In this document: piece after piece, positions 1 to 64,000 of the stretch | How the letters are laid out: each line of letters begins with the position of its first letter | Position numbering within the stretch: position 1 is the first letter of the stretch | Source of the DNA: an uncultured Gemmatimonas sp. | GTDB taxonomy: Bacteria > Gemmatimonadota > Gemmatimonadetes > Gemmatimonadales > GWC2-71-9 | DNA length: 64,000 nt | Assembly (NCBI GenBank): GCA_964439025.1 | Contig: CAYTMW010000009.1 | Span: 35,749-99,748 of the forward strand | Direction: 5' to 3' | Program-made: the position numbers and the translations under genes | Notes under the pieces: model-generated | What the model was told of the DNA's origin: nothing | The model's database searches: none | The model's input: the letters and a program-made list of their open reading frames with translations, nothing else

Positions 1-1497
1 CTCTCGCTCCTGGTACTCGGATGCGAGGGCCGGCTGATCGATCGGGATCTTCCCACGACCCCGAGCTCGCCGCCCCCATCTCCCCCGTCGCTCGCGTTCC
101 GGGTCGGCGATATCAGCGCCGACGTGATCGCCGACATCGCGGTGGACCCGGTGGGGAATGTCTACCTCACCGGCACCTTCACCGGCAGCGTGGATTTCGA
201 TCCTGGCGCCGGCGTCGGCTCTCTCACCAGCCTGGGCTCGAACGACGTGTTCGTCGCGAAGTACTCGTCGGCTGGCACCTTCATCTCGGTCTCGCGCATC
301 GGAGGGACCGGCGCGGAGCGGGTGACCGGCCTCGCGAGCGATCCGGCGGGAAATCTCTACCTCGGCGGCGCGTTCGAAGGGTCAACCGATTTCGATCCCG
401 GCCCGGGATCCCAGATCCTGACGAGTCAGGGCGGCGAAGATGGATTCGTGGTCAAGCTCTCTGCACTCGGAGAGCTTCTCTGGAACCGCCGCATCGGAGG
501 CCCGAATGCCGATCAGGTCAGCGGCGTGGGAGTGGATGCCCTGGGCCGGACCTATGCCGCGGGCAACTTCAGCGGAAGCGCCAATACCCTTCCCGCCGCC
601 GGTCCGACGCTCGTGAGCAACGGCACCGCGCAGGACGCCTTCGTCATGGGGCTCGACGCGGCAGGCGCGATCAGCTTCGCGTTCCCCCTGGGCGGCCCGC
701 AGGCCGATGTGGCCAACGCCATCGCCGTGACGACGGGCGGAACGGTCGTCATCGGCGGCACCTTCCGGGGCAGCGCGAGTTTCCTCTCCGGAAGCACCGC
801 GACGCAGCTCACCTCACTGGGAGGGGGAGACGCGTTCCTCGCCGCCTACTCCAGCGCCGGGGTGCTCCAGTGGGCGCGCTCGCTCGGCGGTCCGGGAGAG
901 GAGGAGATCCGCGCCGGAGGGCTCGCTCCAGACAACGAGGGCGGTGTGGTGGCCACCGGGACCTTCACCGGCACCACCGACTTCGATGGCGGCGCGACGG
1001 TTGCGAGCCGAACCAGCCTCGGCTCCACCGACTGGTTCGCCGTGCGCTACGACGGGGCCGGCGGGTTTCTCTCGGCGTTCGCGGTCGGTGCGGTGGCGGC
1101 AGACCTGGCGCCCCGTCCCGCTGTCGATCCCGATGGTACGGTCCTCGTGACCGGCGCTTTCAGCGGGGCGGTGGATTTCGATCCAGGGAGCGGCTCACGG
1201 GTGATCGCGAGCCTTGGGAGCGGGGGCGCGACCGATGTCTTCACCGCGAAGTACACCACCGGCGGAGGACTCGTGTGGCTGAGCCGGTTCGGGGAGGGCA
1301 CCAGCGTGGGTGAGCGGCAAAATCGTGGCACCGGCATCGTCCCGTTTCCGGCGGGCGGGGTGCTGGTCTCGGGTCAGTTCTTCGGATCACCCGACTTCGA
1401 TCCCGGAACGAACGTCTTCCGGCTCACCAGCCTCGGGAGCGCGGATGTGTTCGTGGTCCTGCTCACCTCGTCGGGAGCGCTGACCCTCACTCCCTGA
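1..1497 (+). CDS. SBBP (beta-propeller) repeat lipoprotein; 5' end runs off the window
   Basis: Frame 1 is open from nt 1 (LSLLVLGCEG..., lipobox LVLGC) and runs into track ORF 124..1497. It carries repeated 'GN.YL.G.F.GS.DFDPG.G...L.S.G..D.FV.K' units typical of SBBP repeats. Confidence 0.75.
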   Translation, partial: LSLLVLGCEGRLIDRDLPTTPSSPPPSPPSLAFRVGDISADVIADIAVDPVGNVYLTGTFTGSVDFDPGAGVGSLTSLGSNDVFVAKYSSAGTFISVSRIGGTGAERVTGLASDPAGNLYLGGAFEGSTDFDPGPGSQILTSQGGEDGFVVKLSALGELLWNRRIGGPNADQVSGVGVDALGRTYAAGNFSGSANTLPAAGPTLVSNGTAQDAFVMGLDAAGAISFAFPLGGPQADVANAIAVTTGGTVVIGGTFRGSASFLSGSTATQLTSLGGGDAFLAAYSSAGVLQWARSLGGPGEEEIRAGGLAPDNEGGVVATGTFTGTTDFDGGATVASRTSLGSTDWFAVRYDGAGGFLSAFAVGAVAADLAPRPAVDPDGTVLVTGAFSGAVDFDPGSGSRVIASLGSGGATDVFTAKYTTGGGLVWLSRFGEGTSVGERQNRGTGIVPFPAGGVLVSGQFFGSPDFDPGTNVFRLTSLGSADVFVVLLTSSGALTLTP

Positions 1498-1642
1498 AGA
1501 CTCGGCTCCCCGAGCCCTGTCGGAGGATGCGGGCTCGGAACGAAGTGGACTTCGAGTCGCGAAATCTCCCCTGTGCGTCGTCGTGGTCGGCGCGCCAGCG
1601 GTGGCGCAGGTAGGCAAAGCGCTCCCCGGTCACGTCCCACCG

Positions 1643-2404
1643 TCACCGCGCGCTGAATCGATCGAGAAACTCCCGCTCCCCAACCGTCAGGCTGCCGATC
1701 CCCGCGGCGCTGATCTTGTCGAGGATGCGGTCCAGCTCGTCCCGGTTCACCTCGTGCAGCCCGTCGCGTTTGATCCGGCGCCATTTATCGAGCGACCCGG
1801 ACGCCGACTCGATCTTGCGCGTGCTCGGCACCGCCTGCTTCCGGAATTTCACCGCGCCGCCTCCGCGCTGCATCACCTTGAGGAACAGATAGCCGCCGAC
1901 GAAGCCGCCCAAGTGGGCAAAGTGCGCGATGCCGCCGGCGCCCCCGCCGAATCCGCCCCAGAGGGCGAGCCCCGTCATCAGCAGCACCATTACGCGCGCC
2001 TCGATCGGCACGATTCCCCAGATCAGCATCTGGTCTCGCGGCCAGAACATGGCGTACGCCAGCAGCACCCCGAACACCGCCCCCGACGCACCGATGATCG
2101 GCGCGTAGGGAGTGAAGGGAATCGAGAGCAACGCGCCCATCACCCCGGCTGAGAAGTACAGGCCGAGGAACGACCGCCCGCCGAGCCGCGCCTCGACCCG
2201 GGGCCCGAAGAAAAAGAGCGAGAGCATGTTGAAGAAGATGTGACCCAGACTGCCATGGAGAAACATGTAGGTCACGAACGACCAGGGCCGGACCAAGCCG
2301 AGCGCGGGCACCAGCACGAAGAGCTCGGTCACCACGGGCGCGGTCTGCTGCATGAAAAAAACGGCGACGTTGGCGATGATGAGCCGGAGAACCCAGGGTG
2401 TCAC
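1643..2404 (-). CDS. Rhomboid family intramembrane serine protease with a small C-terminal cytoplasmic domain
   Basis: Motifs: HGSLGHIFFNM, GASGAVFG (catalytic Ser), HLGGFVGG (catalytic His), plus multiple TM segments. Start set at GTG 2404-2402, which overlaps the cupin stop as GTGA. The track ORF extends to 2458. Confidence 0.85.
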   Translation of the reverse strand: MTPWVLRLIIANVAVFFMQQTAPVVTELFVLVPALGLVRPWSFVTYMFLHGSLGHIFFNMLSLFFFGPRVEARLGGRSFLGLYFSAGVMGALLSIPFTPYAPIIGASGAVFGVLLAYAMFWPRDQMLIWGIVPIEARVMVLLMTGLALWGGFGGGAGGIAHFAHLGGFVGGYLFLKVMQRGGGAVKFRKQAVPSTRKIESASGSLDKWRRIKRDGLHEVNRDELDRILDKISAAGIGSLTVGEREFLDRFSAR

Positions 2405-2844
2405 GCGACGCCGTCCCCTGCCCGCCGTGCGCTGGGATACGACACAATGTGCTCCCACTCCGAGGCGTCGGAGCGGGCCACCACGGCCACCACCGGCTCG
2501 GTCTCGCTCAGATTATAGACCTCGTGCGGCACGCCTGGCTCGATGAAGATGAAATCTCCAGCTCCGTTATCGATCTGCTGTCGCAGCCCCTCCCCGTAGA
2601 GGTGGCGCACCCGCCCCTCCAGGATATACAGCATCACTTCGAAGTCCACGTGAATGTGCGCGTAGGCGACGGCGCCGGGCGGAATCGTTGCCACGTTCAT
2701 CGATAGCGCGCGCGACCCCGCGTTGGCCCCCGACAACCCGCCCTTGTACCGGATGCCGTTCCAACTGCGGGAGACGCCGCTTCCCCGCAGCGTCGCGATG
2801 CCGCCGAGACGCTCGGCGTCGGGAATCGAATCGTCTGCACTCAT
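2401..2844 (-). CDS. Cupin domain protein
   Basis: 147 aa with a cupin-like core 'PPGAVAYAHIHVDFEVMLYILEGRV...GDFIFIEPGVPHEV'. Confidence 0.8.
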   Translation of the reverse strand: MSADDSIPDAERLGGIATLRGSGVSRSWNGIRYKGGLSGANAGSRALSMNVATIPPGAVAYAHIHVDFEVMLYILEGRVRHLYGEGLRQQIDNGAGDFIFIEPGVPHEVYNLSETEPVVAVVARSDASEWEHIVSYPSARRAGDGVA

Positions 2845-2848
2845 GGGA

Positions 2849-3988
2849 TCACCGCGGTCGCCGCGGCGCGCGAAGATCCACGGCGCCGGAGACCAGGATG
2901 TCGCGGTAGGTGACGGAATCCCCCCGCGCGCTCGTCATGAGGAACGCGGAAAGGGGCTGGAGGATCTGAGCGCTGAGATGCCCCGGCAGCGGCTGGGGCC
3001 ACTCCTCGCCGAAACCCCCGCCCATCATCATCCCGCCCCGGCCGAAGTAGCTGCGCATGATGACGCTTCCCGGCGCCGCCGGCAGATTTCGTACGTTGTC
3101 CGCGTAGCGCCCGAAGTTCCCCTGGCGGAAGAGATACATCTCGACGTTGGAGACGTACATCGCCGAGACATTCCGGCGGGTCTCCTTGAGATACGCGGCG
3201 ATCGCCTGCATGGCGGCGGGGCCGGAGAGATCACCAACCACGGGAACCACCTTGCCGCTTCGCTCCAGCTCCCGAACCACCCGGAACCGTTTTTCGGTCG
3301 AGAGATAGCTGACCTGGCGGCCATCGAGATCGGTCGAGAGATAGAGCTGGCGCTCAGAGGGATATCCGGGACGGGCGGCCCGCCCCAGGCTCGCATAGCG
3401 CAACTCGAGACCGGCGGCGAAGAACTCGTTGTGAAAACGGCGCAGCGTCTGGCGGTCGAGCGGCGTGAGCGGGACACCGTACTGTTCCACCTGGCCCATC
3501 AGCCCGGTGTGATTGAGATCGTGAAGCGCGGAATCCCCCCGCGTGCGGTCGATGTACGCCAGGATCTGATCCAGCGGGCGATTGCTCCAGCGATCGAGAT
3601 CGCGCGGCGCCGGGCGGCCATAGAGGAGGCAGAGATAGTCGAGACGGTTCCGCGCGGCGGTGAATATCGCGCGAAACAGCAGGTGCAGCAGCATGTTGTC
3701 GCGGCGGATGTCGATCAGGATCGCGATGTCGGGCTTGATCTCCGCCAGGTAGGAAAAATTCTGCTCCGGTCCGACGCCGAGATACGCGCCGCCCTGCACC
3801 TTGAGGGTCTTGAGCGCCGGGATCACGTGGAGATAGGAGGTCTCGTTCGATACCAGGTTGTCGCTGTCGAAGAATCCGCCGTTTTCCGAGAGCCGGGCGA
3901 CGAGGCGGCTGAATTCCGTGTCCTGGCGCGCCAGCGCCGCGGGCGCCGTGACCGCGAGCAGCTGAAGACTCAGAAAGAGGGAGCGCAT
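2849..3988 (-). CDS. Conserved hypothetical secreted protein
   Basis: Start moved to the ATG giving MRSLFLSLQLLAVTAPAALA (signal-like). The long 5' extension of the track ORF overlaps the upstream gene. Product not recognised. Confidence 0.7.
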   Translation of the reverse strand: MRSLFLSLQLLAVTAPAALARQDTEFSRLVARLSENGGFFDSDNLVSNETSYLHVIPALKTLKVQGGAYLGVGPEQNFSYLAEIKPDIAILIDIRRDNMLLHLLFRAIFTAARNRLDYLCLLYGRPAPRDLDRWSNRPLDQILAYIDRTRGDSALHDLNHTGLMGQVEQYGVPLTPLDRQTLRRFHNEFFAAGLELRYASLGRAARPGYPSERQLYLSTDLDGRQVSYLSTEKRFRVVRELERSGKVVPVVGDLSGPAAMQAIAAYLKETRRNVSAMYVSNVEMYLFRQGNFGRYADNVRNLPAAPGSVIMRSYFGRGGMMMGGGFGEEWPQPLPGHLSAQILQPLSAFLMTSARGDSVTYRDILVSGAVDLRAPRRPR

Positions 3989-3996
3989 TCGCGGCC

Positions 3997-5118
3997 TCAG
4001 AGAATCGTCACGATCCAGTCGCCCATCAGGTAACCAACCACCGCGACCCCCAGGCCGACGAGAAACATGTCGAGGCCGCTGCGGAAGACGCTGCGGCCGG
4101 TAAAGAAGCTGCGCGCGGCGCCGACGCCGAAGTGCGAGAGCATCGCGACCGCGAACGACGCCCAGATTGCCCACGGCTTCGTGCTCACAAGGAGCGGAGC
4201 CACCGGGATGAAGGCGCCGAAGGCGGTCGCGACGCCGGTCACCCACCCTTCGCGCATCGGAGTGCTGGTCGCTTCACCGATCTTGAGCTCCTCGCGGACC
4301 TTTTCCTCGAGCGCGCGCTCGGGATCGGCCATCACCGCCGTCGCCAGCTCACCGGCCTGTCCCGCGGGGATCCCCTTGGCCTGGTAGATCAGCGAGAGCT
4401 CTTCCCGCTCGAGCTCCGGCATCAGCCGGATCTCCTCCCGCTCCATCGCGATTTCGTGCTCGAAGACCTCACGCTCGCTCTTGGCCGCGAGGTACCCCGA
4501 CGAGCCCATTGAGAGCGCATCGGCCACCATCCCGGCGAGTCCCGCAACGACGACGGCGTGGCCCGTGCTGCCGAGCGCCGACTGAGCCCCGACCATCCCG
4601 GCGACCAGACCGAAGTTGGCGGTGAGCCCGTCGTTGAAGCCGTAGACGACGTTCCGCAGGAATCCGCCCGCCCCGGTCTTGTGCCACGGCTCGCGGTTCC
4701 CGCCCTTGATGAGTCCGGCGAGACGGTCGGCGTGCCCTTTCGACTCGATCGCCAGGGTGAGCGCCGTCGGACCTGCCGCGCCGTCCGGCTCCGAACGATA
4801 GAGCGCGAGGTAGCTCTTGACCTCCCGGCCCTCCTCCTCGAGGAGAAAGGGGAGGAGGAACCGGGGGCCGATCCGGCGTCCAAGCCACGCGGTGAAGCGC
4901 GCGCGCGTCGAGGGCTTCGGCTGCCCGATCTCGTGGCCGTGCTGGGCGAGAAGTCCGCGCCAGGCGACGACGTGGCGGTCCTCGACTTCCGCGAGCTGGG
5001 TGTAGATGGAAGCCTTGGTGGCGTCCGGTTCCGCACGGGCCAGCTCGCGGTAGAGAAACGCGGCGTCGGCCTCGTCGGCGAGATGGTGAAGCCAGGTGGG
5101 CGAAACCGGGTTCGGCAT
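3997..5118 (-). CDS. VIT1/CCC1-family iron/manganese transporter with N-terminal ferritin-like domain
   Basis: N-terminus 'EADAAFLYRELA...EVEDRHVVAW' is ferritin/rubrerythrin-like. C-terminus 'FLRNVVYGFNDGLTANFGLVAGM...' with TM helices is VIT1-like. Start at MPNPVSP; the track ORF 5' extension looks non-coding. Confidence 0.8.
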   Translation of the reverse strand: MPNPVSPTWLHHLADEADAAFLYRELARAEPDATKASIYTQLAEVEDRHVVAWRGLLAQHGHEIGQPKPSTRARFTAWLGRRIGPRFLLPFLLEEEGREVKSYLALYRSEPDGAAGPTALTLAIESKGHADRLAGLIKGGNREPWHKTGAGGFLRNVVYGFNDGLTANFGLVAGMVGAQSALGSTGHAVVVAGLAGMVADALSMGSSGYLAAKSEREVFEHEIAMEREEIRLMPELEREELSLIYQAKGIPAGQAGELATAVMADPERALEEKVREELKIGEATSTPMREGWVTGVATAFGAFIPVAPLLVSTKPWAIWASFAVAMLSHFGVGAARSFFTGRSVFRSGLDMFLVGLGVAVVGYLMGDWIVTIL

Positions 5119-5152
5119 ACCCCAAATGTAGCGAGCCAAGGGACTTATGGAC

Positions 5153-5180
5153 CCCTGAGCCCTGAGCCCTGACCCCTGAC
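5153..5180. repeat. Heptamer tandem array (CCCTGAG)x2(CCCTGAC)x2
   Basis: Read directly from the sequence. Sits in the divergent spacer between the VIT1 start (5118) and the ECF sigma start (5227). Confidence 0.9.
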
Positions 5181-5226
5181 CACTCGCTGGTGCGACTATC
5201 TTCGCTTCCCCTGCATCTTTACAGTC

Positions 5227-5784
5227 GTGCTGACCAGGATCCTCGCGATGGATGCCTACGGGCTGGCGAACGCCGATAGCGTGCTGCCCGGTGTGAAGGC
5301 TGGAGACCCGGCTGCCCAGGAGGCGCTGTATCGCGCCTTCGAGGGGCCGGTCTACAACCTGGCGCGCCGGATCTGCCGCACCACCGAGGATGCCGAAGAC
5401 GTGCTGCAGGAGACGTTTTTCGAGGTGTTCAGAAGTATCGGGCGGTACCGGGGTGACGGCAGCCTCTGGGGGTGGGTCCGCACCATCGCGTCGAGCAAAG
5501 CGCTGATGCGCCTCAGGCGCAACAAGTACCGGGACACCGATGAGCTGCAGGACGACGTGACGCCGCTCCGCCGGGAAGACGCCGCGCTCCGCATGGATCT
5601 GGAGTCGGCACTGGAGCGGCTCTCTGAAACCGCCCGCGCGGTGGTCTGGCTGCACGACGTGGAGGGCTACACCCATGAGGAAATTGCGGGGATGATGGAT
5701 CGCACAGTGAGTTTTTCGAAGTCGCAGCTGGCGCGGGCCCACAGCCGGCTCCGCCGCTGGCTGCAGGAGGAGGTGCCGGCATGA
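5227..5784 (+). CDS. ECF (sigma-70 family) RNA polymerase sigma factor
   Basis: Region 2 'DAEDVLQETFFEVFRSIGRYRG...WGWVRTIA' and region 4 'VVWLHDVEGYTHEEIAGMM..SVSFSKSQLARA'. GTG start; an internal ATG (MDAYG) is also possible. Confidence 0.9.
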   Translation: MLTRILAMDAYGLANADSVLPGVKAGDPAAQEALYRAFEGPVYNLARRICRTTEDAEDVLQETFFEVFRSIGRYRGDGSLWGWVRTIASSKALMRLRRNKYRDTDELQDDVTPLRREDAALRMDLESALERLSETARAVVWLHDVEGYTHEEIAGMMDRTVSFSKSQLARAHSRLRRWLQEEVPA

Positions 5785-6392
5785 CGCATTTGACGATGGA
5801 ACAGCTGCTCACGCTGCGGGAGCCCGGGCTGGAGCCCGGTGTGCAGGAGTGGCGGGATCACGCCATGGCCTGCGAGCTCTGCCGCGCCGAGCTCGATCGG
5901 ATGGACCAGCGCGTCGCGCGGCTGCGCGCGCTGCCGACGCTCGCCCCGGCTCGCAATCGCTTTGCCGAAATCCGGGCGCGGGCCGAAGCCGACCGGTGGC
6001 GGCGGCGCGCGGTGGTGTTCTCCCTGAGCGGCCTCGCGCTGGCCGCTACGGTCGCGCTTGCGGTGGTGCTCGGGCCCGGCGCGCCCGACGCACCGGTCCA
6101 GACGCTCTCCGAGCAGCAGGAGCTCGACGACATCATCGCGCGGTCCCAGTCGCTCGAGGGCGCGATCCAGGCATACAACCCCGAACAGCGGGTCACCGAC
6201 GGCCGGACCGCCGTGGTGGCCGCATCGCTCGAGGATCGGCTGGCGCTGGTGGATCAGCAGCTTCAGCTGGTCGATATGATGGACCAGAGGGTGCGCCAGC
6301 AGGAGGCGCTCCGGCTCTGGCGGGAGCGCGTGGGTTTGCTGAACGCGCTGGTGGACGTGCATGCGACCCGCGCGCGCGCGGTCGGGTTCTGA
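5781..6392 (+). CDS. Anti-sigma factor (single-pass membrane protein)
   Basis: ATGA overlap with the sigma gene. N-terminus carries H..C..C (HAMACELC) and one TM segment (VVFSLSGLALAATVALAVVL). Confidence 0.7.
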   Translation: MTHLTMEQLLTLREPGLEPGVQEWRDHAMACELCRAELDRMDQRVARLRALPTLAPARNRFAEIRARAEADRWRRRAVVFSLSGLALAATVALAVVLGPGAPDAPVQTLSEQQELDDIIARSQSLEGAIQAYNPEQRVTDGRTAVVAASLEDRLALVDQQLQLVDMMDQRVRQQEALRLWRERVGLLNALVDVHATRARAVGF

Positions 6393-6410
6393 CCTATGAG
6401 GAGTGATTCC

Positions 6411-7310
6411 ATGTCGTTTCGTCTGATGTCTCTCGCTGCCCTCTCCCTTGTGTCGGCCTTTCCGGCCGCTGCCCCGGCCCAGGAGCGGCAGCCCGTTACC
6501 CGCGCCAGAATCTATTTCGATGGCGACACCACCCTGATGCGGGACCGCATGCGCGCCATCACCCAGCGCAGGGCGCGTCTCGGTGTCGTCGTGGACATGC
6601 GCGCGAGCGACACCGACTCGATCGGCGCCACGCTGCAGACCGTCACCCCGGGGGGTCCGGCGGCCAAAGCCGGTCTCAAGACCGGCGATATCGTCACCCG
6701 CATCGACGGGAAGTCGCTGATCGCGACCGACAACACCAGGAGCGGCTCCGATGAATCGCTGCCTGGCGTCCGGCTGGTGGAATACGCCACCCAGCTCCAG
6801 CCTAACGACACCATCAGCGTCGAGTACCGGCGCAGCGGTTCGCGCCACACCGCCTCGCTGGTCACCGGTGATGAGCTCATCAGGATGGAAGTCTTTCCCG
6901 ACGGCGGCGACTTCAACTTCAAGGTGCCCGGTGGGATCACGATGGAACGGACTCCGTTTCGCGGCATGATCCGCGGCGAGCAGCTCCCCGGCGGCGCCAT
7001 GTCCTACTCCCTCGCCTTCGGAGGGGGGCCCCTTGCCGATCTCGAGCTCGCGCCGCTCAATGCCGACCTCGGCCAGTACTTCGCTACCACCGAAGGCGTG
7101 CTGGTGATCAACGTCCCGAAGGAGTCCACCCTGGGGCTCAAGGGGGGCGACGTCATCCTGGGCATCGATGGCCGCAAGGCGACGGGCCCCGGCAGCCTGC
7201 TGCGCATTCTCCGCAGCTATGACCCCGGGGACAGCTTCAAGCTCGACATCATGCGGAACAAGACCCGGACCACCATCACCGGAAAACTGGCAACAAAAAA
7301 CAGGGAGTAG
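6411..7310 (+). CDS. Secreted protein with two PDZ domains
   Basis: Signal peptide MSFRLMSLAALSLVSAFPAAAPAQ, preceded by GAGGAG. Two 'GGPAAKAGLKTGDI...IDG' / 'LGLKGGDVILGIDG' PDZ-type segments. The track ORF starts 15 nt earlier (6396). Confidence 0.8.
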   Translation: MSFRLMSLAALSLVSAFPAAAPAQERQPVTRARIYFDGDTTLMRDRMRAITQRRARLGVVVDMRASDTDSIGATLQTVTPGGPAAKAGLKTGDIVTRIDGKSLIATDNTRSGSDESLPGVRLVEYATQLQPNDTISVEYRRSGSRHTASLVTGDELIRMEVFPDGGDFNFKVPGGITMERTPFRGMIRGEQLPGGAMSYSLAFGGGPLADLELAPLNADLGQYFATTEGVLVINVPKESTLGLKGGDVILGIDGRKATGPGSLLRILRSYDPGDSFKLDIMRNKTRTTITGKLATKNRE

Positions 7311-7373
7311 GCAGGAGGCAGGAGGCAGGAGGCAGGAGGCAGGAGGGAAAAGCTTACCCACCTGCCTCCTCCC
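7311..7373 (+). terminator. (GCAGGAG)x5 heptamer array plus complementary CCTGCCTCCT arm; a hairpin followed by a T-rich tract
   Basis: Array at 7311-7345. AGGAGGCAGG pairs with CCTGCCTCCT (7361-7370). The downstream sequence is cttcgcttttcgctattcttct. Starts 1 nt after the PDZ gene stop. Confidence 0.45.
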
Positions 7374-7419
7374 ACTTCGCTTTTCGCTATTCTTCTCCCC
7401 ACCGTCCAATCGGAGTTCC

Positions 7420-8391
7420 ATGTCCCGACGCGCCTACAGTCGATGCGCGCTGGCGCTGGTCCTGGCAGGCATCCCGCTCCCGCCTGCGCTCGAGGCGCAG
7501 CGGCTCCCGCCGTATTCCTCGATGAATCCGATGGTGCAGCGGCGGAGCGGGCTCGCGACGATTCCCTGGGTCGAGGAGGGGACACGATGGCGGGTGAGCT
7601 GGCTCACCGATTACGCCAGCACCATCGAGTACACCGACCTCCCGGCGATCCAGTATCTCCAGGACGCGGAGCTAGTGCGTTTGGAGCTGACCGCGGCGCG
7701 AACGGTCGGGAGTCGGGGGTTCGTGCTGGTCTCGGGAAGCCTGCAGGGCGCCTACGATGGATTCCTCGACGGGTTGCTCAATTGGTACCACGATTTCACC
7801 GGTCTCCAGGTCGCGGCGCGGAAGCTCCGCCCGAAGAACGAGTTCGCCTACAAGGTCGCATTCGCCGGCGGGCAGTCGGCTGAGTATTCGCCGTCGTCGG
7901 GGTTTCTGGGCGACGTGCGGATCGGGGCGGGCCTCAGGCACTCGAAGCACTGGATGACCGCGTTCTCCGTCACCCTCCCGACCAGCACCGGCCCCAAAGG
8001 CTTTCGGAAAGGTGTACCGTCGTTCAATGCGACGACGACGCTGCGGAGTAATTTTGCGGAACGGTTCACTTACGAAGGCACGCTGAGCGCCGGTTACACG
8101 GGGGCGCACGGGGACTTCAAGGACCTGCAGCATACTACATTCCTGATGGTGACCCAGGGCCTGCGGGGGAGGGTTACCGGCCCGCTCCATCTCTACGCCA
8201 ACCTCATCTACCACTCGGCGCTCTATCGCGACACCGGAGCGAAGGCCCTCGACGCCCGAGAGCTCACCATCGACACCGGCGGATTCCTGAGGTTCAAGCG
8301 CGGCCCCGAGTGGATCCTTGGACTGACCGAGGATCTCGAGCCGAGCGGCCCGGCGATCGACGTGGCCTTCAGGTTTGGGGCGCGCTGGTAA
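7420..8391 (+). CDS. Hypothetical outer-membrane-like protein (possibly DUF3187-like)
   Basis: Start at MSRRAYSRCALALVLAG (signal-like). Beta-rich composition, C-terminal ...AFRFGARW. The family call is from memory only. Confidence 0.6.
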   Translation: MSRRAYSRCALALVLAGIPLPPALEAQRLPPYSSMNPMVQRRSGLATIPWVEEGTRWRVSWLTDYASTIEYTDLPAIQYLQDAELVRLELTAARTVGSRGFVLVSGSLQGAYDGFLDGLLNWYHDFTGLQVAARKLRPKNEFAYKVAFAGGQSAEYSPSSGFLGDVRIGAGLRHSKHWMTAFSVTLPTSTGPKGFRKGVPSFNATTTLRSNFAERFTYEGTLSAGYTGAHGDFKDLQHTTFLMVTQGLRGRVTGPLHLYANLIYHSALYRDTGAKALDARELTIDTGGFLRFKRGPEWILGLTEDLEPSGPAIDVAFRFGARW

Positions 8392-8611
8392 AGAGAAACT
8401 GCGCCATCTGGTCCAGTAGGTATTGTTTCGCCTTCGGCTCGCGAAGATTGAGGGCGTAGTGGTTGATCAGCTGCTGCTGGTACTTGAGCCACTCGGCCCA
8501 GCAAACCGCGCAGATCTCCTGGAAGACCCGCTTGCCTAGGTCGTTCGGGAAGGGAGCGAAGGCTTGGGCTTCGCGGGCAAGCCGGCAGCGGGTGCAGGTG
8601 GTTTGCGGCAT
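8369..8611 (-). CDS. yggX: Fe(2+)-trafficking / oxidative-damage protection protein YggX
   Basis: 80 aa with 'C.RC....EAQAF.PFP..LGKRV..EIC..CWAEWLK.QQ.LINHY.LN' matching the YggX pattern. Confidence 0.85.
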   Translation of the reverse strand: MPQTTCTRCRLAREAQAFAPFPNDLGKRVFQEICAVCWAEWLKYQQQLINHYALNLREPKAKQYLLDQMAQFLFTSAPQT

Positions 8612-8627
8612 GCCGGAAAATAACGGA

Positions 8628-8793
8628 TGTCACCCTGAGCGAAGCGAAGGGGCCGGTCCCTCCGCGGGCTCGGGGCGGACTGGCCTCCGGGGGCGCTCGA
8701 GTTCGCGGTACTCACTAGCGCCCCAGTCGTCAGCCCGCTCCCTGCGCCCGCTGGAGGTCGCGCCGACCATCGCGTGGGTCACCCGGGTGATGA
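8628..8793 (+). mobile_element. MITE-like foldback repeat, copy A (degraded right end)
   Basis: Aligns by eye with 22807-22990 and the reverse complement of 62440-62605. Shared left end (T)GTCACCCTGAGCGAAGCGAAGGGG and core CTCCGCGGGCTCGG..GCGG.CTGGCCTCCGGGGGCGCTCGAGTTCGCGGTACTCACTAGCGCCCC.GTCGTCAGCCCGCTCCCTGCGCCCGCTG. Confidence 0.6.
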
Positions 8794-8936
8794 GTGGGGC
8801 TCGCCATAGGGGACGTCGGGCCGTGAGGGCTCCGCGTGAAGTGATGAGGTGTGTTGGCCCGCAGGCCCCGTGGGCGAGTCCCACTCGAGCCCGGGGGTGA
8901 GACGGCAGTTCGTGTTCACCGCGCACGTTCACGCAG

Positions 8937-9233
8937 TTACCGGACGTCCCCCCGCTGCAGCGCCTTGACGCCGCTCCGCGTCCCCAGCCCCGCCCCGAGC
9001 CCGACCACCGCCGCCGTCACCCCGGTGATCACGATCTTGACCAGCGGAAGCATCGTCAGCGGCATGACCAGGATTGCCGCACCCACCGCGGCAAGGACCG
9101 GAGCCGCCGGAGAGCGGATCGCGTCCACGAACCGCAGGCGCCGGCGCACGAAGCCGCGCGCAAAACCGAAGGCCAGAACGCCGCTCCCAACCGTCACAGT
9201 CAGGGCCAGTATCGCAATGATGGTGTTGATCAT
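8937..9233 (-). CDS. Small membrane protein, unknown function
   Basis: Start at MINTIIAILALTV with GGAGG 6 nt upstream. Two or three hydrophobic helices. Confidence 0.6.
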   Translation of the reverse strand: MINTIIAILALTVTVGSGVLAFGFARGFVRRRLRFVDAIRSPAAPVLAAVGAAILVMPLTMLPLVKIVITGVTAAVVGLGAGLGTRSGVKALQRGDVR

Positions 9234-9303
9234 AGAGCCTCCAAGGCCAAGGAATCGTGTTTCACTACGAAACATAGCCCCAACAGGTTTCACCGCGAGG
9301 CTG

Positions 9304-10302
9304 TCACCACCGGAGAGCGCAGCTCGCCCAGACAAAGCCCGATCCGAATGCCGTGAGCACCACCAGATTCCCCGGCAAAAGCCGCCCGGCCCGGACGCAC
9401 TCGTCGAGGGCGATCGGAATCGTCGCCGCGGTGGTATTTCCGTAGCGCTGGATGTTGTTGTAGGTCTGATCGTCCCGGAGCCCGAGCGTCTTCTGGATTG
9501 CCTCGGAGATCCTGAGGTTGGCCTGGTGCGCGATGAGCAGGGTGATGTCCTCCACCCCCGACCCGACTTTCGCCAACACGGTGCGCACCGATTCCGGCAT
9601 CCGGATCACGGCGTGACGGAAGACCTCTTTGCCGTCCATCGACAGCCAGCACTTTCCGTCGGCGATCTCGTTCGGCCAGTCCTCCAGACGCACCATCGCG
9701 CTCGGACCCTCCACCCAGAGTTTTTCCGCGTTGTCGCCCTGACTGTGCAGATCGAAGGCGGCAAAGCCCCGCCCTGCCTCCTCGGTCGCCCCGAGCAGGA
9801 CGGCTCCCGCGCCGTCGGCAAAGATCACCGCCGTATTGCGGCCCTCCGTCGAGAGCTCCATGCGGGTCGACTGGATTTCCTGGCCCACCACGAGGACCCG
9901 GCGGAAGGCGCCGGTCTGGATATAGGCGTCGGCGACGGACAGCGCGTACACGAATCCGGCGCACTGCATCCGGATGTCGATCGCGGGAATGGTCGCGGTG
10001 AGCCCGAGGGCGCGCTGGAGGAACACCCCATTACCGGGAGCAAAATGGTCTGGAGTGGAAGTGGCGTAGACGATCGCGTCGACACTGCCCGGCTCAAGCC
10101 CGGCCATCTCCAGCGCCTGAAGCGAGGCGTCCCGGCCGAAGCTCACGCCCGACTCCCCCGGAACGATCCAGTGCCGCTGCTGGATCCCGGTGCGGGCCCG
10201 GATCCATTCGTCCGAGGTATCCATGTAGCGCGACAGGTCGTCATTGGTGACGACCTGTGCGGGAACAGCGCGTCCGGTGCCGAGGATGACGCTGCGAGGC
10301 AT
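9304..10302 (-). CDS. fabH: Beta-ketoacyl-ACP synthase III
   Basis: 332 aa: 'TSDEWIRARTGI..R', active-site 'QCAGFVYAL', 'AHQAN.RI', 'YGNTTAATIPIAL', 'FGSGF.WA'. Confidence 0.92.
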   Translation of the reverse strand: MPRSVILGTGRAVPAQVVTNDDLSRYMDTSDEWIRARTGIQQRHWIVPGESGVSFGRDASLQALEMAGLEPGSVDAIVYATSTPDHFAPGNGVFLQRALGLTATIPAIDIRMQCAGFVYALSVADAYIQTGAFRRVLVVGQEIQSTRMELSTEGRNTAVIFADGAGAVLLGATEEAGRGFAAFDLHSQGDNAEKLWVEGPSAMVRLEDWPNEIADGKCWLSMDGKEVFRHAVIRMPESVRTVLAKVGSGVEDITLLIAHQANLRISEAIQKTLGLRDDQTYNNIQRYGNTTAATIPIALDECVRAGRLLPGNLVVLTAFGSGFVWASCALRW

Positions 10303-10309
10303 ACGGGAA

Positions 10310-10346
10310 GCTAACGGCTAACCGCTAACAGCCGTTAGCCGTTAGC
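10310..10346 (-). terminator. Hairpin built from GCTAACN heptamers (13-bp perfect stem)
   Basis: GCTAACGGCTAAC (10310-10322) is the exact reverse complement of GTTAGCCGTTAGC (10334-10346), with an 11-nt loop. Lies 2 nt downstream of the permease stop and 8 nt upstream of the fabH start. Confidence 0.4.
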
Positions 10347-10348
10347 TC

Positions 10349-11563
10349 TTACTCATACCGCAACGCGTCAATGGTATTCAACCGCGCCGCCCGCCGCGCC
10401 GGCCAGAGGCCGAAGAAAAGCCCGACCAGTGCGCTGAACAGGAACGCCACGCCGACCGCCGCCGGCGAAATGAAGGTATTCCAGCCGAGGAATTGCGACA
10501 TCGCCTTGGCGCCGGCCGCCCCCACCATGACTCCAAGCAAGCCGCCCATCATGCACAGCACCAGCGCTTCGATCAGGAACTGGAGCATGACGTTGATCTT
10601 GGTCGCGCCCAGCGCCTTGCGAATGCCGATCTCACGGGTCCGCTCGGTGACGGAGACCAGCATGATGTTCATGATGCCGATCCCGCCCACGACGAGCGAG
10701 ACCGCCGCGATGCTGCCCAGCAGCATCTTGAAGGTCTCGGTGGTCTGCTGCTGGGTGGCCAGAATGTCCTGCTGGTTCCGGATCTGGAAATCGTTGTCGC
10801 CGCCCGGGCGGATCTTGTGCTCCCGGCGCATCACCCGCTCGATGTCCACCATCCCCTGGTCCAGCGGCACCCCGTCCTTCACCTGCACCGCGATGGAGCG
10901 GAGCCGGTCGGTGCCGAACATCCGGAACCGCGCCGTGCCCAGCGGGATGAGGATCTGCTCGTCGGGGTTCTGGAAGGAGCCCGCGGCGCCCTTCTCGCTC
11001 AGGATGCCGATGACCTCGAAGGGCTGGCCCCGGATCTGGATGTTCGTGTTGATGAGCGACACGGGATGCACTCCGAGCATCGCCGGAATCGCCGAGCCGA
11101 GGACCGCGTACCGTTGCCGGGCCCCGTCATCGCCCGGGGTGAACATCCGTCCGTGCGTGATGGTGTAGTTCCTCACCTCGGGAAAATTCGAGGTGGTCCC
11201 CAGAATGTTGATGTTGAAATTCTGGTTGCCGTACTTGACCTGGAGCGACCGGTTGAGCTCCGGCTGCACCGCCGACAACAGCTGGGCATCCCGGCTGAGC
11301 GCGGTGGCGTCGTCCACGGTGAGGCTCACCCGGGTATCACTGGCGCGTCCTCCCATGAACGACTGCCCGGGATAGACGGTGAGCAGATTGGCGCCCATGG
11401 CCTTGATCCGCTCCTCGATGGCCCGCTGGGCCCCGGTGCCGAGCGCCACCACCGCGATGACCGCGCCCACCCCGATGATGATGCCGAGCATGGTGAGCCC
11501 GGCGCGCAGCTTGTTGGCCCGGATGCTGGCAAACGCGACCCGGATGGTTTCGCCGATCATCAT
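10349..11563 (-). CDS. MacB/FtsX-family ABC efflux permease
   Basis: 404 aa. N-terminus 'IRVAFASIRANKLRAGLTMLGIIIGV', large periplasmic domain, C-terminal FtsX helices 'ERTREIGIRKALGA'. Confidence 0.9.
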   Translation of the reverse strand: MMIGETIRVAFASIRANKLRAGLTMLGIIIGVGAVIAVVALGTGAQRAIEERIKAMGANLLTVYPGQSFMGGRASDTRVSLTVDDATALSRDAQLLSAVQPELNRSLQVKYGNQNFNINILGTTSNFPEVRNYTITHGRMFTPGDDGARQRYAVLGSAIPAMLGVHPVSLINTNIQIRGQPFEVIGILSEKGAAGSFQNPDEQILIPLGTARFRMFGTDRLRSIAVQVKDGVPLDQGMVDIERVMRREHKIRPGGDNDFQIRNQQDILATQQQTTETFKMLLGSIAAVSLVVGGIGIMNIMLVSVTERTREIGIRKALGATKINVMLQFLIEALVLCMMGGLLGVMVGAAGAKAMSQFLGWNTFISPAAVGVAFLFSALVGLFFGLWPARRAARLNTIDALRYE

Positions 11564-11568
11564 GGCGG

Positions 11569-13188
11569 CTACCTCCCTCCCGGCGGACGGCCCCCGCCCG
11601 CCGGCGGGGCGCCCGTGGTGCCGGTCGTGCCCGTGGTGCCGGTCGTCCCGGAGCGGGTCGTCTGTTGGCTCATCCCCGGTACTCCGCCTCCGCCGGTCAT
11701 CCGGTTCACCCGGTCCCGTGCTTCGGTCTGCTGCTGCATCAGGCTGGCGCTCGGCAGCACCAGCACCGAATCCTGGGCGGTGAGCCCGCTCACCACCTCG
11801 CTGTAATCGAGGTCGGTCAGGCCGGTGCGGATGTACACCGGCACCGGTTCGCCGTCGCGGCGGACGAAGACGATGTAGTTGCCGCCGAACTGGAAGTCAG
11901 CTCCTCCGCTTCCACCCGCGCGGCGGCCGTCCATGCCGCCCCCGCCGAAGCCTCGACCACCGCCCCCGGCGCGGAACGCCTGCATGACCTTCTGGAGCGT
12001 CGCGCTCTCTGCTTCGCTGAGCTGCCCGCCGCCGAACCGCTTCTGCATGAGGCTCCGCGCCTCCGCCTCGGTGACCCCCTCGGGCAGCGGGACCTGGCGG
12101 CCGTCGGGCGTGGTCATCGTGTTGCCGGCCGGCCGCTTCGCGATGGTGTCGACCTTGACCGTATCGGTGCGGGGCGTCCGCGCCGCGAGGGTCGTCCGCA
12201 TGGAATCGCGGTTTATCTCCGCCTCGGCGAGCAGCGTCTTGAGGCGCTCGGCGTCGATCCCGAGCACCGTGGCCGCGCTGGCCACGTCGCGCGGGGTGCG
12301 GAGCGACGCGTTCGGCACCGCGAGCACGCTGTCGCGCTGCCCGATGTGCACCTCGACGTCGGCGTTCATGCCGGGCTTGAGCAGCCCGTTCCGGTTCTCG
12401 ATCCGGACCTGCACCGCGAACATGGTGACGTTCTGTACCGTCTCGGCGAGCGGCTCGATCTTGAGCACCGTGCCCTCGAACGGCTGGTTCGGATAGGAGC
12501 CGACCGTCACGGTCGCGCGGAGCCCCGGCCGGATCTTCCCGATGTCGGTCTCGTCCACCAGGGTCCGCACCTGCACCAGGTTGAGATCGGCCATCTTGAG
12601 CAGCACGGTGCCGCCGCCGACGTCGCTGGTGGGCGAGGAGATGACCTGGCCGCGCTCGACCGACTTCGAGATGATCGTCCCGGTGATGGGGGCGAGCACG
12701 TCGGTGTCTTCCATGGCGATCCTGGCATTGTCGTTCGCCACCTGGGCGCCGACCACCGCCGCGCGCGCATTGGCCACCGCCAGCACTGCCGTCTCATGTT
12801 CCTCGGTCGAGATCGACTGGGTTTTGAAGAGCTCGTCGGAGCGCTTCCGCTGCGATTCGGCGTTCTCGAACCGCGCCTTGGCCACGTCGAGGTCGGCCTG
12901 GGTCTGGTTGAGCCGGTTCCGCGGGGTGCGACGGTCAATCCGGACCAGCAGCGTGCTGCGCTGGACGGTCTGGCCGGTCTCGACCTTCATATCGAGGATT
13001 TCGCCCGAGGCCTTCGACTTCACTTCGACGACGGTGTCGGGCTGCACCGTCCCGGACGCGCGGGCCGAGACAATGATGGAGCGCTTCTCCACCGGGACGG
13101 CCTGGAATACCACCGCCTTCGGCTTCTCCTTGCAGGCAGCCGCGAGGAGGAGGACCGCGAACGGGGCGAGTGAACGGATGCGCATCAT
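11569..13188 (-). CDS. Efflux periplasmic adaptor (HlyD/MacA-type membrane fusion lipoprotein)
   Basis: Lipobox LLAAAC. Motifs 'V...G.V.P...V.V.S...G.I', a coiled-coil hairpin and a beta-barrel region. Gly/Thr-rich C-terminal tail. Confidence 0.88.
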
Positions 13189-13937
13189 GACCTTCCGGGT
13201 GTTGGACCGTCGCTCTCGATCATGCCGTCCTTCAAGTGCACCTGGCGGCGAGCATGTTGGGCGATGTCGTGTTCGTGAGTGACGAGAATGATGGTCTGGC
13301 CGTCGGCGTAGAGCTGCTCGAACAGCGAGAGAATTTCTTCGCTGGTCTTGGAATCGAGGTTGCCGGTGGGTTCGTCGGCGAGGATGATGCTGGGATTGTT
13401 CACCAGCGCACGCGCGATGGCGACGCGCTGCCGCTGGCCGCCCGAGAGCTCGTTGGGGCGATGGGACATCCGGTCCTTGAGTCCGACGCGGTCGAGCGCT
13501 TCCTCCGCCGCCTTCCGGCGCTCCTTCGAGGAGAATCCGGCGTAGATCATTGGCAGCTCGACGTTCTGCAGCGCCGAGGCCCGCGGCAGCAGGTTGAAGG
13601 TCTGGAAGACGAAACCGATCTCGCGGTTGCGGATCCGCGCGAGTTCATCGTCACCCAGCTCCGAGACCCGGTGGCCGTTGAGCCAGTATTCCCCTTCCGA
13701 CGGCGAATCGAGGCAGCCGATCAGGTTCATCAGGGTGGACTTGCCCGACCCCGACGGCCCCATGATCGCCACGAACTCGTTGCGCCGGATGGTGAAGTCG
13801 ACCCCGCGGAGGGCGCGAACCGTTTCGCTCCCCATTACGTACTCGCGTTTCATGTTGCGGACGACGATCATGGCATCACGCGGAACGTCCGCGGGAAGCA
13901 TGGCCATCCGCTCGGCGGTGCTGGAGACAGCGGTCAC
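13185..13937 (-). CDS. MacB/LolD-type ABC transporter ATP-binding protein
   Basis: Walker [10 protein letters not shown], signature [15 protein letters not shown], Walker [12 protein letters not shown]. 4-nt overlaps with both neighbouring genes. Confidence 0.93.
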
Positions 13938-15241
13938 AGCGTCCTCCCGATGAGGGCCGAGATCGACGCCCGGGCGCGCACGTAGTCGAACCGCGCGGTC
14001 ACGGCGTCCACTTCGGCCTGATTGAGCGCTTCCTGCGAGGTCAGGATGTCCACGATGGTGGCCGCCCCGAGGCGATAGCGCTCCTGCTGAATCCGGAGGT
14101 CCTCCTCGGCCGCGAGGACACTGGTCTGGGTAATCGTGATCGTGAGCCGTGCCGCCTCCAGCGCGGCAATGGCAGCGCTGAGGCTGGCGAGCACCGAGCG
14201 GCGCGAGTCCGCCGCCTGCGCTTCGGCGTTCTCCAGTGCGGTTAGCGAATTCACGATGCCCTGCTCGCGCTGAAACCGGTTGAAGATCGGCCAGTTGAGG
14301 CCCAGGCTGATCGACCGCGACTGCAGAAAGGTGTAGCTGTTCCGCGAGCTGCCGTTGAGCGAGGTGGAGCCCGAGAGGTTGAGCGTCGGATAGTAGCCCG
14401 CCCGCGACACCTGGATTGCTGCGCGCGCGGCCACCGCCGACGCTTCCGCCGCCTTGACCGAGGGAGAGTTGGCGACCGCCTCCTGGCGGAGCGCGGCGCT
14501 GTCGAGGACCGGCAGCATGGCGTAGAGCGTCGAATCATCCACCGCGCCGACCGGGCCGTCCGCGCCGACGAGGCGTCCGAGATTGGCCTCGGCGGTGGCG
14601 AGCGCGCTGCGCTGGTTGATCAACTGAAGCTGGGCGTTGCCGAGCGTCACCACCGAGCGCAGCGAATCGGGGCGAATGCCCCGTCCCGCGTGCAGCTTGG
14701 CCACCGACACCTTGAGCTGCTCCTCGGCGCGGCGCACACTGGACTCCCGGACCGTGAGCAGCTGTTCCGCGGCGAGTACGTCGAAGAACTGGTTCGTCGT
14801 GGTGAGCTGCTGCTGAAACCGGGCGTTCGACAGGCTGGCATCGGCGGCATCGCGGTTGGCGCTGGCCGCCTTTTTTTCGCCGGTGCGCCGGAATCCCGCG
14901 AAGAGATCGACGTTGGTGCTCAGGGTGGCGCCGGCGCTCCCGGTCGAGGTCCCGCTGGTGGTGAACTGCCCGGTGCTGGGGTCGAGCTGCTGCCCTTCAG
15001 AAAACTGGCTGGCGCGCGAGCCGCTCAAGGTGAGACTGGGAAGAAAAGCGCCGGAGGCCGAGCGCTGGCGCGCCTGGGCGTTCCGCACCGTGCCGCCCGC
15101 AGATATGACGCTCGGCTGGACCAGATTGGCCCGCTGGATCGCCTCCCCCAGGGTGATCTTGGGGGCCTGGGCCCCGACCGGTACCGCACCCACGAGCACG
15201 CTCAAGGAGAGAAGCAGGGCGCTGCGATTACCGACGACCAT
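13934..15241 (-). CDS. TolC-family outer membrane efflux protein
   Basis: Start at [26 protein letters not shown]. Two-repeat TolC-like pattern ('L.LGEAIQRA....P', 'YYPTLNLSG', 'NWPIFNRFQ'). Confidence 0.85.
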
Positions 15242-15623
15242 TCCGGCTCCGATCTCCCTCCGCGCGGCGGAGACTGTCCTGACGCTGCAGCGTGGTGTAC
15301 TTGGCCTGCTGCTCAGGGCTGAGCAGGGTATTGATCTGGTTGCGAATCGCCTGCCGCTCGGACTTGAATTGCGGCCGGATCGACTCCCAGAGCGAGTCCA
15401 TGGCCGGTTGGTGCCGGTCGAGCACTGCCCGCACACTGTCCTTCTGGGCGTCGCTCAGGCCGAGGTCGGCTCCGAGACGCTCGACGTAACTGGGCCGGGG
15501 ATGGTCGCCCCGGGTGCGGTGACCCTCGCGATCGGCCAGCGAGGTGGCGGCGCCTCCCACCAAGGCGCCGAGAACGAACGTCGCGATCAAAATACCGGCG
15601 GCGCCCAAGCGTGAGCGGGTCAT
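15228..15623 (-). CDS. Spy/CpxP-like periplasmic protein (two LTXXQ-type motifs)
   Basis: N-terminal TM/signal segment, then LSDAQ and LSPEQ motifs in a helical context. ATGA overlap with the upstream anti-sigma gene. Confidence 0.6.
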   Translation of the reverse strand: MTRSRLGAAGILIATFVLGALVGGAATSLADREGHRTRGDHPRPSYVERLGADLGLSDAQKDSVRAVLDRHQPAMDSLWESIRPQFKSERQAIRNQINTLLSPEQQAKYTTLQRQDSLRRAEGDRSRNGRR

Positions 15624-15973
15624 CGGGGTTCCCTCTCTCGCAGCGCGAGCATGATGTCATCGACCGCGGGGGGCAGCGCGGAGACGACCGCGTGCGCCGG
15701 AAGCGAGGACGCCATGGTGATCCCGGGATCGCTGGAACGCGCCATGTCTCCGAACCAGGCGCCGAGCCAGAGGAGGAATCCGGCGGCGATCGCGGCGGCG
15801 AGGACCCGGGGGCGAGCCCACCCGGCGAGCACATCCCACTGGTCGGCGGGGTCGGCTGCCACGGCAACCTTGAGGCGCCGCAGAAACGCTTCCGGCGCGG
15901 GACCGGTCAGCCGCTCGCGCAGCAGGCGCCCCAACTCCGGATCCGGCTGATTGTCGAACGGCGACATGGTCAT
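15620..15973 (-). CDS. Putative anti-sigma factor / membrane protein
   Basis: ATGA overlap with the ECF sigma gene. One TM segment (VLAAAIAAGFLLWLGAWF). No recognisable catalytic motif. Confidence 0.6.
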   Translation of the reverse strand: MTMSPFDNQPDPELGRLLRERLTGPAPEAFLRRLKVAVAADPADQWDVLAGWARPRVLAAAIAAGFLLWLGAWFGDMARSSDPGITMASSLPAHAVVSALPPAVDDIMLALREREPR

Positions 15974-16512
15974 TTCATTCCCTCCGCCAGCGTTCCGAGC
16001 GCCTGTCGCATGGCACGGCGCGCGTGAAATACATAGGACCGCACGGTTCCTTCGGGGACTCCCAGGGTCGCGGCGATATCCGCGTGACCCCACCCTTCTG
16101 CATCGAACAGGACCAGGGCAATGCGCTGCCGCTCCGGCAGCTCCGCGAGACCTGCATCGATCTTGATCCGCAGCAGCGCCGCCTCGGCCATGCGGTCCGG
16201 ACCGAGCCCTCCGGACTCCAGGGTTTCGGCGATCGGCTCGGCAGCCCGGACCTTGCCCCGGCGTCGGGCGTCGAGCGCCGCATTCACCACGATTCGCATG
16301 AGCCAGGGCCGGAATGGACGGGCGGGATCGAACCGGTCGATCGCCCGCCAGGCGGCCAGCATTCCTTCCTGCACCGCGTCATCCGCGTCGTCCTCGTCAC
16401 GCAGAATCGCGCGGGCCGCCCGCCGGGCGGCCAGACCGTGTCGGTCGATCAAGCTGCCGAACGCTTCGGGATCTCCGCGCACTGCCGATTGCGCGAGTTC
16501 GGCATCTTCCAC
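15970..16512 (-). CDS. ECF RNA polymerase sigma factor
   Basis: Contains 'DADDAVQEGMLAAWRAIDRFD...FRPWLMRIVVNAALD' and 'RIALVLFDAEGWGHADIAATLGVPEGTVRSYVFHAR'. Confidence 0.9.
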   Translation of the reverse strand: MEDAELAQSAVRGDPEAFGSLIDRHGLAARRAARAILRDEDDADDAVQEGMLAAWRAIDRFDPARPFRPWLMRIVVNAALDARRRGKVRAAEPIAETLESGGLGPDRMAEAALLRIKIDAGLAELPERQRIALVLFDAEGWGHADIAATLGVPEGTVRSYVFHARRAMRQALGTLAEGMK

Positions 16513-16649
16513 GTCATTACGCAGCGGGGGCTCCGGTCGTTGAGGTCGTTGATTTGTATGAAGATACGCCCTTGGGGGCAGCCTGACGAACGGGGCAGGT
16601 GGTCACGTCAGACACCGGATGATCAACACCCGGAAAGGGTCGCGCGGGA

Positions 16650-18038
16650 TCAGGGAACCTGGCCGTCGAGCCACGCCGTGAGGGCGAGCCAGAGGCTCAG
16701 GACCGCGAAGACGACGGCCATGCTGCGGGGGAAGAAAATGAAAAGCACGCCCACGATGGCAAGGGCGACACTGTAGGGAAGCAGCACGGTCCTGCGCGCA
16801 CCGCTCATGATCTGCTGCATGGCCACGACGGCGCGACCGCGCCGCTCGCGGAGGCTCGGCCGATGAATCGTCGACGCCAGTACCGGCTCGGGGGCGATCG
16901 AGTTCCTGCGGCGGCGGCCCCCGGAAAACGCGGGACCCTTGAGCCGGATCTCGGCGCTGCGCTCGGTATCCCGGCGGAACTGGGCCTCCATCCCGAGGGC
17001 CAGCGTCACGTCTTCCGCGATGATGTCGAGCTCGTAATTGGCGACGAGACTCGACAGGTTGAGGTTGCTCGAGCCCACCCGGACCCAGCGCCCATCCACG
17101 ACGATCGTCTTGGCGTGCAGCATCGCGCCTCGCCATTCGTAGATCTTGATCCCCGCCCGCAGCATGTCGAGGTATCCCATGCGGGTCCAGCTCTGCACGT
17201 GGGAGAGGTCGCTGGTGCCGGGGACGAGGAGCCGGACATCCACACCGCTTCGCGCCGCGTCGATCAGCGACCGGTAGATCCCCGGCGGCGCGACCAGATA
17301 CGCATCGGTGAGCCAGATCCGCTGCGCGGCGCCGGCGAGCAGCAGCTCGTTGGAGCGTGAGGCGCGCGCCCCTCCCGGCTCGCCGGCCACGACTCGCACC
17401 GCCGAATCGCCGCGTTCGGGCACTTCGGAGAGCAGTTCGGTTTCGTCGAGACCCTCGCCCACCAGCCGCCAGACCACGTCGAAAGCCTGGTCCATCACGG
17501 CGGCCGCCGGCCCATCGACGGCGACGGCGGTATCGCGCCAGGGCTGGCGATTCCGCGCGGTGTACCCCGACCATTCGTCGCCGATGCAGAGCCCGCCGGT
17601 GACCGCCGTCTCTCCATCCACGACGAGCAGCTTGCGATGATCGCGGGTCAGGTTCTGGCGCAGGCGGAGGAGATGCGGGGGGTTGAAGATGCGGACTGAG
17701 ACACCGGCGTCCTGGAGCCGGCGCCAGTAGCTCTTGCGGGTGCTCATCGAGCCGATCCAGTCGGTGAGCACCCGGACGGCTACGCCCGCCCTGGCGCGCT
17801 CGATCAGCGCATCGGCGAACCGCATGCCGGTCGCATCGGCGCGAATGATGTAGTTGTCGAGGTGCACCCATCGCCGGGCGGCCGCGATACGATCGAGCAT
17901 CGCGGGATAGACCTCGGGGCCGTCGAAGAGGAGGGTGACGCGATTGCCGGGAATGGGGCGGCTGCCGGCGGCGCGGTCCATGGCGCGCTCGACGACGTCC
18001 GGGGCGGCGTCCTCCGCGAGCGCCGGCTTCTGGTTCAC
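16650..18038 (-). CDS. Phospholipase D / cardiolipin synthase-like protein
   Basis: Two HKD motifs (HRKLLVVDG...GG.CIGDEW and HAKTIVVDG...GSSNLN) plus C-terminal TM helices. GTGA overlap with the upstream HD gene. Confidence 0.88.
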   Translation of the reverse strand: MNQKPALAEDAAPDVVERAMDRAAGSRPIPGNRVTLLFDGPEVYPAMLDRIAAARRWVHLDNYIIRADATGMRFADALIERARAGVAVRVLTDWIGSMSTRKSYWRRLQDAGVSVRIFNPPHLLRLRQNLTRDHRKLLVVDGETAVTGGLCIGDEWSGYTARNRQPWRDTAVAVDGPAAAVMDQAFDVVWRLVGEGLDETELLSEVPERGDSAVRVVAGEPGGARASRSNELLLAGAAQRIWLTDAYLVAPPGIYRSLIDAARSGVDVRLLVPGTSDLSHVQSWTRMGYLDMLRAGIKIYEWRGAMLHAKTIVVDGRWVRVGSSNLNLSSLVANYELDIIAEDVTLALGMEAQFRRDTERSAEIRLKGPAFSGGRRRRNSIAPEPVLASTIHRPSLRERRGRAVVAMQQIMSGARRTVLLPYSVALAIVGVLFIFFPRSMAVVFAVLSLWLALTAWLDGQVP

Positions 18039-18610
18039 GCGGAACCGAGGCCCAGGGTGCGCTCGTGCGGGCGGAGGGCGGCGATCACGAAGCCGATCAG
18101 CTCCTCGAGCGGCACGCCGAGCTCGGCGGCGCCGGTCGTCACGTCGTCGCGATTGACGCCGCGGGCGAACGCCTTGTCCTTGAGCTTCTTCTTGACGCTG
18201 GAGACTTCGAGGTCGGCGAGGCTCTTCGACGGACGCACCAGCGCGCAGGCGACCAGAAAGCCGGAGAGCTCGTCCACCCCGAAGAGGGCCTTGGCCAGGG
18301 GTGTCGTGCGCGGTATCCCGGTGTAGGCCGCGTGGCCAAGAATGGCCTGTTGCGCCTCCGGGCTCAGCCCGCGCTCCGCCAGAATTCGCACCCCCTCCGC
18401 CGGATGCTCGCGATCAGCGGCGTGATCGGCGTTGGGAAAGCGCTCGTAGTCGAAATCATGGACGAGACCGACGATGCCCCACTCCTCCGGATCGGCGCCG
18501 TAGCGCTCCGCCATCGCGCGCATGGCGATCTCGACGGCATACATGTGCTTGCGAAGCGCTTCGGAGGCGGTGTGTTGGTGCATGAGGGCGAGAGCAGTGG
18601 CGCGATCCAT
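18035..18610 (-). CDS. HD-domain phosphohydrolase
   Basis: Contains 'H..AVE.AMR..A...G...E.W...GL.HDFDYE' (H...HD signature). Confidence 0.8.
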   Translation of the reverse strand: MDRATALALMHQHTASEALRKHMYAVEIAMRAMAERYGADPEEWGIVGLVHDFDYERFPNADHAADREHPAEGVRILAERGLSPEAQQAILGHAAYTGIPRTTPLAKALFGVDELSGFLVACALVRPSKSLADLEVSSVKKKLKDKAFARGVNRDDVTTGAAELGVPLEELIGFVIAALRPHERTLGLGSA

Positions 18611-18626
18611 ATTACTCCGCTATAGG

Positions 18627-18650
18627 CTATCAGCTATCGGTCCGGCTATC
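18627..18650. repeat. Left arm of a 24-bp perfect inverted repeat (GCTATC-type heptamers)
   Basis: CTATCAGCTATCGGTCCGGCTATC is the exact reverse complement of 19035-19058. Pairing extends to 18619 / 19066 with one mismatch. Confidence 0.9.
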
Positions 18651-18688
18651 AGACGGAACCTACAAAGGAGCCCGGCTGGCGCAAGGAA

Positions 18689-19055
18689 ATGGCCGCTGTG
18701 GCGTTGGGATGGGTACCGGAGCGGTGCGCGGGGGCGAGGAAGATCTATCCGGTGACGCGGACGTTTCCATCTGATGAACGATTCGGTCTGACGATGTAAT
18801 GTCGGCGAGCCGCGGTCTCAATCATGGCGAATCTCGCAAGAAGGCTGCGGCCGCAATGGGGATAGGGAATTACGCCGCTTCGTCAACATCGCTCTCGGAT
18901 CTGCGGCGGAGTCGGACGCACATCTCACTCTCGCAAGTGATCTGGCGATGGCCCCGGCGGATCAGCTGACCCCGATTCAAGATGAGCTCGGGTCAATCCG
19001 CAGCATGCTCGCCCGCCTCGCTCAGAAGCTGTCCGATAGCCGGACCGATAGCTGA
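18689..19055 (+). pseudogene. Four-helix-bundle protein (23S rRNA intervening-sequence protein family) pseudogene
   Basis: Conceptual translation carries ..IYPVTRTFPSDERFGLTM*CRRAAVSIMANLA then, after a 1-nt shift, EGCGRNGDRELRRFVNIALGSAAESDAHLTLASDL... In-frame TAA at 18797-18799. Frameshift near 18838. Confidence 0.65.
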
Positions 19056-19058
19056 TAG
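19035..19058. repeat. Right arm of the 24-bp perfect inverted repeat; part of a GATAGCC array (19035-19078)
   Basis: GATAGCCGGACCGATAGCTGATAG. It overlaps the last codons and stop of the pseudogene. Confidence 0.9.
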
Positions 19059-19080
19059 CCGATAGCCGATCGCTATCCGG

Positions 19081-19491
19081 TCAATGCTGCATCCCCTCCT
19101 GTGCCAACGCCGACGCCGACAGCGGCACCCGCACCAGCGAGCCGCCATCGACCGCAATCTCGAAGGCGTACGTGCCGGGCCGGGGAAACGGCACATCGAA
19201 CACGAGCACCGCGCCCGCCTCGATCTCTGTCACCCCCGGCGGCGGCGGCCCGAAGTGCACCATCCCCTCGCCCCCGATCAGCTCCGCTCCCTGGTCGTCC
19301 ACGAAGCGGATACGGATCGGGTGATCGCCGACTTCGGAGCGGCGTCCCCGCACCCGCAGCACCAGGTGGGTGCGCGGATGCACCGCGGGGAACGCAGCCA
19401 CCCAGACGTGCTGGAAGATGCCCAGCACGGAGAGCTTCCCGTGCTGGTCGATCAGCGCGTAATCCGCGAGCACCGCGAAGTCGACCTGCAC
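19081..19491 (-). CDS. Hypothetical protein
   Basis: 136-aa ORF starting 1 nt after the cyclophilin gene on the same strand. Composition is plausible for coding. No motif recognised. Confidence 0.6.
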   Translation of the reverse strand: MQVDFAVLADYALIDQHGKLSVLGIFQHVWVAAFPAVHPRTHLVLRVRGRRSEVGDHPIRIRFVDDQGAELIGGEGMVHFGPPPPGVTEIEAGAVLVFDVPFPRPGTYAFEIAVDGGSLVRVPLSASALAQEGMQH

Positions 19492-19492
19492 C

Positions 19493-19939
19493 TCAAGACA
19501 CGCGAATTGATTTGATCTCGTCGTCCTTCTGAAGGGTGTTGACCACGTCCATCCCCTCCGTCACCTGCCCGAACACGGTGTGCTTCCGGTCGAGGTGCGG
19601 CTGGGGCGCGTGACAGATAAAAAACTGGCTCCCCCCGGTGTCCTTCCCCGCGTGCGCCATCGACAGGGTCCCGGCCACATGGCGGTGGGTGTTGAGATGC
19701 GTCTCGCACTTGATCTTGTAGCCGGGCCCGCCGGTGCCGACCCGGGGATCCTTCGGATTCCTCGAGAGGGGGTCGCCTCCCTGGACCATGAATTCCCCGA
19801 TGACCCGGTGGAATCGGGTGCCGTCGTAGAACTCCGCGTTGGCGAGCTTCTCGAAGTTTGCGACGGTGCCCGGCACTTCAGTGTCGTACAGCTCGGCCGT
19901 GAGGGTGCCTCGGCTCGTTTCGATCGTAGCAGTTTTCAT
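19493..19939 (-). CDS. Peptidyl-prolyl cis-trans isomerase (cyclophilin type)
   Basis: Contains 'G..T.ELY....P.TV.NF..L......YDG..FHRVI..FM.QGGDP' and 'G.L.MA.AG.DT.GSQFFI'. Confidence 0.92.
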
Positions 19940-19946
19940 GAGAGGA

Positions 19947-19999
19947 GGGGTTGGGGGTTGGGGGTTGGGGGTTGGGGGCTGGGGGTTGGGGGTTGGGGG
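19947..19999 (+). repeat. (GGGGGTT)x8 heptamer array (one CT variant); (CCCCCAA)n on the coding strand of the flanking genes
   Basis: Read directly from the sequence. Starts 8 nt upstream of the cyclophilin start codon and ends 13 nt downstream of the preceding gene's stop. Confidence 0.95.
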
Positions 20000-20011
20000 C
20001 GCGGGAGAATT

Positions 20012-22102
20012 CTAGTCGCCCGCGCCCGCGCCGGGAACGAGGGAGCGAAGCCGGGCGCTCCACTCCTCGGGATCGGCGGTCGGCGCGAGGCAGCGGTCGC
20101 CGGCGCACACAATCGCGCGCACCTCCCCCGCCAGCGGTACCAGCGCCCGGAGCGCCGGCGTCAGCCGCGCCGGATCGGCGCCGGGGAGGAGCCGGATCAC
20201 CACCTGCCGAGGCACGAAGAAGGCCAGCGCGCGGCGGTGCAGCTCGTCGGCGCCCGCGTCACCCTCCGGACCGGTGACGAGCAGGTGTACCGCCGGATGC
20301 ATGAGCCAGTCGGCAGCGAGCAGATATGCCGACGCGAAGATTCCCAGATGACTGCCCAGCCCGCCGAACGCGGTCACCAGCGCGCGATGGCGCTCTCGCC
20401 AGCGGTCCTCCCTGGTGTACTCGAAGAGCCGAGCCAGGGTGACGCCGGCCACCCCGTTGGAAGACGCGTTGGGACTGTCCTGAATCGGTTTTGCCGGAGC
20501 GGTGAGGAGACCCTCTCCGCCACGGTCGCGCGCGACATCGAGAAAGCCGCCGCGCTCTCCGTCCCAGTGATCCTCCCAGACCCGGTCCATCAACCCGGCG
20601 GCCCAGGTGAGCCAGCGGGTATGGCCGGTGACCTCGAAGGCATTGAGCGCCGAGGCGGCGCATTGCACCGGATCGTCGAGCAGGCCGGCCGCCCCGTCGG
20701 GGAGATGGGCGACGCGATCGCCCGGACCCTGCCCGCGCCGCACCTGTTCCAGCGCGTCGAGCCCGTGACGGACCGCCGTCTGGGAGCCGACCGCCGGCCC
20801 AGCACGAAGCAGCGCCCCCGCGAGCATCGCATTCCAGTTGGAATACGCCGTCGGATCGACGAAGGGCGCGGGGCGCTCGAGCCGCGCGGCCCGGAGGCGC
20901 ACCTCGATGCGCATCAGCATCGATTGCACCACAGCGAGGGCGAGATCGAATCGGCGCGCGAGCTCCTCGGGCGTGGCTGCGCGGAACAGCACGTTTCGGG
21001 TCGGGTCGTGGGGCATCCGGCCATGGGTTCCCACTCCGTACCGCGCGATGGCCAGCTCGTATTCGGCCTCGGAGAGGGCGGCGCGAATCTCCTCCGCGCT
21101 CCAGGTGAAGTAACTGCCGTCGTCCCCGGGGCCGCGATCGGCGTCCTGGCTCGCGCCAAATCCGCCGCCGTCGCGGGCCAGCACCTCACCGATCCAGCGC
21201 ACGACCTCACCAGCGGCATCGAGCCAGTCGGCACGCCGGAAGAGCGCACCCGCGGCCCCGAATACCGTCAGAAGCTCCGCGTTGTCGGAGGCCATCTTTT
21301 CGAAATGGGGAATGATCCACCGCTCGTCCACGCTGTAGCGATGGAATCCGCCGCCGAGGAGGTCCCGGAAGCCGCCGTTGGCCATACCGTCGAGCGTACG
21401 CTCGATGGCTGCGCGAAGCGTTGCCTCCGGCGCATCGCACCAGCGATGCAGGAGGAACATGAGCGTGGCAGGATGGGGAAACTTGGGTGAGAGGCCGAAT
21501 CCCCCGTGCACTCGGTCGGCGGCGGCGAGGATTCGGTGACCGGCGTCGGCGATCGCCGGACTGCTCACCTCACCGGGGGCGGTCTCGTCGAGGTACTCGG
21601 TCAGCGCCTCGCGCAACGCGCTCGCCTGCCGGGCGACGGTCGCGCGCTCGGTGCGCCAGACTTCCTCCACCCGCTCGAGGATCTGGAGGAATGAGGGGCG
21701 TCCGTGCGCCGGCTCGGGAGGGAAGTAGGTGCCTCCGAAAAACAGCTCGGCATCGGGGGTCAGAAACCCGGTGAGCGGCCAGCCGCCCTGCCGGGTAATC
21801 GCCTGCACCGCGCGCTGATAGCGCGTGTCCACGTCGGGGCGCTCGTCCCGATCCACCTTCACACAGACGAAATGCGCGTTGAGATACTCGGCGAGCGCCG
21901 GGTTCTCATAGGATTCTTCGTCCATCACGTGGCACCAGTGGCACCAGACCGCGCCGATATCCAGCAGGACGGGACGGTCGGTTTCCCTGGCCCGCTCGAA
22001 CGGCTCCGGCCCCCAGGCGTCCCACCACACCGGCTGGTGCGCCGCGCTGCGAAGATAGGCCGAGGGCGCCTCGCCCAGACGGTTGGTGCCCATGCGGCGC
22101 AA
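20012..22102 (-). CDS. Thioredoxin-domain (DUF255/YyaL-type) protein with N-acylglucosamine-2-epimerase-like alpha/alpha domain
   Basis: Contains 'W..WG.E.F..A.....P.LLDIGA.WCHWCHVM..ESYE......LN..FV.VKVDR.ERPD.D..Y'. 696 aa. Confidence 0.85.
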   Translation of the reverse strand: MRRMGTNRLGEAPSAYLRSAAHQPVWWDAWGPEPFERARETDRPVLLDIGAVWCHWCHVMDEESYENPALAEYLNAHFVCVKVDRDERPDVDTRYQRAVQAITRQGGWPLTGFLTPDAELFFGGTYFPPEPAHGRPSFLQILERVEEVWRTERATVARQASALREALTEYLDETAPGEVSSPAIADAGHRILAAADRVHGGFGLSPKFPHPATLMFLLHRWCDAPEATLRAAIERTLDGMANGGFRDLLGGGFHRYSVDERWIIPHFEKMASDNAELLTVFGAAGALFRRADWLDAAGEVVRWIGEVLARDGGGFGASQDADRGPGDDGSYFTWSAEEIRAALSEAEYELAIARYGVGTHGRMPHDPTRNVLFRAATPEELARRFDLALAVVQSMLMRIEVRLRAARLERPAPFVDPTAYSNWNAMLAGALLRAGPAVGSQTAVRHGLDALEQVRRGQGPGDRVAHLPDGAAGLLDDPVQCAASALNAFEVTGHTRWLTWAAGLMDRVWEDHWDGERGGFLDVARDRGGEGLLTAPAKPIQDSPNASSNGVAGVTLARLFEYTREDRWRERHRALVTAFGGLGSHLGIFASAYLLAADWLMHPAVHLLVTGPEGDAGADELHRRALAFFVPRQVVIRLLPGADPARLTPALRALVPLAGEVRAIVCAGDRCLAPTADPEEWSARLRSLVPGAGAGD

Positions 22103-22120
22103 AGCTAGTAGAATTGGCGG

Positions 22121-22774
22121 ATGGACGAGATGGAGCCGCTCCTGGAAGAAGCGATCCGCGCCCTCTCCGCCGCCTTCGCGACGGATCGACTGTCACTCGA
22201 CCAGTTCGAGTCCCGCCTGGTGCTGGTGCGCCAGGCCCCCAACCGCGCCACACTCGACGCGATCCTCGCCGACCTGGTGCCCTCGGAAGAATTCACCATC
22301 CCCACCGGACTCGTGGCGGCGGCGGATCACACCGGTGGGGCTGGGCACCATGAGCTCATTCCGGTCGAGCCGGCGGAGCTGCTGCGGATCAAAACGGTCA
22401 TGGGCTCTTCCAAACGGGCCGGCTCCTGGACGGTCCCGCTCCGCCTCGAGCTCAAGGTGGTTCTTGGAGAGCTCACCATCGACTTGCGCGATGCGGTCTT
22501 CTGCTCCGACGTGCTGGACGTCGACGTAAACGTGGTGCTCGGCAGCCTGACCCTGATTGTCCCCGCCGGCACCCAGGTCGAGAACGAAAGCGAGGAGAAA
22601 TTCAGCAGCTCGAGTCATTCGGTGCGCTCGACCAAGGGCCTTGCCCGGATCGGGCTCCTGGTCCGCATCACCGGCCAGGTCAAGTGGAGCAGCCTCGAGA
22701 TCAAGGAGAAGCGGCCCACGGGAGAAGGACCCCAGATGCCGCGATGGATGAAGATGCTGGGGGCGGGGGAGTGA
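22121..22774 (+). CDS. DUF1707 + LiaF-like C-terminal domain protein
   Basis: N-terminus 'DRLSLDQFESRL......A..RA.LDAILADL'. C-terminal beta-rich 'VLGELTIDLRDA...DV.VNVVLGSLTLIVP.G' is LiaF-like. Family call from memory. Confidence 0.6.
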   Translation: MDEMEPLLEEAIRALSAAFATDRLSLDQFESRLVLVRQAPNRATLDAILADLVPSEEFTIPTGLVAAADHTGGAGHHELIPVEPAELLRIKTVMGSSKRAGSWTVPLRLELKVVLGELTIDLRDAVFCSDVLDVDVNVVLGSLTLIVPAGTQVENESEEKFSSSSHSVRSTKGLARIGLLVRITGQVKWSSLEIKEKRPTGEGPQMPRWMKMLGAGE

Positions 22775-22798
22775 GCGGTGAGCGGTGAGCGGTGAGCG
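22771..22798. repeat. (GTGAGCG)x4 heptamer array
   Basis: Read directly from the sequence. The first unit contains the TGA stop (22772-22774) of the upstream gene. It abuts MITE copy B. Confidence 0.95.
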
Positions 22799-22806
22799 GG
22801 AACACC

Positions 22807-22990
22807 GTGTCACGCTGAGCGCAGCGAAGCCGAGGCTCACGTCTCTCCGCGGGCTCGGGAGCGGGCTGGCCTCCGGGGGCGCTCGAGTTCGCTATGCTCA
22901 CTAGCGCCCCCGTCATCAACCCGCTCCCTGCGCCCGCTGACAATCCCGGGTTGTCCACGCTTCGGTCGCTGCGCTCTTTCAGTGTGACAC
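22807..22990 (+). mobile_element. MITE-like foldback repeat, copy B (most complete, long terminal inverted repeats)
   Basis: Left end GTGTCACGCTGAGCGCAGCGAAGCCGAGG. Reverse complement of the right end GTGTCACACTGAAAGAGCGCAGCGACCGAAGCGTGG. Internal nested stems GGGAGCGGGCTG/CAaCCCGCTCCC and GGGGGCGCT/AGCGCCCCC. Confidence 0.65.
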
Positions 22991-23017
22991 CAGCACCCAG
23001 CATCCAGCATCCAGCAA
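22990..23017. repeat. (CCAGCAY)x4 heptamer array
   Basis: Read directly from the sequence. Lies between the right end of MITE B and the nth stop codon (23018-23020). Confidence 0.9.
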
Positions 23018-23650
23018 CTACACGAGGGAGCTCGGACACACCTGATTCAAGACACACTCCCCGCAGCGCGGCCTCCGCGCGATGCACACCCGCCGTCCAT
23101 GCCAGATCAGCAAGTGAGAAAACAGCGCCCACTCTTCTCGCGGCACCAGCGCCATCAGATCTTGTTCGATTTTTTCCGGGGTCGTCTGGCGGGTTAGGCC
23201 GAGGAGCGTCGAGAGCCGGGCCACGTGAGTATCCACGGTGACCCCCTCGTTGAGCCCGTAGGCGTTGCCCAGGATGACGTTGGCCGTCTTCCGGCCGACC
23301 CCGGGCAGCGCCTGCAGCGCATCCATGGTCTTCGGGGCCAGACCGCCATGGGATGCGGTAAGCGCCTGCGCCATTCCGATCAGACTCTTTGCCTTGTTGC
23401 GGAAGAATCCGGTGGAGCGGATCAGCTCCTCGACATCCTCCTGGCGGGCCTTCGCCAGCGCGGCCGACGTCGGATAGCGGGAGAACACCGCCGGGGTCAC
23501 CAGGTTCACCCTGACGTCGGTGCACTGCGCGGAGAGGATCGTGGCGACCAGGAGCTCGAAGGGGGTGCGGTGGTTGAGCTCGCAGTGGGCGTCGGGATAC
23601 GCCTGCTTGAGCAGTGCGATGACCCTCGCGGTCCGCTCCCGTTTTCTCAT
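23018..23650 (-). CDS. nth: Endonuclease III (DNA glycosylase/AP lyase)
   Basis: Contains '[17 protein letters not shown]', HhH '[11 protein letters not shown]', 'VDTHV.R', and an Fe-S cluster C-x6-C-x2-C-x5-C at the C-terminus. Confidence 0.93.
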
Positions 23651-25377
23651 ACGCCCCGCCGCCCCCGGGCGAACTGCAGGAACTCCTCGGCCGATCTGGT
23701 GTTCAGCACATCCGCCCTGGTGAGCCCGCCTTTCCGCGCGATCCCCACTCCGAATGGCATGTTGCCGATACCGGCGCGGCTGTGGGCATCGGAGCCGATG
23801 GAAATCATGACCCCGAGCTCGCGCGCCCGGCCAACCACCCGCCAGTCCAAGTCGAGCCGGTGGGGATCGGCGTTGATCTCGATGGCAACCCGATTCGCCG
23901 CGGCCTTCCGGAAGACCTGTTCGAGATCGATCGCGTACGGATCGCGGGACAGGAGCAGCCGGCCGGTGGGGTGGCCCAGAATGGTGAGATAGGGGCTGTC
24001 GAGGGCCCGGAGCACCCGCGCCGTCATTTCGGTCTCGCTCATGGCGAATCGAGAGTGGATCGATCCGATGACGAAGTCGAACCCGGCCAGGACCTCATCG
24101 TCGTAGTCCAGGCGTCCGTCGGCCAGGATATCCGATTCGATCCCCTTGAGGACCCGGATACCGGTGAGGCGCGCGTTCACCTGGTCGATCTCGGCCCACT
24201 GCTGGTGGAGTTTGTCCACCGAGAGGCCGCCGGCATAGGCTGCCGCCTTGCTGTGATCGGTGAGACCCACGTAGGTGTACCCCGCGTCCCGGCACGCCGT
24301 GGCGAGCTCCTCGATTTCGAGCGTCCCGTCGGAGTAGCTGGTGTGGCAGTGCAGAAAGCCGGCGAGGTCGGACTCCACCAGCAGCGCCGGCAGCGGACCC
24401 GCCGCCGCGCGGGCCACCTCGTCGCTTCCTTCGCGGAGCTCGGGAGGGATTTCGGCGAGCCCAAGCGCGCGATAGAGCGACGCTTCGTCCGGCGTCGGGA
24501 CAAACTCGCTGCCGCGCCAGAGCGCCGCGGCGGTAAAAGCCATCCCGCGCGCGGCGGCATGGGCGGTGAGGCGCTCGAGGTGGGCATCGCTTCCAGTGGC
24601 CTGAACCAGAACGGCGCCGACATTCGGCGGCGGAGTGACTACGATGCGGGCCGCCATGTCGCCGGGGGTCCTGAGCGTCACCCGCCGCTCGTCCTCGCCG
24701 CCGACCTCCTCCATTCCCGGGAAGTGCGCGAGGGCGCGGAAGATCTCGGCGGCGGGCGACTCGGAAACCACCACGTGCACGAGCTCGCGTACCACCTCGC
24801 AGCGCCTCCTGACTTCCCCCGCGACGATGGCGTCGGTTACGCCCGGCACGCGGGCGAGGGCGACGCGCAAGAGCTCCGCCTCTTCGGCAGCGTGATGGGC
24901 GAGCCGGAGCCCGACCACGCGTCGCTTCATGGCGATGCCCTTGAGTATGCTCTCCACCGTCTTCGGCCCGAATCCCGGCAGCTTGCCGAGCCGCCCATCG
25001 CGCGCCGCGGCCTCGAGATCCGCCAGCGATTCGATGCCAAGCTTCGCGTGGATGGCCTTGACGCGCGACGCGCCGAGCCCGGAGATACCGTGCATCTCGA
25101 GGAGACCAGCCGGCACCTCCCGCCGCAGGTCTTCCAGCAACACGCATTGCCCTGCCTCGATCAGCTCCTTCACGATGGAGAGGGTGGCCGGACCGACTCC
25201 CTTGGTGGCCTTGAGTGTACCGTCGGCGAGCGCGGCCGCCGGCTCGACGGCCAGTCCGCGAATTGCTTTCGCCACGATGCGGAAAGCGCGGATTCGGAAA
25301 GGATTCTCTTCGCGGAATTCCAGGTGGGCGGCGATCTGCTCCAGGACCCTCGCGATTGCCGTCCGATCCATGCTCAT
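23647..25377 (-). CDS. polX: Family X DNA polymerase with C-terminal PHP phosphoesterase domain (PolX)
   Basis: N-terminus '[13 protein letters not shown]' with HhH motifs ([16 protein letters not shown]). PHP domain 'HCHTSYSDG....E....A...[10 protein letters not shown]'. Start at the ATG overlapping the upstream stop (ATGA). Confidence 0.88.
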
Positions 25378-26027
25378 CGAGCCTCCTCCACACGCCACGC
25401 GAGCTCGAGCAGCTCTTCTTCGCCCTGGATGGAGGCGAGTCCCGCGGCCTCTCCCCCAGCAAGGGTCGGAGCGAACAGCGTGGAGCCATCGGTGCGCACG
25501 AGCCCGCGTGGCGCCTCGCCCGTCACCTCGGCAACCGTCAGTCCCTCCCGGCCGGGATGCAGTCCGAACACCGCGACGACCGAGCGCGCGCCGTCCCGCG
25601 GGGTAGTGAACCATCCGTCCAGCGGCTCGGGGGCGGCGCCCACGACCGGGAGGCCCCAGACCCGAAGCGAGGGAAGCTGAACGTATGCGGCGGCCGCTCG
25701 GGGGGTGCCCGCCGAGCGGTGATCCGTTCGAGCGGCCAGGAGTCGCGCAAGCAGAGAGTCGTCGATAGCCACCACCTGCTCGCCATCCAGCCAGAAGAGA
25801 TACGACGCGTGGATCAATGCGGCCAATCCCTGCACCTCTTCGCCGAACCCTTCGTCAGGCCGAAGCTCCTGCATCAGCAGGTTCACCTCGCGCACCAGCA
25901 GGAAGGCATCTCGATCGCTGGGATCGCGCCCCGCCTCGGCAATGGCCTGTCTGAGGGCGGGAAACCGCTCCGGCGCGAGCCCGCCGAAGACGAGAGAGAA
26001 CGGCGTGGGACGCTCCACGGTCATCAT
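25374..26027 (-). CDS. Hypothetical protein translationally coupled to PolX
   Basis: 217-aa ORF with ATGA overlaps at both ends. No motif recognised. Confidence 0.6.
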   Translation of the reverse strand: MMTVERPTPFSLVFGGLAPERFPALRQAIAEAGRDPSDRDAFLLVREVNLLMQELRPDEGFGEEVQGLAALIHASYLFWLDGEQVVAIDDSLLARLLAARTDHRSAGTPRAAAAYVQLPSLRVWGLPVVGAAPEPLDGWFTTPRDGARSVVAVFGLHPGREGLTVAEVTGEAPRGLVRTDGSTLFAPTLAGGEAAGLASIQGEEELLELAWRVEEAR

Positions 26028-26863
26028 GCTTCGCGCGGGAGAAAGTCATCCAGCGCGCGCGCGAAGAGCTCCGGCGATTCCACATAGGGGACGTGCCCGC
26101 ACTCCGGGAGCAGAACGAACCGGCCGCGCAGGAGCCCGGCGAGGTCGCGGGCGGTCTCCTCCGGAATCGGATCGTCGTCGCCATGCAGCACGAGCGCGGG
26201 AAGCTGGAGCGCGGGAATGCGCGGCCGGAGATCGAAGTCGCCCAGGCTCTCCCAGACCTCCTGCTGGGTGCGGCCGGTAATTCGGAATGGCGTCATCTCG
26301 CTCGCGCGCCGCCAATCGTGGAAATACCCGGCGACGGACAGCTCGAACATTTTCCGGCGATACTCCTCGGGGCTCCGCTCCCGCAGTCCGCCAGCCTGCA
26401 CCGCGGCGCGCTCCATCTGCACCTCAGGAGCGGCGTTCCGCGCCGCGAGCCGGCGTTCGAGCTCGCCGCGCGCGCCCCGCCAGACCGGCGCCGGCGACAC
26501 CAGGGCAAGACTCGCGACCTTGTCCGGGTGCTCGAGCGCGTAGAGCAGCGCCAGCAGGGCGCCCCACGAGTAGCCGGCGATGGAAAGGCGGGGGATGTCC
26601 CAGAGCGCGCGGAGCGCCTCGAGATCCTCGACCTGTTCAGGCCAACCCACCGGAACATCCCGTGCCACCGCCGAACGTCCCCCGCCGCGCTGATCGTAGT
26701 AGATCAGCAGCCGCCGGTGCGCCACCCGGTCGAATCCGGGAAGGAGATAGTCATGATGCGCGCCGGGCCCCCCGTGCAGCACCACGGTGGGAGGACCCGC
26801 GCCCTTCCGTCGCTCGAACAGCGTCACGCCGCGGACCGTGCGTTGGCTCGTGCTCTCAGGCAT
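26024..26863 (-). CDS. Alpha/beta hydrolase (proline iminopeptidase-like)
   Basis: Contains 'VVLHGGPGA', nucleophile elbow 'GYSWGA', and a C-terminal '..GH.P..E.P' His region. Confidence 0.8.
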   Translation of the reverse strand: MPESTSQRTVRGVTLFERRKGAGPPTVVLHGGPGAHHDYLLPGFDRVAHRRLLIYYDQRGGGRSAVARDVPVGWPEQVEDLEALRALWDIPRLSIAGYSWGALLALLYALEHPDKVASLALVSPAPVWRGARGELERRLAARNAAPEVQMERAAVQAGGLRERSPEEYRRKMFELSVAGYFHDWRRASEMTPFRITGRTQQEVWESLGDFDLRPRIPALQLPALVLHGDDDPIPEETARDLAGLLRGRFVLLPECGHVPYVESPELFARALDDFLPREA

Positions 26864-26893
26864 GACAGGCTCCGAGTGCGGCCACAGCGGGGA

Positions 26894-26938
26894 GCTAACA
26901 GCTAACCGCTAACTGCCGATAGCCGATAGCCAATAGCG
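26894..26938. repeat. Composite heptamer array (GCTAACN)x3 + GCC + (GATAGCC)x2 + AATAGCG
   Basis: Read directly from the sequence. Fills most of the spacer between the GAF gene stop (26941) and the hydrolase start (26863). Confidence 0.9.
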
Positions 26939-26940
26939 CT

Positions 26941-27396
26941 TCACAAGAGCACCGCGAGGGCATCTGCGATTTTCCGCACTTCCGCTTCCTCGTCCGGCGT
27001 GAACGGATCCTCCACATCGGAGTCCACGTCGATCTGGCCCAGGATGAGATCGCCGCGTCGAATGAGCACCACCAGTTCGGAGCGGGTGAAGAGATTGCAG
27101 GCGATGTAATGCTCGATCGCGCGCACGTCGCCCACGTTCTGGTCCCGTCCGGTCGCGACCGCGGTGCCGCACACCCCTCTCCCCACCGGAATCCGCTCGT
27201 GTTCGGTCTCCCGGCCGGCATAGGCCTCGAGCACGAGCTCGCTCCCATGGAGCATGTAGAGATAGACCGAGGTATAGGGCGGCCCGGCAGCCTGCATCCG
27301 CTCGGCCGCCATCGACAGCAGCTCGGAGCGCGATACATCCCGGGTAAACGCGCCCCGGAGCGCCGCGACGATCTTGTCCCCCATCAGCACCGCCAT
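26941..27396 (-). CDS. GAF domain protein
   Basis: 151 aa, containing 'Y......L.L.AY.G........P.G.GVCG.A...G....V.DV......IAC....RSE.V......G...G.IDVDS'. Confidence 0.75.
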   Translation of the reverse strand: MAVLMGDKIVAALRGAFTRDVSRSELLSMAAERMQAAGPPYTSVYLYMLHGSELVLEAYAGRETEHERIPVGRGVCGTAVATGRDQNVGDVRAIEHYIACNLFTRSELVVLIRRGDLILGQIDVDSDVEDPFTPDEEAEVRKIADALAVLL

Positions 27397-27491
27397 CCGG
27401 CTTTGCCTCCCGATCCAGGGGCCCGTTTCGATTGCCCGGTCCCGAAATTAAACCTATCTTGAGCCCACCCTGCCTCGGGTGTTTCCTGACG

Positions 27492-29009
27492 ATGTCGAGC
27501 CCCTATCAAGTCAGCTCTCTCTTCGGCGCCCTGTTTTTCCTGGTGCGCCACGACCCGAGCGCCACCGCCGATCACGCGGCGCTGGCCGCTGCCCTTCGCG
27601 CAGCGCAGGGACCGGGGGAGCTGCGGATCGATATCGAGCCGGATTCGCTACGGATCGACGGCCGTCCGGTGATGCTGGAGTCTCCCGGGGCCACCATGCT
27701 GTTCGAACAGATGTATCTGCACGGCGCGCGGTCTCTGCGCGTGCTGCCCTCCGCCACGGAAGCCGATCTCATCCGCTTCGCCTCGGTGCTGGGAGCGTTT
27801 CCCGGCACCTACAACTCGTACCAGCATGTCCTCCACGCGCTCGGACCGTCCGCCGAGCACCTGGCCCTGACGGAGGGCGCGAACGATTCCGAGGTCTTCC
27901 GCGCGATGCCCCGCCGGTCCTCGGGAGTGTTCGGATTCAGCGTGGAGGAAACCTCCCGCTTCGACGTCCCCCGGGTCCGCGGCGAGATCACCGCGGAATA
28001 CGAGCGGTTTCAGTATCTCGGGTCGAATCCCGATGCGGCGCGGGAGCTCGATGCGGAGGCCGGGGGCATGGGAGCAATCGGTCGCACCCGGCAGCCTCCG
28101 CTCGAGGAGCTGCTGCTCCGGGGGCGCGAGGCCATCGAGCGGGAGAATTGGGACGGACTCCTCGAGGTCGCCCTCCTGATCGCCGAAGGGGAAAGCGAGG
28201 CCCCCTCCGAGCTCGCCAGCAGCACCTACCGCATCGAGCTCAAGCGGCTCCTGTCGCGCAAGCATCTGGCGATGATCGCGCGCTTTCTGCAAAGCGAGCG
28301 CAAGCACGATGCGATTGCCCTCATGCGCCGTTTCGGCGCAGACTCGACCGAGATTCTCATGGATCTGCTCATCCAGGCGAGGACCATCGGCGAGCGTCGG
28401 GGGTACTACTCCGCAATCGCCCAAATGAGCAACGGAACGGAAGCGGTCGTCCAGTATCTGGGCCATCAGCAGTGGTATGTGGTGCGAAACGCCGCGGATC
28501 TGTGCGGCGAGATCGGGCTGGCGGATGCCGTTCCCGATCTCGCCCGGCAAATCGAGCACCCCGACGAACGCGTCCGGAAAGCGGTGGCGGAGGCGCTTGG
28601 AAAGATCGGAACGATGCAGGCCATGGAGCCGCTCCGGGCGCTGATGACCGATCCGTCCCCGGCGGTCCGACTCAAGGCGGTGTCCAATCTGACCGGGCGA
28701 AACACCCGCGGGATGCCGCCCGCGATTGCGGAGCTGCTCAAAAACGAAGACAACGCCGACGTGCAGCACGAGGCGCTGCTCGCGCTGGGCCGGATCGCAA
28801 CCCCGGACGCCATCGTGCAGCTTCGGGAGTGGGCTCAGCCGGGAGGAAAGCTGCTCGGGCGGAAGTCACTCGCGTTGCGGCTGGCTGCGATCAAGGGACT
28901 GGCGCTCGCGGGCCCCTCCGCCGTCGATGTGCTGGTTGCCCTCGAGCGGGACGCAGCCCCCGAAATTCGCGTCGTGGCGAGCGCCGCGGTCGCCGCAATG
29001 CGCCCCTGA
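27492..29009 (+). CDS. HEAT-repeat protein with N-terminal domain of unknown function
   Basis: Start at MSSPYQV. C-terminal half has 'VR.AA...LG.IG...AVP.L......PD..VR.AVAEALGKIG' type repeats. Confidence 0.75.
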   Translation: MSSPYQVSSLFGALFFLVRHDPSATADHAALAAALRAAQGPGELRIDIEPDSLRIDGRPVMLESPGATMLFEQMYLHGARSLRVLPSATEADLIRFASVLGAFPGTYNSYQHVLHALGPSAEHLALTEGANDSEVFRAMPRRSSGVFGFSVEETSRFDVPRVRGEITAEYERFQYLGSNPDAARELDAEAGGMGAIGRTRQPPLEELLLRGREAIERENWDGLLEVALLIAEGESEAPSELASSTYRIELKRLLSRKHLAMIARFLQSERKHDAIALMRRFGADSTEILMDLLIQARTIGERRGYYSAIAQMSNGTEAVVQYLGHQQWYVVRNAADLCGEIGLADAVPDLARQIEHPDERVRKAVAEALGKIGTMQAMEPLRALMTDPSPAVRLKAVSNLTGRNTRGMPPAIAELLKNEDNADVQHEALLALGRIATPDAIVQLREWAQPGGKLLGRKSLALRLAAIKGLALAGPSAVDVLVALERDAAPEIRVVASAAVAAMRP

Positions 29010-29022
29010 GCGCTAGCTCGGA

Positions 29023-29208
29023 ATGAAGTCGGCGGCCGCCGTCACCCGGTGCGCAAACGCCGCCAGCAACCCGCCCCCGCCCGGCACCCACTCGGCACCC
29101 CACTCCTTCGGGGTGACCTTCCCGTCGGTGGGTACCTTCAAGTTCTTTTGTGGAGTACATGGCGGACCCGACGCAGGCATGCACGGCACCATCACCGTGG
29201 TCCCATGA
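29023..29208 (+). pseudogene. Cupredoxin-like C-terminal remnant ORF (61 aa)
   Basis: Ends '...FGVTFPSVGTFKFFCGVHGGPDAGMHGTITVVP' (type-1 copper C-x2-H-xn-M loop), but there is an in-frame TAG 7 nt upstream of the ATG and the ORF is too short for a full domain. Confidence 0.3.
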
Positions 29209-29372
29209 CCGTGCGCCAATTCGGTGTCTGCGTAACCGCGTGCGCCCTGGTGACCACGGCGGTGTCGGCGCAAGGCACCACCGATTGCTTTCCCGCGAAG
29301 AATTCCAACGAAACGCGGACGATGGCGGTCTTCACCGGCAGCGTGGTGGGACGCATCAGACTCGGACGGTGA

Positions 29373-30683
29373 TCAGGGCGCCTGCCGGACGGTCCAGTCG
29401 CCTGGCCGCGGGCCGGAAACGAGTTGCCATCCCGGAAGCAGCTCCAGCACCCATCCAGGGCCGGTGAGCCGCCGTCCCACGGTGTCGGCCGGTGCGGGCA
29501 CCAGCGCGCGCCGGAAATCCGCAGCGATCAGCCCTCCCGAGACATCGCATAGCAGCACTCCCCACCGGTCGGTCAGCCGCAGCATCCCGTAGACCGACCC
29601 CAGGGAGCTCATCGCCTCCACCTTTGCGGGATCGAAGCTCATTTTCATCTCGGCGAGCGGCAGCTCGAGCACCGGTCCGGTCACCAATCGGGTGCGGAGC
29701 GCCGCGACGTGCTTCCTGCGCGCCACGACCCGCGCGTCTTCACTCTTCCGCACCGCAACCAGGCCGTAGGACGCTCCGCGCACCGATGCCGATCGCCCGG
29801 CTTCGCGCGGGGCCCCGAGGGATTTGGCCGCCGTCATCGCCAGGTCATCAGTTGCGCGCAGGATCACCCGCCACCCGGGCGCAAGGTCATCGAGCAACAA
29901 CCCCCACGCGGGGCCCGTGTGGTAGGCAAAGTCCCGCTCGAAATTGGTCGCACTGTCGAGCACCGCGAGCCTTCGATCGGCGAGCTCGCGTCGCGCGGCC
30001 ACCGATGTCGTGGCCAGCGCGATTCCGGAATACTCCGCCAGCCCTTCGTTGAGCTCCAGCGCGCGCTCATCGCTTTCGGATCCCGGAAACAGCGCCCGGC
30101 GCGCGTGGCGGAAGGCGACGGCGTCCTCCAGCGCCCGGGCGCGCGCCGCTCCGGTCGAGCCGAGCGCTTTACGAAGCGCGCGCCCCTCGAGCCGGAGCCA
30201 GAGCCGTCCATCGCGGGTGCCAAGGTGGGCGTTGGATTGAATCCCCGACGGGAAGCCGAGACTGTCCTGCACTCGGTGCCAGAGCTCGTGAGCAAAGAGC
30301 ACTTGGCGCTGGAGCGAGTCAGCCCCAGGTGGCCACACCACCATCGCCCAGGTGCGCCCCGCCCAGCGCAGCGAGGTATTCGCGATCGGCTCCGCATCGG
30401 GAAGAGTGCTGGTGAACATCCCGCCCAGCGGCTGCAGGGTTGCCTCGCCATCCGCCACGGCACTGAGAACAATTCTGGTCGATGCGTGGACGAACAGAAT
30501 CGGCCCCTCGAGCGACCGACCCCACAACGTCCCCGCATCCCGCGCGGCCAGCTCCGCAGCCTCGCGAAAATAGCGCCGCGCCTCGGCCGTATCCATCGGC
30601 ATCGGCGCGGCCTGCGCGCCGAGAGCCGGGGGGCCGAAGAGCAGCCCGCCGGCGCCGAGCGCCATGAAGAGTGGGGTTCGCAT
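29373..30683 (-). CDS. Secreted hypothetical protein with HExxH motif (putative metalloprotease)
   Basis: Signal MRTPLFMALGAGGLLFGPPALGAQA. 'LFAHELWHRVQ' contains HELWH. Confidence 0.7.
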   Translation of the reverse strand: MRTPLFMALGAGGLLFGPPALGAQAAPMPMDTAEARRYFREAAELAARDAGTLWGRSLEGPILFVHASTRIVLSAVADGEATLQPLGGMFTSTLPDAEPIANTSLRWAGRTWAMVVWPPGADSLQRQVLFAHELWHRVQDSLGFPSGIQSNAHLGTRDGRLWLRLEGRALRKALGSTGAARARALEDAVAFRHARRALFPGSESDERALELNEGLAEYSGIALATTSVAARRELADRRLAVLDSATNFERDFAYHTGPAWGLLLDDLAPGWRVILRATDDLAMTAAKSLGAPREAGRSASVRGASYGLVAVRKSEDARVVARRKHVAALRTRLVTGPVLELPLAEMKMSFDPAKVEAMSSLGSVYGMLRLTDRWGVLLCDVSGGLIAADFRRALVPAPADTVGRRLTGPGWVLELLPGWQLVSGPRPGDWTVRQAP

Positions 30684-30751
30684 TACCTGCAGGATGCCCG
30701 AGCCGCGCAGACGGTCGCCCGGATCCTGGCGGCGACCGCGTGCGCGGGCTC

Positions 30752-31936
30752 CTACTTACAGGACTCCGTGCGGTCGAACGACGGATCCTGGCCTGGGGCG
30801 ACTTTGAACTTGATGATCAGACTTCCTGCGCCCGGCAGCCCCGCAGGCAGAAGCTGCTGGTGCTGCATCCCGGTCACCCGGCCTCCCTCGTCGGATGCGC
30901 GGCTGTCCTGCCGCTCACTCACTTCGGCCCGGAAGGCCTGACCGTCCGGAAGCCCGGTGATGGGATCGAACGGCGTCGCGAGGAGGCTGCCGTCGGCGCG
31001 GAAGCTCTGCCGCACTTCACCCCCGGCGGCGGTCTGAACCTCCTGCTCAAGCTCCACTGGTCCTTGCACCAGGAGGTAGTCGAACGGCCCGTCGCTGCAG
31101 AACGGCTTCGGAATCACCTGGCTGAACTGAATGGTCATCCTCTGGCTCGTGGGCGCCGCGGCGGGCGCCTGGCCGGCCAGAACGAATGATGTCGCGTGCC
31201 CGTCGTTCGCGATGCCGACATCGGTCGCGACGCCTCCCAGCGGACCGCCGATGAGGAAGCGGAGGTCCACAGGAAGGCCGTTGTAAATCACGGCGGGAAT
31301 GGCGCGGTGTGCCGGTGCGGCAGTGATCGCAGCGGTCGGAGCAGGAGCGGCGCCAAGGAGTCCGGTACGAGCCAGATCATAGGTGACCAGTTGCTCGGCC
31401 AGCTCCCAGCTCAGCACCTGGTGATCTGTCGTGCCGGGAATCAGCACCTCGAAATGCGCATTGCCGATCGTGAACGGGCCCATCTTCACGAGGCGAAGGT
31501 GAAATCGGATCGGCCCGTAAGTGCCGCATTGCAGCTGGATCGCGGTTCCGCCCCACCCCGCGGCCTCGCCGTAACCCGCCATCAGTCCCCCGATGGCGTC
31601 CGACCAGGTGCAGGTGAAGGGGAACACCGGCGGGAACGGGGCGCCGCGAGTCCCATCGAGGCCCAGCAGTGCGTTCCGGATGGCGCGCGGATCAGCGGCG
31701 CCGGTAAACACCAGATTCACCGGGTCCTGGGAGGTCACCAGGTCGTCGGTGAGATACGGGAGGATCGTCGCCGATCCGGAGCCGACCGGAATCGTCACGA
31801 GGGGCGCGGCGGGAATCACTGCCTGCCGGAGCGAGGGCAGGGTCTCGGTCGGAAGCGTTTTGGATCGATCGCTGCAACCGGCGAGCGCGATAAGCGCGGT
31901 GACGGCGCTGGTGATCCGGCCTGAAAGCGATGACAT
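30752..31936 (-). CDS. Hypothetical lipoprotein
   Basis: Start at MSSLSGRITSAVTALIALAGCS (lipobox LAGC) with GGAG upstream. The track ORF 5' extension overlaps the upstream gene. Confidence 0.7.
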   Translation of the reverse strand: MSSLSGRITSAVTALIALAGCSDRSKTLPTETLPSLRQAVIPAAPLVTIPVGSGSATILPYLTDDLVTSQDPVNLVFTGAADPRAIRNALLGLDGTRGAPFPPVFPFTCTWSDAIGGLMAGYGEAAGWGGTAIQLQCGTYGPIRFHLRLVKMGPFTIGNAHFEVLIPGTTDHQVLSWELAEQLVTYDLARTGLLGAAPAPTAAITAAPAHRAIPAVIYNGLPVDLRFLIGGPLGGVATDVGIANDGHATSFVLAGQAPAAAPTSQRMTIQFSQVIPKPFCSDGPFDYLLVQGPVELEQEVQTAAGGEVRQSFRADGSLLATPFDPITGLPDGQAFRAEVSERQDSRASDEGGRVTGMQHQQLLPAGLPGAGSLIIKFKVAPGQDPSFDRTESCK

Positions 31937-31952
31937 GACTGAGTCTCCTGAG

Positions 31953-32654
31953 TTATGGTTGAATGAAGAAGCCTGCGCCGATCGTGTAGACGAGACGGGA
32001 CCGGTTCGTTCCGCCGAAGAAACCGTGCAGCGAGAGTCCGGGACCCCAGCTGAAGTCGCCCATCGGCACCGACAGGTCGAGAAAGGCGCCGATGCGCTCC
32101 TTGGAATCGGGGATCGGGGTCGTCGTGGCTCCCGCAAAGACCCTGAGCTTCCGGACCCGGCCCTGATTGAGCGCCACACCGACGCGAGGAAGGCCGGTGA
32201 GCCCCATTGTGGTCTCTGGAAAGCCGTAGTCAGCCCGGAAGTGGGCTCGGTCGAGCGGTCCGAGCCTGAGGGAACCGGAGGGCGACCAGGACCGGTCGAT
32301 CCCGCCGAACGACGCGATCCCCAGCCCGAGACCGAAGTTCTTCCGTTCGAGCACCGCCTCCGCCGCGCCGAACACCCCGTCCCGCTCGACCGTTCCGTCC
32401 TGCACGCTGCCCGCGGCTCCGTGAATACGCACCCGGTCGCTGACCCAGACCTCGGATGAGGCTCCCCAGCTGGTGTACTCGAGCGGTTCATACACCGATT
32501 CACCGGCGCAGGTCACCGCATCCCTGAACGCCAGGTCTCCGCCCCCGACGCCGAGCCCGAGCCGGATCCGGCCCGAGCCGTCCCGATGGATGTCGACCGG
32601 TGCGGTCTGCCAGAGCAGCAGGAGTAGAGGAGCAGTGAGGAGGCGTGCCGACAT
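31953..32654 (-). CDS. Hypothetical secreted beta-rich (outer-membrane-like) protein
   Basis: Signal-like MSARLLTAPLLLLLWQ. Gly/aromatic-rich alternating pattern. Confidence 0.6.
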   Translation of the reverse strand: MSARLLTAPLLLLLWQTAPVDIHRDGSGRIRLGLGVGGGDLAFRDAVTCAGESVYEPLEYTSWGASSEVWVSDRVRIHGAAGSVQDGTVERDGVFGAAEAVLERKNFGLGLGIASFGGIDRSWSPSGSLRLGPLDRAHFRADYGFPETTMGLTGLPRVGVALNQGRVRKLRVFAGATTTPIPDSKERIGAFLDLSVPMGDFSWGPGLSLHGFFGGTNRSRLVYTIGAGFFIQP

Positions 32655-32711
32655 CGCGATTCTCCGCCGAATGGTTCGACGACAGGATCGCCTGCAGGGG
32701 TCAAGCGAGGA

Positions 32712-34634
32712 TCAAGAGCCGGGAGGGACCGTCGGTGCGGAGGGAAGACCACTGCGCTGGCGCACCCGGGCCTGCTGGCCCGGCGTCATCATGTCGCGGG
32801 CAACGACCAGACGGGCCAGCGTGGCGACGAATCCGTAGCCCTGCCCGTCCACTTCGAGCCACCGTTGCCATTCGAGCTCGTCGAGGGCCGCCTCCACGCG
32901 GGCGGCGGGAAGTCCCGTGGCCTGAGTGAGCGACGCCTCGGTGGTCCTCCCGCCGAGCACCGCCGCCGCGGCGAGTACCTGCCGCGCGTCCTCGCCGAGC
33001 CGCCGGAATCCGATGCGGAGGGCGGCGACGACCGTGTCGGGAAGATCGGAAGGCAGGGTCTGGGTGAGGGTATGCGACGGCGCGGGCCAGGCGGCCGTGC
33101 CCTGCTTGAGGTCGAGGCCTTGAGCCACCGCGGACAGCAGCTCCACGGCGAGGAAGGGGATCCCCGCGGAATCACTGGCGACCCGGCGGGAAACCCGTTC
33201 GAGCGACAGCGCATCGTACGCCGGGAGCGCCCACGCGGCGAGCTGGCGGAGCGCCTCGCCACCCAGCGGCGAAAGCGCGATCGTCACGCCCGGGACGCCG
33301 GCGCCCAGCCGGCGACGGAGCTCATCCAGCTCTCCGCGCGGTGGGTGCGGGGTAGCGGCCAGCATCACACAGAGCGGCGCCCGTGGCAGGTCGCGCAGCA
33401 GGCCGACCAGCGCGAGGAGAGAGCTGCGATCGGCCCACTGGGCATCGTCGATGGCGAGCAACATCGGCGCCTCGCCAGCGGCGGCGGCCGTCACGGTGGA
33501 GAAGGCCCGGTTGAGCGGCATGGGGGCAACCTGAGCCACGCTCCGGAACCGCTCCGCCCATTCCGGCAGGTGAGCGGCGAATCCCGCCAGCGCCTCGGGG
33601 ACCGCCGCGGGAATTCCGGGCGCATCGAGCAACCCACCACGCGCGAGGCCGAGGATGCCGCTCTCTTCGTCGCTCCGGTCACTCTCGACCGCCCGCACCA
33701 GCACCACACTGGCGCCGGCAAGCACCGCGCGGCCCGCGAGCTCTTCAAGCAATCTCGTCTTCCCGGTGCCCGACTCACCCTCTACCACGATTGCCGTGGC
33801 GCCCTGACCCGCGCGGCAGCGGTCCCAGAGATCGAGCAGCGTCTGGAGCTCCTCGCTGCGGCCGACCAGCGGTGCGCGCCGATGCTCGATCTGCGCCGGC
33901 TGCGACGCGGGTTGCCTCGCCCGCATCCGCCCCTTCCGAATCCGCTCGGCGAGCTGGCGGGTCTCTTCCGCAGGGGCTGCTCCCAGCTCGCGCAGCCGGC
34001 CGGCAAAGCGCTCGGCGTGCGCGAGGGCTGCGCTGGCATCGCCCTCCCCCGCCAGCGCGGCCATGACCCCGCACGCCGCCGCATTCGACACGGGATCGAG
34101 CGCCTCGGCCCGACCCGCCGCCGCCAGCGCTTTAGCCGCGTGCCCCTGGCGGAGCAGCTCGCCACTCCAGCCCAGGAGCGCCGCGATGGAACGGCCGGTC
34201 CAGTGTCGCCGCTCTGAAGCCAGCCAGTCCTCGAAACCGTCGCAACCGGCCACCGCGAATCCTTCCAGGAATTCCCCCGCGACCAGCGAGGCGGCATCGG
34301 CCCAGGCCCCGTCGGTCATCAGCGCCTCCAGCGCCTCGGCATCGAGGCGGACGGCTTCGGGGACGAGGCGCACCTGCCCCGCCGAGGTATCCAGGCCCTC
34401 TTCGATGCCGCTCCGGCGCAGTACGCGCAACGCCTCGTTGAGCGAGTGCCGCGCGGCGCTCTCGTCCTTCTCCGGCCAGAGGAGTCCGCAGAGATGCTCC
34501 CGGGTGCGGGCGCGCTTGGGAGAGCGAGCCAGATAGACCAGCAGCGCGAGATGCTTGCGCCAGAGCAGCTCGGCGGGGGCGGGAGCGCCGTCGACGATCA
34601 CTTCGATCGGGCCCAGCACTCTGCACGTGATCAC
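32712..34634 (-). CDS. Winged-helix/BTAD + AAA ATPase transcriptional regulator (SARP/AfsR-like)
   Basis: N-terminus 'RVLGPIEV...G........RK..ALL.YLA......R..L..LLWP' followed by a BTAD region. Walker A 'GESGTGKTRLLEE'. GTG start overlaps the kinase stop as GTGA. Confidence 0.8.
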   Translation of the reverse strand: MITCRVLGPIEVIVDGAPAPAELLWRKHLALLVYLARSPKRARTREHLCGLLWPEKDESAARHSLNEALRVLRRSGIEEGLDTSAGQVRLVPEAVRLDAEALEALMTDGAWADAASLVAGEFLEGFAVAGCDGFEDWLASERRHWTGRSIAALLGWSGELLRQGHAAKALAAAGRAEALDPVSNAAACGVMAALAGEGDASAALAHAERFAGRLRELGAAPAEETRQLAERIRKGRMRARQPASQPAQIEHRRAPLVGRSEELQTLLDLWDRCRAGQGATAIVVEGESGTGKTRLLEELAGRAVLAGASVVLVRAVESDRSDEESGILGLARGGLLDAPGIPAAVPEALAGFAAHLPEWAERFRSVAQVAPMPLNRAFSTVTAAAAGEAPMLLAIDDAQWADRSSLLALVGLLRDLPRAPLCVMLAATPHPPRGELDELRRRLGAGVPGVTIALSPLGGEALRQLAAWALPAYDALSLERVSRRVASDSAGIPFLAVELLSAVAQGLDLKQGTAAWPAPSHTLTQTLPSDLPDTVVAALRIGFRRLGEDARQVLAAAAVLGGRTTEASLTQATGLPAARVEAALDELEWQRWLEVDGQGYGFVATLARLVVARDMMTPGQQARVRQRSGLPSAPTVPPGS

Positions 34635-37414
34635 GGGGGACAATGCTGCGCGGTGAACTGGCGGGCGGAATCGGCCCTGCTCTTGAAGGGGGGACCACCG
34701 TCCTTCCAGTGCCGGGCGACGGCGCGGTAAGCGGAGCATCGCTCCCGCGACGTGGTGCCTTTCAGATTCGCCAGGTGCCATCGCACCAGCGTCCCGAGTG
34801 CCCACGCCATTTCACCCGGCGTCGGGTCGCCGGTCCCGTGGCCGACGGTCTGCAAGTGCTCGTGCCAGAGCAGCGTGTTCCGCGCCGACTCGAATTCCTT
34901 CAGCCGCTCGAATTGTTCGGCGCGCAACAGGCGGATCATTGCATCCGCGAGAGGCGCCTCGTGTTTTGGCGCTTCTTCGAGCGGCGGCAGGCTGGGCAAC
35001 GCCGCGAGCGCGCCGCGTGCATCGCCCTGCTCGCCCAGAACCGCAGCGTGGAGAATCGCGCCAAAAGATTTTGGACCCCGCGACAGCGCCGTCGCGGCCG
35101 CTTTTCCGCGGGCCGGATCACCGGAACGGACCGCGAGGAGACCAGACGCCAGGGCGGCGCGCGTCTTGAGCGCGGAGTGTGCTGTGCCCGGCACGGAATA
35201 GGCGTCCAGCGCCGCGAGCAGGTCCGCCGGTGCACGGCGGACCGCCGGATCGGGGTCAAAGGTGAGAAGCGTGGCTTCCAGCTCCAGCGCGAGGAGAGGC
35301 AGTGAGACATCGGAAGACACCTGCTCGAGCCGCGCCCTGGTCACGCGCATCGAATCGAGTCGGCCCAACGCGGTGTATCCGAACAGCTGGCCGAGCAGCC
35401 CTTCGCGGACCGGCTCGGCGCGGCCAGGCCACGCGCGCGTGATCAATCCCCCGAGCTCGACGGCCCCGCGCGGCGCGTCCGCGGTCATCATGAGCCGCCC
35501 GCCGGCGGCGGCATCCTTGCTCCTCGCAAGCGCTGGATCCGACAGCACGGCGAGGGAGAAGGTCTTCGCACTGTCGGCGGGAAGAAAACGCCAGTGGTAC
35601 CCCAGACTGAGGAGCACCCGCATCCCGGCGGAAAATCCTCCGGCGGGCCCAGGCGGAAGCAGGAGAAGGCTGTCGAGCGCCGCACCGGCGGAGTTCGCGT
35701 TGCCCTCGCTCAGCAAGAGCCAGGTGAGGTGCTCCCAGCCAGGACCGAAGCGCGGTCGCAGCAGTACGGCCCGCTCGAGCGGCTCTTGCGCAGCGATGCG
35801 CGGGAAGCTGTGGAGCGGGCCCCGGTGAAAGAGCTCGTCCCCGTACTCGAAGGATGCCAGGAAAAAATCCCCGGCTTTGGCCGCCTGGGCCAGCGTGTCC
35901 AGCCGTGCGGGGAGTGGGGCGAGCGCGGCGTGAATGAGCCGCTGGTAATGGGAGGGAAAGCGGCCGATTCCAGCCCGGAGTCGCGCGAGGCGCGTCGAAT
36001 CGTGACCCTGCCCCAGCCATCGCTCGATATCGAGCAGGCGGAAGCTGCAGAGATAGCAGGCGGGGTCTGCCGCCTCCGCGCTCCGGAACGCATCGAACGC
36101 CTCCTCCCACCGCGCCTGGGCCAGGTACTGCTCGGCCCGCAGCCATTGATCGAAGCCCTGCTCATTCGAGGGCAGCGCGTCGACTGGCAGCCAGACGTCC
36201 GCCAGAGAGTCCCGCTGCCAGAGTGAACGCACCACTTTGAAAGAGAGCGCCTCCGCCACAGCGCCCAATTCCGCTCGTGCTCCTTCGACGCTCACCGTAT
36301 CCGAGGCGGTGCCTGCCGCCCACCGAGCGCGTATCCGGATCTTGCCGGCGGCCTCGCCGAAGGATCCGCTCACCCGCACCAGGGCGGAATCCGGTGGCCG
36401 CCCGAGAGGGAGCACGTTGAAGTCGGGATACTCGAGCGACCGGCGAAGCATTGCAGACACCGAGTCTCCGAGAGACGCGCTCACGCCGGGCGACTCCGAC
36501 CGGAATGTCTCGACGGCGATGGTGACCGCCCCCCGGGGAGCCGACACCGGACCCGCCGGGCGCAGGACTAGCCACCCCACGATGGCTGCCAGCACCGCCC
36601 CAATCCCGACGAGAGACCAGCGCGGCCGGCGGCGAGATTGTCCGAGCGCCTGAAGCAGCTCGCCGGCGTCGGACCATCGCTCGGAAGGATCGAGAGCGAG
36701 CGCGCGCCGCAGCGGAGAAACCAGCGCGGCGGGAACCTGCCGCCAATCGGCGGTTTCGGGCGCCTGATAGGCGGGCCAGCGACGGCCGGTACACGCTTCC
36801 CAGAGCACGAGACCGACGGCATACACATCGGTCCGCATCGTTACCGGAACGCCATCGCGTTGCTCGGGGGACATGTAGCGCGGGGTACCGATCAATTCGC
36901 CGGGCGTCGTGAGCCCGGCGTCGTGCTCCTGCCGCCACCGCGCGATTCCAAAATCTCCGAGCAGCGCCTGGCCCTGCCGGAGAAAGATGTTGGCGGGCTT
37001 CACGTCGCGGTGCACCACGCCCTGGGCGTGCGCTGCCCCGAGGGCTCGGAGAAGGTCCTGGCCCAGACGGAGGGCTTCGGCCGGCGGAAGCGGCCCGCGT
37101 CGCAGCCGGTCGGCGAGCGATTCCCCCTCGACGAACTCCATCACGTAGTACAGGAGACCGTCCGCTTCACCGGCGTCGTAGATCGGAACGATGTTGGGAT
37201 GGGAAAGCCGGGCCAGGATCCGGCCCTCGGCGAGGAATCGTTCGGCGGCAATTGCGGTGGCGAGCTCGGGCCGAAGAATCTTGATCGCGACGCGGCGGTC
37301 GAGACGCCGTTGCCGGGCCTCGAACACGATTCCCATACCACCGCCCGCCACCTCGCGCTCGATGTCGTATTCAGATGCAAGGGCGAGCCGGAACCGCTCG
37401 ATCAGAGAACTCAG
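34631..37414 (-). CDS. Ser/Thr protein kinase with TM segment and large C-terminal TPR-like domain
   Basis: Contains 'GGGMGIVFEA....RRVAIK', 'HRDVKPANI', 'DFGIA', 'GTPRYMSPE'. The 5' end is set at CTG 37414-37412 (see findings); the first canonical start is GTG 37351. Confidence 0.85.
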   Translation of the reverse strand: MSSLIERFRLALASEYDIEREVAGGGMGIVFEARQRRLDRRVAIKILRPELATAIAAERFLAEGRILARLSHPNIVPIYDAGEADGLLYYVMEFVEGESLADRLRRGPLPPAEALRLGQDLLRALGAAHAQGVVHRDVKPANIFLRQGQALLGDFGIARWRQEHDAGLTTPGELIGTPRYMSPEQRDGVPVTMRTDVYAVGLVLWEACTGRRWPAYQAPETADWRQVPAALVSPLRRALALDPSERWSDAGELLQALGQSRRRPRWSLVGIGAVLAAIVGWLVLRPAGPVSAPRGAVTIAVETFRSESPGVSASLGDSVSAMLRRSLEYPDFNVLPLGRPPDSALVRVSGSFGEAAGKIRIRARWAAGTASDTVSVEGARAELGAVAEALSFKVVRSLWQRDSLADVWLPVDALPSNEQGFDQWLRAEQYLAQARWEEAFDAFRSAEAADPACYLCSFRLLDIERWLGQGHDSTRLARLRAGIGRFPSHYQRLIHAALAPLPARLDTLAQAAKAGDFFLASFEYGDELFHRGPLHSFPRIAAQEPLERAVLLRPRFGPGWEHLTWLLLSEGNANSAGAALDSLLLLPPGPAGGFSAGMRVLLSLGYHWRFLPADSAKTFSLAVLSDPALARSKDAAAGGRLMMTADAPRGAVELGGLITRAWPGRAEPVREGLLGQLFGYTALGRLDSMRVTRARLEQVSSDVSLPLLALELEATLLTFDPDPAVRRAPADLLAALDAYSVPGTAHSALKTRAALASGLLAVRSGDPARGKAAATALSRGPKSFGAILHAAVLGEQGDARGALAALPSLPPLEEAPKHEAPLADAMIRLLRAEQFERLKEFESARNTLLWHEHLQTVGHGTGDPTPGEMAWALGTLVRWHLANLKGTTSRERCSAYRAVARHWKDGGPPFKSRADSARQFTAQHCPP

Positions 37415-37800
37415 AGGGTGGATCCCCCGGGCGGGGCGGGCTTGCGCGCAGGGTCCGCGAGCAGCCGCTCGGTAAAGTCCACCCGCTCCGCCAGTTCGCC
37501 CACTTCGCGGCGAAGCGATTCGATCTCATCGAGCAGCTCTTGCGGCACACCATGGGCCAGCGCGGCCGCGTCCTCCGGGTCCCAAAGCGCCACCCGGCGG
37601 CCATCGCCATCCCGGAATTCGCCGCTGGCGATGACAATCAGATCATACAAATACCAGAGGCCGAGGCCACCGAGCGTGCAGAGCTGCAGCAGCCCGGTGC
37701 CGATCTTCCCCACGTAAAAGCGGTGGGCGCCGAACACCCCGAGCGGGATGCAGAGTGCCAGCGCGACCGCCCGGGACTTTTCAGAGGGGTTCATTGCCAT
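37411..37800 (-). CDS. TM2 domain protein with C-terminal coiled-coil tail
   Basis: Contains 'LGVFGAHRFYVGKIGTGLLQL.TLGGLGLWYLYDLI'. Confidence 0.8.
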   Translation of the reverse strand: MAMNPSEKSRAVALALCIPLGVFGAHRFYVGKIGTGLLQLCTLGGLGLWYLYDLIVIASGEFRDGDGRRVALWDPEDAAALAHGVPQELLDEIESLRREVGELAERVDFTERLLADPARKPAPPGGSTL

Positions 37801-37879
37801 GGCGGGACGATACCATTGTCCCTCCAGATGTCCAGAGCGGCCCTAGCGGGAACGGTTTCACGGGTTACCTTGCCGCGCC

Positions 37880-38905
37880 ATGCGGAGTGCCATTGCCCTC
37901 GTCTGTCTCAGCGCGCTCAGCCGCCCCGCCCAGGCGCAGTGGGCCGCCCAGCGGTCCGGCACCGCGGCCGAGTTTCGCGGGCTCCACGCCGTGAACGATC
38001 GCGTAGTCTGGGCGGCCGGCCGGGGTGGGGTCGTCGCACGCACCACCGACGGCGGCGCCACCTGGTCCGCCGACAGCATTCCGGGCGCGTCGAATCTCTT
38101 TCTCATCGCGATTCGGGCGGTCGATCATCGCCGCGCCTGGGCGCTCGGCACGGCATTCTCCGGCCCGTCGGCGGCGCGGATCTATCGCACCGACGACGGC
38201 GGCCGAACCTGGCGTCTCCAATACGAGAACGCCACCACGGGGATTTTCTTCGACGGTATGGCGTTCTGGGACGCGAACAACGGGATCGCCTTCAGCGATC
38301 CGATCGATGGGCGATTCGTCATCATCACCACACGCGATGGCGGAGCGCACTGGAGCCGGATCGCTCCCGAGCGGATCCCGCCGGCGCTGCCGCGCGAAGC
38401 GGCATTCGCGGCGAGCGGCACCGCGATCACCGTGCGCAGGAAGAACGAGGTGTGGATCGGCACCGGCGGTGGCGCGAAAGCGCGGGTTCTGCGCTCGTCC
38501 GACCGCGGAAAGTCCTGGCAGGTGTTCGAGACGAAAGCGAGCGGGGGCCAGGCCAAGGGAATTTTCGGGTTGGCGTTCCGGGATGGCCGACACGGCGTCG
38601 CGGTCGGCGGAGACTATCAGCAGCGCGACGGCTCGCTGGAGAATCTCCTCCTCACCGACGACGGCGGCCGTACCTGGCGGATCGGATCGAGCGCGGCCCT
38701 GGCCGGCGTGCAATACGGCGTCGCCGTGGCGGGAGCGCGCACCTTCGTCGCGACAGGACCGATCGGAAGCGCCGTCTCGACCGACGGGGGACTCACCTGG
38801 CGCCGCCTCGAAGGACCAGGCTTCAACACGGTGAGCTGCGCCGGAGGCACCTGCTGGGCTGCCGGGGTCGCGGGCCGCATTTCCCGGCTCAGACCAGTGC
38901 GCTGA
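37880..38905 (+). CDS. BNR/Asp-box repeat beta-propeller protein (Ycf48/sialidase-like), secreted
   Basis: Signal MRSAIALVCLSALSRPAQAQ. Six S/T-x-D-x-G-x-T/S-W boxes (TTDGGATW, TDDGGRTW, TRDGGAHW, SSDRGKSW, TDDGGRTW, STDGGLTW). Confidence 0.85.
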   Translation: MRSAIALVCLSALSRPAQAQWAAQRSGTAAEFRGLHAVNDRVVWAAGRGGVVARTTDGGATWSADSIPGASNLFLIAIRAVDHRRAWALGTAFSGPSAARIYRTDDGGRTWRLQYENATTGIFFDGMAFWDANNGIAFSDPIDGRFVIITTRDGGAHWSRIAPERIPPALPREAAFAASGTAITVRRKNEVWIGTGGGAKARVLRSSDRGKSWQVFETKASGGQAKGIFGLAFRDGRHGVAVGGDYQQRDGSLENLLLTDDGGRTWRIGSSAALAGVQYGVAVAGARTFVATGPIGSAVSTDGGLTWRRLEGPGFNTVSCAGGTCWAAGVAGRISRLRPVR

Positions 38906-40358
38906 GCTCGCGGCCCAGATCGGCCACCGCGGTAACGAAGAGATCGAAATCGTCGAGACGGCTTCGATGGTTGGTGATGGCGACCCGGATCGCAAAGCGT
39001 TCGTTCAGTGATGTCGCCGACGGCACGGCGATGCCCCGCTCCTGAATCCGGAGGAGGAGTTCGCGATTCAGAGCATCGAGTGCTTCCCCCCTCCCTCTTC
39101 CCCCTTCCCCCTTCCCCACATACCGCAGGCACACGACATTGAGCGGGACGGGTGCCATCAGCTCCAGCTCGGCGTGCCGCTGGACGAGTCCCGCGAGATA
39201 CTTGGCCTGCTCCACGTTCTGCTCGATCAACCTCGCATACTTCGCCACTCCATGTTCCTGGAGCAGCATCCACACCTTGAGCCCGCGGAACTCGCGGGAG
39301 AGCTCGGGTCCAAGCGCGCCCGGGTCGTGGTCGTTCGGCGCGGCGCCGCGCGCCTCGCGAGCCAGGTAACTCGCTTTGGTTGCGAAGGGACGGCGGTGCG
39401 CCTCGCGGTCGCGCACCAGCACGCACCCGACGTCGTAGGGCATGTAAAGCCACTTGTGCAGGTCGTACGCGATCGAGTCGGCGCGCTCCATTCCCGCCAC
39501 CAGCGGCCGCAACCGGTCGGAGAGCGCGGCGAGGGCGCCGAACGCGCCATCGACGTGGAACCAGAGCCCCTCGCGCTCACAGAGGTCCGCCAGCGCGGAA
39601 AGATCATCGATCGCTCCCGTGTTGACGGTGCCGGCGTTCCCGACCACGCAGAACGGCCGCCGTCCCGCCGCGCGATCGTCGGTAATCGCCCGCGCGAGGG
39701 CGGCGAGATCGATCCGGAACTCCGCATCCACCGGAACCGCCCGAAACGCGCGCTGGCCGAGGCCGAGGAGGCGGACCGCCTTGTCCACGGAGTTGTGGGT
39801 CTGCGTGGACGCGTAGAGCACCGGTGATCCGTCGAGCGCGGCGAGTCCCTCTTCGGTGATCCTGGGATCGCCTGCGTCGCGCGCCGCCGCGAGTGCCACG
39901 AGATTGGCGACCGATCCCCCCGTCACCAGCACGCCACTCGCTTCGGCGGGATACCCCACCATCGTCTTGCACCAGTCGATCACCTGCTCCTCGACATAGG
40001 GCGCCGCCTGGTGACCGCCGCCGGCGTTGGTATTGATGACCGCCGTCGCGAGTTCGGCGAGCGCGCCGCTCGGGCTCCCGGTCCCGTTGACCCATCCCCA
40101 GAAGCGCGGGTGCACGTTCCCCCAGGGGTACGGCAGCACCGATCGGCGAAACTCGTCCCAGCTTGCCTTGAGCCCGCAGCCTTCCTGCGGCAAGGGGCGC
40201 CGGAGTGCCGCGCGCACCTCCTCCGGCACCGGCTGCCAGACCGGCCGGTCTCGCAACGTGCGCAGCCACTCGAAGAGCTCGTCGAGCACCTGGTGGCCGT
40301 GGGCACGGAATTCATCCCAGGATTCGGGGTCGAGGGACTCATGCGGGCGACTGGTCAT
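38889..40358 (-). CDS. PLP-dependent group II (aromatic amino acid/glutamate-type) decarboxylase
   Basis: Contains 'HPRFWGWV', 'GGSVANL.ALAAAR', 'W.HVDGA.GA' and 'DLHKWLY.PYD.G' (PLP lysine). Confidence 0.85.
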   Translation of the reverse strand: MTSRPHESLDPESWDEFRAHGHQVLDELFEWLRTLRDRPVWQPVPEEVRAALRRPLPQEGCGLKASWDEFRRSVLPYPWGNVHPRFWGWVNGTGSPSGALAELATAVINTNAGGGHQAAPYVEEQVIDWCKTMVGYPAEASGVLVTGGSVANLVALAAARDAGDPRITEEGLAALDGSPVLYASTQTHNSVDKAVRLLGLGQRAFRAVPVDAEFRIDLAALARAITDDRAAGRRPFCVVGNAGTVNTGAIDDLSALADLCEREGLWFHVDGAFGALAALSDRLRPLVAGMERADSIAYDLHKWLYMPYDVGCVLVRDREAHRRPFATKASYLAREARGAAPNDHDPGALGPELSREFRGLKVWMLLQEHGVAKYARLIEQNVEQAKYLAGLVQRHAELELMAPVPLNVVCLRYVGKGEGGRGRGEALDALNRELLLRIQERGIAVPSATSLNERFAIRVAITNHRSRLDDFDLFVTAVADLGRELSALV

Positions 40359-40405
40359 GCGAAGCTCCTCTTGCGGCGGAAGTTCGGACCGTGGAAGATA
40401 CTTGC

Positions 40406-41956
40406 ATGCTTCTCTTCGCTCTTTCGTTGTTCACCAGCATCCAGTCTCCAGCATCCAGCATCCAGCTGCCGGATTCCTCCCTGCGCTCCCGCGTCGCATC
40501 CTGGCGCGCCTCCCGCGAAACGGACATCGTAGCCGAGCTGACGCGCTTCCTCTCCATTCCGAACGTCGCGAGCGACTCGGTCAATATCCGGCGCAACGCG
40601 GCACTGATCATCGCGATGCTCGAACGCCGCGGCGCCACGGCCCGCATCCTCGAGTCGCCCGGGTCGCCCCCAGCGGTGTACGGCGAGCTGCTCACCCCCG
40701 GCGCGGCCCGGACCGTGGTGTTCTACGCGCACTACGACGGGCAGCCGGTTGATTCGGCGCGATGGGTGACACCGCCCTGGCGGGTGGTGTTGCGTGACGG
40801 CGCCCTCACCAAAGGTGCACGCGAAATCGCCTTCCCCACCGCGGGGGGGCGATTCGATCCGGAGTGGCGACTCTACGCGCGCTCGGCAAGCGACGACAAA
40901 TCTCCCATCGTCGCGATGCTGACCGCGCTCGATGCCCTGAAGGCGCTCGGGCAGCGACCGTCGATCAATCTCAAATTCTTCTTCGAGGGAGAGGAAGAAG
41001 CCGGTTCCGCGCATCTCGGCGAGATGCTCACTCGTCATGCCGCCCTGCTCAAGGCCGATCTCTGGCTCTTCGGGGATGGGCCGGTGCACCAGAGCAGGCA
41101 GCCCAAGGTGTCGTTCGGGGTGCGCGGCGTGATGGGCGTCAATCTCACCGTGTACGGCCCTGCGCGCCCGCTGCACAGCGGTCACTACGGGAACTGGGCC
41201 CCCAATCCCAACGTGATGCTCGCCCATCTCATTGCCTCGCTGCGCGACGAGGAGGGGAGGATCTTGATCGAGCGTTTCTACGATGACGTGCTTCCGTTTT
41301 CGGCAGCGCAGCGCGCCGCGCTCGCAACGATGCCCCATATCGACGCGCAGCTGACGGCGGATCTCCGGCTCGGCCGAACCGAAGGATCCGGCGCGGGCCT
41401 GGCGGAACAGGTCTCGCGACCGGGACTCAATGTCAGCGGAATGTCGGGGGGGCGCACCGGTGCCGCCGCCGCGAACGTTATCGTCCCCGAGGCCACCGCG
41501 TATATCGATTTCCGGCTGGTACCGGATCAGCGACCCGAGCGGGTACGCGCGCTCCTCGAAGCACATCTCGTCACGCGGGGCTACCACGTCGTGCACGAAG
41601 ATCCCGATTCGGCGACCCGTCGCGCCCATCCTCGCATCATCAAGGTGACCGGGGACGGCGGCTATCCCGCAATCAGCACCGCGCTCGATCTCCCCGTCTC
41701 CCGCGCGGTGATTCGCGCGGCGGAAGCCGCCCTCGGAGAGCCGGTGGTCGTGGAGCCGCCGCTCGGGGGGAGTCTCCCGCTGTACCAGTTCAAGGAAGTG
41801 CTCGGCGCCACGCTCATCATGGTGCCGATCGTGAATCACGACAACAATCAACACGCCGAGAACGAGAACCTGCGGATCAAGAATCTGTGGGACGGGATCG
41901 AGCTGTATGCGGGATTGCTGGCCTATCTGGGGGCGTTCTGGGGGCAGGTGCCGTAG
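40406..41956 (+). CDS. M20-family dipeptidase/peptidase
   Basis: Contains 'L..FLSIPNV', 'YAHYDGQPV', 'RSASDDK', 'FFFEGEEE.GS', 'N.H..NE'. The start is uncertain: the first 21 codons include a heptamer array. Confidence 0.85.
   Translation: MLLFALSLFTSIQSPASSIQLPDSSLRSRVASWRASRETDIVAELTRFLSIPNVASDSVNIRRNAALIIAMLERRGATARILESPGSPPAVYGELLTPGAARTVVFYAHYDGQPVDSARWVTPPWRVVLRDGALTKGAREIAFPTAGGRFDPEWRLYARSASDDKSPIVAMLTALDALKALGQRPSINLKFFFEGEEEAGSAHLGEMLTRHAALLKADLWLFGDGPVHQSRQPKVSFGVRGVMGVNLTVYGPARPLHSGHYGNWAPNPNVMLAHLIASLRDEEGRILIERFYDDVLPFSAAQRAALATMPHIDAQLTADLRLGRTEGSGAGLAEQVSRPGLNVSGMSGGRTGAAAANVIVPEATAYIDFRLVPDQRPERVRALLEAHLVTRGYHVVHEDPDSATRRAHPRIIKVTGDGGYPAISTALDLPVSRAVIRAAEAALGEPVVVEPPLGGSLPLYQFKEVLGATLIMVPIVNHDNNQHAENENLRIKNLWDGIELYAGLLAYLGAFWGQVP
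40434..40468. repeat. (CCAGCAT-like)x5 heptamer array
   Basis: CCAGCAT CCAGTCT CCAGCAT CCAGCAT CCAGCTG, the same unit as at 22990-23017. Lies in the 5' end of the predicted M20 ORF. Confidence 0.9.
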
Positions 41957-41959
41957 ACA

Positions 41960-42018
41960 GAGGCAAGGAGGCAAGGAGGCAAGGACTGACGACTGAAGGC
42001 CGACGACCACTTTGCCTC
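41960..42018. terminator. (GAGGCAAG)x3 octamer array with complementary TTGCCTC arm; a hairpin between convergent genes
   Basis: Array at 41960-41983. TTGCCTC at 42012-42018 is the reverse complement of GAGGCAA. Sits between the M20 stop (41956) and the DinB-like stop (42022). Confidence 0.35.
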
Positions 42019-42021
42019 GAA

Positions 42022-42558
42022 CTACACGCTGCCGCCCTCCGGCCGTCCCTCCCACGCCGCCCGCGGAATCCCGTCGATCACCCTGTAAAAACCGAGATCG
42101 GCTCCCGACCGCAGCTTGGCGATGTACACTATCTGTCCCGTGTGCATGCCGAAGTGCTCGACCGCGTGATAAATCGCTTCGAGGAGGGTGACGGTTCTGC
42201 CCTGCACCTGCCGCCGCTCGCTGAGCGACGCGGGATCGGTGGCCGCGATGACGGAGTCGGCCTGGAGCACCGCTTCGGTGATCAGCGCGAGCAGCTCGGT
42301 CCGGGAAAGCGGCTCGCGGCTCGCGAACTCGGAGGCGCGATCGCGGCGATCGGGCGCGCCTCCCACTCCGCTCACCACCCACTGCCGGATATTGCCGGCC
42401 AGATGCAGCAGAAGATTCCCGATGCTGTTGGCGGCTTCGTGGGGACGCCACCAGAGATCGGCCTCCGACAGCACATCCACCGACCCGCCAATCTTGGGGA
42501 GATAGTGCGCGGTGAGGTATTCACGCGACTGGGCGAGAAAGGCGGCGCCGCTATCCAT
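42022..42558 (-). CDS. DinB-superfamily (DUF1572-like) protein
   Basis: Contains 'NSIGNLLLHLAGN.RQW' and 'EAIYHAVEHFGMHTGQIVYI' (His triad pattern). Confidence 0.8.
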   Translation of the reverse strand: MDSGAAFLAQSREYLTAHYLPKIGGSVDVLSEADLWWRPHEAANSIGNLLLHLAGNIRQWVVSGVGGAPDRRDRASEFASREPLSRTELLALITEAVLQADSVIAATDPASLSERRQVQGRTVTLLEAIYHAVEHFGMHTGQIVYIAKLRSGADLGFYRVIDGIPRAAWEGRPEGGSV

Positions 42559-42566
42559 GGGAACTC

Positions 42567-42594
42567 GCTATCGGCTATCGGCTATCGGTCCGGC
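42567..42594. repeat. (GCTATCG)x3 + GTCCGGC array
   Basis: Read directly from the sequence. It encodes the last residues (..AGPIADSR) and the stop of the TetR gene. GCTATCGGTCCGGC is also present at 18634-18647, and its reverse complement at 19039-19052. Confidence 0.9.
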
Positions 42595-43278
42595 CAGCAC
42601 AGCCGGCACGATCATGCCCAGTACGGTCTCTTCTGCGGTCGTCGCGGAGATCTGCGCGCCGTCGGGCGTCCACTCCCTGTGGACGGCCATCCACGTCAGG
42701 GATTCTACTATCAGGTGGGCAGCCGCGAGGTGATCGTGCCGGGCCGGCAGGGCCCCCTCCTTGGTGCGCCGCTGGAGGTAATCCGCCAGGCGGCGGACCC
42801 CGCCCCGCCAGAATCTCCGGAAAAAGACCTGGGAGACATCCGGCCAGTCGCCCCCACACCGCTCAACCAGCTTTACCCCCCGGCGGTATCGGTGGAGCCA
42901 TCGGTAGAGCTCCCGGATAATCCCTTCCACCTCCGAGGCAATGTCCTCAGGTGGCTGAGATTCGGTCGCAAGCCAAAGCTGGGGAAAATGGGATGCGTTT
43001 CGGAGACAGCGCCATAGGGCATCGGCGACGGCGCCCGGCTCGGGTGCCGGATGGGGAAAGGTCATGGTCCAGACCGTCGGATCCTCCATCGCCCGCCGGA
43101 TGGCCAGATCGAAAAGCGCTTCTTTTCCTGCGGCGTACAGGTAGATCGTTCCCGGTCCTACTCTGGCTCGCTCGGCGATTAGAGCAATCTTTGCAGTTGC
43201 GTAGCCATGAAGAATAAATACCTCAGTCGCCGCATCAGCTATATGATCTATACGGTTAGCTGCTTTTACCCTAGGCAT
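42568..43278 (-). CDS. TetR/AcrR-family transcriptional regulator
   Basis: N-terminal HTH 'I..AA.EVF...GY...KIA.IAERA.VG.GTIY.Y...KEALF'. The 5' ~130 nt are markedly AT-rich. Confidence 0.85.
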   Translation of the reverse strand: MPRVKAANRIDHIADAATEVFILHGYATAKIALIAERARVGPGTIYLYAAGKEALFDLAIRRAMEDPTVWTMTFPHPAPEPGAVADALWRCLRNASHFPQLWLATESQPPEDIASEVEGIIRELYRWLHRYRRGVKLVERCGGDWPDVSQVFFRRFWRGGVRRLADYLQRRTKEGALPARHDHLAAAHLIVESLTWMAVHREWTPDGAQISATTAEETVLGMIVPAVLAGPIADSR

Positions 43279-43287
43279 GATTATGAT

Positions 43288-43306
43288 AATAACTGAATCA
43301 GTTATT
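43288..43306. promoter_or_regulatory. Perfect 19-bp palindrome AATAACTGA-A-TCAGTTATT (candidate TetR operator)
   Basis: 9-1-9 perfect dyad beginning 10 nt upstream of the TetR start codon. Confidence 0.4.
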
Positions 43307-43575
43307 TAAAAACAGATGTCCCCATTTCTCTATCAAGTTATCGCGCGATCGGCAGATTCTTGCGGTCTGACATTGGTCGTGCTTAGAGAATGATTTTCGG
43401 TCTGTAGCCAGGATCACTTCATCCTCATAGCCATTAGTATCCCTTACTACTGCTAGGCTTTTCCACGGGCCCGGCAGCCTCAAAATGCGTCATCCGAGTG
43501 CTCGATTTCAGGTCGTATTGTACCACCTGATAGCCTGACCGAAAGCCGATTGCCGAAGCCAATGGCTGCTTCCTA

Positions 43576-43602
43576 GCAACCTTTTCTGGCGCTCTACTGT
43601 CC
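43576..43602 (+). promoter_or_regulatory. Candidate ECF-type promoter GCAACC-N16-TGTCC
   Basis: About 44 nt upstream of the GTG start of the ECF sigma gene. Resembles the GGAAC-N16-(C)GTC class only loosely. Confidence 0.2.
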
Positions 43603-43645
43603 AATCGCACAGAATAGGGGTCGACCCTCTAGAACCCGGGGCAGG

Positions 43646-44188
43646 GTGGAACCAACCAGTCTCGTTGCCCGCGTTCTGGCGGGCGACCAGGATGCCGAGC
43701 GCGAGCTGTACGGCTCGCACGTGGACCGGGTATATCGTCTCGTCTACCGGATGGTGGGAGACGGGGAGCTGGCGGCCGACTATACCCAGGACACTTTTAT
43801 CCGGACGTTCGACCGCCTGGCCACCTTTCGGGGCGAATCGGCGCTCTCGACCTGGATCACCTCGATCGCGATCTCGGTGGTCTACAACGGGCAGCGGAAG
43901 GTGAAGCGACTCAGGGCCCGGGAGGTCGACTTGGAGCACGCGGAGCCGGTGGCGATGCCACATCGGGAGGCCGACCCGGACCTCAAGGTCAAGCTGGCCT
44001 CGGCGATCGAGGACCTGCCGATGGGGTATCGCACCGTGTTTCTCATGCACGACGTGGAGGGGTTTACGCACCTGGAAATCGGCAGCGCGCTGGGGATCCA
44101 GGAGGGGACTTCGAAGGCGCAGTTGAGCCGGGCGCGCGCGAAACTTCGGCAGCAGCTGGCAGAGTACGCGGGAGATATTGCCTCATGA
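43646..44188 (+). CDS. ECF RNA polymerase sigma factor
   Basis: Contains 'LAADYTQDTFIRTFDRLATFRGES.LSTWI.SIA' and 'RTVFLMHDVEGFTHLEIG.ALGI.EGTSKAQLSRAR'. Confidence 0.9.
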   Translation: MEPTSLVARVLAGDQDAERELYGSHVDRVYRLVYRMVGDGELAADYTQDTFIRTFDRLATFRGESALSTWITSIAISVVYNGQRKVKRLRAREVDLEHAEPVAMPHREADPDLKVKLASAIEDLPMGYRTVFLMHDVEGFTHLEIGSALGIQEGTSKAQLSRARAKLRQQLAEYAGDIAS

Positions 44189-44850
44189 TGGATGATCGGG
44201 AAGACCGTCTGGATAATCTGATTCGCGACGCGGCCCGCGACTACCACGCGCCCCCCGCGACGCCCCGGGCGGAGATGTGGGAAGCGATTCGGGCGAGCCG
44301 TGACGCGGCGCGCACCGAGGTGCGGCCGCTCGTGGTGCGGCCGGCCCGTTCACCGCTTCGCCTGGTGTTCGGCATCGCGGCGCTCCTCGCGCTGGGTATC
44401 GCCATCGGCCGGCTGACCGTCCCTTCGCGGGGCGGTACGGCAGCGGCTCCGCCTCAGCCGATCATCGCCGCCCTGCCCGAGGCGGCCGCAGCCGCGCCGG
44501 AACAGCGCGAGCGGGGCGAAGTCGCCGCCCGCTATGCGACCGACGATCACCTGACCCAGGTGGAGACTTTCCTGACCGAGTTCGGCACCCGGCCCGCGGC
44601 GCTCGATTTCTCCGCGCAGGCGCAGGATCTTCTCACCGACACCCGTCTCCTGCTCGACTCGAAGCGGGTGGTGGACCCGAGAACCCGCAAGCTGCTCGAA
44701 GATCTCGAGCTGGTGCTGGCACAGATCGCCACGCTCGATCCCCGCGAGAATAACCGGGATCGCGATCTGATTGCCGACGGTCTGGCGCAGAGTCATCTCC
44801 GCACCCGCCTCCGGAATGCCATCCCGGCGGGCTCGGCCATTCGATTGTAA
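44185..44850 (+). CDS. Anti-sigma factor-like membrane protein
   Basis: ATGA overlap with the sigma gene. One TM segment (LRLVFGIAALLALGIAIG). Confidence 0.65.
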   Translation: MMDDREDRLDNLIRDAARDYHAPPATPRAEMWEAIRASRDAARTEVRPLVVRPARSPLRLVFGIAALLALGIAIGRLTVPSRGGTAAAPPQPIIAALPEAAAAAPEQRERGEVAARYATDDHLTQVETFLTEFGTRPAALDFSAQAQDLLTDTRLLLDSKRVVDPRTRKLLEDLELVLAQIATLDPRENNRDRDLIADGLAQSHLRTRLRNAIPAGSAIRL

Positions 44851-44861
44851 GGAGCTCGACC

Positions 44862-46526
44862 ATGTCTTCCGTTCGTTACTTCGTCCTCGCCCTCTCCGCC
44901 GCGTCGGCGAGTTCCCTGCACGCGCAGGCCACCACCAGGACAGCTCCGGTGGTGATCCAGGTGCCCGACCTCGCGTGGCTGGCCCCGGTCGTGGCGGATG
45001 CCCAGGCTCGCGCCGCGATGTCACTCGCCCAGGTGCGACCCTCGCTCGCCGGGCTCGGTCCCGCCTTGGCGCAGGCGCGCATGGGACTGATGCACGCCCA
45101 GGCAGCGCTGGCCACGACGGGCGCCCGCATGGGACGTTTCGGCTCCTTCGGCTTTGCGATGGCCTACGACGAAATCGCCGAATCTCCCCCAGCGCCGTGG
45201 GCGCAGCAGGATCCCGCCGATCAGATCTACCGGGACGCCCGGAGCGAGCTGACCCGCGGCCGCTATGCGACCGCCGCCAATCTCTTCGCGAGCATCTACA
45301 GCAGGTACCCGCGCTCCACCTACGCCGGCGATGCGTACTACTGGCAGGCGTACGCGCTGAGCAAGCGGGACAACGATGAAGCGCTTCGGCAGGCGCTCGG
45401 CGTCCTGGAGCAGCAGAAGGTAAAGGCGCGGGGCGCGAGCTCGCGGCGCGATGCCGATCAGCTTCGCATCCGGATCTGCGGCGAGCTGGCCCAGCGGGGT
45501 GACTCCGATTGCGCCGCGGAGATCAACGCCGAGGCGCGCGCCGCCATGGAGCCCACCCCGGCGCCGGCACCCCGGGCCGCCCCCCAGCCGCGAGACGGGC
45601 CGAACCCCCCGCGCGCGACCACCCGGCGGCCGGGCCGGGAGCGCTGCGACAACGAGGACGATATCCAGTCCGCCGCGCTCAATGCGCTGTTGCAGATGGA
45701 TGGCGACAAGGCGCTGCCGGTTCTGAAGAAGGTCCTGGCCCGGCGCGATGAGGGCTCGCTCTGCCTGCGCCGCAAGGCGGTGTTCCTGGTGTCCCAGCAC
45801 GAAGGGCCGGAGACCGAGCGGATTCTCCTCGATGCCGCGCGCACCGACCCCGATGGCGAGGTGCGCGAGCAGGCGGTGCAGTGGCTCTCGCAGGTCGATT
45901 CACCGGCCGCCGTCGCCGCGCTCGATTCGATCCTCCGGAGCGCGAATGATCCGGCGCTGCAGGACAAGGCCATCTTCGCCCTCTCGCAACAGGATTCGCC
46001 GCGCGCCCGGCAGGCACTCAAGGACTTTGCGCTCCGCGGCGGCGTCTCCTCTGATCTCCGCCAAAAGGCGATCTTCTGGATCGGCCAGGGCGACGATCCC
46101 GATCGCTCGGGCTTCCTCAAGACGCTCTATGTCCAGCTCAAGGACACGGAGTCGCGCGAGAAAATCCTCTTCTCGATGTCGCAGATCGACGGACCGGAGA
46201 GCCAGCGCTGGCTGCTGCAGATCGCCAGCGACGTCAACGAGGGTATCGAGCTTCGGAAGAAGGCGCTCTTCTGGGTGGGTCAGTCGGACATCCCGGCGAC
46301 TGATCTCTTTACCCTCTACGAGAAAATGCCGAGCCGGGAAATGAAGGACCAGCTGATCTTCGTTTACTCGCAGCGGGACGAGCGGGCGGCGGTGGACAAG
46401 CTGTTCGAAATCGCCAGGACCGAGCCCGACCGCGAGCTCAAGAAGAAGGCGATCTTCTGGCTCGGCCAGTCCGACGACCCGCGCGTGCCGGCGTTCCTCG
46501 AGCGACTTCTCGAAAAGCCGAACTGA
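44862..46526 (+). CDS. Secreted TPR-like + HEAT-repeat protein
   Basis: AAGGAG RBS and signal MSSVRYFVLALSAASASSLHAQ. Eight repeats of '(K/R)..A(I/V/L)F..(S/G)Q.D.P'. Confidence 0.8.
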   Translation: MSSVRYFVLALSAASASSLHAQATTRTAPVVIQVPDLAWLAPVVADAQARAAMSLAQVRPSLAGLGPALAQARMGLMHAQAALATTGARMGRFGSFGFAMAYDEIAESPPAPWAQQDPADQIYRDARSELTRGRYATAANLFASIYSRYPRSTYAGDAYYWQAYALSKRDNDEALRQALGVLEQQKVKARGASSRRDADQLRIRICGELAQRGDSDCAAEINAEARAAMEPTPAPAPRAAPQPRDGPNPPRATTRRPGRERCDNEDDIQSAALNALLQMDGDKALPVLKKVLARRDEGSLCLRRKAVFLVSQHEGPETERILLDAARTDPDGEVREQAVQWLSQVDSPAAVAALDSILRSANDPALQDKAIFALSQQDSPRARQALKDFALRGGVSSDLRQKAIFWIGQGDDPDRSGFLKTLYVQLKDTESREKILFSMSQIDGPESQRWLLQIASDVNEGIELRKKALFWVGQSDIPATDLFTLYEKMPSREMKDQLIFVYSQRDERAAVDKLFEIARTEPDRELKKKAIFWLGQSDDPRVPAFLERLLEKPN

Positions 46527-46540
46527 CGGGGAGGCACACC

Positions 46541-47344
46541 ATGCGGCGTCTCATCGGCATCACCCCGTTGCTGCTCGCCGGCCTCACCGGCTCCGTCGGC
46601 GGCCAGGCGCTCACCGACCGGATCCTCGCGGTACGGGAGGGAACGGTGCGGCTCTCCTACGGCGTCCGTGACGGCATCTGCGGCGACGGGGAGACCTTCA
46701 TCCGCGACCGCTCGCGGGGCGAGGACAACTTCACGACGTTTGACGACGTGAACTCGCGCTGGAGCGGCCGGGGATGGCGCGATCGTCCCTGTGAGCCGGG
46801 CCCGGCGCGGATCGCAATCACCAAGTCCGGCGGAGAAGTCACCCGGCTTCGCGTGTATGTCGGCGGCGACTGGCGGAGCGGCAGCGGCAGCATCACCGAC
46901 CTCGGCATGGTCTCTGCGCCTGTCGCGGCCAAGGCGTTGGTGGCGCTCGCCGCGCGGGCGTACAATGCCGATCGCGCGATCTACGGAGCGATCATCGCCG
47001 ACAGCGCGGTCGTCTGGCCCGATCTCCTGGCCCTCGCCAAGGACACCAGGGCCCGCACGGAGACCCGGAAGAACGCGGTCTTCTGGCTGAGCCAGGCCGC
47101 CGGTGACGAAGCCACCCGAGGGCTCTCCGCGCTCGCTGAGAATGACGACGAGAACAGGGACATCAGGGAGCAGGCGGTCTTCGCGATCTCGCAGCTCCGG
47201 AACGACGAAGGGGTGCCCGTGCTCATCCGGATCGCGCGCAGCAACCGGGATCCCAAAATCCGCCGGAAGGCGCTGTTCTGGCTGGGGCAGTCGGATGATC
47301 CGCGAGCGTTGCGGTTGTTCGAAGAGATTCTGACGAAGGGCTAA
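46541..47344 (+). CDS. Secreted HEAT-repeat protein (paralogous C-terminal module)
   Basis: Signal MRRLIGITPLLLAGLTG. Three repeats of the same motif. C-terminus 'RRKALFWLGQSDDPRALRLFEEIL' parallels 'KKKAIFWLGQSDDPRVPAFLERLL' of the upstream protein. Confidence 0.8.
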   Translation: MRRLIGITPLLLAGLTGSVGGQALTDRILAVREGTVRLSYGVRDGICGDGETFIRDRSRGEDNFTTFDDVNSRWSGRGWRDRPCEPGPARIAITKSGGEVTRLRVYVGGDWRSGSGSITDLGMVSAPVAAKALVALAARAYNADRAIYGAIIADSAVVWPDLLALAKDTRARTETRKNAVFWLSQAAGDEATRGLSALAENDDENRDIREQAVFAISQLRNDEGVPVLIRIARSNRDPKIRRKALFWLGQSDDPRALRLFEEILTKG

Positions 47345-47350
47345 CCGCTA

Positions 47351-50137
47351 TCAACGCCCGAACGTCACCTCGACCCTCGTATACACAAACCTCCCGTTAT
47401 ACCCGAACGGCGACGGCTGCGGGTAGAGGAAAATCCCGAAGCTATTGTCGGCATTGAGGCGATCGGGATACTTGTCGAACAGGTTCCTGACCCCGATCGA
47501 CACGTTCAAATTCCGCGGCAGCAAGTAACCGACTTCGGCGTCGAAGACCCCCGCGGAACCGATCGTCTGCACGCAATCCGCGCAATTGGTGCCCGACAGC
47601 TGCGACGTCTGGTATTTGCCGTACCAGGACGACCGCAGCAGCCCGTGAAGGGCCCCGCGCGCATAGTCCAGGGTGACGGTGGAGCGCCAGTCCGGGCGCT
47701 CCTTCTCCAGCGCGATGCTTCCCCCCGACACAAACGGATCGAACAGCACCGCCCCGGTCCCCGCGAGCTCCGGCGGCTCGTTCACCCGCCGGATCCGGTT
47801 CTGGGTCCAGTTGAATCCACCCGACAGTTCCAGCCGCTGCGCGTCGCCCACCGGGACCCGCCACGCTGCCGTGAGATCCACGCCGGTGGTCTTGGTATCG
47901 AGCGCGTTAGTGAAGTACTGCGCCGTCTCGACGTTGGTGATGCCGTTATCCCGGAGAATCTGGGTGACGCCGTCTCCTCCGAGCACCCCGGTCAGGATGA
48001 TCCGTCCGTCGATCGTGACGTAGAACAGGTCGGCGGTCAGGGTGAGGCGCTCGGTGGGACTCACGGCGAGCCCCGCGCTCAGATTCACCGAGGTCTCCGC
48101 CTTGAGCGGCTCGGCGCCCAGGGCCTGCGCGGCGGCCGTGGAAACAGGAAAGATCCCGCCTTCCACCGGCACCGGCTGACCCGTCTGCGTGTCGAGCACG
48201 AAGTTGGTGATCGTGGCGCCGTAGAAGCTCTGGCTCGGCGAGGGGGCGCGGAACCCGGTGCTCACCGCGCCGCGCAGCGTCACCCGGTTCGACGGGGCCA
48301 GCCGGAGCGCCAGCTTTCCGGTGACCTTGGAGCCGAAATCGCTGTAGTTCTCAAACCGGCCGGCAACATTGGCGAGAAGTGTACCGGAGAGATTGGTTTC
48401 GAGATCGACATACGCGCCCACGTTGTGCCGGCTGTCATCGACCTCGTTGGACGGCTGAAACCCTCCGAAAACCTGTGAGCCCGGCGGGGCGGGATCGCCG
48501 CTCCGGTTGAGATGCCCACCCTGGATGTAGGACGCCCTCTCGCCCGCGACGATCTGGTATTTCTCCCGCCGGAACTGGAGCCCCGTGGCGACGTTGAGAT
48601 CGCCGGGAAGGCCGATCGAGACGGCCTTGGCAATGTTGAGCGCTGCGACCAGCTCGTTGAGCTTGAGCGTGCCGGCGTCGATCTCGGTCTGATTCGGAAT
48701 CCCCGGATCGTCGGCGTTCCCGAAGATGCCGTCCAGGCCCGGTGCGCACGCGATGGTCAGGCAGGGCCCGAGCGAGACGTTCATCGTGTTGCGAAGGTCA
48801 TAGAAGAAACTGTTGTAGCCAAAGGACGCACCGAGGTCGTAGGCCCAGCCGCCGGTCGTGCCCCGGAGCCCCGCCGCCCCGGAAGCGTCCTTCACCGTCG
48901 GATGGAATTCCGGCAGGTATCCGAGCGGATAGATCTCAGGCCAGTTCCGGTCCGAAATGGCCTGGCGGCGGAAGCCGTTGCCGGTGCCGATCCGGTGACT
49001 GTATCCGGCGAAGGCGTACAATTCGCTCGACCCCGACGCGTTGAGGGGGAAACGCGCATTCACGAACCCCAGAGCATCCCGGGCGAGCCCGTCGCCCCAA
49101 TGGTGATTCGGCTGGGGCACCGGATTGTTCTTCTGGGTGACCTTGCCGTCCGCGTCGATCTCATCGGCGTCGCCGGGCACGACCTGATCTTCGGGATCCG
49201 CGCCGGAGCGATTGGTCGCGTCGCGATGCCGGAACTCTCCGAACACGCTGATCGATCCGCGGCCGACCGGAATGCCCCATCCGCCGCCCAGGTTATACGT
49301 CGTGCCGTCATCGGGAAACGGGCCGGTCAGGTAGCGACCGGCATCGCCACGGAGGAACGGCGCGAATTCTCCTTCCCGGATCACCAAATTGACGACTCCG
49401 GCAATGGCATCGGAGCCGTACTGAGCCGCCGCGCCGTCCCGTAGAACCTCGATCCGGTCGATTGCGCTGGCCGGAAGGGCATTCATGTCGACGCCGCTGG
49501 AGCCCGCGCCCATTCCCGAAGCAAAATTGTGGACCAGGGCCGTCCGGTGCCGCCGCCAGCCGTTGACCAGCACCAGGGCATGGTCGGGGGAGAGGCCGCG
49601 GAGCGTGAACGGCCGGACGATGTCGCTCGCGTCGGCAACACTCTGGCGCGGGAAATTGACCGAGGGGGAAAGCCGGGCGAGCACTTCACCGGTTTCGGTG
49701 GAGCCGATCTGCCGAATCTTTTCCGACCCGAAGACGTCCACCGGAACGGCCAGCTCCTCGGCGGCGGTATGGCGGGCCCGGGAGCCCACCACGACGTCGA
49801 TCGGGGCCAGCCGCACGACGCTCTTGCCCAGAACGAAATTGCGCTGGATATCGCCGCCGGGCGGGATCGATACCTGAGCGCTTGCCGGGGCGTGCCCGAT
49901 GAGCCGGGCTCGCACGGTGTAGGTCCCGGCGGGAACGTTCCGCAGCTCGTAATCGCCCTGGGCTCCCGCGGTCGCCCGGAGGAGAGTCCCCTCGACGGTC
50001 ACTACCGCGCCCAGGAGGCCCATACCGGCGCTGTCGCTCACCCGGCCCCGAAGCCTCCCGGTCTGGGCCGCCAGCGTCTCCGCAGCCGCAAGCACTACCA
50101 GGGCCACCCCCGTGATCACGATCCGGAGCCGTCGCAT
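47351..50137 (-). CDS. TonB-dependent receptor with N-terminal carboxypeptidase-regulatory-like domain (Oar-like)
   Basis: Contains 'G.L.G.V.D..G..L.GA.V.V......A.....G.Y.L.N.P.G.Y.V.A..IG', a plug region 'LRGLSPDHALVLVNG', and a long beta-barrel. Confidence 0.88.
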   Translation of the reverse strand: MRRLRIVITGVALVVLAAAETLAAQTGRLRGRVSDSAGMGLLGAVVTVEGTLLRATAGAQGDYELRNVPAGTYTVRARLIGHAPASAQVSIPPGGDIQRNFVLGKSVVRLAPIDVVVGSRARHTAAEELAVPVDVFGSEKIRQIGSTETGEVLARLSPSVNFPRQSVADASDIVRPFTLRGLSPDHALVLVNGWRRHRTALVHNFASGMGAGSSGVDMNALPASAIDRIEVLRDGAAAQYGSDAIAGVVNLVIREGEFAPFLRGDAGRYLTGPFPDDGTTYNLGGGWGIPVGRGSISVFGEFRHRDATNRSGADPEDQVVPGDADEIDADGKVTQKNNPVPQPNHHWGDGLARDALGFVNARFPLNASGSSELYAFAGYSHRIGTGNGFRRQAISDRNWPEIYPLGYLPEFHPTVKDASGAAGLRGTTGGWAYDLGASFGYNSFFYDLRNTMNVSLGPCLTIACAPGLDGIFGNADDPGIPNQTEIDAGTLKLNELVAALNIAKAVSIGLPGDLNVATGLQFRREKYQIVAGERASYIQGGHLNRSGDPAPPGSQVFGGFQPSNEVDDSRHNVGAYVDLETNLSGTLLANVAGRFENYSDFGSKVTGKLALRLAPSNRVTLRGAVSTGFRAPSPSQSFYGATITNFVLDTQTGQPVPVEGGIFPVSTAAAQALGAEPLKAETSVNLSAGLAVSPTERLTLTADLFYVTIDGRIILTGVLGGDGVTQILRDNGITNVETAQYFTNALDTKTTGVDLTAAWRVPVGDAQRLELSGGFNWTQNRIRRVNEPPELAGTGAVLFDPFVSGGSIALEKERPDWRSTVTLDYARGALHGLLRSSWYGKYQTSQLSGTNCADCVQTIGSAGVFDAEVGYLLPRNLNVSIGVRNLFDKYPDRLNADNSFGIFLYPQPSPFGYNGRFVYTRVEVTFGR

Positions 50138-50368
50138 GTCGCCTCGATGAAGTGGTTAAGAGGTAATCTGGGCGCTGACTGGAAACCGACCGGGTTCAAT
50201 ACGCGTCTGGACCTTGACGGTGTCAAGTGGCAACGCCGAACCGGCTGGCGAATCCCCCCACCTTGGGCCGCCGTAGTCATTATTATTAGGGTCGGTGTCC
50301 TACAGATTCGCGACGGCGCCATTCCGGTGTCCGTCGCGGCTTCGTCCTGCGGCAATGGAGCGGGTAAC

Positions 50369-51955
50369 ATGAGGATGCGTTCACTAGCGATCGGCGGGGC
50401 CCTGCTGCTGCTCCCATTGGCAGCCGGGGCCTTCCTTCGGCAGGGCGGCCAGACCGCGGACGGGGCCCGCCTTTTTTCGCAGGTCCTGCAGCGCATCGAA
50501 GACAACGCGGTGGACTCGCTGTCCCGGAATGCCATTTATGAAAAGGCCGCGCGGGGGCTGATCAAGAACCTCAAGGACCCCTACGCAGAGCTGTACTCGC
50601 CGGAGGAGATCGCCGACTTCCAGCGGAACACGCTGCGAAACAACTACGGCGGTCTCGGGATGCAGATCGAGCCCCAAGATGACCAGATCGTCGTCGCGCG
50701 GGTCTTCCCCAAGAGCCCCGCCGAGGCCGGTGGCGTGCAGCCCGGCGATCACATCATGGCGGTGGATTCGGTGCCGGTCGTGGGTCTCAAGCTCACCCAG
50801 GTCTCGGGGCGCCTCCTCGGGCGGCCCGGCACCAAGGTGGATGTGGTCTTCCAGCGCGCCGGCGTGCCGCAGCCGATCCGCGGCCGGTTCACCCGGGCGA
50901 TCATCCGCGTCCCCGCGGTACCCTACTCGCTGGCGCTGGACGGTGGCGTCGGATACATCCCGCTCCAGAGCTTCAACGATTCCGCCGCGGAGGACGTGGC
51001 GAAGGCGCTGCTCGACCTCAAGCGCCGGGGCGCCCGGAGCTTCGTGCTCGACCTGCGCGGCAACGGCGGCGGCTCCCTGGATCAGGCGCTCGACATCAGC
51101 GACCTCTTCCTCAAGCCCGGCCAGGAGATCGTCGTCGTGCGCCACCGCGGCAAGGCGCCGGAGATCGCGTCCGCCAGCCGTCCGTCGGTCATCGATTCGA
51201 TGCCGATCGTCGTGCTGGTGGACGGGGGCAGCGCCTCCGCCTCGGAGATCGTCGCCGGCGCCCTGCAGGATCATGACCGTGGGCTGGTGGTGGGAACCAC
51301 ATCGTTCGGCAAGGGATTGGTGCAGACGCTCTTCCCTATGGAAGGCGGCTGGTACATCAAGCTCACCACCGGCAAGTGGTATACGCCGAGCGGCCGTTCG
51401 ATTCAGGCCGAGCATGACCGGCTGGGTGACGATCGTTTCGTGGAATACGCGCGGGATTCGGTGGCCGGCGACACGGTCAGGAACCGCCCGGTCTTCAAGT
51501 CCGACGCGGGCCGGAAGATCCTCGGCGGCGGCGGGATCACACCGGATATCGTCGTTGCCCAGGACACTGCCACCGCCGCGGAGCGCGAGCTGGCCCGGGC
51601 CGTGGCCCCAGCCGGACAGGCCTGGTACGTGACGCTCTACAACTACGCCATCGAGTCGAAGGGCTCCGTGACCCGCGACTTCACGGTGACACCCGCGATG
51701 CGCAACGAGTTCTACAACCGGCTGGTCAAAGCGAAGCTGCCAATCACCCGGACCCAGTTCGACGCGGCCCAGGATGTGATCGACAGAAACCTCGAGCAGC
51801 GCTTCATCAGCCTGGCCTTCGGCGATTCCACCGCGTTCCGTCGCGGCATCCCGCAGGACCCGCAGATAACGATGGCGCTCAACATGCTCCGCCGCGGCAC
51901 GACCCAGCGTCAGCTGCTGGCGCTGGCGGCGCAGGAGCCGAGGAAGGTCCAGTAA
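50369..51955 (+). CDS. S41-family C-terminal processing peptidase
   Basis: Start at MRMRSLAIGGALLLLPLAAGA. PDZ 'P.SPAE.AGV.PGD.I..VD', plus 'DLRGNGGGSL' and 'VLVD..SASASEI'. Confidence 0.88.
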   Translation: MRMRSLAIGGALLLLPLAAGAFLRQGGQTADGARLFSQVLQRIEDNAVDSLSRNAIYEKAARGLIKNLKDPYAELYSPEEIADFQRNTLRNNYGGLGMQIEPQDDQIVVARVFPKSPAEAGGVQPGDHIMAVDSVPVVGLKLTQVSGRLLGRPGTKVDVVFQRAGVPQPIRGRFTRAIIRVPAVPYSLALDGGVGYIPLQSFNDSAAEDVAKALLDLKRRGARSFVLDLRGNGGGSLDQALDISDLFLKPGQEIVVVRHRGKAPEIASASRPSVIDSMPIVVLVDGGSASASEIVAGALQDHDRGLVVGTTSFGKGLVQTLFPMEGGWYIKLTTGKWYTPSGRSIQAEHDRLGDDRFVEYARDSVAGDTVRNRPVFKSDAGRKILGGGGITPDIVVAQDTATAAERELARAVAPAGQAWYVTLYNYAIESKGSVTRDFTVTPAMRNEFYNRLVKAKLPITRTQFDAAQDVIDRNLEQRFISLAFGDSTAFRRGIPQDPQITMALNMLRRGTTQRQLLALAAQEPRKVQ

Positions 51956-51957
51956 GA

Positions 51958-52010
51958 GGGGTTGGGGGTTGGGGATTGGGGAACTCCCCCAGCCCCCAAC
52001 CCCCAAACCC
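51958..52010. terminator. Long imperfect G-run/C-run hairpin built from GGGGTT-type units between convergent genes
   Basis: GGGGTTGGGGGTTGGGGATTGGGG-AACT-CCCCCAGCCCCCAACCCCCAAACCC. Sits between the S41 stop (51955) and the M61 stop (52010-52012). Confidence 0.45.
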
Positions 52011-53833
52011 TACCCCCCCGTCGTCCCCGTCAATATCCCCCGCCTGATCCTCGCCGCCTTCGGGCTCGCCGTCGCATCCCACAAGAGCCGCGTGTCCACG
52101 ATGAGCTCCCGGCGTACCTCCATCTGCACCGTACGCTCGGCATCGTTCCGGCGGACCACGACGGGAATCGTGCTGCCGACGGCGTCGGCGTAGCGCGTCC
52201 GAAATTGCAGCGCGAAGTTTTCGTCTTTGACCTCGACCTCTCCGACCTTGAGGATCTGATCACCGGGCTCGATGCCGGCGTCGAAGGCCGCGCTGCCGCG
52301 CGTCACCGCGGTCACGAAGACGCGTAAGCTGTCGGACAGCGTGTTGACGCCCAGTCGCAGCTCGCGCGTGCTGTCGGCGACTTGCCTGATCCCGCCGAGG
52401 GCGCCCACCGTGGCCCAGGGAAACGGCTCCCTGCCATCGATATACTTCGCGGCGAACTCGGTGAACGGGCGCCCCCCCGCCGCGGCGGTGACCGCCGCCC
52501 ACCACTCCGCGGTGGTGAAGCCTTTCCCCTTCTTGTACGTGCTCTGGTAGAGACCCCGCATCACGTCGTCGAGCGAGCGGCGATTGTCGCTCCCGTCACG
52601 AATCAGGATGTCCAGCAGCAGTCCCGCGAGAGACCCTTTGTCGTAGTAGATGTCGCCGGTCCCATCGGTCGGATCGATCCAGCTGGTGAGCGACGCATCT
52701 TCGAGGGCGATCGGCACCGTCTGGTCGGTATGCTCCCGTTTGCCCTCGGTGACGCTCAGGAATACCGTCGAATCGAGAATGCCCCCGCGCACCAGTGCGA
52801 GATCGGCGTAGTAATCGGTGATCCCCTCGCTCACCCAGAGCAGCGTGGTCGGCTGCGGCTGGTCATATCGGTACGGCACCATCTCGGACGGGCGGAGCCG
52901 CTTCACGTTCCAGGCGTGGAAGATCTCGTGCGCAGTGATCGAGGCCAGCAGCGCGGTACCGATGAACTGCGGATTGTAGATGCCGACGTGCGAGTTCTGG
53001 TGCTCGAGGGCGCTCCCGCCGGCGAACGACGGCTCGAAGATCAGCATCGTGGTGTAGTGCTTCCACGGCGTCTCGCCGAAGATCTTGGACTGGGGCGGAA
53101 CCATCGCCTGAATCTGCTCCCAGAGCACTCGGCGCGCGGCGGTCCGGAGCTCTCCCGACGGGTAGCTCGCAAGGCGGTGCCAGACCCCCTCGACCTGGGC
53201 GCTGTCCACATCGAGGCGGCCGATAAAAAATGGCATGTCGACCAGGTCGTGATAGTTCGTGGCGCGGTAGCGCCCCGCGCCGCCGTCCCGGTCGAGACCG
53301 GTGACGATCTGCCAACCCGGTGCGGTGGTGACGCTCACCCGCGCGGGGAAATCCATCCCCTGGCCCTCAGGATATGGAAAGACGTTGGTGCCGTTGATCA
53401 GGAGAAAATCGGGTTTCGCCCAGGCCATCGCGTTGTCGAGGGTGTCGGCCAGGAAATCGAACTCCACCCGGACCGGGCCGGCCGCCACCGGCCGCACCCG
53501 CCAGGTGTCGTAGTCGGTCTTGTCCCAAACGAGCGGCCGCCCACCGCTGGTCGCCGAAAAACTGGAGACCTTCCGGGCATAGTTGTTGAGCTCGTACGCG
53601 CCCGGCGTCCACGCAGGGAGGGAAAGCAGTACCGGCCCCGCGCGCGGGACGTCGAACTCCATTCCGATGCGCACGCTGCGGCGCTCGGCGTTCGCCGAGT
53701 CGAAGATGAGCTCGTAGCGCAGATTCGTTGCGACGCCCGGAGCCCGCGCGGGACGCGGCTGCGCCATGAGCGGGACAGCGCAGCCAATCAGGAAAACCGC
53801 GGACGCGGCGAGAGAACGAAAGCGGCCTGACAC
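52010..53833 (-). CDS. M61-family metallopeptidase with C-terminal PDZ domain
   Basis: Signal/lipobox-like MSGRFRSLAASAVFLIGCA. Contains 'HEIFHAWNVKRLRP' (HExxH..WN) and a C-terminal PDZ 'AA.DAGI.PGD.I..V'. Confidence 0.88.
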   Translation of the reverse strand: MSGRFRSLAASAVFLIGCAVPLMAQPRPARAPGVATNLRYELIFDSANAERRSVRIGMEFDVPRAGPVLLSLPAWTPGAYELNNYARKVSSFSATSGGRPLVWDKTDYDTWRVRPVAAGPVRVEFDFLADTLDNAMAWAKPDFLLINGTNVFPYPEGQGMDFPARVSVTTAPGWQIVTGLDRDGGAGRYRATNYHDLVDMPFFIGRLDVDSAQVEGVWHRLASYPSGELRTAARRVLWEQIQAMVPPQSKIFGETPWKHYTTMLIFEPSFAGGSALEHQNSHVGIYNPQFIGTALLASITAHEIFHAWNVKRLRPSEMVPYRYDQPQPTTLLWVSEGITDYYADLALVRGGILDSTVFLSVTEGKREHTDQTVPIALEDASLTSWIDPTDGTGDIYYDKGSLAGLLLDILIRDGSDNRRSLDDVMRGLYQSTYKKGKGFTTAEWWAAVTAAAGGRPFTEFAAKYIDGREPFPWATVGALGGIRQVADSTRELRLGVNTLSDSLRVFVTAVTRGSAAFDAGIEPGDQILKVGEVEVKDENFALQFRTRYADAVGSTIPVVVRRNDAERTVQMEVRRELIVDTRLLWDATASPKAARIRRGILTGTTGG

Positions 53834-54042
53834 AATGAATCCTTTCCCCAGGTCGGAAATTGCGGCCGAAGGCGTGCCCGTCGGCTACGGGAAGTATCTC
53901 ACGATATGGCGGCGATTGACCAGCGGACCGGAGAGGCGGGAGGCGGCAAGCAGGCAGAGCGCCGCGAGAAGCGTCACGCCCCGGAGTCGGAAAGGAGGAG
54001 TCACTCTGTCACGACGGCGAGCGCGGCGGTGCGGTTTCAGGA

Positions 54043-54822
54043 CTACGATACCGCGCGCTTGTCGAACGTGCGGAGGCCCACCGCCATGAAGATCGCGCTG
54101 AGCAGCACCAGCGCCCCGGCGACGACCGCCTGATTCATGTGGGGCAGCGACGGCGTGAGGGCGCCCCGCATCCCCTCCGAGACATAGACCAGGGGATTCA
54201 CGAGGACGAGTACCTGCACGACGGGCACGGCCGAGAGCGCCTTCCAGGGATAGTACGCGCACCCGAAGAAGACCATCGGCGCGACGATCAGCCCGAACAT
54301 GAGGCCGATCTGCTCCCCGCGAATCGCGGTGCCGAGCAGGAGGCCGAATGCCGAGAAGGTGAAGGCGCCGAGCAGCGTCATCCCCACGACCACGCCGAAG
54401 TGCGCGAAGTCCAACCCCGCAATCGGCCCCATGATCAGGCGGGCGACCGGCAGCACGAAGAGCGCCGCGATCACGCCCTGGATGGTTCCGGCGATCACTT
54501 TCTCCAGCGCGATCACCGAGGTCGGCACCGGCGCGAGCAGCCGGTCCTCGATCTCCCGCGTCCACCCGAAGTCCGCCACCATCGGGAGAGCGACCGCCTG
54601 CACGCTGGCAAACGCCAGGCTCACCCCGAGGATGCCGGGAAGCAGGGCGCCGGTGTATCCGGACTGCACGAAGCCCATCTGCGGCAGGAGATAACCGAAG
54701 ACGATAGTGAACATGATCGGCTGCAGCGTGGTGCGGAGGAGGAAGAACGGGAGCTCCCTCGAAACCACGTGAATGTCCCGGCGCACCAGGGCGCCGAACA
54801 CCTTCCAGGGCGATGGGCTCAC
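54043..54822 (-). CDS. ABC-2-type exporter permease
   Basis: Six hydrophobic segments. GTG start overlaps the ATPase stop as GTGA. The track ORF extends to 54900. Confidence 0.8.
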   Translation of the reverse strand: MSPSPWKVFGALVRRDIHVVSRELPFFLLRTTLQPIMFTIVFGYLLPQMGFVQSGYTGALLPGILGVSLAFASVQAVALPMVADFGWTREIEDRLLAPVPTSVIALEKVIAGTIQGVIAALFVLPVARLIMGPIAGLDFAHFGVVVGMTLLGAFTFSAFGLLLGTAIRGEQIGLMFGLIVAPMVFFGCAYYPWKALSAVPVVQVLVLVNPLVYVSEGMRGALTPSLPHMNQAVVAGALVLLSAIFMAVGLRTFDKRAVS

Positions 54823-55841
54823 TCGAGCTTTCTCCCGGTGAGCGACACAAAGAGGGTTTCGAGGCTGGGCGGGGTGAGGCGGATGTCCACCGGTGCGCAA
54901 CCCGATTGCTCCAGGGCGCGCAGAATCGCCGGAAGCGTTTCACCGGCCCGCTCGGCATACATCGAGAGCTCCGATCCCCTGGCGCTCGCTTTCGTGACGC
55001 CGGGAATGCTGCCCGCGTCCTGCAGCACGCGCAGCGCCTCGCCATCGAGCGTGATCTGGATCAGCGTGGCTCCCGGTGCGCGAGCCTTCAGTCCGGCCGG
55101 CGTGTCGAGGGCGAGGAGCCTTCCACGATCGATGATCGCGAGCCGCTCGCAGAGCCGCTCGGCTTCTTCCATGTAGTGCGTGGTCATGATGATGGTGCGG
55201 CCCTGCTGGTGCAGCGAGCGGAGGATGTCCCACAGCGCGAGTCGTGCCTGGGGATCGAGCCCCACCGTCGGCTCGTCCAGAAAGAGAATCTCCGGCTCGT
55301 GAATGAGCGCCCGAGCGATCATCAGGCGCTGCTGCTGGCCGCCGGAGAGCTGGTCCACTCTCGCTTCGCCCCGGTCGCCGATTTCGAGCTGGTCGAGCAG
55401 CGCCTGCGCCCGCGGGAGGGAGACCGAGCGCGGAATGCCGAAATAGGCGGCATGGAAGAGCAGATTCTGGATGGCGGTGAGTTGCCGGTCGGGGTTGGGC
55501 TGTTGCGGAACCACGCCGATCCGCTGCTTGACGCCCACTGGGTCGCGGACGACGTCGATGCCCGCCACCGCGGCAGTTCCCGAGCTGGGCCGCACCCGGG
55601 TGGTCAGGACCCCGATGGTTGTCGTCTTCCCGGCGCCATTGGGTCCCAGCAACCCGAAGAATTCCCCCGGATGAACCGAGAGGTCGAGGCCGTCGAGAGC
55701 CTGAATTTCGCGCGCACCAGATGAGGCGGAGTGCGCAAGGGGTCCGCCGGGAGCCATTTGTGGACCGGAGGGGCCGCGGCGCCGCACCGGGGGCGCCGGA
55801 TACACCTTCTTGAGCGCCCGGGTCTCGATCGCTGGTCCCAT
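54819..55841 (-). CDS. ABC transporter ATP-binding protein (ABC-2/DrrA-like)
   Basis: Start at MGPAIETRAL. Walker A GPNGAGKTT, signature LSGGQQQRL, Walker B LFLDEPT. Confidence 0.9.
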   Translation of the reverse strand: MGPAIETRALKKVYPAPPVRRRGPSGPQMAPGGPLAHSASSGAREIQALDGLDLSVHPGEFFGLLGPNGAGKTTTIGVLTTRVRPSSGTAAVAGIDVVRDPVGVKQRIGVVPQQPNPDRQLTAIQNLLFHAAYFGIPRSVSLPRAQALLDQLEIGDRGEARVDQLSGGQQQRLMIARALIHEPEILFLDEPTVGLDPQARLALWDILRSLHQQGRTIIMTTHYMEEAERLCERLAIIDRGRLLALDTPAGLKARAPGATLIQITLDGEALRVLQDAGSIPGVTKASARGSELSMYAERAGETLPAILRALEQSGCAPVDIRLTPPSLETLFVSLTGRKLE

Positions 55842-56050
55842 GCGCGATAATCTAAATCCCCTGGTGCGGCCGCCACAGGCTATCGTGTTATGATGCAACT
55901 GTTTCGGGGCTTTGCACGCCAGAAGAAGAGCAGCGAGGCGCCGATCGAGCCGCTGCTTACCCCGATCCTCGATCCGCTCCGGCAGCATCCCCGGTTCGCG
56001 AGGCTGGTGAGGGGTCTCGGCTTGTCGGAGAGGGTGCTGAGATGAAAAGC

Positions 56051-56101
56051 GTGAACGCTGAACGGTGAACCGGAAAAGCCTCGACCGATAGCCGGACCGA
56101 T
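56051..56101. repeat. (GTGAACG/CTGAACG/GTGAACC) heptamer array followed by GATAGCCGGACCGAT
   Basis: Heptamers at 56051-56071. The 15-mer at 56087-56101 is identical to 19035-19049. Confidence 0.85.
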
Positions 56102-56127
56102 CGCCGGTAGCTGAAGGCTGCTAGCGC

Positions 56128-57417
56128 TCAATTTCCCGGTGAATTTCCGAACCGGGGATTGACGGTGTTCGCAAACTTCGACCCGAAGGTGTAGCTCAGC
56201 CCCACCGACATTTCCCACTGGTACGAGGTCTGCAGCTGCTTGAGCCGCAGCAGAATCTCTTCGTCGGTAATATCCGCCTTGGCCAGTGACAGCTGATCCC
56301 GGATCCTGGCGTAGCTCGCGAACATGTTGAAGTTGAGTCCCCGCACGATCCGCACCTCTCCGAACGCGAACACCGAGATCCGGTTCTTCGAGAAGTCGTC
56401 CAGATAGGTCGAGCCGACCAGCTGGGCTTCCAGCCTGCCCCAAGGCTGGGTCGCCGCCCCCGCGACGGTCAACCGGTTGACCGGCCGCTTCTCCACCAGC
56501 TTGTCATAGATCGTGGTGTCGCGATAATTCTCGTAATTGAGCCCGAGCGAATAAATGAACACGAATTGCCGGCGCGACGATTCGCTGTAGGGAAATACGT
56601 TGTACTCGATTCCGGGCTCGACCTTAAGGAGGAGATCGTAGTTTTCGCGGGTGGATCGCTCGCCGGTCACTTCGAGCCCCAGCGACCACTGCTTGGTGAG
56701 ACTCCGTACCAGAAGGCCGCCCAGGGCATAGCTGCTGGTCGTGCGCTCGAAGACCTCATTCTCGAGCTGGAAGGAGCTGTGACTCCGGTTTCCTTCGATC
56801 TCGGTGCGGAACTTCCATTTGTCGCTGACCCGCGACGCTTCGAGCGATCCGTTCAGGTGGGTCTGCTTGGTCTGCGATTCGCCGGCGAAGAAGCCGCTCA
56901 TCCCGACCTCGAAGACCCAGAGATTCCAGGGATCCTTCGGTTGCTGCGCGGGCGCGGTGGCCGAGCCGGCGGGGGCGGAGAAGGTGAGCTGGAACCGATC
57001 GGCGAGGATTCCTTTCGCGACGTATCGCGCGAGTCCGAGCGCGATTCGCTGGGTCTGCCGGCGCCGGATCTCGTCGTCGGTCTCCGATTGCTGGGTCGTG
57101 AACCGGAGCTCGTCGTCCGCATTGAGGAACGCGCGCAGGCCGATGAACCGCAGCACATACTCCTGGCCCCCTCCGGTGCTCTGCGAGGTGACGATGAGAT
57201 GCACGTCGGCATCGGCGCGGTCCCGCACCCAGTTGACGTAGGTGATTTCCCGCCGCAGGTGATCGAAGTCGCAGAAGGTGTTGCAGTCGAGAAAGACCCG
57301 CGTGGCCTCACCAGCCGGCGGAGTGGCCGGCGTGCCCTGCCGGGCCGCCAGCGGGAGCGGCGTAATGGCACAGTAGAGCACCACGACTGCCGCCGGAACG
57401 AACCGGTGCATGCGCAT
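56128..57417 (-). CDS. Hypothetical outer-membrane beta-barrel-like protein
   Basis: Start at MRMHRFVPAAVVVLYCAITPLPLAA. Long alternating beta-strand-like C-terminal region. Family not recognised with confidence. Confidence 0.65.
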   Translation of the reverse strand: MRMHRFVPAAVVVLYCAITPLPLAARQGTPATPPAGEATRVFLDCNTFCDFDHLRREITYVNWVRDRADADVHLIVTSQSTGGGQEYVLRFIGLRAFLNADDELRFTTQQSETDDEIRRRQTQRIALGLARYVAKGILADRFQLTFSAPAGSATAPAQQPKDPWNLWVFEVGMSGFFAGESQTKQTHLNGSLEASRVSDKWKFRTEIEGNRSHSSFQLENEVFERTTSSYALGGLLVRSLTKQWSLGLEVTGERSTRENYDLLLKVEPGIEYNVFPYSESSRRQFVFIYSLGLNYENYRDTTIYDKLVEKRPVNRLTVAGAATQPWGRLEAQLVGSTYLDDFSKNRISVFAFGEVRIVRGLNFNMFASYARIRDQLSLAKADITDEEILLRLKQLQTSYQWEMSVGLSYTFGSKFANTVNPRFGNSPGN

Positions 57418-57744
57418 CGGAAAGCTCGCAATCTCGGGGAAAACTTGATCCAGGTCAGGACTATGACGCCATTCGGCCCGAATAGGTTGCAACCGGGCCA
57501 ATCCGTGCGTTCTCCGCCTTCCGGACCTGGATAGCGCTCATTGCCGTGTCAACACAGTATTGACCGCCACAAGATCCGCCCGCACCGCCGTCACCTTCCC
57601 ATTGGTGCGGATAAACCGGTAGCGCGCGGAGCGCCGTCCGAAAACTCCGTCGCCCAGATGAACGAGCGGCTGTGCTGCGCGCTGAGAGGCGCGGCGGCCG
57701 TGAGGCAGAGAATTGCGAGCTGGAGGCGCATGCTGGAGACTAGT

Positions 57745-57798
57745 CGCGAAGACGCGAAGACGCGAAGTGAATAACCTTCCCTCCCCGCGTCCCCGCGT
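57745..57798. repeat. (CGCGAAGA)x3 and partly complementary (CCCCGCGT)x2 octamer arrays
   Basis: Read directly from the sequence. Lies in the spacer upstream of the M28 peptidase gene. Confidence 0.85.
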
Positions 57799-57877
57799 CC
57801 CACTCGGATGCTCGCGGCGATGGACGAGTAGAAGCGGCACCACTATCCTACCCGCAGTCTCTTTCCGGGCCCATTCG

Positions 57878-59284
57878 ATGATCCGCCGTCCCCTTGTGCT
57901 ACCCCTCGCCCTCCTGGCATGGACGCTGGTGCTTCCCCTCTCGGCACAGAACCGGAGAGCCGCGGCGCAGGCCAACCCCATCCAGCGCGAGTACCAGGCG
58001 GCCGCCGACCGGATCATCGCCGCGGCAACCGCCGACAGCGCGGCATGGAACAAGCTGGCCGAACTCACCGACGGCTTCGGCCATCGGCTGAGCGGCAGCG
58101 AGGCGCTGGAGCAGGCCATCGACTGGGTCATCGCCCGGATGAAGTCCGAAGGATTGGAGAACGTCCGCGGGGAGCCGGTGATGGTGCCCCGCTGGGTCCG
58201 GGGCCACGAGCAGGCTGAGCTACTGGAGCCCCGCTACGCCAAGCTGTCGATGCTCGGCCTTGGGCAAAGCGTCGGCACGCGCCGCGGCGGGATCCAGGCG
58301 GAGGTGCTGGTCGTCTCGAGCTTCGACGAGCTCAAGGCGCACGCGGCCGAGGCGCGGGGAAGAATCGTGCTGTTCGACGTGCCGTTTACGAATTATGGCC
58401 AGACGGTGCGGTATCGCGGGACCGGCGCGGTCGAGGCGGCAAAGGTCGGCGCGGTGGCGATGCTGCTCCGGTCGGTCGGACCGTTCGGGATGCGGACGCC
58501 GCACACCGGCTCGATGCAGCCGTACGATTCGACGGTGACGCGGATTCCCGCCGCGGCGATCACGATGGAAGACGCCGCGCTGCTGCACCGCATGCAGCAG
58601 CGCGGCCAGAAGATCGTCGTCCGGCTCGAGATGGAAGCCCAGATGCTTCCCGATTCGCCCTCGCGCAATGTGGTGAGCGAGCTCACCGGGCGGGAGAAGC
58701 CGGCGGAGGTGGTGGTCTTCGGCGGCCACATTGATTCCTGGGACGTGGGCACCGGAGCGATGGATGACGCCGGCGGTGTGGTCATCGCCTGGGAGGCCGT
58801 ACGCCTGCTGCAGAAGCTCGGGCTCCGCCCCCGGCGCACCATCCGCGTCGTCGGATGGACCAACGAGGAGAACGGCGGGCGCGGCGGCCAAGCCTATCGC
58901 GACGCGCACCGGAGCGAGCTCGTCGGCCACGTGGCGGCGATCGAGTCCGACGGCGGGACATTCAAGTTCCGCGGCTTCGGCTTCACCGGCAGCGATTCCG
59001 CCTACGCGATGGTCCGGCAGATCGCCAAGCTGCTCCGGCCGCTGGGCGGGGATTCGGTGACCGTGGGAGGCGGCGGCGCCGACATCGGGCCGATCATGGC
59101 GCTCGGCGTCCCCGGCCTCTCGCACAACGTGGATGGCACCCGATACTTCTGGTACCATCACACCGACGCCGACACCGTGGACAAGATCGACCCCCGGGAG
59201 CTGGCCGAGAACGTGGCGGCGATGGCGATCATGGCGTATGTACTGGCTGACCTGCCCAGTCCGCTACCACGTATTAGGCAGTAG
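57878..59284 (+). CDS. M28-family aminopeptidase, secreted
   Basis: Start at MIRRPLVLPLALLAWTLVLPLSAQ. Contains 'FGHRLSGSEALE.AI.W' and 'VVFGGHIDSWD.GTGA.DD..G'. Confidence 0.85.
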   Translation: MIRRPLVLPLALLAWTLVLPLSAQNRRAAAQANPIQREYQAAADRIIAAATADSAAWNKLAELTDGFGHRLSGSEALEQAIDWVIARMKSEGLENVRGEPVMVPRWVRGHEQAELLEPRYAKLSMLGLGQSVGTRRGGIQAEVLVVSSFDELKAHAAEARGRIVLFDVPFTNYGQTVRYRGTGAVEAAKVGAVAMLLRSVGPFGMRTPHTGSMQPYDSTVTRIPAAAITMEDAALLHRMQQRGQKIVVRLEMEAQMLPDSPSRNVVSELTGREKPAEVVVFGGHIDSWDVGTGAMDDAGGVVIAWEAVRLLQKLGLRPRRTIRVVGWTNEENGGRGGQAYRDAHRSELVGHVAAIESDGGTFKFRGFGFTGSDSAYAMVRQIAKLLRPLGGDSVTVGGGGADIGPIMALGVPGLSHNVDGTRYFWYHHTDADTVDKIDPRELAENVAAMAIMAYVLADLPSPLPRIRQ

Positions 59285-59341
59285 ACAGTAGGCAGTAGGC
59301 AAGAGCTGTTCACTACTGCCAATTGCCCACTCCCTATTGCC
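59277..59341. repeat. (GGCAGTA-like)x4 array and inverted (TANTGCC-like) period-7 array; the central 8-bp stem may act as a terminator
   Basis: GGCAGTA GACAGTA GGCAGTA GGCAAGA at 59277-59304. TACTGCC AATTGCC CACTCCC TATTGCC at 59314-59341. The M28 TAG stop lies inside the first array. Confidence 0.85.
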
Positions 59342-59352
59342 TCCCATTGTAT

Positions 59353-59386
59353 TTCTATGGGGAACGGAGTTATGATTCCCATAGAA
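59353..59386. promoter_or_regulatory. Inverted repeat TTCTATGGG-N16-CCCATAGAA upstream of padR (candidate operator or hairpin)
   Basis: Perfect 9-bp arms ending 17 nt upstream of the PadR start codon, in a locally AT-richer stretch. Confidence 0.35.
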
Positions 59387-59402
59387 CTTCTAGGGAGAGC
59401 TG

Positions 59403-59756
59403 ATGTCACAGCCAATCGACGTCCTCCGCGGCACCCTCGACCTCCTCATCCTCAAAGCCCTGAGCTGGGGCCCCGCCCACGGCTATTCGGTGGCCGAATG
59501 GATCGAGCGGGTCACCGACGACACCCTGGTGATCGAGGAGGGCTCGCTCTACCCCGCCCTGCACCGCCTTGACGAGCGCGGGCTCATCGAGGCGGAATGG
59601 GGCCTTTCGGGCAACAACCGCCGAGCCAAGTATTACGCGCTGACTACGCCGGGACGGCAGGCGCTGAAGGCGGAATCGGCCACCTGGATCCGCTACGCGC
59701 GCGCGATCTTCGCTGCGCTGGAGGCGCCGGCGTCGCTCAAGCCGGCGTCGGTCTGA
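59403..59756 (+). CDS. PadR-family transcriptional regulator
   Basis: Contains '[13 protein letters not shown]...P.HGY.V...I.......[34 protein letters not shown]'. Confidence 0.92.
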
Positions 59757-62434
59757 TGTCCGCCCGCCGAGAGCCACTCTGGCGCCGCTACCTCCGATTC
59801 TTCGGACCCGACGTGAACGCGGATGTCGAGGAAGAGCTCCGCTTCCACCTCGAGATGCGGGAGCAGCACTATCTGGCCCGCGGGATGGATCCCGCCGAAG
59901 CGCGCGAGGCGGCCCGCCGGAAATTCGGCGACCTTGACCGCCACCGCCGGGCGCTCCGCCGCCAGGACGGCCGTCGCCTTCGGCGGAACGTCTGGGCGGA
60001 ACACCTTGGCGAGTGGGGACAGGATCTCCGCTACGCGGTCCGCATGCTCTGGCATCACCGGGGGTTTTCGGCGGCGGTCATCGCGACACTCGCCCTCGGC
60101 ATCGGCGCCACGACCGCGATCTTCAGCGCGGTGGACGCGGCGATGCTCCGGCCCCTGCCGTTCGCCGCGCCCGAGCGCCTCGTGGAGCTCCCACGCGTCG
60201 ACGTCCCCTTCGCCCCGAGAGGCCAGGAGGAGGAGCCCAGTCCGCGTCCCAACATACGGACGGTGGGTCAGATGCGCGACGTGTTTTCCGAGGTCGCCGT
60301 CTATGCAGTCGGCGGTCTCAACCTGAGTGGAATCGGTGCCCCACTGCGAGCGCGGGTCGGCGTGGTGACGGAAAGATTCTTCCGTGCGCTCGGTGTTTCG
60401 GTCGCCCAGGGACGAACGTTCTCGCCGGACGAGGCCCGGCCTGCCGGCCCTCTGGTGACGGTGATTTCCCACGGACTCTGGCAGCGGCAATTCGGCGGCC
60501 AGCCCGCGGTGGGTCAGACCGTCCGGCTCAACGGCAAGGCCTATCAGGTCATCGGCATCACGCCTCGGGAATTCCGTTTCCCCGAGAATTCCGACCTCTG
60601 GATCCCGCTCACCGTCCCGATGACGTTCCAGTCGTTCGAGGCCTTCCGCGGATACATCCCGTCCACCACGATCGCCCGGCTCGCGCCTGGAATGCGCAAA
60701 GAAATCGCCGCCGACCGGCTGGGTACGCTGTGGAGAGCTCTCCCCGCCGACCAGGAAGCCGAAGCCAGAGACGTCATTGCCGAGCCGCTACGCCTTCTGC
60801 AAGGCTCGCTGCTGGGCGACCGAAAGACTCCCATGCTCATCCTGCTGGGCGCCACCGGGCTCCTCTTGCTCATCGCCTGCGTCAATGCCACCAACCTGCT
60901 GCTGGCCCACGCAGCCATGCGGGAGCGGGAGCTCGCCGTGCGCGCCGTGCTGGGGGCGACCCGCGGCCGCCTGGTGCGCCAGCTGCTGATCCAGAGCCTG
61001 GTGCTTTCCCTCACGGGAGCGGTAGCGGGCCTGTTGCTGGCCTACACCACACTGGGAGTCGTCGCCGCGCTCCTCCCCCGGGAAATGGTCGAGCTCGCAG
61101 CGCCGGCTCTTGATGGCCGGCTGCTCGCGTTTGCGATCGGTCTCGCGATCCTCACGGGGCTCGGGTTCGGCGTCTTGCCCGCCCTGGGAGCGGCGCGGAT
61201 CGACGCGCACTCGGTGATGAAGAGTGGCGGCGGCCACGGGACGACGGCGGCCCGGCGCGGCCGGACCCGGCGGATCCTGGTCACCGCTGAGCTGGCCCTG
61301 GCGCTCATGCTGCTCGCTGGGTCGGGTCTGATGCTCCGCAGTTTCCGCGCGGTGCTGGAGACCGATCCGGGGTTTGCTTCCGAACATGTCGCGAGCGCGC
61401 AGATGGCATTCGACCGGATCAGCTATCCCCGGCCCGGCGCGCGCCTCGCGGTGATCCAACGGCTGCTTGACCGGATGCGGCGCGTCCCGGGAATCGAGGC
61501 GGCGGGCGTGATCAACGATCTGCCGCTGAGTGGTGTGGGCGGCATTTCCATTCAGGTGAACCCGGAGGAGGGGCCGCTCGGTCCCGGCATCGAGGAGCCC
61601 TACGCCAGGTACCTCAAGGCCGATGAAGGTTACTTCCGCACCCTCGGCATCCGGCTGCTGCAAGGCAGGCTGATGAACGAGCGCGACGACAGCCTGGCGC
61701 CGAGGGTGATGGTGGTGAGCGCCCGGATGGCCCGGGAGGTCTGGCCAAACCAGAACCCGCTCGGAAAACGCATCCGGCTGCTCGACAGCACCGATTTCCG
61801 TTCCGTGGTGGGGGTGGTAAGCGATGTCCGGGAGAGCAGCCTCGACAAGGCGGCGCGGTGGCAGATGTACTACCCCGTCCACGAGGAGCCGCCCGACAAA
61901 ATTGCGCTGGTGGTTCGGGGGTCGCTTCCGGCGGATCAGATGCTCGCAGCACTCCGCGCCGCGGTCCGGGATGTCGACCCGAATCAGCCGGTGTTCAGCG
62001 TCCGGACGCTGAACGACATCGTGCGCACGTCGCTGACCGCCCGGCGTTCCAACACGGCGCTCATCACCGCATTCGGGGCCCTCGCACTCCTTTTGGCCGT
62101 CATCGGCGTCTATGGCGTGGTGGCATACGGGGTGACCCTGCGCACCCGGGAGCTCGGCATTCGCTCCGCGCTGGGGGCGCGCCGGGGTGATCTGGTGCGG
62201 CTGGTGGTGCGTGAGGGGCTCGCCGTCGGAGTGCTCGGCGCCGCCGTTGGTCTGGTGGGAGCGTTCGCGCTGGCGGGGCTGTTACGGGGCCTGCTCTATG
62301 GCGTTGCGCCCTCCGATCCCGCGGCCTTCCTCGGGGCGGCGCTGGTCCTGCTGCTGCCGGTGGTGTCGGCGACGCTCATTCCCGCCCGCCGAGCGGCGCG
62401 GCTTGACCCAGTGGAGGTGATGCGAGCGGAGTAG
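59756..62434 (+). CDS. ADOP-family duplicated FtsX/MacB-type permease (PadR-associated)
   Basis: N-terminal 'permease prefix' ([14 protein letters not shown].....GM.P.EA...A...FG), then two MacB-periplasmic-core + FtsX modules. The start ATG overlaps the PadR TGA by 1 nt. Confidence 0.88.
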
Positions 62435-62439
62435 TCCGG

Positions 62440-62605
62440 GTGTCACGCTGAGGGGCCCACCCGTATCTGCAGCGGGCGTAGCGAGCGGGCTGACGACGGG
62501 GGTGCTAGTGAGTACCGCGAACTCGAGCGCCCCCGGAGGCCAGCCCGCTCCCGAGCCCGCGGAGAGACACGGGGATCCGCCCCTTCGCTTCGCTCAGGGT
62601 GACAA
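62440..62605 (-). mobile_element. MITE-like foldback repeat, copy C (inverted orientation)
   Basis: Its reverse complement aligns with copies A and B over the whole core. It fills the convergent spacer between the permease stop (62434) and the TldD/PmbA stop (62613). Confidence 0.6.
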
Positions 62606-62612
62606 CTGTAGG

Positions 62613-63956
62613 CTATACAGCGTCAGACAAGCTCGTGAACGTGAAATCCCGAACCCGCATCGGCGGGACCATGCTCCCCTGCACCCGCACCGGGCGGCCC
62701 AGCGCCTCGACATTATTGAGCATGATGATCGGCGACTCGTTGAAGCGGAAATTCTTGATCGCGTGCTTGATCGCGCCGTTCTCGATGTAGAACGTCCCGT
62801 CCCGGGTGAGCCCGGTGAGCAGCAGGGTCTGGGGATCCACGAAGCGGATGTACCAGAACCGGGTGACCAGCACCCCGCGCGCCACGTCCTTGATCATGTC
62901 CGCCGCCGAGGAGGTGCCGCCTGCCATGATCATGTTCGTCGGGACCATGAACATGTTGGTCGGAAACGGGGTGGCCGGCTTCTTCTGCTTCTCCGCCCAG
63001 TAGCGCGAATAAAAGAGATTGGCCACCACGCCCTTGTCGATCCACGCGGTGCGGGCGGTGGGGCGGCCGTCGCCGATCCACGGACTGGCGGGGACGTCCT
63101 TGTCCTGGGGATCGGACCAGATGCTGATCCGCGAGTCCACGAACTTCTCGCCCAGCTTGCTTCCCCCGCCGGGCTTGGACAGGAAGCTCCGGCCCTCGTC
63201 GGTCTGCCGGGCGTTGAAGCTCCCCACCAGCGGCTGCAGCATTTCCACTACCGCCTCGGGCTCCAGGATCACGGTGTACTTGCCCGGCTCGATGGCCTGC
63301 GGGTTACGCGAGGCGACCGCCTTCTCGAGCGCAATCCCCGAAATCTCTTCGGGGCTGAACCCGGCGATGTCGTTGACGTCGCGCGCCACGTACCCCGAGC
63401 CGGTGCCGTCGTTGCTGCGCACCGTCACCGAGAGGCTGGCCTGGGTCTGCCGGTAGAACGCGGACAGCCCCTTGGAGTTCAGCATCCCCTGCCAATTGAC
63501 GCCATCCTGGAAGAATCCGGCGGCGGTGCAGTCCCTGGCCGCCGCGGGATTGATGCTCGCCCCGGCGACCCGCGCGCGGTACTCCGGCGTGATGGCCGCC
63601 GTGGCCGGGGTGTACGCCCCCCCGCTCGGAGCCACATACTGCTGGGGGCCGAGCGGCGGCATGAACTCCGGATCCTCCGGCGCGAGGCGGGCGAGCTCCT
63701 CCGAGCGCCGCACCGCGCGCTCGATGCTCGCGTCGTCGAATTCGTTGGCGGTCACGGTGCCGGTGCGGGTACCGAAATTCGACTGGACCACGAGGGTGGT
63801 GTCGTCGTTGGCCCCGGCGGTGGACACGCTGTTTCGGGCGTACCGGATATTGCCGCCCCGGTTGCCGAAGATGTTGGCCTCGAACGCCTCCGCCTTGGAA
63901 AAGGAGAGCGCGCGCTCGAGCAACTTCCGCATTTCCTGATCGGTCATTTCAGCCAT
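62613..63956 (-). CDS. TldD/PmbA-family metalloprotease subunit
   Basis: 447 aa with 'A.....A....E......G.N.R.A.N......' at the N-terminus and 'G.F.IENG.I....K.FRFN.S' near the C-terminus. I cannot say which paralog this is. Confidence 0.8.
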   Translation of the reverse strand: MAEMTDQEMRKLLERALSFSKAEAFEANIFGNRGGNIRYARNSVSTAGANDDTTLVVQSNFGTRTGTVTANEFDDASIERAVRRSEELARLAPEDPEFMPPLGPQQYVAPSGGAYTPATAAITPEYRARVAGASINPAAARDCTAAGFFQDGVNWQGMLNSKGLSAFYRQTQASLSVTVRSNDGTGSGYVARDVNDIAGFSPEEISGIALEKAVASRNPQAIEPGKYTVILEPEAVVEMLQPLVGSFNARQTDEGRSFLSKPGGGSKLGEKFVDSRISIWSDPQDKDVPASPWIGDGRPTARTAWIDKGVVANLFYSRYWAEKQKKPATPFPTNMFMVPTNMIMAGGTSSAADMIKDVARGVLVTRFWYIRFVDPQTLLLTGLTRDGTFYIENGAIKHAIKNFRFNESPIIMLNNVEALGRPVRVQGSMVPPMRVRDFTFTSLSDAV

Positions 63957-63964
63957 GGGTTCCG

Positions 63965-64000
63965 TCAGATCTTCCGTGCGGTGTTGAGGACGTTGACGTT
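63965..64000 (-). CDS. 3' end of an upstream gene (probably the partner TldD/PmbA paralog), truncated by the window edge
   Basis: Open frame ...NVNVLNTARKI* ending 8 nt upstream of the next start. The pairing with a paralog is inferred from the usual tldD-pmbA arrangement. Confidence 0.4.
   Translation of the reverse strand, partial: NVNVLNTARKI

Follow-up and report, generated by a model that had tools for sequence, protein, structure and literature searches.

The window, a stretch of 64,000 nucleotides from a soil bacterium of the Gemmatimonadales, contains tandem arrays of heptanucleotide and, less often, octanucleotide units. At least 12 distinct units are in use, most of them not G-rich, and the arrays take two forms. 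Single arrays are strand-biased, lie directly past stop codons or ahead of start codons and are predicted to be unstructured as RNA, while inverted pairs form stems of 18-28 bp, both where genes converge and in spacers between genes of the same strand. Roughly one array in two does not form a hairpin. Tandem Repeats Finder and custom period scans run over the window found nearly all the arrays of a preliminary description at the same coordinates; the degenerate (CGTTCAC)n array listed at 8907-8941 proved to be a loose scatter of GTTCAC with no tandem array. The window was compared with 11 syntenic metagenome loci of relatives, given here as L-numbers.

Among the single arrays called by Tandem Repeats Finder, (CCCTGAG/CCCTGAC)x4.6 (5150-5181, no strand assigned) lies between the divergent genes 3997-5118(-) and 5227-5784(+) and shows no hairpin by RNA folding (z -1.0); the same unit, as CCCCTGA, is found upstream of the cyclophilin gene in L081. 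The purine-only (GCAGGAG)x5.4 (7309-7346, plus strand) begins at the TAG stop of gene 6450-7310 and is likewise predicted to be unstructured as RNA (z -0.98). With regard to the cyclophilin gene of the window, the 72-nt spacer between the DUF255 stop and its ATG is occupied by (CCCCCAA)x7.6 on the mRNA strand (19947-19999, minus), with the ATG 7 nt downstream and a predicted RNA structure of 0 kcal/mol. G-poor heptamer arrays of other units (CCCCTGA, CCTCTGA, CCACCGA) lie in this spacer in L081/L082, L083 and L084, and a degenerate one in L085. The first unit of (GTGAGCG)x4.1 (22771-22799, plus) contains the TGA stop of gene 22121-22774, and its orthologs comprise two copies in L083, (GTGAACG)x8 in L084, (GTGAACG)x5 in L085 and (GGGAACG)x2 in L081. 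Further along, (TGCTGGA)x3.9 (22990-23016, minus) starts 1 nt past the stop of the endonuclease III gene 23018-23650(-); its unit recurs in L083 and L085, and L081 has (GGGGAAG)x7 instead. The (GATAGCC)x3 array (3.1 copies on the gene strand, 42567-42588, minus) overlaps the TAG stop of a TetR gene, with the DinB ATG 8 nt further on, and the orthologous spacers hold (GTCTTCA)x3 in L086, (GCCTTCA)x6 in L090 and none in L091. A degenerate array of GCTATCN type between the divergent sigma and TetR genes (43526-43569, no strand assigned), missing from the preliminary description, has clean GCTATCN arrays as counterparts in L086, L090 and L091. Finally, (GTGAACG)x2.7 and an adjoining degenerate GATAGCC/GGACCGAT array (56051-56107, minus; called at 56052-56070) lie 20 nt past the stop of gene 56128-57501(-). 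The same two-array layout is present in L086 and L090 at a convergent junction with a protein-kinase gene, which the window does not have.

Inverted pairs folding into strong hairpins are common among the arrays, as had been proposed, and were also called by Tandem Repeats Finder. On the minus strand, (GCTAACG)x3 (10310-10329) facing (GTTAGCC)x2.4 (10330-10346) takes up a 46-nt same-strand spacer, from the stop at 10349 to the start at 10302, and folds at -30.1 kcal/mol (z -6.7); the orthologous spacers of L084 and L085 carry hairpins of other units, GCCGTCA/TGATGGC. Also on the minus strand, two neighbouring arrays, (GCTAACN)x3 (26893-26913) and (GCCGATA)x3.3 (26915-26937), 3 nt past the stop of the GAF gene 26941-27396(-), fold weakly (z -1.3); in L084 and L085 this spacer has strong hairpins (-38.4 and -56.4 kcal/mol), and L083 has no array there. 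Where the M20 and DinB genes converge (41960-42019, no strand assigned), the octamer array (GAGGCAAG)x3.2 (41960-41985) has a partial inverse partner, CTTTGCCTCG, at 42010-42019, with a plus-strand fold of -26.7 kcal/mol (z -3.6); in L091 the same place is taken by a (GTGGTNN)/(CACTAAC) hairpin. A (GGGGTTG)x3.4/(CCCCCAA)x3 hairpin (51958-51981 and 51986-52018, no strand assigned) fills the space where the S41 and M61 peptidase genes converge, with folds of -46.9 kcal/mol on the plus and -50.3 kcal/mol on the minus strand. A second octamer hairpin, (CGCGAAGA)x2.9 (57745-57767) and (TCCCCGCG)x2.5 (57782-57801), has arms that are complementary only via G-U pairs on the minus strand, where it folds at -41.4 kcal/mol (z -5.5) as against -24.5 kcal/mol on the plus strand; the matching spacers of L090 hold related octamer and heptamer arrays. 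The last pair, (GGCAGTA)x3.9 facing a degenerate (TANTGCC)x4 (59275-59341, plus; called at 59275-59301), overlaps the M28 peptidase stop (59282-59284) and folds at -31.5 kcal/mol (z -4.45). At this site L090 has (GGCAGTN)/(CTGCCGA), L086 a small non-array hairpin and L091 none.

Two of the arrays called by Tandem Repeats Finder lie inside genes. An in-frame (GGGGAAG)x5 (39083-39117, minus), overlooked in the preliminary description and reading (CTTCCCC)x5 on the other strand, encodes the loop GKGEGGRGRGE of a PLP-decarboxylase. The (CCAGCAT)x4.7 array (40434-40466, plus), previously listed as (CCAGCAT)x5 at 40434-40468, falls in the low-complexity N-terminal coding region of the M20 peptidase, whose L091 ortholog is of equal length across this region.

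The arrays are far more frequent than expected, and the dominance of period 7 and the bias for spacers abutting start and stop codons hold as first described. At a strict threshold, the window has 10 period-7 and 2 period-8 arrays and none for periods 4-6 and 9-12, and the period-7 mean in 30 third-order Markov simulations is 0.03. At a lenient threshold, there are 17 period-7 arrays against 0.8 simulated, an approximately 20-fold excess, and 3 period-8 arrays against 0.18; periods 4-6 are at chance and period 9 is likewise not enriched. With genes called by a custom codon-usage model, in which start positions may be off, intergenic DNA makes up 9.4% of the window and holds 14 of the 17 period-7 arrays and all three period-8 arrays, most of which begin 0-3 nt past a stop codon or finish 7-12 nt before a start codon. 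Coding DNA of the window is nearly free of arrays. The window has 26.6 arrays per 100 kb and its close relatives 26.2; other Gemmatimonadales have 5.6 and Acidobacteriota loci 3.2.

Across the 11 relative loci, the same spacers hold arrays, and these positions are conserved although copy numbers change and units are often exchanged. Between 2 and 8 copies occur in orthologous arrays, as counted in metagenome assemblies, where repeat miscounts are possible. Copy-number polymorphism between strains was found in four contigs with 99.95-100% identity in the flanking M61 gene: their (GGGGTCA) array has 8, 7, 7 and 8 copies as well as unit variants. Since near-identical strains lie one unit apart, slippage acts in place, and the arrays lengthen and shorten by replication slippage. 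Hairpins are retained at orthologous junctions even where both arms have changed unit. At the S41/M61 junction, the window has GGGGGTT, L086 GGGGTCA (5/7 like the GGGGTTG of the window), and L090 and L091 the unrelated TGGTTCG and GCGGATA; L086, L090 and L091 fold at -57.6, -50.0 and -54.6 kcal/mol, and the four hairpins together span -47 to -58 kcal/mol (z -4.2 to -11.6). The MacB-to-KASIII and GAF spacers show the same pattern, with structure kept and sequence replaced.

Units do recur at unlinked loci, with 5 locus pairs matching exactly against 0.69 expected (P<0.0005) and 10 against 3.8 at one mismatch or fewer (P=0.004). The preliminary description took this recurrence to argue for a templated or mobile origin rather than independent slippage. 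The second half of that claim fails, given the one-unit strain differences and the range of 2-8 copies. The first half retains some ground, as exact sharing at non-orthologous spacers is higher within than between genomes (10% against 3.6%, over pairs that are not independent) and one of the inverted pairs is part of a gene cassette that some relatives have and others lack.

This cassette consists of a (GCTATCN) array (18621-18650, no strand assigned), 10 nt upstream of the HD-gene start at 18610, and a (GATAGCN) array (19035-19078, no strand assigned; called by Tandem Repeats Finder at 19033-19070), 2 nt from the stop of gene 19081-19491(-). Its terminal inverted repeats (18626-18650 and 19035-19059) are exact reverse complements over 25 nt, and the cargo between the two arrays is a frameshifted pseudogene of the 23S_rRNA_IVP/S23p four-helix-bundle family (PF05635; 18650-19035, plus), detected by tblastn with the intact L083 gene in two frames (E 4e-18). 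The L083 ortholog is annotated PF05635, and intact PF05635 genes are found at the orthologous site in L083 and L084. In the closest relative, L081/L082, the cassette is absent and the spacer is 20 nt. In a survey of 80 unrelated metagenome PF05635 loci, several duplicates among them, period-7 arrays flank the gene in 56, about 16 times as densely as in the local background, and where arrays lie on both sides of the gene they are inverse complements in 27 of 34. None of 20 of these loci that were checked includes rRNA. Here, and in many further bacteria, an S23p/IVP gene cassette lies within inverted arrays of this kind.

It is possible, though on balance unlikely, that the arrays are footprints of a mobile element, with inverted arrays as cassette ends, gene-less hairpins as internally deleted miniatures, single arrays as their further decay and recurrent units as copies of one cassette family. 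The presence or absence of the cassette at one orthologous site, in two or three types, is consistent with this, as is the 56-99% identity of IVP proteins whose neighbours are at about 90%. Furthermore, the commonest shared unit is the cassette-flanking one (in the window, L084 and L085/L090), similarity of units goes with similarity of the IVP proteins (62% against 46% identity), and L090 has a hairpin with no gene (16491-16564) that looks like the ends of the cassette. However, of about 17 array loci in the window, just one adjoins a PF05635 gene, so the cassette is not the direct source of most arrays, and GCAGGAG, GTGAGCG, CCAGCAT and other units are without a cassette counterpart in the compared loci. 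No transposase or target duplication was identified, most loci are explained by orthologous persistence and slippage with no need for mobility, and cassettes may instead have inserted into pre-existing arrays.

Rather doubtful is the proposal that the arrays are a functionless by-product of replication machinery that, in this clade, slips by preference on 7-nt units. Arrays would then last between genes alone, where 7-nt indels do no harm, and inverted pairs would arise by intrastrand template switching at pre-existing small hairpins. One-unit changes at strain level, wide copy-number ranges, frequent presence or absence at a given spacer and near-absence from coding DNA all agree with this, as do the two in-frame arrays tolerated in low-complexity protein loops; polymerase slippage has already been proposed for such repeats (Mrazek 2007, as reported in PMC4679880 and PMC4692102). 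It does not fit well with the hairpin and arm complementarity kept in four lineages at the M61/S41 junction, with the G-poor array ahead of the cyclophilin start in the relatives covering it, or with the excess of unit sharing within genomes.

Action at the DNA level, as G-quadruplexes, cruciforms, protein-binding sites or contingency-locus switches tuning promoter or leader spacing, appears improbable: (GGGGTTG)x8 and the G-rich arms could form quadruplexes, as examined for the G-rich heptamers of Xanthomonas and Nostoc (PMC4692102), copy number varies between strains and several arrays lie between divergent genes or just ahead of starts, but G-rich units are a minority, many arrays lie downstream of stop codons, the neighbouring genes are housekeeping enzymes rather than surface or host-interaction genes, and the octamer hairpin (57735-57810) is stable on one strand only, by G-U pairs, which favours the RNA level.

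The reading we prefer, to which as a whole we give somewhat better than even chances, is that heptamer and a few octamer simple-sequence arrays are a genome-wide, gene-boundary trait of this Gemmatimonadales clade, driven by slippage, with hairpins acting as RNA stems and a cassette-linked spread of units. The hairpins would act as long double-stranded stems that could be cut by RNase III, as with 23S rRNA intervening sequences, insulating or splitting the adjoining cistrons. Alternatively, they may mark or shield 3' ends in a stretch without classical hairpin-plus-U terminators at gene ends. Single arrays would serve as structure-free leaders or trailers, and units would spread from locus to locus through gene conversion and as S23p cassettes move or decay. 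Of the two roles first suggested for the hairpins, that of classical terminator is rejected, as no array hairpin in the window is followed by a T-run; RNA-processing stems remain plausible by analogy. Classical hairpin-plus-T terminators were not in evidence at gene ends in general (3 found against 10.2 expected, and 5 against 7.8). An unstructured spacer is a weak functional claim, and the non-hairpin arrays could be neutral. Some hairpins lie about 8 nt ahead of the next start codon (e.g. 10310-10346), where translational coupling fits as well as processing.

Enterobacterial REP/BIME elements are intergenic palindromes found at 3' ends and within operons and are thought to affect mRNA stability; REPs have one consensus and are mobilised by RAYT transposases. 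The arrays described here are similarly short, palindromic and intergenic, but their stems consist of 7-mers repeated in tandem, with many unrelated sequences in use, and the window shows no RAYT gene.

The earlier impression that high-GC genomes have no equivalent system does not stand. Long simple-sequence repeats with units of 5-11 nt, heptanucleotides dominant, were described by Mrazek, Guo and Shah (2007), and intergenic heptanucleotide repeats are over-represented in many bacteria, among them Burkholderia, Xanthomonas and Actinobacteria (Mrazek 2007, as cited in PMC4679880 and PMC4692102). As far as those citing papers relate, they share the head-to-tail 7-nt units, the period-7-specific excess, the intergenic bias and slippage, and have a scattered phylogenetic distribution that includes high-GC taxa; the window differs in its several unrelated units, many hairpin pairs and positions conserved among relatives. 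No report of such repeats for Gemmatimonadota was found in the literature.

In Xanthomonas, GGGAATC arrays are intergenic, near start and stop codons, with inverted pairs at convergent genes, and keep their position between species while length and sequence vary (Rehm et al. 2015, PMC4692102). The high-GC host, gene-boundary sites, inverted convergent pairs and conserved positions are thus shared, whereas one G-rich family dominates there and in Nostoc, with GGGGA(T/C)T. The TAACTGA direct repeats of marine Beggiatoaceae, cyanobacteria and Bacteroidetes (MacGregor 2015, PMC4679880) and the STRR heptamers of cyanobacteria are also intergenic, directly upstream of starts, with mixed heptamer arrays per spacer. 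In those systems one unit is common to distant taxa; units and host phylum differ from those of the window, and TAACTGA-type arrays are nearly all direct, with 1 inverted set among 170 in BOGUAY (PMC4679880).

The 23S rRNA intervening sequences with an S23p ORF occur in Leptospira, Coxiella, Xanthomonas and Brucella, and in Coxiella the terminal stem is 28 bp long, contains (GACAGAT) heptamers that vary between strains and is cut by RNase III at the first repeat (PMC4990558). A PF05635 ORF inside terminal inverted repeats, a stem of about 25-28 bp, tandem heptamers of variable number within it, presence/absence polymorphism and ORF decay are common to both (PMC4990558), and the cassette with its inverted arrays has the architecture of RNase III-excised rRNA intervening sequences. 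Unlike these, it lies between protein-coding genes, here and at 20/20 metagenome loci, and excision here is suggested only by analogy. Intergenic heptamer arrays are therefore already known elsewhere; the lineage is new, and the link to the cassette is a new lead.

The 18 period-7 and 6 period-8 rows returned by Tandem Repeats Finder for the 64-kb window, together with our own period scans, account for nearly all the arrays that the preliminary description had listed. The arrays are head-to-tail tandem units in at least three copies. The entry at 8907-8941 is not a true tandem array, and two arrays had been missed, namely (CTTCCCC)x5 at 39083-39117 and a degenerate GCTATCN array at 43526-43569. 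At a strict threshold, our scan of the window found ten period-7 and two period-8 arrays and none with periods of 4-6 or 9-12, while third-order Markov simulations predicted 0.03 period-7 arrays. At a lenient threshold, 17 period-7 arrays were found against 0.8 expected and three period-8 arrays against 0.18, with periods 4-6 no commoner than chance. The arrays are thus non-random, as had been claimed, and the excess is specific to periods 7 and 8. Chance or an assembly artefact can be ruled out as their source, since many samples, assembled independently, show the same architecture. The GC content of the window is 62-71% (mean of about 67%), and neither tRNA genes nor Rfam matches at gathering score were found in it.

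For gene calling, a log-odds model of codon usage was trained on the clearest ORFs; by its calls, 90.6% of the window is coding. The remaining 9.4% contains 14 of the 17 period-7 arrays and all three period-8 arrays, which are therefore not equally frequent inside coding DNA and are intergenic for the most part, as first described. The proposed proximity to start and stop codons also held: most arrays begin within 0-3 nt of a preceding stop codon, include that stop, or finish 7-12 nt short of a start codon, the starts being the output of the same model. Two of the three period-7 arrays outside intergenic DNA are in-frame low-complexity loops. The array at 39083-39117, (GGGGAAG)x5 on the other strand, encodes GKGEGGRGRGE in a PLP-decarboxylase loop, and (CCAGCAT)x5 at 40434-40466 encodes part of the S/P/Q-rich N-terminal linker of an M20 peptidase whose ortholog has the same length across this region. 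The latter had been listed among the intergenic arrays. Arrays can thus invade low-complexity protein segments.

The recurrence of the same units at unlinked loci of the window goes beyond chance, in agreement with the preliminary description, with five exact locus pairs against 0.69 for letter-permuted units (P<0.0005) and ten pairs against 3.8 expected when up to one mismatch is allowed. At least 12 unrelated units are present. The window also carries a dispersed MITE-like element of 157-184 nt, at 8628-8784 (+), 22808-22991 (+) and 62439-62604 (-), whose ends are inverted repeats of about 14 nt (TGTCACSCTGAGCG ... CGCTCAGCGTGACA) and whose core is highly conserved; it has no Rfam match, even at E<=1 around 8600-8960. 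Of its copies, the one at 22.8 kb separates the two heptamer arrays at a convergent junction, and none of the relatives has it in the orthologous spacer. By eye, (CCAGCAT)x5 is flanked at 40419-40433 by sequence resembling the end of the MITE-like element at 22975-22991, a resemblance taken as coincidence because the 40.4-kb array is coding.

In a protein-level scan, the nearest matches of the window in genome collections were Gemmatimonadales with at most 66% identity, a placement that the Pfam domains also support. Metagenome protein searches gave a graded series of relatives, of which eleven syntenic loci (L081-L091), with marker proteins 81-92% identical to those of the window, were used for comparison. 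The density of period-7 arrays is 26.6 per 100 kb in the window and 26.2 in these close relatives, 5.6 in more distant Gemmatimonadales loci and 3.2 in Acidobacteriota loci. At the convergent junction of the endonuclease III and DUF1707 genes, an array lies just past each stop codon in all five loci that cover it. The one following DUF1707 is (GTGAGCG)x4 in the window, two copies in L083, (GTGAACG)x8 in L084, (GTGAACG)x5 in L085 and (GGGAACG)x2 in L081. Similarly, an array lies directly upstream of the cyclophilin ATG in four relatives (L081/L082, L083 and L084) and is degenerate in L085, with (CCCCCAA)x8 in the window and (CCCCTGA)x4, (CCTCTGA)x4 and others in the relatives. Array position at gene boundaries is therefore conserved, while copy number and units change.

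With regard to copy-number polymorphism between strains, which the preliminary description had proposed to look for, four contigs from different samples carry (GGGGTCA) arrays of 8, 7, 7 and 8 copies, variant units included, beside an M61 gene that is 99.95-100% identical, although short-read assemblies may miscount repeat copies. These contigs come from relatives rather than from the window's own strain, and they demonstrate ongoing slippage in place. Moreover, whole arrays are gained and lost among the relatives: the TonB/HEAT junction, 6 nt long in the window, is occupied in L086 and L090 by a hairpin of 74-82 nt, and the GAF spacer measures 8 nt in L083 against 57-113 nt in the other loci. 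Certain units recur at non-orthologous spacers of different genomes, such as GAGGCAAG (window 41960; L091 2609-2829), TGCTGGA (window 22990 and 40434; L090 8509-8598) and CGCGAAGA (window 57745; L090 1902-1972). In comparisons that rest on non-independent pairs, units agree with at most one mismatch in 43% of orthologous spacers of different genomes, 17.7% of different spacers within one genome and 10.7% of different spacers in different genomes, the values for exact matches being 14%, 10% and 3.6%, respectively.

Other differences among the loci concern genes and elements beside the arrays. The window lacks an approximately 800-aa protein-kinase gene (55761-56127) and a 430-460-aa gene (53834-54042; DUF6923 in L086) that are present in relatives, and the arrays found beside the kinase junction in relatives persist in the window at 56051-56107. 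The signal-peptide-like N-terminal part (MRLQLAILCLTAAAPLSAQ...) of the gene ending at 56128 lies at 57502-57730 (-), apparently in another frame than the main ORF (56128-57501), which reflects either a frameshift, and thus a pseudogene, or a sequencing error. In L091, another palindromic element (GTCATTGCGAGGGGCCGAAGGCCCCGAAGCAATCTC...) occupies 4132-4209, a junction at which GCTATCN/CGTTGAC arrays are found in other relatives; small elements of different kinds may be competing for the same niches at gene boundaries. A TetR-family gene and the AT-rich DNA upstream of it (42568-43645) fall in the 42-44 kb segment, which has 61.6% GC against about 67% elsewhere, and looked recently acquired. 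This reading was rejected, as the arrangement is conserved in L086, L090 and L091 and is thus old in the clade. The idea that the lower-GC ORF at 42568-43278, next to (GCTATCG)x3, points to a REP/RAYT system was likewise discarded: this ORF is the TetR regulator, conserved in relatives.

Some spacers are strongly conserved. The 27-nt divergent spacer between the DUF255 and DUF1707 start codons (22094-22120; CCGCCAATTCTACTAGCTTTGCGCCGC) is near-invariant in all relatives while the surrounding array spacers turn over, and probably serves both genes as a regulatory or initiation region under tight constraint. Three array-free regions are also strongly conserved among relatives, namely a 237-nt leader between the S41 peptidase and TonB-dependent receptor genes (50138-50374), a 95-nt divergent spacer containing TTTAATTTCGGGACCGGGCAATCGAA (27397-27491) and the leader of an ECF sigma factor gene (16513-16649). 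No Rfam matches were found in them, and they are candidate regulatory RNAs or promoters.

Many arrays are inverted pairs, for which stable folds are predicted at 10300-10352 (-) (-30.1 kcal/mol, z -6.7), 51950-52020 (+) (-46.9 kcal/mol, z -4.2), 59270-59350 (+) (-31.5 kcal/mol, z -4.45) and 57735-57810 (-) (-41.4 kcal/mol, z -5.5). At the last site the opposite (+) strand reaches only -24.5 kcal/mol because the arms pair through G-U, a strand specificity that points to RNA structure. For the single arrays (CCCCCAA)x8, (GCAGGAG)x5, (GTGAGCG)x4 and (UGCUGGA)x4, essentially no structure is predicted. At the M61/S41 junction, the hairpin is formed by (GGGGGTT)/(CCCCCAA) in the window (-46.9 kcal/mol), (GGGGTCA)x8/(CCCTGAN) in L086 (-57.6 kcal/mol), (TGGTTCG)/(CGAACCA) in L090 (-50.0 kcal/mol) and (GCGGATA)/(TATCCGC) in L091 (-54.6 kcal/mol), and the MacB-to-KASIII and GAF spacers likewise keep a hairpin with replaced sequence. 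The trait conserved at orthologous junctions is thus the predicted hairpin, amid sequence turnover. In same-strand hairpins, units bearing a stop codon mostly belong to the 3' arm (about nine cases against one or two, counted by eye), and a 7-mer containing a stop places stops in all three frames after three copies.

These hairpins are not intrinsic (Rho-independent) terminators, as they lack a U/T run: a terminator scan found no T-run after any of them, and their stems of 18-28 bp exceed the usual terminator length. Sites with a hairpin plus T-run numbered five against 7.8 expected from shuffled sequence in 5000-24900 and three against 10.2 in 41000-60500, and no classical terminator-like sites were found at gene ends within these two segments. 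The lineage may end its transcripts by other means.

One inverted pair of the window encloses a gene. Within the arrays at 18621-18650 and 19035-19078 there is a perfect inverted repeat of 25 nt, 18626-18650 being the exact reverse complement of 19035-19059, and between them lies a frameshifted PF05635 pseudogene (23S_rRNA_IVP / S23p four-helix bundle; 18650-19035; tblastn E 4e-18) whose ortholog in L083 is intact and annotated as PF05635. This cassette is located between the genes for DUF6941 and an HD protein, and not in helix 25 or 45 of 23S rRNA. The site is polymorphic among relatives: it is empty in L081/L082 (a 20-nt spacer, CTGATAGCTATCGGAGTGAC), holds intact genes flanked by (GCCGTCA)/(GGCTGAA) in L083 and L084, and holds a frameshifted gene flanked by (GCTATCN)/(GATAGCN) in L085. 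The same cassette site was found in seven further metagenome contigs, whose cassette proteins are 56-99% identical to that of L083 and whose neighbouring genes are about 85-94% identical to those of the window, a comparison suggesting that the cassette either evolves several-fold faster than its neighbours or was exchanged. In the window, L084 and L085/L090, the commonest spacer unit is the one that flanks the genome's own cassette.

Since the first 91 loci contained PF05635 genes only at the orthologous site, a separate scan of metagenome contigs was carried out with the cassette protein alignment. It yielded 80 loci (L092-L171) with host GC of 33-70%, several of which are duplicates, which brings the effective number closer to 70. 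In 56 of the 80, one or more period-7 arrays lie within 200 nt of the gene ends, and 99 such arrays were counted in the 36 kb near PF05635 genes, compared with 25 in the other 150 kb. Sorted by period, these loci contain 124 arrays of period 7 against 11, 17, 3 and 4 of periods 5, 6, 8 and 9. Where arrays occur on both sides, the downstream unit is the inverse complement of the upstream unit in 27 of 34 loci. The insertions lie exactly between the stop of one gene and the start of the next, usually in the order upstream stop, (AGGACTG)n, Shine-Dalgarno-like sequence, ATG, cassette ORF, stop, (CAGTCCT)n and ATG of the next gene, with examples in L137 (493-963), L107 (1381-1927) and L165 (1436-1890). 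No rRNA was detected with Rfam in the 20 loci checked. Furthermore, pairs of loci that share a unit have cassette proteins 62% identical against 46%; unit sharing thus tracks cassette protein similarity, and arrays and gene travel together. Full-text searches, with incomplete literature coverage, found no paper linking PF05635 genes outside rRNA to heptamer arrays.

By analogy with rRNA intervening sequences, it is tentatively proposed that inverted heptamer arrays may be the terminal stems of a widespread, previously undescribed class of intervening-sequence-like cassettes, in which a gene for the S23p/PF05635 four-helix bundle lies between inverted arrays, sited between protein-coding genes in many phyla, and which would probably be cut from polycistronic transcripts by RNase III. 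Gene-less hairpins and single arrays would then be miniature or decayed derivatives, or preferred landing sites. If arrays are cassette-derived, this would explain the limited vocabulary of units that recurs within and between genomes. In the mechanism held to be most likely, the hairpin class would supply double-stranded RNA stems of 18-28 bp, which could be RNase III substrates as in intervening sequences, or else might define or protect 3' ends where gene ends have no classical hairpin-plus-U terminator; in either case adjacent cistrons would be kept apart. A hairpin squeezed in between one gene's stop and the start of the following gene, as at 10310-10346, could serve translational coupling instead. 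Single arrays would act as structure-free leaders or trailers, and units would spread through gene conversion combined with cassette movement or decay.

That the arrays are footprints left by cassettes, a reading favoured by the joint travel of arrays and gene and disfavoured by the slippage in place, is a doubtful but possible account that is compatible with the others. It seems unlikely that they are neutral slippage debris, an explanation favoured by the slippage seen in relatives and disfavoured by the hairpins kept at orthologous junctions. A role as DNA-level switches or quadruplexes, against which the strand-specific folding at 57735-57810 speaks, is improbable.

The link to S23p cassettes gives heptamer arrays a testable model, in which they would serve as RNA-processing or insulating stems partly spread by a small selfish cassette, S23p stems being proven RNase III substrates in rRNA. 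Comparison of the window with its syntenic relatives amounts to a clean natural experiment, with position and hairpin kept and sequence quickly replaced. If true, the model would bring together heptamer repeats and S23p/IVS elements, both of them poorly understood, and would bear on the punctuation of operon transcripts in high-GC bacteria without classical terminators. Should it be wrong, the arrays would still be useful for typing strains of an uncultured soil lineage.

Heptanucleotide arrays have been known in cyanobacteria since 1990 and across bacteria since 2007; the phenomenon itself is already known, and the window is a further case. The cyanobacterial STRR units are reportedly CCCCAGT, TTGGTCA and CAACAGT. 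Membership of this family was rejected, as no consensus unit of the window matches and the host belongs to the Gemmatimonadales and not to the heterocystous cyanobacteria; the nearest unit to CCCCAGT, CCCCTGA, differs by eye at three of seven positions in any rotation or strand. REP/BIME elements have one palindrome consensus mobilised by a RAYT transposase, unlike the many unrelated units found here. As cited in later papers, intergenic heptanucleotide repeats are over-represented in many bacteria, and polymerase slippage has been proposed (Mrazek 2007, via PMC4679880, PMC4692102). With the long simple-sequence repeats (LSSR) of that study, as far as these accounts describe them, the window shares tandem units of 5-11 nt, a period-7 excess and confinement to non-coding DNA, and its relatives share slippage between close strains.

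The preliminary description knew of no equivalent in high-GC genomes, which is incorrect: Xanthomonas, with 65% GC, has GGGAATC arrays that are intergenic, near start or stop codons and in inverted pairs at convergent genes, with position kept between species and variable length (Rehm 2015, PMC4692102). The window resembles the Xanthomonas and Nostoc arrays in intergenic, codon-adjacent placement, inverted convergent pairs and conserved position with varying length, but not in their units, GGGNATC or GGGGAYT, which are associated with quadruplex formation; among window units only GGGGTTG is G-rich. TAACTGA arrays upstream of start codons are common to Beggiatoaceae, cyanobacteria and Bacteroidetes (MacGregor 2015, PMC4679880). 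Finally, the 23S rRNA intervening sequence of Coxiella has a 28-bp terminal stem and three (GACAGAT) heptamers whose number varies between strains, and RNase III cuts it at the first repeat (Warrier 2016, PMC4990558). The S23p intervening sequences are borne by rRNA, whereas the window cassette and all 20 checked loci are not; both have a PF05635 ORF and terminal inverted repeats forming a long stem. On the cassette reading, the cyanobacterial STRR and the Beggiatoaceae TAACTGA arrays might likewise be cassette derivatives or landing sites.

Follow-up and report, generated by a model that had tools for sequence, protein, structure and literature searches.

The 23S rRNA intervening sequences (IVSs) that carry an open reading frame have remained a curiosity without explanation since the early 1990s, with respect to their conserved gene, their inverted ends and their origin. 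The cassette described here resembles the IVSs of Leptospira, Coxiella burnetii (S23p) and Haemophilus in having a PF05635 ORF of about 120 codons within stem-forming terminal inverted repeats and a total size of about 430-480 nt. In the Coxiella IVS the terminal stem measures 28 bp and is cut within by RNase III, two to three copies of the tandem heptamer GACAGAT (depending on the strain) are located at the cut site on the stem's 5' side, and the stem is kept while the ORF decays (PMC4990558). Variable-copy tandem heptamers on the 5' stem side, a decaying ORF and a retained stem are found in our cassette also, and the analogy to IVSs drawn in the first-pass annotation of this DNA is backed by the stem, the RNase III cut and the tandem heptamers of Coxiella (PMC4990558). 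On the other hand, our cassette is built from the unit AGCTATC, lies outside rRNA between the genes for a DUF6941 protein and an HD protein, runs antisense to the transcript of its host operon and has, in its intact orthologs, a leader of its own of about 140 nt. Excision by RNase III is known for the rRNA IVSs, whereas for this cassette it would hold by analogy.

In Haemophilus influenzae, a heptamer array in the hmw1A 5' UTR forms one arm of a long hairpin which is cleaved by RNase III, and expression is tuned (PMC12721329). The likeness to our locus lies in the variable-copy tandem heptamers as the arm of a long hairpin, which in hmw1A is transcribed; however, its partner arm is G-rich and is not an inverted heptamer array, and the hairpin is placed in a 5' UTR, encloses no gene and involves no PF05635. 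Cyanobacterial STRRs and the 'class 3' sites of Geobacter metallireducens (PMC2700814) are intergenic heptamers, often present as inverted pairs about 100 nt apart, and these resemble the gene-less hairpins of the window and of related loci; by the title of Vioque (1997), STRRs lie within RNase P RNA genes as well. Unlike our cassette, they have no enclosed gene described and were read as regulator sites or as repeats of unknown function, and no reported link of either to PF05635 was found in the literature. In the REP/RAYT systems (REPtrons) a gene is flanked by inverted short repeats which are also scattered as intergenic gene-less hairpins, and RAYT is a Y1 (HUH) transposase with known cleavage chemistry. 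In our case the flanked gene is PF05635, without a recognised catalytic domain, and not a Y1 transposase, and the arms are variable-unit tandem arrays and not a single REP. The Avd protein (bAvd) of DGRs has a homologous four-helix-bundle fold, pentameric in solved relatives, whereas the Avd-specific models were far below their cutoffs for the repaired protein of the window (NF033474, E = 0.09, 13 bits against 80; PF22296, E = 0.15, 13 bits against 40). No reverse transcriptase gene was present among the called genes of the contigs carrying the positional orthologs.

The window, that is, the whole stretch of 64 kb analysed, contains one full cassette copy, whose parts and neighbours are as follows.

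18035-18610, minus strand: HD-domain hydrolase gene, an ORF (PF01966 on orthologs), downstream of the cassette in the minus-strand gene string.
18616-18654, no strand assigned: left arm, tandem heptamers GGCTATC / AGCTATC with a GGTCC interruption, matching the family consensus AGCTNTY and kept in four orthologs.
18655-18715, plus strand: leader remnant of the conserved 5' leader, with the CGCAAGGAA motif at 18680-18688 and a spurious ATG at 18689, by alignment with the orthologs L161-L164.
18715-18716, plus strand: deletion junction, 64 nt lost relative to the orthologs, an alignment gap in the window only.
18716-19055, plus strand: pseudogene body, with TAA at 18797-18799, a 1-nt A insertion at 18838/18839 and the stop TGA at 19053-19055, from HMM matches and protein and DNA alignments.
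19031-19069, no strand assigned: right arm, units GATAGCC / GATAGCT, covering the pseudogene's 8 final codons (…LSDSRTDS) and its stop.
19081-19491, minus strand: DUF6941 gene, an ORF (PF22091 on orthologous contigs), upstream of the cassette in the minus-strand gene string.
19493-19939: PPIase gene, preceding DUF6941 (PF00160 on orthologous contigs).

The core of the inverted repeat is a perfect 24-mer at 18627-18650 (CTATCAGCTATCGGTCCGGCTATC), which reads as the exact reverse complement of 19035-19058. The first-pass annotation had reported this repeat as extending further with a mismatch, and in the repeat search the arms indeed reach 39 nt, with 92% complementarity and 376 nt between them. 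The inverted-arm score of the cassette is 30, against a median of 9 and a maximum of 14 in 400 equally spaced window positions scored identically. RNA folding, suggested earlier as a check, gave a structure for 18605-19080 closed by the arm stem (z = -4.0, none of 100 shuffles equally stable). All five orthologs retain the stem, one of its pairs being compensatory, and the C-terminal LSDxLxDS motif, encoded by the arm, is conserved among orthologs. The left arm adjoins the Shine-Dalgarno sequence and start codon of the HD gene (18608-18610, minus strand), the start codon being 5 nt away, and the right arm ends 11 nt from the stop codon of DUF6941 (19081-19083, minus strand).

After repair of the frame, the translation was found to match PF05635 (E = 9e-28, 97 bits, gathering score 33.8) and TIGR02436 (E = 7e-29, 100 bits, cutoff 24), and the PF05635-type protein has 1622 homologs at E < 1e-5. 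These matches assign the window's pseudogene to the PF05635 / TIGR02436 four-helix-bundle ('23S rRNA intervening sequence') family, in which the first-pass annotation had placed it from its residue pattern. The TAA at 18797-18799 and a frameshift near 18838, both noted there, were borne out by frame inspection, and in the DNA alignment the TAA replaces a CAA or CAG of the orthologs. The lesions are three (the 64-nt deletion, the TAA and the additional A) and not two, because a start-removing deletion is also present; it took the last part of the leader and the ribosome-binding region as well as the true start ATG GGA GAC (MGD) and about 10 codons, and the window's copy is accordingly not an intact gene. 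The ATG at 18689, earlier taken as the start of the gene, was placed by the alignment with four positional orthologs inside the conserved untranslated leader. The leader motif is common to both cassette types described below and was also found in L081 and L165. The feature is a recently inactivated, lineage-specific copy of a long-resident cassette.

The placement between an HD hydrolase gene and a small hypothetical gene held good, the second being DUF6941, whereas the description of the site as an ordinary intergenic spacer did not, as the cassette nearly fills a tight operon junction with about 16 nt remaining outside the arms. The DUF6941-HD spacer measures 470 nt in the window against 537-561 nt in the orthologs, and the empty orthologous junctions measure only 2-30 nt. 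An Rfam search of the 64-kb window matched no family, rRNA included.

Eighty orthologous HD loci were collected. No exact match to the HD protein of the window was found, and the organism was assigned to Gemmatimonadales by way of the orthologous contigs. The positional orthologs L161-L164 carry an intact cassette gene, and the intact gene of the relatives is under purifying selection (dN/dS 0.02-0.13); such strong selection indicates that the gene is not generally dispensable. The comparison also indicates that the cassette is a long-standing resident of the DUF6941-HD operon junction in one Gemmatimonadales clade. Horizontal movement from relatives of the cassette located elsewhere in other genomes was considered and rejected, the nearest relatives being positional orthologs at the same junction. 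Two cassette types (A and B) have been exchanged on near-identical flanks (dS 0.010), and the tract that diverges between them extends about 45 nt into the HD coding sequence. This breakpoint inside the coding sequence points to homologous recombination in the flanks and not to site-specific exchange at the arms, and replacement of type A by type B as site-specific mobility was therefore rejected. Comparison of the orthologous spacers, also proposed earlier, revealed intact, pseudogene, gene-less, solo-arm and empty states: in L138 a hairpin with type B arms lacks the gene, L135 is a solo arm, and other relatives show a tight empty junction. The series from intact cassettes through the window's pseudogene and the L138 hairpin to the L135 solo arm supports the earlier proposal that the stem outlasts the gene, although the survival of the stem in the window may merely reflect recent gene death, as the gene has three lesions only. 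Further, the left arm consists of 4, 8, at least 9 and 2 units in L165-L168, all encoding an identical protein and having an identical right arm, the copy-number differences being drawn from metagenome assemblies.

The layout was also found in the family at large. With an inverted-array score of at least 12 taken as bracketing, inverted arrays bracket 53 of the 77 PF05635 genes examined, which come from many phyla, and 8 of the 380 controls, in agreement with the earlier expectation that other PF05635 genes would be flanked in this way. The arms have a median length of 27 nt, the left arm stops about 27 nt before the start codon, and 60% of the right arms begin inside the ORF or the stop codon. 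The self-identity of the arms is 0.75 at a lag of 7 against about 0.2 at other lags, and of 131 period-7 arrays 88 are located within 250 nt of the gene. The arrays usually comprise 4-5 copies. The unit consensus is AGCTNTY, and AGC is found in 29 of 39 units, the chance expectation being about 4. The window cassette fits this architecture with its GGCTATC / AGCTATC units and with a right arm (19031-19069) lying over the stop at 19053-19055. In Nostoc punctiforme PCC 73102, NPUN_RS35280 on pNPUN02 has five GTCAGGA units upstream and a TCCTGAC array lying over its stop codon. Hence, a gene between inverted heptamer arrays is the normal layout of non-rRNA PF05635 genes across many phyla, and it is the same layout as that of the ORF-carrying 23S rRNA intervening sequences. 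No earlier description of the family-wide architecture was found, the layout having been reported so far for 23S rRNA gene inserts only; the full-text literature search, which did not cover most subscription journals and the database family comments, gave no link between non-rRNA PF05635 and heptamer arrays, and a prior description is possible.

As counted with a crude longest-ORF gene caller, both neighbours are co-oriented with the cassette in 47 of 72 cases and the cassette is antisense to both in 5 of 72, the median distances to the neighbours being 74 and 52 nt. The antisense placement of the window's cassette is a minority arrangement, and it counts against the main explanation given below.

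The locus is thus an inactivated cassette with the family-wide layout, and we consider it somewhat probable that its arms form a transcribed duplex, whose processing by RNase III we infer by analogy. Most cassettes share the orientation of both neighbours, so that the transcript of the host operon would usually include the arms, and their pairing would give a duplex of about 30-40 bp bracketing the gene. This duplex would be an RNase III substrate, in analogy to the rRNA IVSs and the hmw1A heptamer hairpin of Haemophilus, and cleavage would cut the cassette from the host transcript, so that a tight operon junction or an rRNA helix could tolerate the insertion and the neighbouring cistrons would be uncoupled. 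In the window, cleavage would free the ribosome-binding site of the HD gene, which adjoins the stem. Slippage in the arrays would shift the stem length fast and may tune the processing, and a stem retained after the death of the gene would be the state of the window. The copy numbers of the left and right arrays can differ greatly, and a defined stem length is therefore not conserved.

The mismatches within the arms were also analysed. In the five orthologs alone, G·U and A·C mismatches numbered 11 and 3 cells, leaning to the sense strand, whereas in 48 cassettes of the family there were 36 G·U, 38 A·C and 103 other mismatches; selection on the RNA of a particular strand is not claimed on this account. 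As there is no wobble bias (36 against 38), selection on pairing in one particular transcript is not demonstrated. Processes acting on the DNA, such as template-switch correction of quasi-palindromes, could keep up the complementarity. Moreover, pairing alone does not explain the cross-phylum AGCTNTY consensus, which suggests a sequence-specific factor.

Heptamers of the arm type are also found elsewhere in the window. GATAGCC occurs 15 times against an expectation of 5.5 +/- 2, and the recurrences of the arm heptamer earlier noted at 26918, 42567 and 56087 correspond to the following arm-like copies, for none of which a partner arm was found.

26916-26938, no strand assigned: arm-like GCCGATA array beside an AGCTAAC array, the pair forming an imperfect gene-less hairpin (26893-26937).
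42566-42594, no strand assigned: solo arm copy, 93% identical over 29 nt, the GGTCCGG interruption included, with no partner arm nearby; it supplies the last codons (…PIADSR) and the stop codon of a TetR-like gene, and this junction is again a tight one.
56087-56101, no strand assigned: short arm-like copy, GATAGCCGGACCGAT, in a heptamer-rich intergenic stretch.

These three copies enter into the possibility that the arms are the DNA-level ends of a mobile cassette, comparable to terminal inverted repeats or to the REPs flanking RAYT genes, in which case the arrays would serve as sites of recognition or recombination, and the gene-less hairpins and solo arms would be non-autonomous derivatives or footprints. 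The junction is polymorphic for presence and absence of the cassette, many unrelated junctions, in many phyla, carry cassettes, the conserved AGCTNTY unit implies sequence-specific recognition, and the arms are without G·U bias. Gene-less inverted heptamer pairs are common in the carrier genomes and are known in Geobacter (PMC2700814), and a mobile-element origin was proposed for the IVSs by Ralph and McClelland (1993), as quoted in PMC4990558. However, the cassette has no transposase, recombinase or nuclease domain, PF05635 being a helical bundle of 120 aa; its protein gave no PADLOC match and only a weak match to DGR Avd in PHROGs. Direct duplications outside the arms were sought in the window, L081 and L161-L164 and none was visible, so that with neither a target-site duplication nor a transposase of its own the cassette does not qualify as a transposon or MITE. 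Within the Gemmatimonadales clade it stays at one locus, and it is single-copy in 64 kb. The units differ between cassettes of one genome (L008), and the type A / type B breakpoint, some 45 nt into the HD coding sequence, indicates homologous recombination of the flanks. This explanation is considered unlikely, and the recombination or mobility site offered as an alternative in the first-pass annotation has found no direct support, the swaps being explained by the flanks.

It is also doubtful, though deserving of a similar small chance, that the arrays are chiefly a simple-sequence-repeat switch, in which slippage alters the expression of the adjacent gene (PF05635 or HD) and the inverted pairing is secondary. 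Unit number does differ between otherwise identical loci, as in the left arrays of 2, 4, 8 and at least 9 copies with identical protein and right arm, Coxiella strains are one unit apart, the heptamer repeat of Haemophilus hmw1A controls expression, and many HD orthologs bear heptamer arrays at the HD 5' end. A switch of this kind leaves unexplained the matching inverted array beyond the gene in most cassettes and the right arm overlapping the stop codon, and the copy numbers come from metagenome assemblies. Since the Haemophilus case needs a hairpin and RNase III, the switch is a refinement of the main explanation more than a rival to it.

The arrays may instead be binding sites of the encoded protein, which we regard as quite improbable. 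A PF05635 homopentamer on 4-5 tandem AGCTNTY units of RNA or DNA would then autoregulate the cassette or control stem formation in the manner of TRAP, a ring-shaped protein which binds spaced GAG repeats. The consensus is shared across phyla, its AGC(T) core being invariant-like and its spacer positions variable, the modal copy number is 4-5, and the relative Avd is a nucleic-acid-associated partner of the DGR reverse transcriptase. Purifying selection on the gene implies that the PF05635 protein does something. The closest solved relative, 2GSC (XCC0516), is deposited with five chains and has been described as a pentamer of four-helix bundles (Lin et al. 2006, as cited in later work). Against such binding, arrays and stems remain in loci whose gene is inactivated or lost (the window; L138), copy numbers anywhere from 2 to at least 9 have no effect on the protein sequence, gene-less hairpins are built from the unrelated units GTGAAAG, GGGGTTG and GATGGGA, and both the Coxiella unit GACAGAT and an 8-nt unit of Gemmatirosa fall outside the consensus.

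That the inverted repeat is due to chance, or to two independent transcription terminators beside a pseudogene (the latter named in the first-pass annotation as an objection), has virtually no probability left and is refuted, for although the cassette sits between gene ends, a common place for hairpins, its score exceeds that of every control, the arms pair with each other and neither folds by itself, there are 0 terminator-like sites in 18450-19250, all orthologs carry the same arms and the inverted-array pattern extends family-wide.

With the transcribed duplex retained as the preferred explanation, the comparison suggests that the rRNA IVSs are the rRNA-resident case of a commoner arrangement, a PF05635 gene within inverted heptamer arrays, embedded in ordinary operons of Acidobacteriota, Planctomycetota, Verrucomicrobiota, Chloroflexota, Gemmatimonadota, Cyanobacteriota and other phyla. 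It can further be speculated, as a distinctly long shot, that PF05635 cassettes, gene-less hairpins (including the STRRs and the Geobacter paired sites) and rRNA IVSs belong to one ancient cross-phylum system, in which the pentameric protein would specifically recognise tandem AGCTNTY in RNA or DNA, one unit per subunit, and would have a share in making, maintaining or spreading heptamer hairpins at transcribed junctions. If this is true, it would be a protein-plus-repeat partnership like that of RAYT and REP with a non-enzymatic, Avd-like ring protein, and selection on cassette identity would be the reason why two cassette types coexist and have repeatedly been exchanged on near-identical backgrounds. 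The large family labelled 'four helix bundle protein' or 'S23 ribosomal protein' gains a candidate nucleic-acid partner in the AGCTNTY repeats and the stem, and intergenic heptamer repeats (STRR-like arrays and paired sites) become tied to a gene family. For annotation, it should not be assumed by default that a heptamer array of this kind beside a short gene is a terminator or a regulator site. Nostoc punctiforme PCC 73102, Nostoc sp. PCC 7120 and Gemmatirosa kalamazoonensis are tractable organisms in which this arrangement of gene and repeats can be pursued.

In the spacer between an HD-domain hydrolase (HD) gene and a DUF6941 gene, a PF05635 (four-helix-bundle) pseudogene lies between inverted heptamer arms, and this window instance is a decayed member of a class of heptamer-bracketed PF05635 cassettes. 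The features of the region are as follows.

18035-18610, minus strand, HD gene
18616-18654, left arm of the cassette
19031-19069, right arm of the cassette
19081-19491, minus strand, DUF6941 gene
19493-19939, PPIase gene

The perfect inverted repeat reported in the first-pass annotation was borne out, as 19035-19058 is the exact reverse complement of 18627-18650. Pairing also reaches beyond this 24-mer as claimed, and its extent was found to be 18616-18654 with 19031-19069; the arms are 39 nt long, 92% complementary and 376 nt apart. The cassette's score, taken from the best ungapped inverted match flanking a gene of its size, was 30, against a median of 9 and a maximum of 14 for controls at 400 equally spaced positions of the window. 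In the RNA fold of 18605-19080 the stem closes the structure, which was stabler than 100 of 100 shuffles (z = -4.0). Only one cassette copy was found in the window, and no Rfam family was matched anywhere across its 64 kb.

The same annotation had also described the reading frames, the TAA at 18797-18799 and a shift near 18838, all of which were confirmed, and the repaired translation matched PF05635 with E = 9e-28 (97 bits against a gathering score of 33.8) and TIGR02436 with E = 7e-29. Its start codon and lesion count required revision. In the ortholog spacer alignment ATG 18689 falls inside a conserved leader of ~140 nt that separates the left arm from the true start (MGDHRKLKVWQ…), and a 64-nt deletion in the window (junction 18715/18716) has removed the end of this leader, the start (ATG GGA GAC) and ~10 codons. 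The independent inactivating lesions are thus three, i.e. this deletion, CAA/CAG to TAA and one inserted A. The pseudogene is young, since its body is otherwise well kept. Its nearest intact homologs are positional orthologs of 122-124 aa with 60-76% identity, on contigs where the order HD, PF05635 (opposite strand), DUF6941, PPIase and thioredoxin-like is identical to that of the window. The gene of the relatives is under strong purifying selection (dN/dS 0.02-0.13; the two pairs with unsaturated dS give dN/dS of 0.04 and 0.13). The C-terminus of the pseudogene reads …LSDSRTDS because the right arm overlaps the end of the ORF, and orthologs keep the LSDxLxDS motif because the repeat itself reads GAT AGC.

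The history of the junction was followed in 80 HD orthologs fetched from metagenomes, whose spacers include intact cassettes, gene-less hairpins, a solo arm and empty junctions. In lineages with 70-82% HD identity, the distance between DUF6941 and HD is 2-30 nt and repeats are absent (tight junctions in loci L083-85, L088, L097, L098, L102, L105, L107 and L139); different lineages have gene-less heptamer hairpins at the junction, built from other units, namely GTGAAAG (L087), GTGAGAG (L090, L095) and GATGGGA (L126). Loci of the clade with HD identity of 85% or more have a cassette at the junction. The cassette is thus inserted at a tight junction of the operon, as just ~16 nt of the window's 470-nt spacer lie outside the arms. 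Two cassette types were distinguished at this site, with 51-54% protein identity between them, and locus L048 carries a third.

Type A (that of the window): 122 aa, GATAGCC arms
Type B: 119 aa, AGCCTTC / CTGAAGG arms; L081 and L165-L171, including a Gemmatimonadales MAG at NCBI

The flanks do not predict the type, as L163 (A) and L165 (B) differ by a DUF6941 dS of only 0.010 and their downstream DNA is identical for >900 nt. Type contrasts on near-identical flanks were also seen between L161 and L169, and between the window and L162 on one side and L081 and L171 on the other. Divergence starts at the DUF6941 stop codon, spans the whole cassette and ends ~45 nt inside the HD gene, and because it enters that coding sequence the swap is ascribed to homologous recombination in the flanks; its use as evidence of site-specific mobility was rejected. 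The pattern resembles repeated replacement of alleles or a polymorphism of long standing. The motif CGCAAGGAA in the leader (18680-18688), present also in the leaders of L081 and L161-L165, is common to the otherwise diverging types; it may serve as a promoter or in regulation, and a sigma-70 scan gave no hit.

In the metagenome assemblies the left arm has 4 CCTTCAG copies in L165, 8 in L166, at least 9 in L167 and 2 in L168, with a constant right arm and an identical type B protein in all four, so the repeat number of the left array appears labile and hypervariable. L138 retains a hairpin without a gene, with an arm (GCCGTCA GCCATCA …) almost the same as that of type B, and L135 a single arm. 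These states form a decay series from intact cassette through pseudogene (the window) and gene-less hairpin to solo arm.

Family-wide, 80 loci were fetched from species-representative genomes through alignment of homologs, covering Acidobacteriota, Planctomycetota, Verrucomicrobiota, Chloroflexota, Gemmatimonadales, Nitrospirota and others. For each PF05635 gene the best inverted match between start and stop regions was compared with controls of the same geometry in the same loci, and systematic flanking by inverted arrays was evident.

Inverted-match scores of PF05635 genes and controls
Median score: PF05635 genes 15; controls 8
Score at least 12: PF05635 genes 53/77; controls 8/380
Score at least 20: PF05635 genes 21/77; controls 1/380

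The arms are tandem heptamers (lag-7 self-identity 0.75, against 0.16-0.24 at other lags from 3 to 12) of median length 27 nt, mostly with 4-5 copies per array; the left arm ends ~27 nt upstream of the start codon, and 60% of right arms begin within the ORF or stop codon. Unit sequences vary among cassettes but have the common consensus AGCTNTY, to which the window units GGCTATC/AGCTATC conform. When phased on xGC, the units show A in 31/38, T at position 4 in 27/38, T at position 6 in 27/38 and a pyrimidine at position 7 in 34/38, and AGC occurs in 29/39 units where ~4 are expected by chance. For 88/131 of the period-7 arrays in the fetched loci, a PF05635 gene is no more than 250 nt away. 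Crude gene calling shows the cassette co-oriented with both neighbours in 47/72 loci and antisense to both in 5/72, with gaps of just 74 and 52 nt, so that it typically sits sense-oriented within an operon-like string of genes.

In Nostoc punctiforme (NPUN_RS35280, annotated plasmid), GTCAGGA x5 stands immediately 5' of the ATG and a TCCTGAC array runs across the stop codon. On plasmid 1 of the cultured gemmatimonad Gemmatirosa kalamazoonensis (L173, 1006368-1009133) the PF05635 gene is flanked by CCTGCCCT / AGGGCAGG (inverted-repeat score 28), and since these units are of 8 nt the period is not strictly 7 in all lineages. In Pseudanabaena galeata pPg_01 (L175, 45068-47812) the gene is flanked by cas6 and cas4, and its arrays are very long. 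Upstream stands (AGCTTTT)n followed by (AAAAGCT)x16, and downstream (AAAAGCC)x10, an order that gives an upstream hairpin and a directly oriented downstream array; this variant topology is located in a CRISPR locus. Gene-less inverted array pairs 60-110 nt apart were also observed elsewhere in cassette-carrying genomes (L028 5751/5858 and 7912/8019; L050 4811/4869; L007 2301/2381; L031 802/860), and resemble the 'class 3 paired sites' of Geobacter metallireducens.

The tie between the cassette arms and the other heptamer arrays of the window, proposed earlier, is real, given the arm-like copies and the prevalence of period 7, the commonest tandem period (15/43 arrays).

7302-7375, gene-less inverted-heptamer hairpin
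10305-10350, gene-less inverted-heptamer hairpin
26893-26937, gene-less inverted-heptamer hairpin
51958-52012, gene-less inverted-heptamer hairpin
59275-59340, gene-less inverted-heptamer hairpin
26916-26938, arm-like solo copy
42566-42594, arm-like solo copy
56087-56101, arm-like solo copy

Hairpin units vary (GCTAACN/AGCCGTT, GGGGTTG/CCCCAAC, TAGGCAG, AGGCAGG), and the hairpin at 10310 has its arm types ordered opposite to cassettes. A GGGGTTG x7.6 array lies at 19947-19999 between the PPIase and thioredoxin-like genes, two genes from the cassette, and the same heptamer is found again at the 51958 hairpin. None of the three solo copies has a partner arm in its vicinity. Over 29 nt, GGTCCGG interruption included, the copy at 42566-42594 matches the left arm at 93% identity. 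A TetR-like gene (42568-43278, minus strand) takes its final codons (…PIADSR) and stop from this copy, and a 9-nt junction separates the gene from a 178-aa ORF (42022-42558, minus strand). The copy may be the footprint of a lost cassette.

PF05635 ORFs in rRNA IVSs (intervening sequences) with inverted ends are already known, as are the cyanobacterial intergenic heptamer repeats (STRR). PF05635 genes are also common outside rRNA, cas loci included (PMC3936711), and paired heptamer 'sites' have been described in Geobacter (PMC2700814). The window cassette is not an rRNA IVS, since it lies outside any rRNA gene, and it fits neither DGR Avd, REP/RAYT nor TIR transposons. Among objects studied by experiment the Coxiella IVS comes closest, with a 28-bp terminal stem cleaved by RNase III, GACAGAT heptamers that start at the cut site in 2 or 3 tandem copies by strain, and an S23p ORF undergoing reductive evolution (PMC4990558). 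In Haemophilus influenzae a heptamer array makes up one side of a long hairpin in a 5' UTR; the hairpin is cleaved by RNase III, and changes in repeat number require both hairpin and RNase III (PMC12721329).

Beyond anatomy and evolution, which the comparisons document, we infer a function for the cassette. The arms would pair within transcripts; a stem can form from either strand. By analogy with Coxiella and Haemophilus the paired arms would be an RNase III substrate. Cleavage would remove the cassette from the host transcript, and a tight operon junction or an rRNA helix could thereby tolerate the insertion. In the window, stem processing or melting should alter HD translation, because the HD ribosome-binding site GGAG (complement of plus-strand 18619-18622) abuts or overlaps the stem base. 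No wobble bias is evident among the mismatches of the arms (36 G·U, 38 A·C and 103 others), and copy number can diverge greatly between left and right arms; together with the cross-phylum unit consensus, this counts against a purely RNA-pairing account and keeps two rivals alive, a protein-partner model and a DNA-level model. The consensus hints at a sequence-specific factor, most economically the PF05635 protein itself, a homolog of DGR Avd with a solved relative, 2GSC, that is a pentamer of four-helix bundles.

In the literature, with incomplete full-text coverage, we did not find non-rRNA PF05635 genes reported as generally flanked by inverted heptamer arrays, nor the AGCTNTY consensus, a right arm running over the stop codon, or the tie of PF05635 cassettes to gene-less heptamer hairpins; owing to that coverage an earlier description may exist. 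This local pseudogene exposes an architecture that is broad and can be tested, with a bearing on the old question of the nature of ORF-bearing IVSs.

What the first reader, a model, noticed from the sequence alone, without database searches (positions are those of the whole stretch)
22771..23017. A convergent spacer built entirely of repeats: heptamer array - MITE - different heptamer array
Seen: the 243 nt between the stop of the LiaF-like gene (TGA 22772-22774) and the stop of nth (23018-23020) consist of three parts:
- (GTGAGCG)x4 at 22771-22798
- MITE copy B at 22807-22990
- (CCAGCAY)x4 at 22990-23017

The upstream gene's stop codon lies inside the first heptamer unit. The last unit ends 1 nt before the nth stop.

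MITE copy A has a degenerate array of the same GTGAACG/CGTTCAC family on its right side (8907-8941).

Inference: either the MITE inserts preferentially into, or together with, heptamer arrays, or the arrays are generated at its insertion sites. This points to a mechanistic link between the two repeat classes.
Basis: partly seen in the sequence, partly recalled or inferred. Interest (0 to 1): 0.55.

Follow-up and report, generated by a model that had tools for sequence, protein, structure and literature searches.

The report
Mobile element inserted between older heptamer arrays
The spacer really is two 7-base tandem arrays flanking a small mobile hairpin element, but related genomes show both arrays were already there and abutting before the element landed between them, and such arrays sit at gene ends across this Gemmatimonas-like genome, so the element did not make them.

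Summary
Observation confirmed. The spacer holds (GTGAGCG)x4 at 22771-22798, an 8-nt linker, a 183-nt palindromic element at 22807-22989, and (CCAGCAY)x4 at 22990-23017. These fill all 243 nt between the two stop codons.

Interpretation only partly supported.
- **Arrays are genome-wide.** The window has 18 period-7 arrays, against 2.9 in shuffles. They sit in spacers that contain a gene 3' end (27/46), rarely in divergent spacers (2/22).
- **Arrays pre-date the element.** Seven orthologous spacers from relatives (65-94% protein identity) lack the element but carry the arrays. L018 reads (GTGAGCG)x3.7-GGACCGAC-(CCAGCAT)x4. A second locus (L002 versus L029, L027, L031) gives the same result.
- **No general enrichment.** 5 of 10 independent copies share a spacer with an array, which is the background rate.
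- **One residual link.** All five of those spacers carry a GTGARCG-family array. The element abuts that array's conserved cap (GGGAACTGCC), and both empty sites place the insertion at the linker between arrays. This suggests a target preference, but the test is post hoc on a small sample.

Arrays change very fast. Copy number differs between 99% identical contigs. Both arms of array hairpins switch unit together between relatives 95-97% identical.

The parts
22121..22774 (+). DUF1707 / LiaF-like_C gene (217 aa). Its TGA stop (22772-22774) lies inside the first heptamer unit.
   Evidence: ORF list. Orthologues P0001-P0120 carry PF08044 and PF09922.
22771..22798 (+). Heptamer array (GTGAGCG)x4. 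This is the ancestral left array of the spacer.
   Evidence: TRF gives 100% matches. A same-family array sits at the same place in L018, L024, L025 and L026, all without the MITE.
22799..22806 (+). Cap/linker GGAACACC (GGGAACACC with the last G of the array). This is the conserved end of GTGARCG arrays, and the insertion point lies just 3' of it.
   Evidence: Empty sites read GGGACCGACC (L018), GGGACCTGCC (L026) and GGGACGATTC (L024). The same cap abuts the elements in L002, L005, L006 and L001.
22807..22989 (+). MITE-like palindromic element, copy B (183 nt). It has imperfect terminal inverted repeats, GTGTCACGCTGAGCG... and ...CAGTGTGACA. It is a lineage-specific insertion.
   Evidence: Alignment of copies. 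Fold of -134.7 kcal/mol, z=-4.4. Absent from 7 orthologous spacers. No Rfam family.
22841..22941 (+). Conserved ~100-nt core hairpin of the element. It is the part shared by all copies, and its apical loop carries a CGCTCAC-like heptamer.
   Evidence: blastn gives 89-94% identity to 10 other copies. Sequences shown.
22990..23017 (+). Heptamer array (CCAGCAY)x4. This is the ancestral right array, and it abuts the nth stop codon.
   Evidence: TRF. A same-family array is present in the MITE-free spacers of L018 and L024. A second CCAGCAT array lies at 40434-40466.
23018..23650 (-). nth (endonuclease III, 210 aa), convergent with the LiaF-like gene.
   Evidence: ORF list. Orthologues carry PF00730, PF00633 and PF10576.
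8628..8785 (+). MITE-like element, copy A. The left terminus is TGTCACCCTGAGCG and the right terminus is degenerate. No heptamer array lies within 60 nt.
   Evidence: The orthologous copy is present in L003.
8775..8916 (+). Module X, a second palindromic element with similar GTCACCC...GGGTGAGAC termini. It is followed by the cap GGCAGTTCG and ~2 degenerate CGTTCAC units (8905-8941).
   Evidence: blastn finds copies in L003 and two in L001. Fold. Junctions.
62441..62604 (-). MITE-like element, copy C (164 nt). It has the cleanest terminal inverted repeats, sits in a convergent spacer, and has no flanking array.
7309..7375 (+). (AGGCAGG)x5.4 starting in the stop codon of the upstream gene, plus a complementary CCTGCCTCC, forming a hairpin. 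The orthologue in L003 has (GGGGAAG)n/(CTTCCCC)n instead.
   Evidence: z=-2.4.
10310..10346 (-). (GCTAACN)x3 + (NGTTAGC)x2.4, an inverted pair of arrays that fills a 46-nt spacer between tandem genes.
   Evidence: z=-6.1.
19947..19999 (+). (GGGGTTG)x7.6, 12 nt from a stop codon, single-armed and unstructured. Orthologues have (TCAGGGG)n.
51958..52018 (+). (GGGGTTG)x3.4 + (CCCCCAA)x4.7, a complementary pair of arrays filling a convergent spacer without any MITE.
   Evidence: z=-3.6.
59275..59330 (+). (TAGGCAG)x3.9 overlapping a stop codon, plus a complementary CTACTGCC, forming a hairpin.
   Evidence: z=-4.9.
26893..26937 (-). (AGCTAAC)x3 + (GCCGATA)x3.3, 3 nt from a stop codon. Orthologues have (TCAGCCN)/(GGCTGAN) in L015 or (GCTAACS)/(GKTAGCC) in L018.

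Best explanation
The 243-nt spacer is a composite of two unrelated layers.

**Layer 1: an old array-only spacer (shown).** It is about 60 nt long and made only of heptamer arrays. A GTGARCG-type array starts in the stop codon of the LiaF-like gene. A short linker (GGGAC...) follows. A second array runs up to the nth stop codon. Spacers of this kind are the norm in this Gemmatimonas-like lineage. Period-7 arrays occupy about half of all spacers that contain a gene 3' end and are nearly absent from divergent, promoter-side spacers.

**How the arrays change.**
- Unit number changes between near-identical contigs (shown). Replication slippage is the inferred cause.
- Unit sequence turns over between close relatives (shown).
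- The arrays are often arranged as two complementary arms that change together (shown).
- Slippage homogenising units within an arm, and hairpin-templated correction between arms, are inferred.
- A role as U-tract-less 3'-end hairpins is inferred, not shown.

**Layer 2: a recent insertion (shown).** A 183-nt non-coding palindromic mobile element with GTCAC...GTGAC termini is present only in the window's lineage. It landed exactly at the linker between the two pre-existing arrays, with no detectable target-site duplication.

**Why the two co-occur.** Both classes live in promoter-free 3' spacers. In addition, and more tentatively, the element tends to land next to the conserved cap of GTGARCG arrays. 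The element neither carries nor creates the arrays.
For: **Empty sites at locus B**
- L018/L019: TAA-GCG GTGAGCG ATGAGCG GTGAGCG-GGACCGAC-CCAGCAT CCAGCTC CCAGCAT TCAGCAG-CTA, 60 nt, no element.
- L024: (GTGAACG)x6.6 ... (CAGCAAC)x2.7.
- L025: (GGTGAAC)x8.6. L026: (GTGAACN)x4-GGGACCTGCC.
- L023, L015 and L020 have other unit families and also no element.

**Second locus**
- L002 has the core between (GTGAGCG)n and (CGCTCAC)n.
- L029/L030 read (GTGAGCG)2-GGAGACC-(CTYACCG)5 or 4.
- L027/L028 have (CGAAGAG)/(CTCGCTC), and L031 has (GTGAGAR)/(YTCTCAC). None has the core.

**Arrays are genome-wide**
- 18 period-7 arrays against 2.9 expected.
- 14-16 of the 18 lie in the ~9% of the window that is intergenic.
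- By spacer class: convergent 11/16, tandem 16/30, divergent 2/22.

**No general enrichment near the element.** 5/10 element-bearing spacers have arrays, against 27/46 for other 3' spacers.

**Slippage**
- L013 and L014 are 99.0% identical over 3.7 kb. Their only gap is a 14-nt (2-unit) indel in the array.
- L029 and L030 are 99.8% identical over 6 kb. Their only gap is a 7-nt indel in the array.

**Concerted arm change**
- Spacer 7311: AGGCAGG/CCTGCCT in the window against GGGGAAG/CTTCCCC in L003.
- Spacers 10303, 26828 and 18611 behave the same way.
- L031 has GTGAGAG/CTCTCAC and L002 has GTGAGCG/CGCTCAC, with flanks 95-97% identical.

**Mobility of the element**
- 3 copies in the window.
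- 6 exact core matches on different contigs of one related metagenome-assembled genome.
- No copies in ~150 kb from other relatives.
Against: - The census is small and partly biased. There are 10 independent copies, and 7 were fetched because they contain the core.
- Window gene calls are my own codon-bias caller, although they match the tool's calls on orthologous loci.
- About half of the array spacers have no significant hairpin. No canonical terminators were found. The proposed 3'-end function is therefore only an inference.
- The family-specific bias toward GTGARCG arrays shows the co-occurrence is not purely a shared niche.
- No transposase partner has been identified, and no target-site duplication is seen, so the transposition mechanism is unknown.
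Confidence: 0.8

Rival explanations
1. Targeted insertion. The GTCAC-terminated elements (the core type and module X) recognise the cap or loop of GTGARCG-type array hairpins (GGGAACTGCC) and insert just 3' of it. IS1397/ISKpn1 and some IS110-family elements target REP palindromes in a comparable way. On this reading the link between the two repeat classes is a real mechanistic one, at the level of target choice.
For: - All 5 array-associated copies adjoin a GTGARCG-family array.
- 6 of 8 near-core arrays are of that family, against 15 of 65 elsewhere. Fisher p=0.006.
- About 7 element ends share the same architecture of array, cap, then GTCAC terminus: B, L002, L005, L006, X in the window/L003, and two X copies in L001.
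- The cap is present in empty sites: L026 GGGACCTGCC, L018 GGGACCGACC.
- Both filled-versus-empty comparisons place the insertion at the 8-10-nt linker of a 50-60-nt spacer.
- No copy interrupts an array.
- The element terminus (CTGAGCG) and its apical loop (CGCTCAC) resemble the array unit.
Against: - Half of the copies (A's left end, C, L001, L004, L007) have no array or cap at their ends.
- The bases preceding the termini share no common motif.
- The test is post hoc, with small n and biased sampling.
- Within the unbiased window alone the association is marginal: 2 of 3 GTGARCG arrays occupied against 1 of 15 others, p~0.06 by my own arithmetic.
Confidence: 0.45
2. The element carries heptamer arrays as part of its termini, or induces them at its insertion sites, for example by repair or slippage at the junctions.
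For: - In L002 the core is flanked by inverted GTGAGCG/CGCTCAC arrays that look like outer terminal repeats.
- The same cap-plus-array recurs at the ends of several copies.
- The IVP pseudogene insert at 18611-19080 has long flanking arrays, while the empty site in L020 has only GATAGCTATC.
Against: - Empty sites at both testable loci already carry the arrays and the cap.
- The left array at locus B is conserved down to 65% protein identity, in genomes where no element copy was seen in 20 kb of flank.
- 13 of the 18 array-bearing spacers tallied (window, L001-L007 and L013) have no element.
- Copies A, C and L001 have no arrays.
Confidence: 0.05
3. Pure coincidence of niche. Arrays and elements are independent neutral occupants of promoter-free spacers, and no target preference exists.
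For: - At least 6 of the 8 copies whose flanking genes could be called lie in convergent spacers.
- 11/16 convergent and 16/30 tandem spacers carry arrays anyway.
- In spacers made entirely of arrays, any tolerated insertion must be flanked by arrays.
Against: - It does not explain the restriction to one unit family.
- It does not explain the constant cap-to-terminus junction.
- It does not explain the central position of both dated insertions.
Confidence: 0.35

Closest known systems
Intergenic heptanucleotide SSRs: Xanthomonas GGGAATC and Nostoc GGGGA(C/T)T repeats (Rehm et al. 2015, PMC4692102), and the general over-representation of heptamer SSRs noted there for Mrazek 2007
   Same: - Period-7 tandem arrays of 2-8 units.
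- Strongly over-represented in intergenic DNA.
- Sometimes arranged as inverted pairs able to form stem-loops.
- Extensive length and sequence variation between related strains, with polymerase slippage proposed as the source.
   Different: - Here there is no single G-rich unit. At least 8 unit families occur: GTGARCG, CCAGCAY, GGGGTTG, GCTAACN, CCGATAG, AGGCAGG, CTTCCCC and TCAGCCN.
- The organism belongs to the Gemmatimonadales, for which I found no report.
- The arrays abut or overlap stop codons.
- Both arms of inverted pairs change unit in concert between close relatives.
TAACTGA heptamer direct repeats of Beggiatoaceae, cyanobacteria and Bacteroidetes (MacGregor 2015, PMC4679880), and cyanobacterial STRR heptamers (Calothrix, cited in PMC4692102)
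   Same: - Abundant intergenic heptamer arrays.
- Intergenic regions holding mixtures of different heptamer arrays.
- Relatives with shorter, repeat-free spacers.
   Different: - TAACTGA repeats sit mainly upstream of start codons. The arrays here sit at gene 3' ends and avoid divergent spacers.
- TAACTGA is one dominant unit. Here there are many units.
REP/BIME mosaic elements of enterobacteria and pseudomonads, and IS elements that target them (IS1397, ISKpn1, ISPpu9/10, IS621). Recalled from memory, not tested here.
   Same: - Short palindromic modules combined in mosaics in extragenic 3' spaces.
- Hairpin-forming.
- No target-site duplication.
- Mobile elements that insert into pre-existing palindromic repeats rather than at random.
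   Different: - No RAYT or IS partner has been identified.
- The landing pads here are tandem heptamer arrays, not single REP palindromes.
- Copy number and genome-wide distribution are unknown.
Bacterial MITEs that sit at gene 3' ends (for example Neisseria Correia elements and ERIC). From memory.
   Same: - Length of 150-190 nt.
- Terminal inverted repeats.
- Strongly folded and non-coding.
- Dispersed, with presence/absence polymorphism between relatives.
   Different: - No TA or other target duplication is detectable.
- The ends are modular: inverted, direct or missing copies of the GTCACCCTGAGCGAAGCGAAGGG module.

Membership tests
MITE (non-autonomous TIR element) | Small (<~600 bp), non-coding, multi-copy and dispersed | tested here: met
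   - Length of 164-183 nt.
- 3 copies in the window, 6 contigs of one related MAG, and 1 metagenome locus.
- The open frames across the element have no protein homologues.
MITE (non-autonomous TIR element) | Terminal inverted repeats | tested here: met
   - Copies B, C and L006 run TGTCACSCTGAGCG ... CTCAG(C/G)GTGACA.
- The feature is variable. L001 and L007 have direct copies of the module, and L002, L005 and L013 lack it.
MITE (non-autonomous TIR element) | Target-site duplication | tested here: inconclusive
   - No shared flanking direct repeat in C, L006 or L001.
- At B an 'ACC' repeat is possible, but it cannot be resolved against an empty site that is ~85% identical.
MITE (non-autonomous TIR element) | Presence/absence polymorphism at orthologous sites | tested here: met
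   - Locus B is filled in the window and empty in 7 relatives.
- Locus L002 is filled and empty in 3 distinct relatives.
MITE (non-autonomous TIR element) | A cognate autonomous IS with the same termini | not testable with these tools
   - The complete genome is not available.
- No plasmid or viral matches.
Heptanucleotide SSR / STRR-type intergenic arrays | Head-to-tail 7-nt units, >=2-3 copies, in excess over chance | tested here: met
   - 18 arrays against a mean of 2.9 (maximum 6) in 40 shuffles.
- Period 7 is the most enriched period.
Heptanucleotide SSR / STRR-type intergenic arrays | Intergenic location | tested here: met
   - 14-16 of 18 arrays lie in ~9% of the sequence.
- There is one clear coding exception, at 39083-39117.
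Heptanucleotide SSR / STRR-type intergenic arrays | Unit-number polymorphism between near-identical genomes (slippage) | tested here: met
   - L013 has 6.6 units and L014 has 4.6.
- L029 has 5 units and L030 has 4.
- Each of these indels is the only gap in a 99-99.8% identical alignment.
Intrinsic (Rho-independent) terminator | GC-rich hairpin followed by a U tract | tested here: not met
   - Consensus scan of 18-28 kb found 1 site against 4.2 expected, and none at the arrays.
- Hairpins without U tracts are present in about half of the array spacers.
REP/BIME-like elements | A RAYT (Y1 HUH) transposase in the genome and hundreds of REP copies | not testable with these tools
   Only 64 kb of the genome is available. 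No such gene was looked for beyond the local context.
Known structured RNA (Rfam) | Match to a covariance model at the gathering score | tested here: not met
   - No hit in the window at gathering thresholds.
- Only chance-level miRNA-hairpin hits on the element.
- Nothing on module X.

The most novel reading that the evidence does not exclude
The heptamer arrays may not be passive slippage debris. They may be an actively maintained, lineage-wide 3'-end system of the Gemmatimonadales.

**Observations that allow this reading**
- Every relative, down to 65% protein identity, keeps arrays at the same 3' spacers.
- The unit sequence is replaced wholesale between strains 95-97% identical.
- The replacement happens on both arms of a hairpin at complementary positions.
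- The same replacement unit (GTGAGAG/CTCTCAC) appears at different loci in different assemblies.

**What could produce this**
- Hairpin-templated gene conversion, or a trans-acting factor that reads or writes 7-nt units.
- The array caps would then serve as specific landing pads for GTCAC-terminated mobile elements.
Probability: 0.15. Interest if true: 0.7.

Novelty: new member of a known kind. Interest (0 to 1): 0.4.

Why it matters
It replaces an attractive but wrong causal story, that a MITE makes or carries heptamer arrays, with a dated order of events. The arrays came first and the element arrived later, at the junction between them.

It also documents, apparently for the first time in Gemmatimonadales, that 3' intergenic spacers are built largely of fast-evolving heptamer arrays. 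These arrays often form complementary hairpins, overlap stop codons and can alter protein C-termini.

If the cap-directed insertion bias holds genome-wide, this would be a new example of a mobile element that uses a simple-sequence structure as its landing pad. The arrays would also be useful strain-typing markers.

Tried and rejected
- **Rfam.** The whole window at gathering thresholds, and the element and module X at permissive E-values, gave nothing meaningful. A known structured RNA is rejected.
- **Exact-protein look-up of nth.** Not on record, so the window's own genome is not in that collection.
- **Metagenome scan with a 20-mer of the core.** Only L013/L014 are true copies. The other 5 hits are chance matches in unrelated GC-rich DNA.
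- **Collecting more copies through spurious ORFs.** A chimeric 196-aa query of the four open frames of the element gave no hit.
- **Viral contig scans for the core and for array+cap, and a plasmid BLAST.** No matches.
- **Literature.** No paper on heptamer arrays or MITEs in Gemmatimonadetes, and none holding the terminus sequence.
- **P0123 look-up.** Not on record.
- **Canonical terminator and promoter scan.** Nothing at the arrays, so 'classical intrinsic terminator' is rejected as a label.
- **Stop codons in the sense-strand arrays.** I checked by eye whether they systematically provide stops in all frames. Only 3-4 of 10 do, so I dropped the idea.
- **The 'array' beside copy A.** I checked whether it is adjacent to the MITE. 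It is not. It belongs to the far end of module X.
Full report
**1. The observation**

Reading 22500-23300 and TRF confirm the description.
- The LiaF-like/DUF1707 gene (22121-22774; Pfam labels of its orthologues) ends with TGA at 22772-22774. That stop is bases 2-4 of the first of four perfect GTGAGCG units (22771-22798).
- An 8-nt linker GGAACACC follows (22799-22806).
- Next is a 183-nt element running GTGTCAC...GTGTGACA (22807-22989).
- Then come CCAGCAC, CCAGCAT, CCAGCAT and CCAGCAA (22990-23017).
- The reverse-strand stop of nth (23018-23020) follows immediately.

So the spacer is made entirely of repeats.

The element is a genuine dispersed repeat. The window holds copies at 8628-~8785 (+) and 62441-62604 (-), with ~100-nt cores 90-92% identical to copy B. 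It folds into one long nested hairpin of -134.7 kcal/mol, z=-4.4. It matches no Rfam family.

It lies at the far end of a different palindromic element, module X (8775-8916), not next to copy A.

**2. Whose genome, and how common are the arrays**

A 22-mer of the core occurs only in Gemmatimonas/Gemmatimonadales MAGs. The window is 67% GC and 84-93% identical in DNA to those contigs.

Period 7 is the commonest tandem-repeat period in the window. There are 18 arrays, against a mean of 2.9 and a maximum of 6 in 40 dinucleotide shuffles. Periods 6 and 8 are near expectation.

I made my own codon-bias gene calls. They reproduce the lengths of the genes the tool calls on orthologous loci. With them, 14-16 of the 18 arrays fall in the ~9% of the window that is intergenic. 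About 10 lie within 12 nt of a stop codon or overlap one.

I pooled the window with five gene-called orthologous loci. Arrays are present in 11/16 convergent, 16/30 tandem and only 2/22 divergent spacers. They mark gene 3' ends. These loci are orthologous, so the counts are not independent.

At least eight unit families occur.

About half of the array spacers consist of an array and its reverse complement, and fold far better than shuffles:

| Spacer | z-score |
|---|---|
| 10303 | -6.1 |
| 59270 | -4.9 |
| 51950 | -3.6 |
| L023 | -6.0 |

Others have no structure at all, for example 19940 and L018. No canonical hairpin-plus-U-tract terminators were found.

**3. The decisive test: empty sites**

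I searched the LiaF-like protein and fetched the contigs of its orthologues. This gave seven distinct orthologous spacers of 42-100 nt. None contains the element.

| Locus | Protein identity | Spacer content |
|---|---|---|
| L018/L019 | 89% | TAA-GCG GTGAGCG ATGAGCG GTGAGCG-GGACCGAC-CCAGCAT CCAGCTC CCAGCAT TCAGCAG-CTA |
| L024 | 88% | (GTGAACG)x6.6 ... (CAGCAAC)x2.7 |
| L025 | 79% | (GGTGAAC)x8.6 |
| L026 | 65% | (GTGAACN)x4-GGGACCTGCC |
| L023 | 94% (93% DNA) | (GTGAGAG)/(CTCTCAC) |
| L015 and L020 | 91% and 89% (92% DNA) | (GGGGAAS)/(CCCTTCC) |

L018/L019 has the same two array families as the window, directly abutting. L023, L015 and L020 are the closest relatives. They have switched to other units but are also empty.

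The GTGARCG-plus-CCAGCAY state is therefore ancestral. The element is a recent insertion in the window's lineage, placed between the cap (GGGAACACC) and the first CCAGCA unit. No target-site duplication can be resolved.

**4. A second locus gives the same answer**

In L002 the core sits between (GTGAGCG)n-GGGAACTGCC and (CGCTCAC)n. The flanking flotillin gene has orthologues whose spacers are empty:
- L029/L030 read (GTGAGCG)2-GGAGACC-(CTYACCG)5 or 4.
- L027/L028 read (CGAAGAG)2.5-loop-(CTCGCTC).
- L031 reads (GTGAGAR)4-loop-(YTCTCAC)4.

Again the arrays pre-exist, here as a hairpin, and the core occupies the apex.

**5. Is there any statistical link?**

Ten independent copies are in hand: A (= L003), B, C, L001, L002, L004, L005, L006, L007 and L013 (= L014). 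At least six lie in convergent spacers.

Five share the spacer with a period-7 array: B, L002, L005, L006 and L013. That 50% is no more than the 27/46 (59%) of element-free 3' spacers.

A narrower association does appear.
- All five of those spacers carry a GTGARCG-family array.
- 6 of 8 near-core arrays are of that family, against 15 of 65 elsewhere (Fisher p=0.006).
- In about seven element ends, including module X and its copies in L001, the architecture is the same: array, then cap GGGA(A/C)C..CC, then the GTCAC terminus.
- The cap also exists in empty sites (L026, L018).
- Both dated insertions hit the linker rather than an array.

This is compatible with a target preference for the cap or loop. 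But the test is post hoc, n is small, and seven loci were fetched because they contain the core. Within the window alone the association is marginal.

**6. Dynamics of the arrays**
- *Unit number.* L013 and L014 are 99.0% identical over 3.7 kb and differ by a single 14-nt indel in the array. L029 and L030 are 99.8% identical over 6 kb and differ by a single 7-nt indel in the array.
- *Unit sequence.* Between relatives about 92% identical, all seven comparable spacers keep arrays but with different units. In inverted pairs both arms change together.
- *Speed.* Between L031 and L002 (flanks 95-97% identical), GTGAGAG/CTCTCAC became GTGAGCG/CGCTCAC at complementary positions in every unit.

Slippage explains the change in unit number. 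The concerted change of both arms needs an extra step. I infer, but have not shown, that this step is hairpin-templated correction or replacement by recombination.

**7. Comparison with what is known**

Over-representation of intergenic heptamer SSRs, their inverted arrangements and their strain-to-strain variability are described for Xanthomonas and Nostoc (PMC4692102). Comparable repeats are described for Beggiatoaceae, cyanobacteria and Bacteroidetes (PMC4679880). I found nothing for Gemmatimonadetes.

Insertion of mobile elements into pre-existing palindromic repeats is known for REP/BIME-targeting IS elements. That statement is from my memory and was not tested here.

The finding is thus a new member of known kinds, with one lead worth following: cap-directed insertion and concerted arm turnover.

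**8. Verdict**
- Observation: confirmed.
- 'Arrays generated by, or carried with, the MITE': refuted at the two loci that could be tested.
- 'MITE prefers array-bearing spacers': plausible only for one array family, and unproven.
- Overall interest: moderate to low for the stated claim. The lineage-wide array system that surrounds it is more interesting.

Noticed in passing
window 18611-19080 (compare L015 6175-6730, L020 4796-4815, L026 6317-6961): A degraded 23S-rRNA-IVP-family gene (PF05635 in the orthologues; the window copy has an in-frame stop) sits between inverted heptamer arrays, (GCTATCN)n on the left and (NGATAGC)n on the right. L015 has the gene between (GCCTTCA)6 and (TGAAGGC)2.5. 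L020/L021 have only a 20-nt spacer containing the mini-palindrome GATAGCTATC. This is another cargo at the apex of an array hairpin.
   Followed up: partly
window 39083-39117: A (CTTCCCC)x5 heptamer array lies inside a 489-aa decarboxylase-like ORF on the minus strand. It reads in frame as ...VGKGEGGRGRGEAL... It is the only clear coding array in the window.
   Followed up: partly
window 8775-8916; L001 3108-3240 and 4965-5090; L003 2591-2727: Module X is a second ~140-nt palindromic dispersed element, with copies 88-91% identical and GTCACCCGGG...CCCGGGGGTGAGAC termini resembling those of the MITE. It has no Rfam match. It is bordered by the same GGGAACTGCC cap and GTGAGCG-type units.
   Followed up: partly
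L002 1880-1941 versus L031 1340-1376: Arrays overlap the 3' end of the flotillin gene and rewrite its C-terminus (...GLGGEEGKGKGEGER* versus ...GLGEGEK*) between genomes with 99% identical proteins. Array turnover therefore changes protein tails.
   Followed up: partly
window 41960-41985: An octamer array (GAGGCAAG)x3.2 with a complementary CTTTGCCTC at the other end of a 65-nt convergent spacer forms a hairpin. It shows the same architecture with period 8.
   Followed up: no
L015 7620-7870 versus L020 5685-5732 and window 19947-20011: A ~245-nt insertion lies directly after the (TCAGGGG)n array in L015. It is absent from L020/L021 and the window, and may be another small mobile element landing next to an array.
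   Followed up: no
L013 1410-1455 versus L014; L029 11270-11305 versus L030: Array copy number is polymorphic (6.6 versus 4.6 units, and 5 versus 4 units). In each pair this indel is the only gap between 99.0-99.8% identical contigs from different samples.
   Followed up: yes
window 168-1190: Four diverged copies of a 42-nt motif, spaced ~195-396 nt apart, lie inside the first (truncated) ORF. This looks like a repeat-domain protein and is unrelated to the finding.
   Followed up: no
window 18000-28000: No sigma-70-like promoter matches, and fewer terminator-like sites than in shuffles (1 against 4.2). Canonical E. coli-type signals are essentially absent from this stretch.
   Followed up: no
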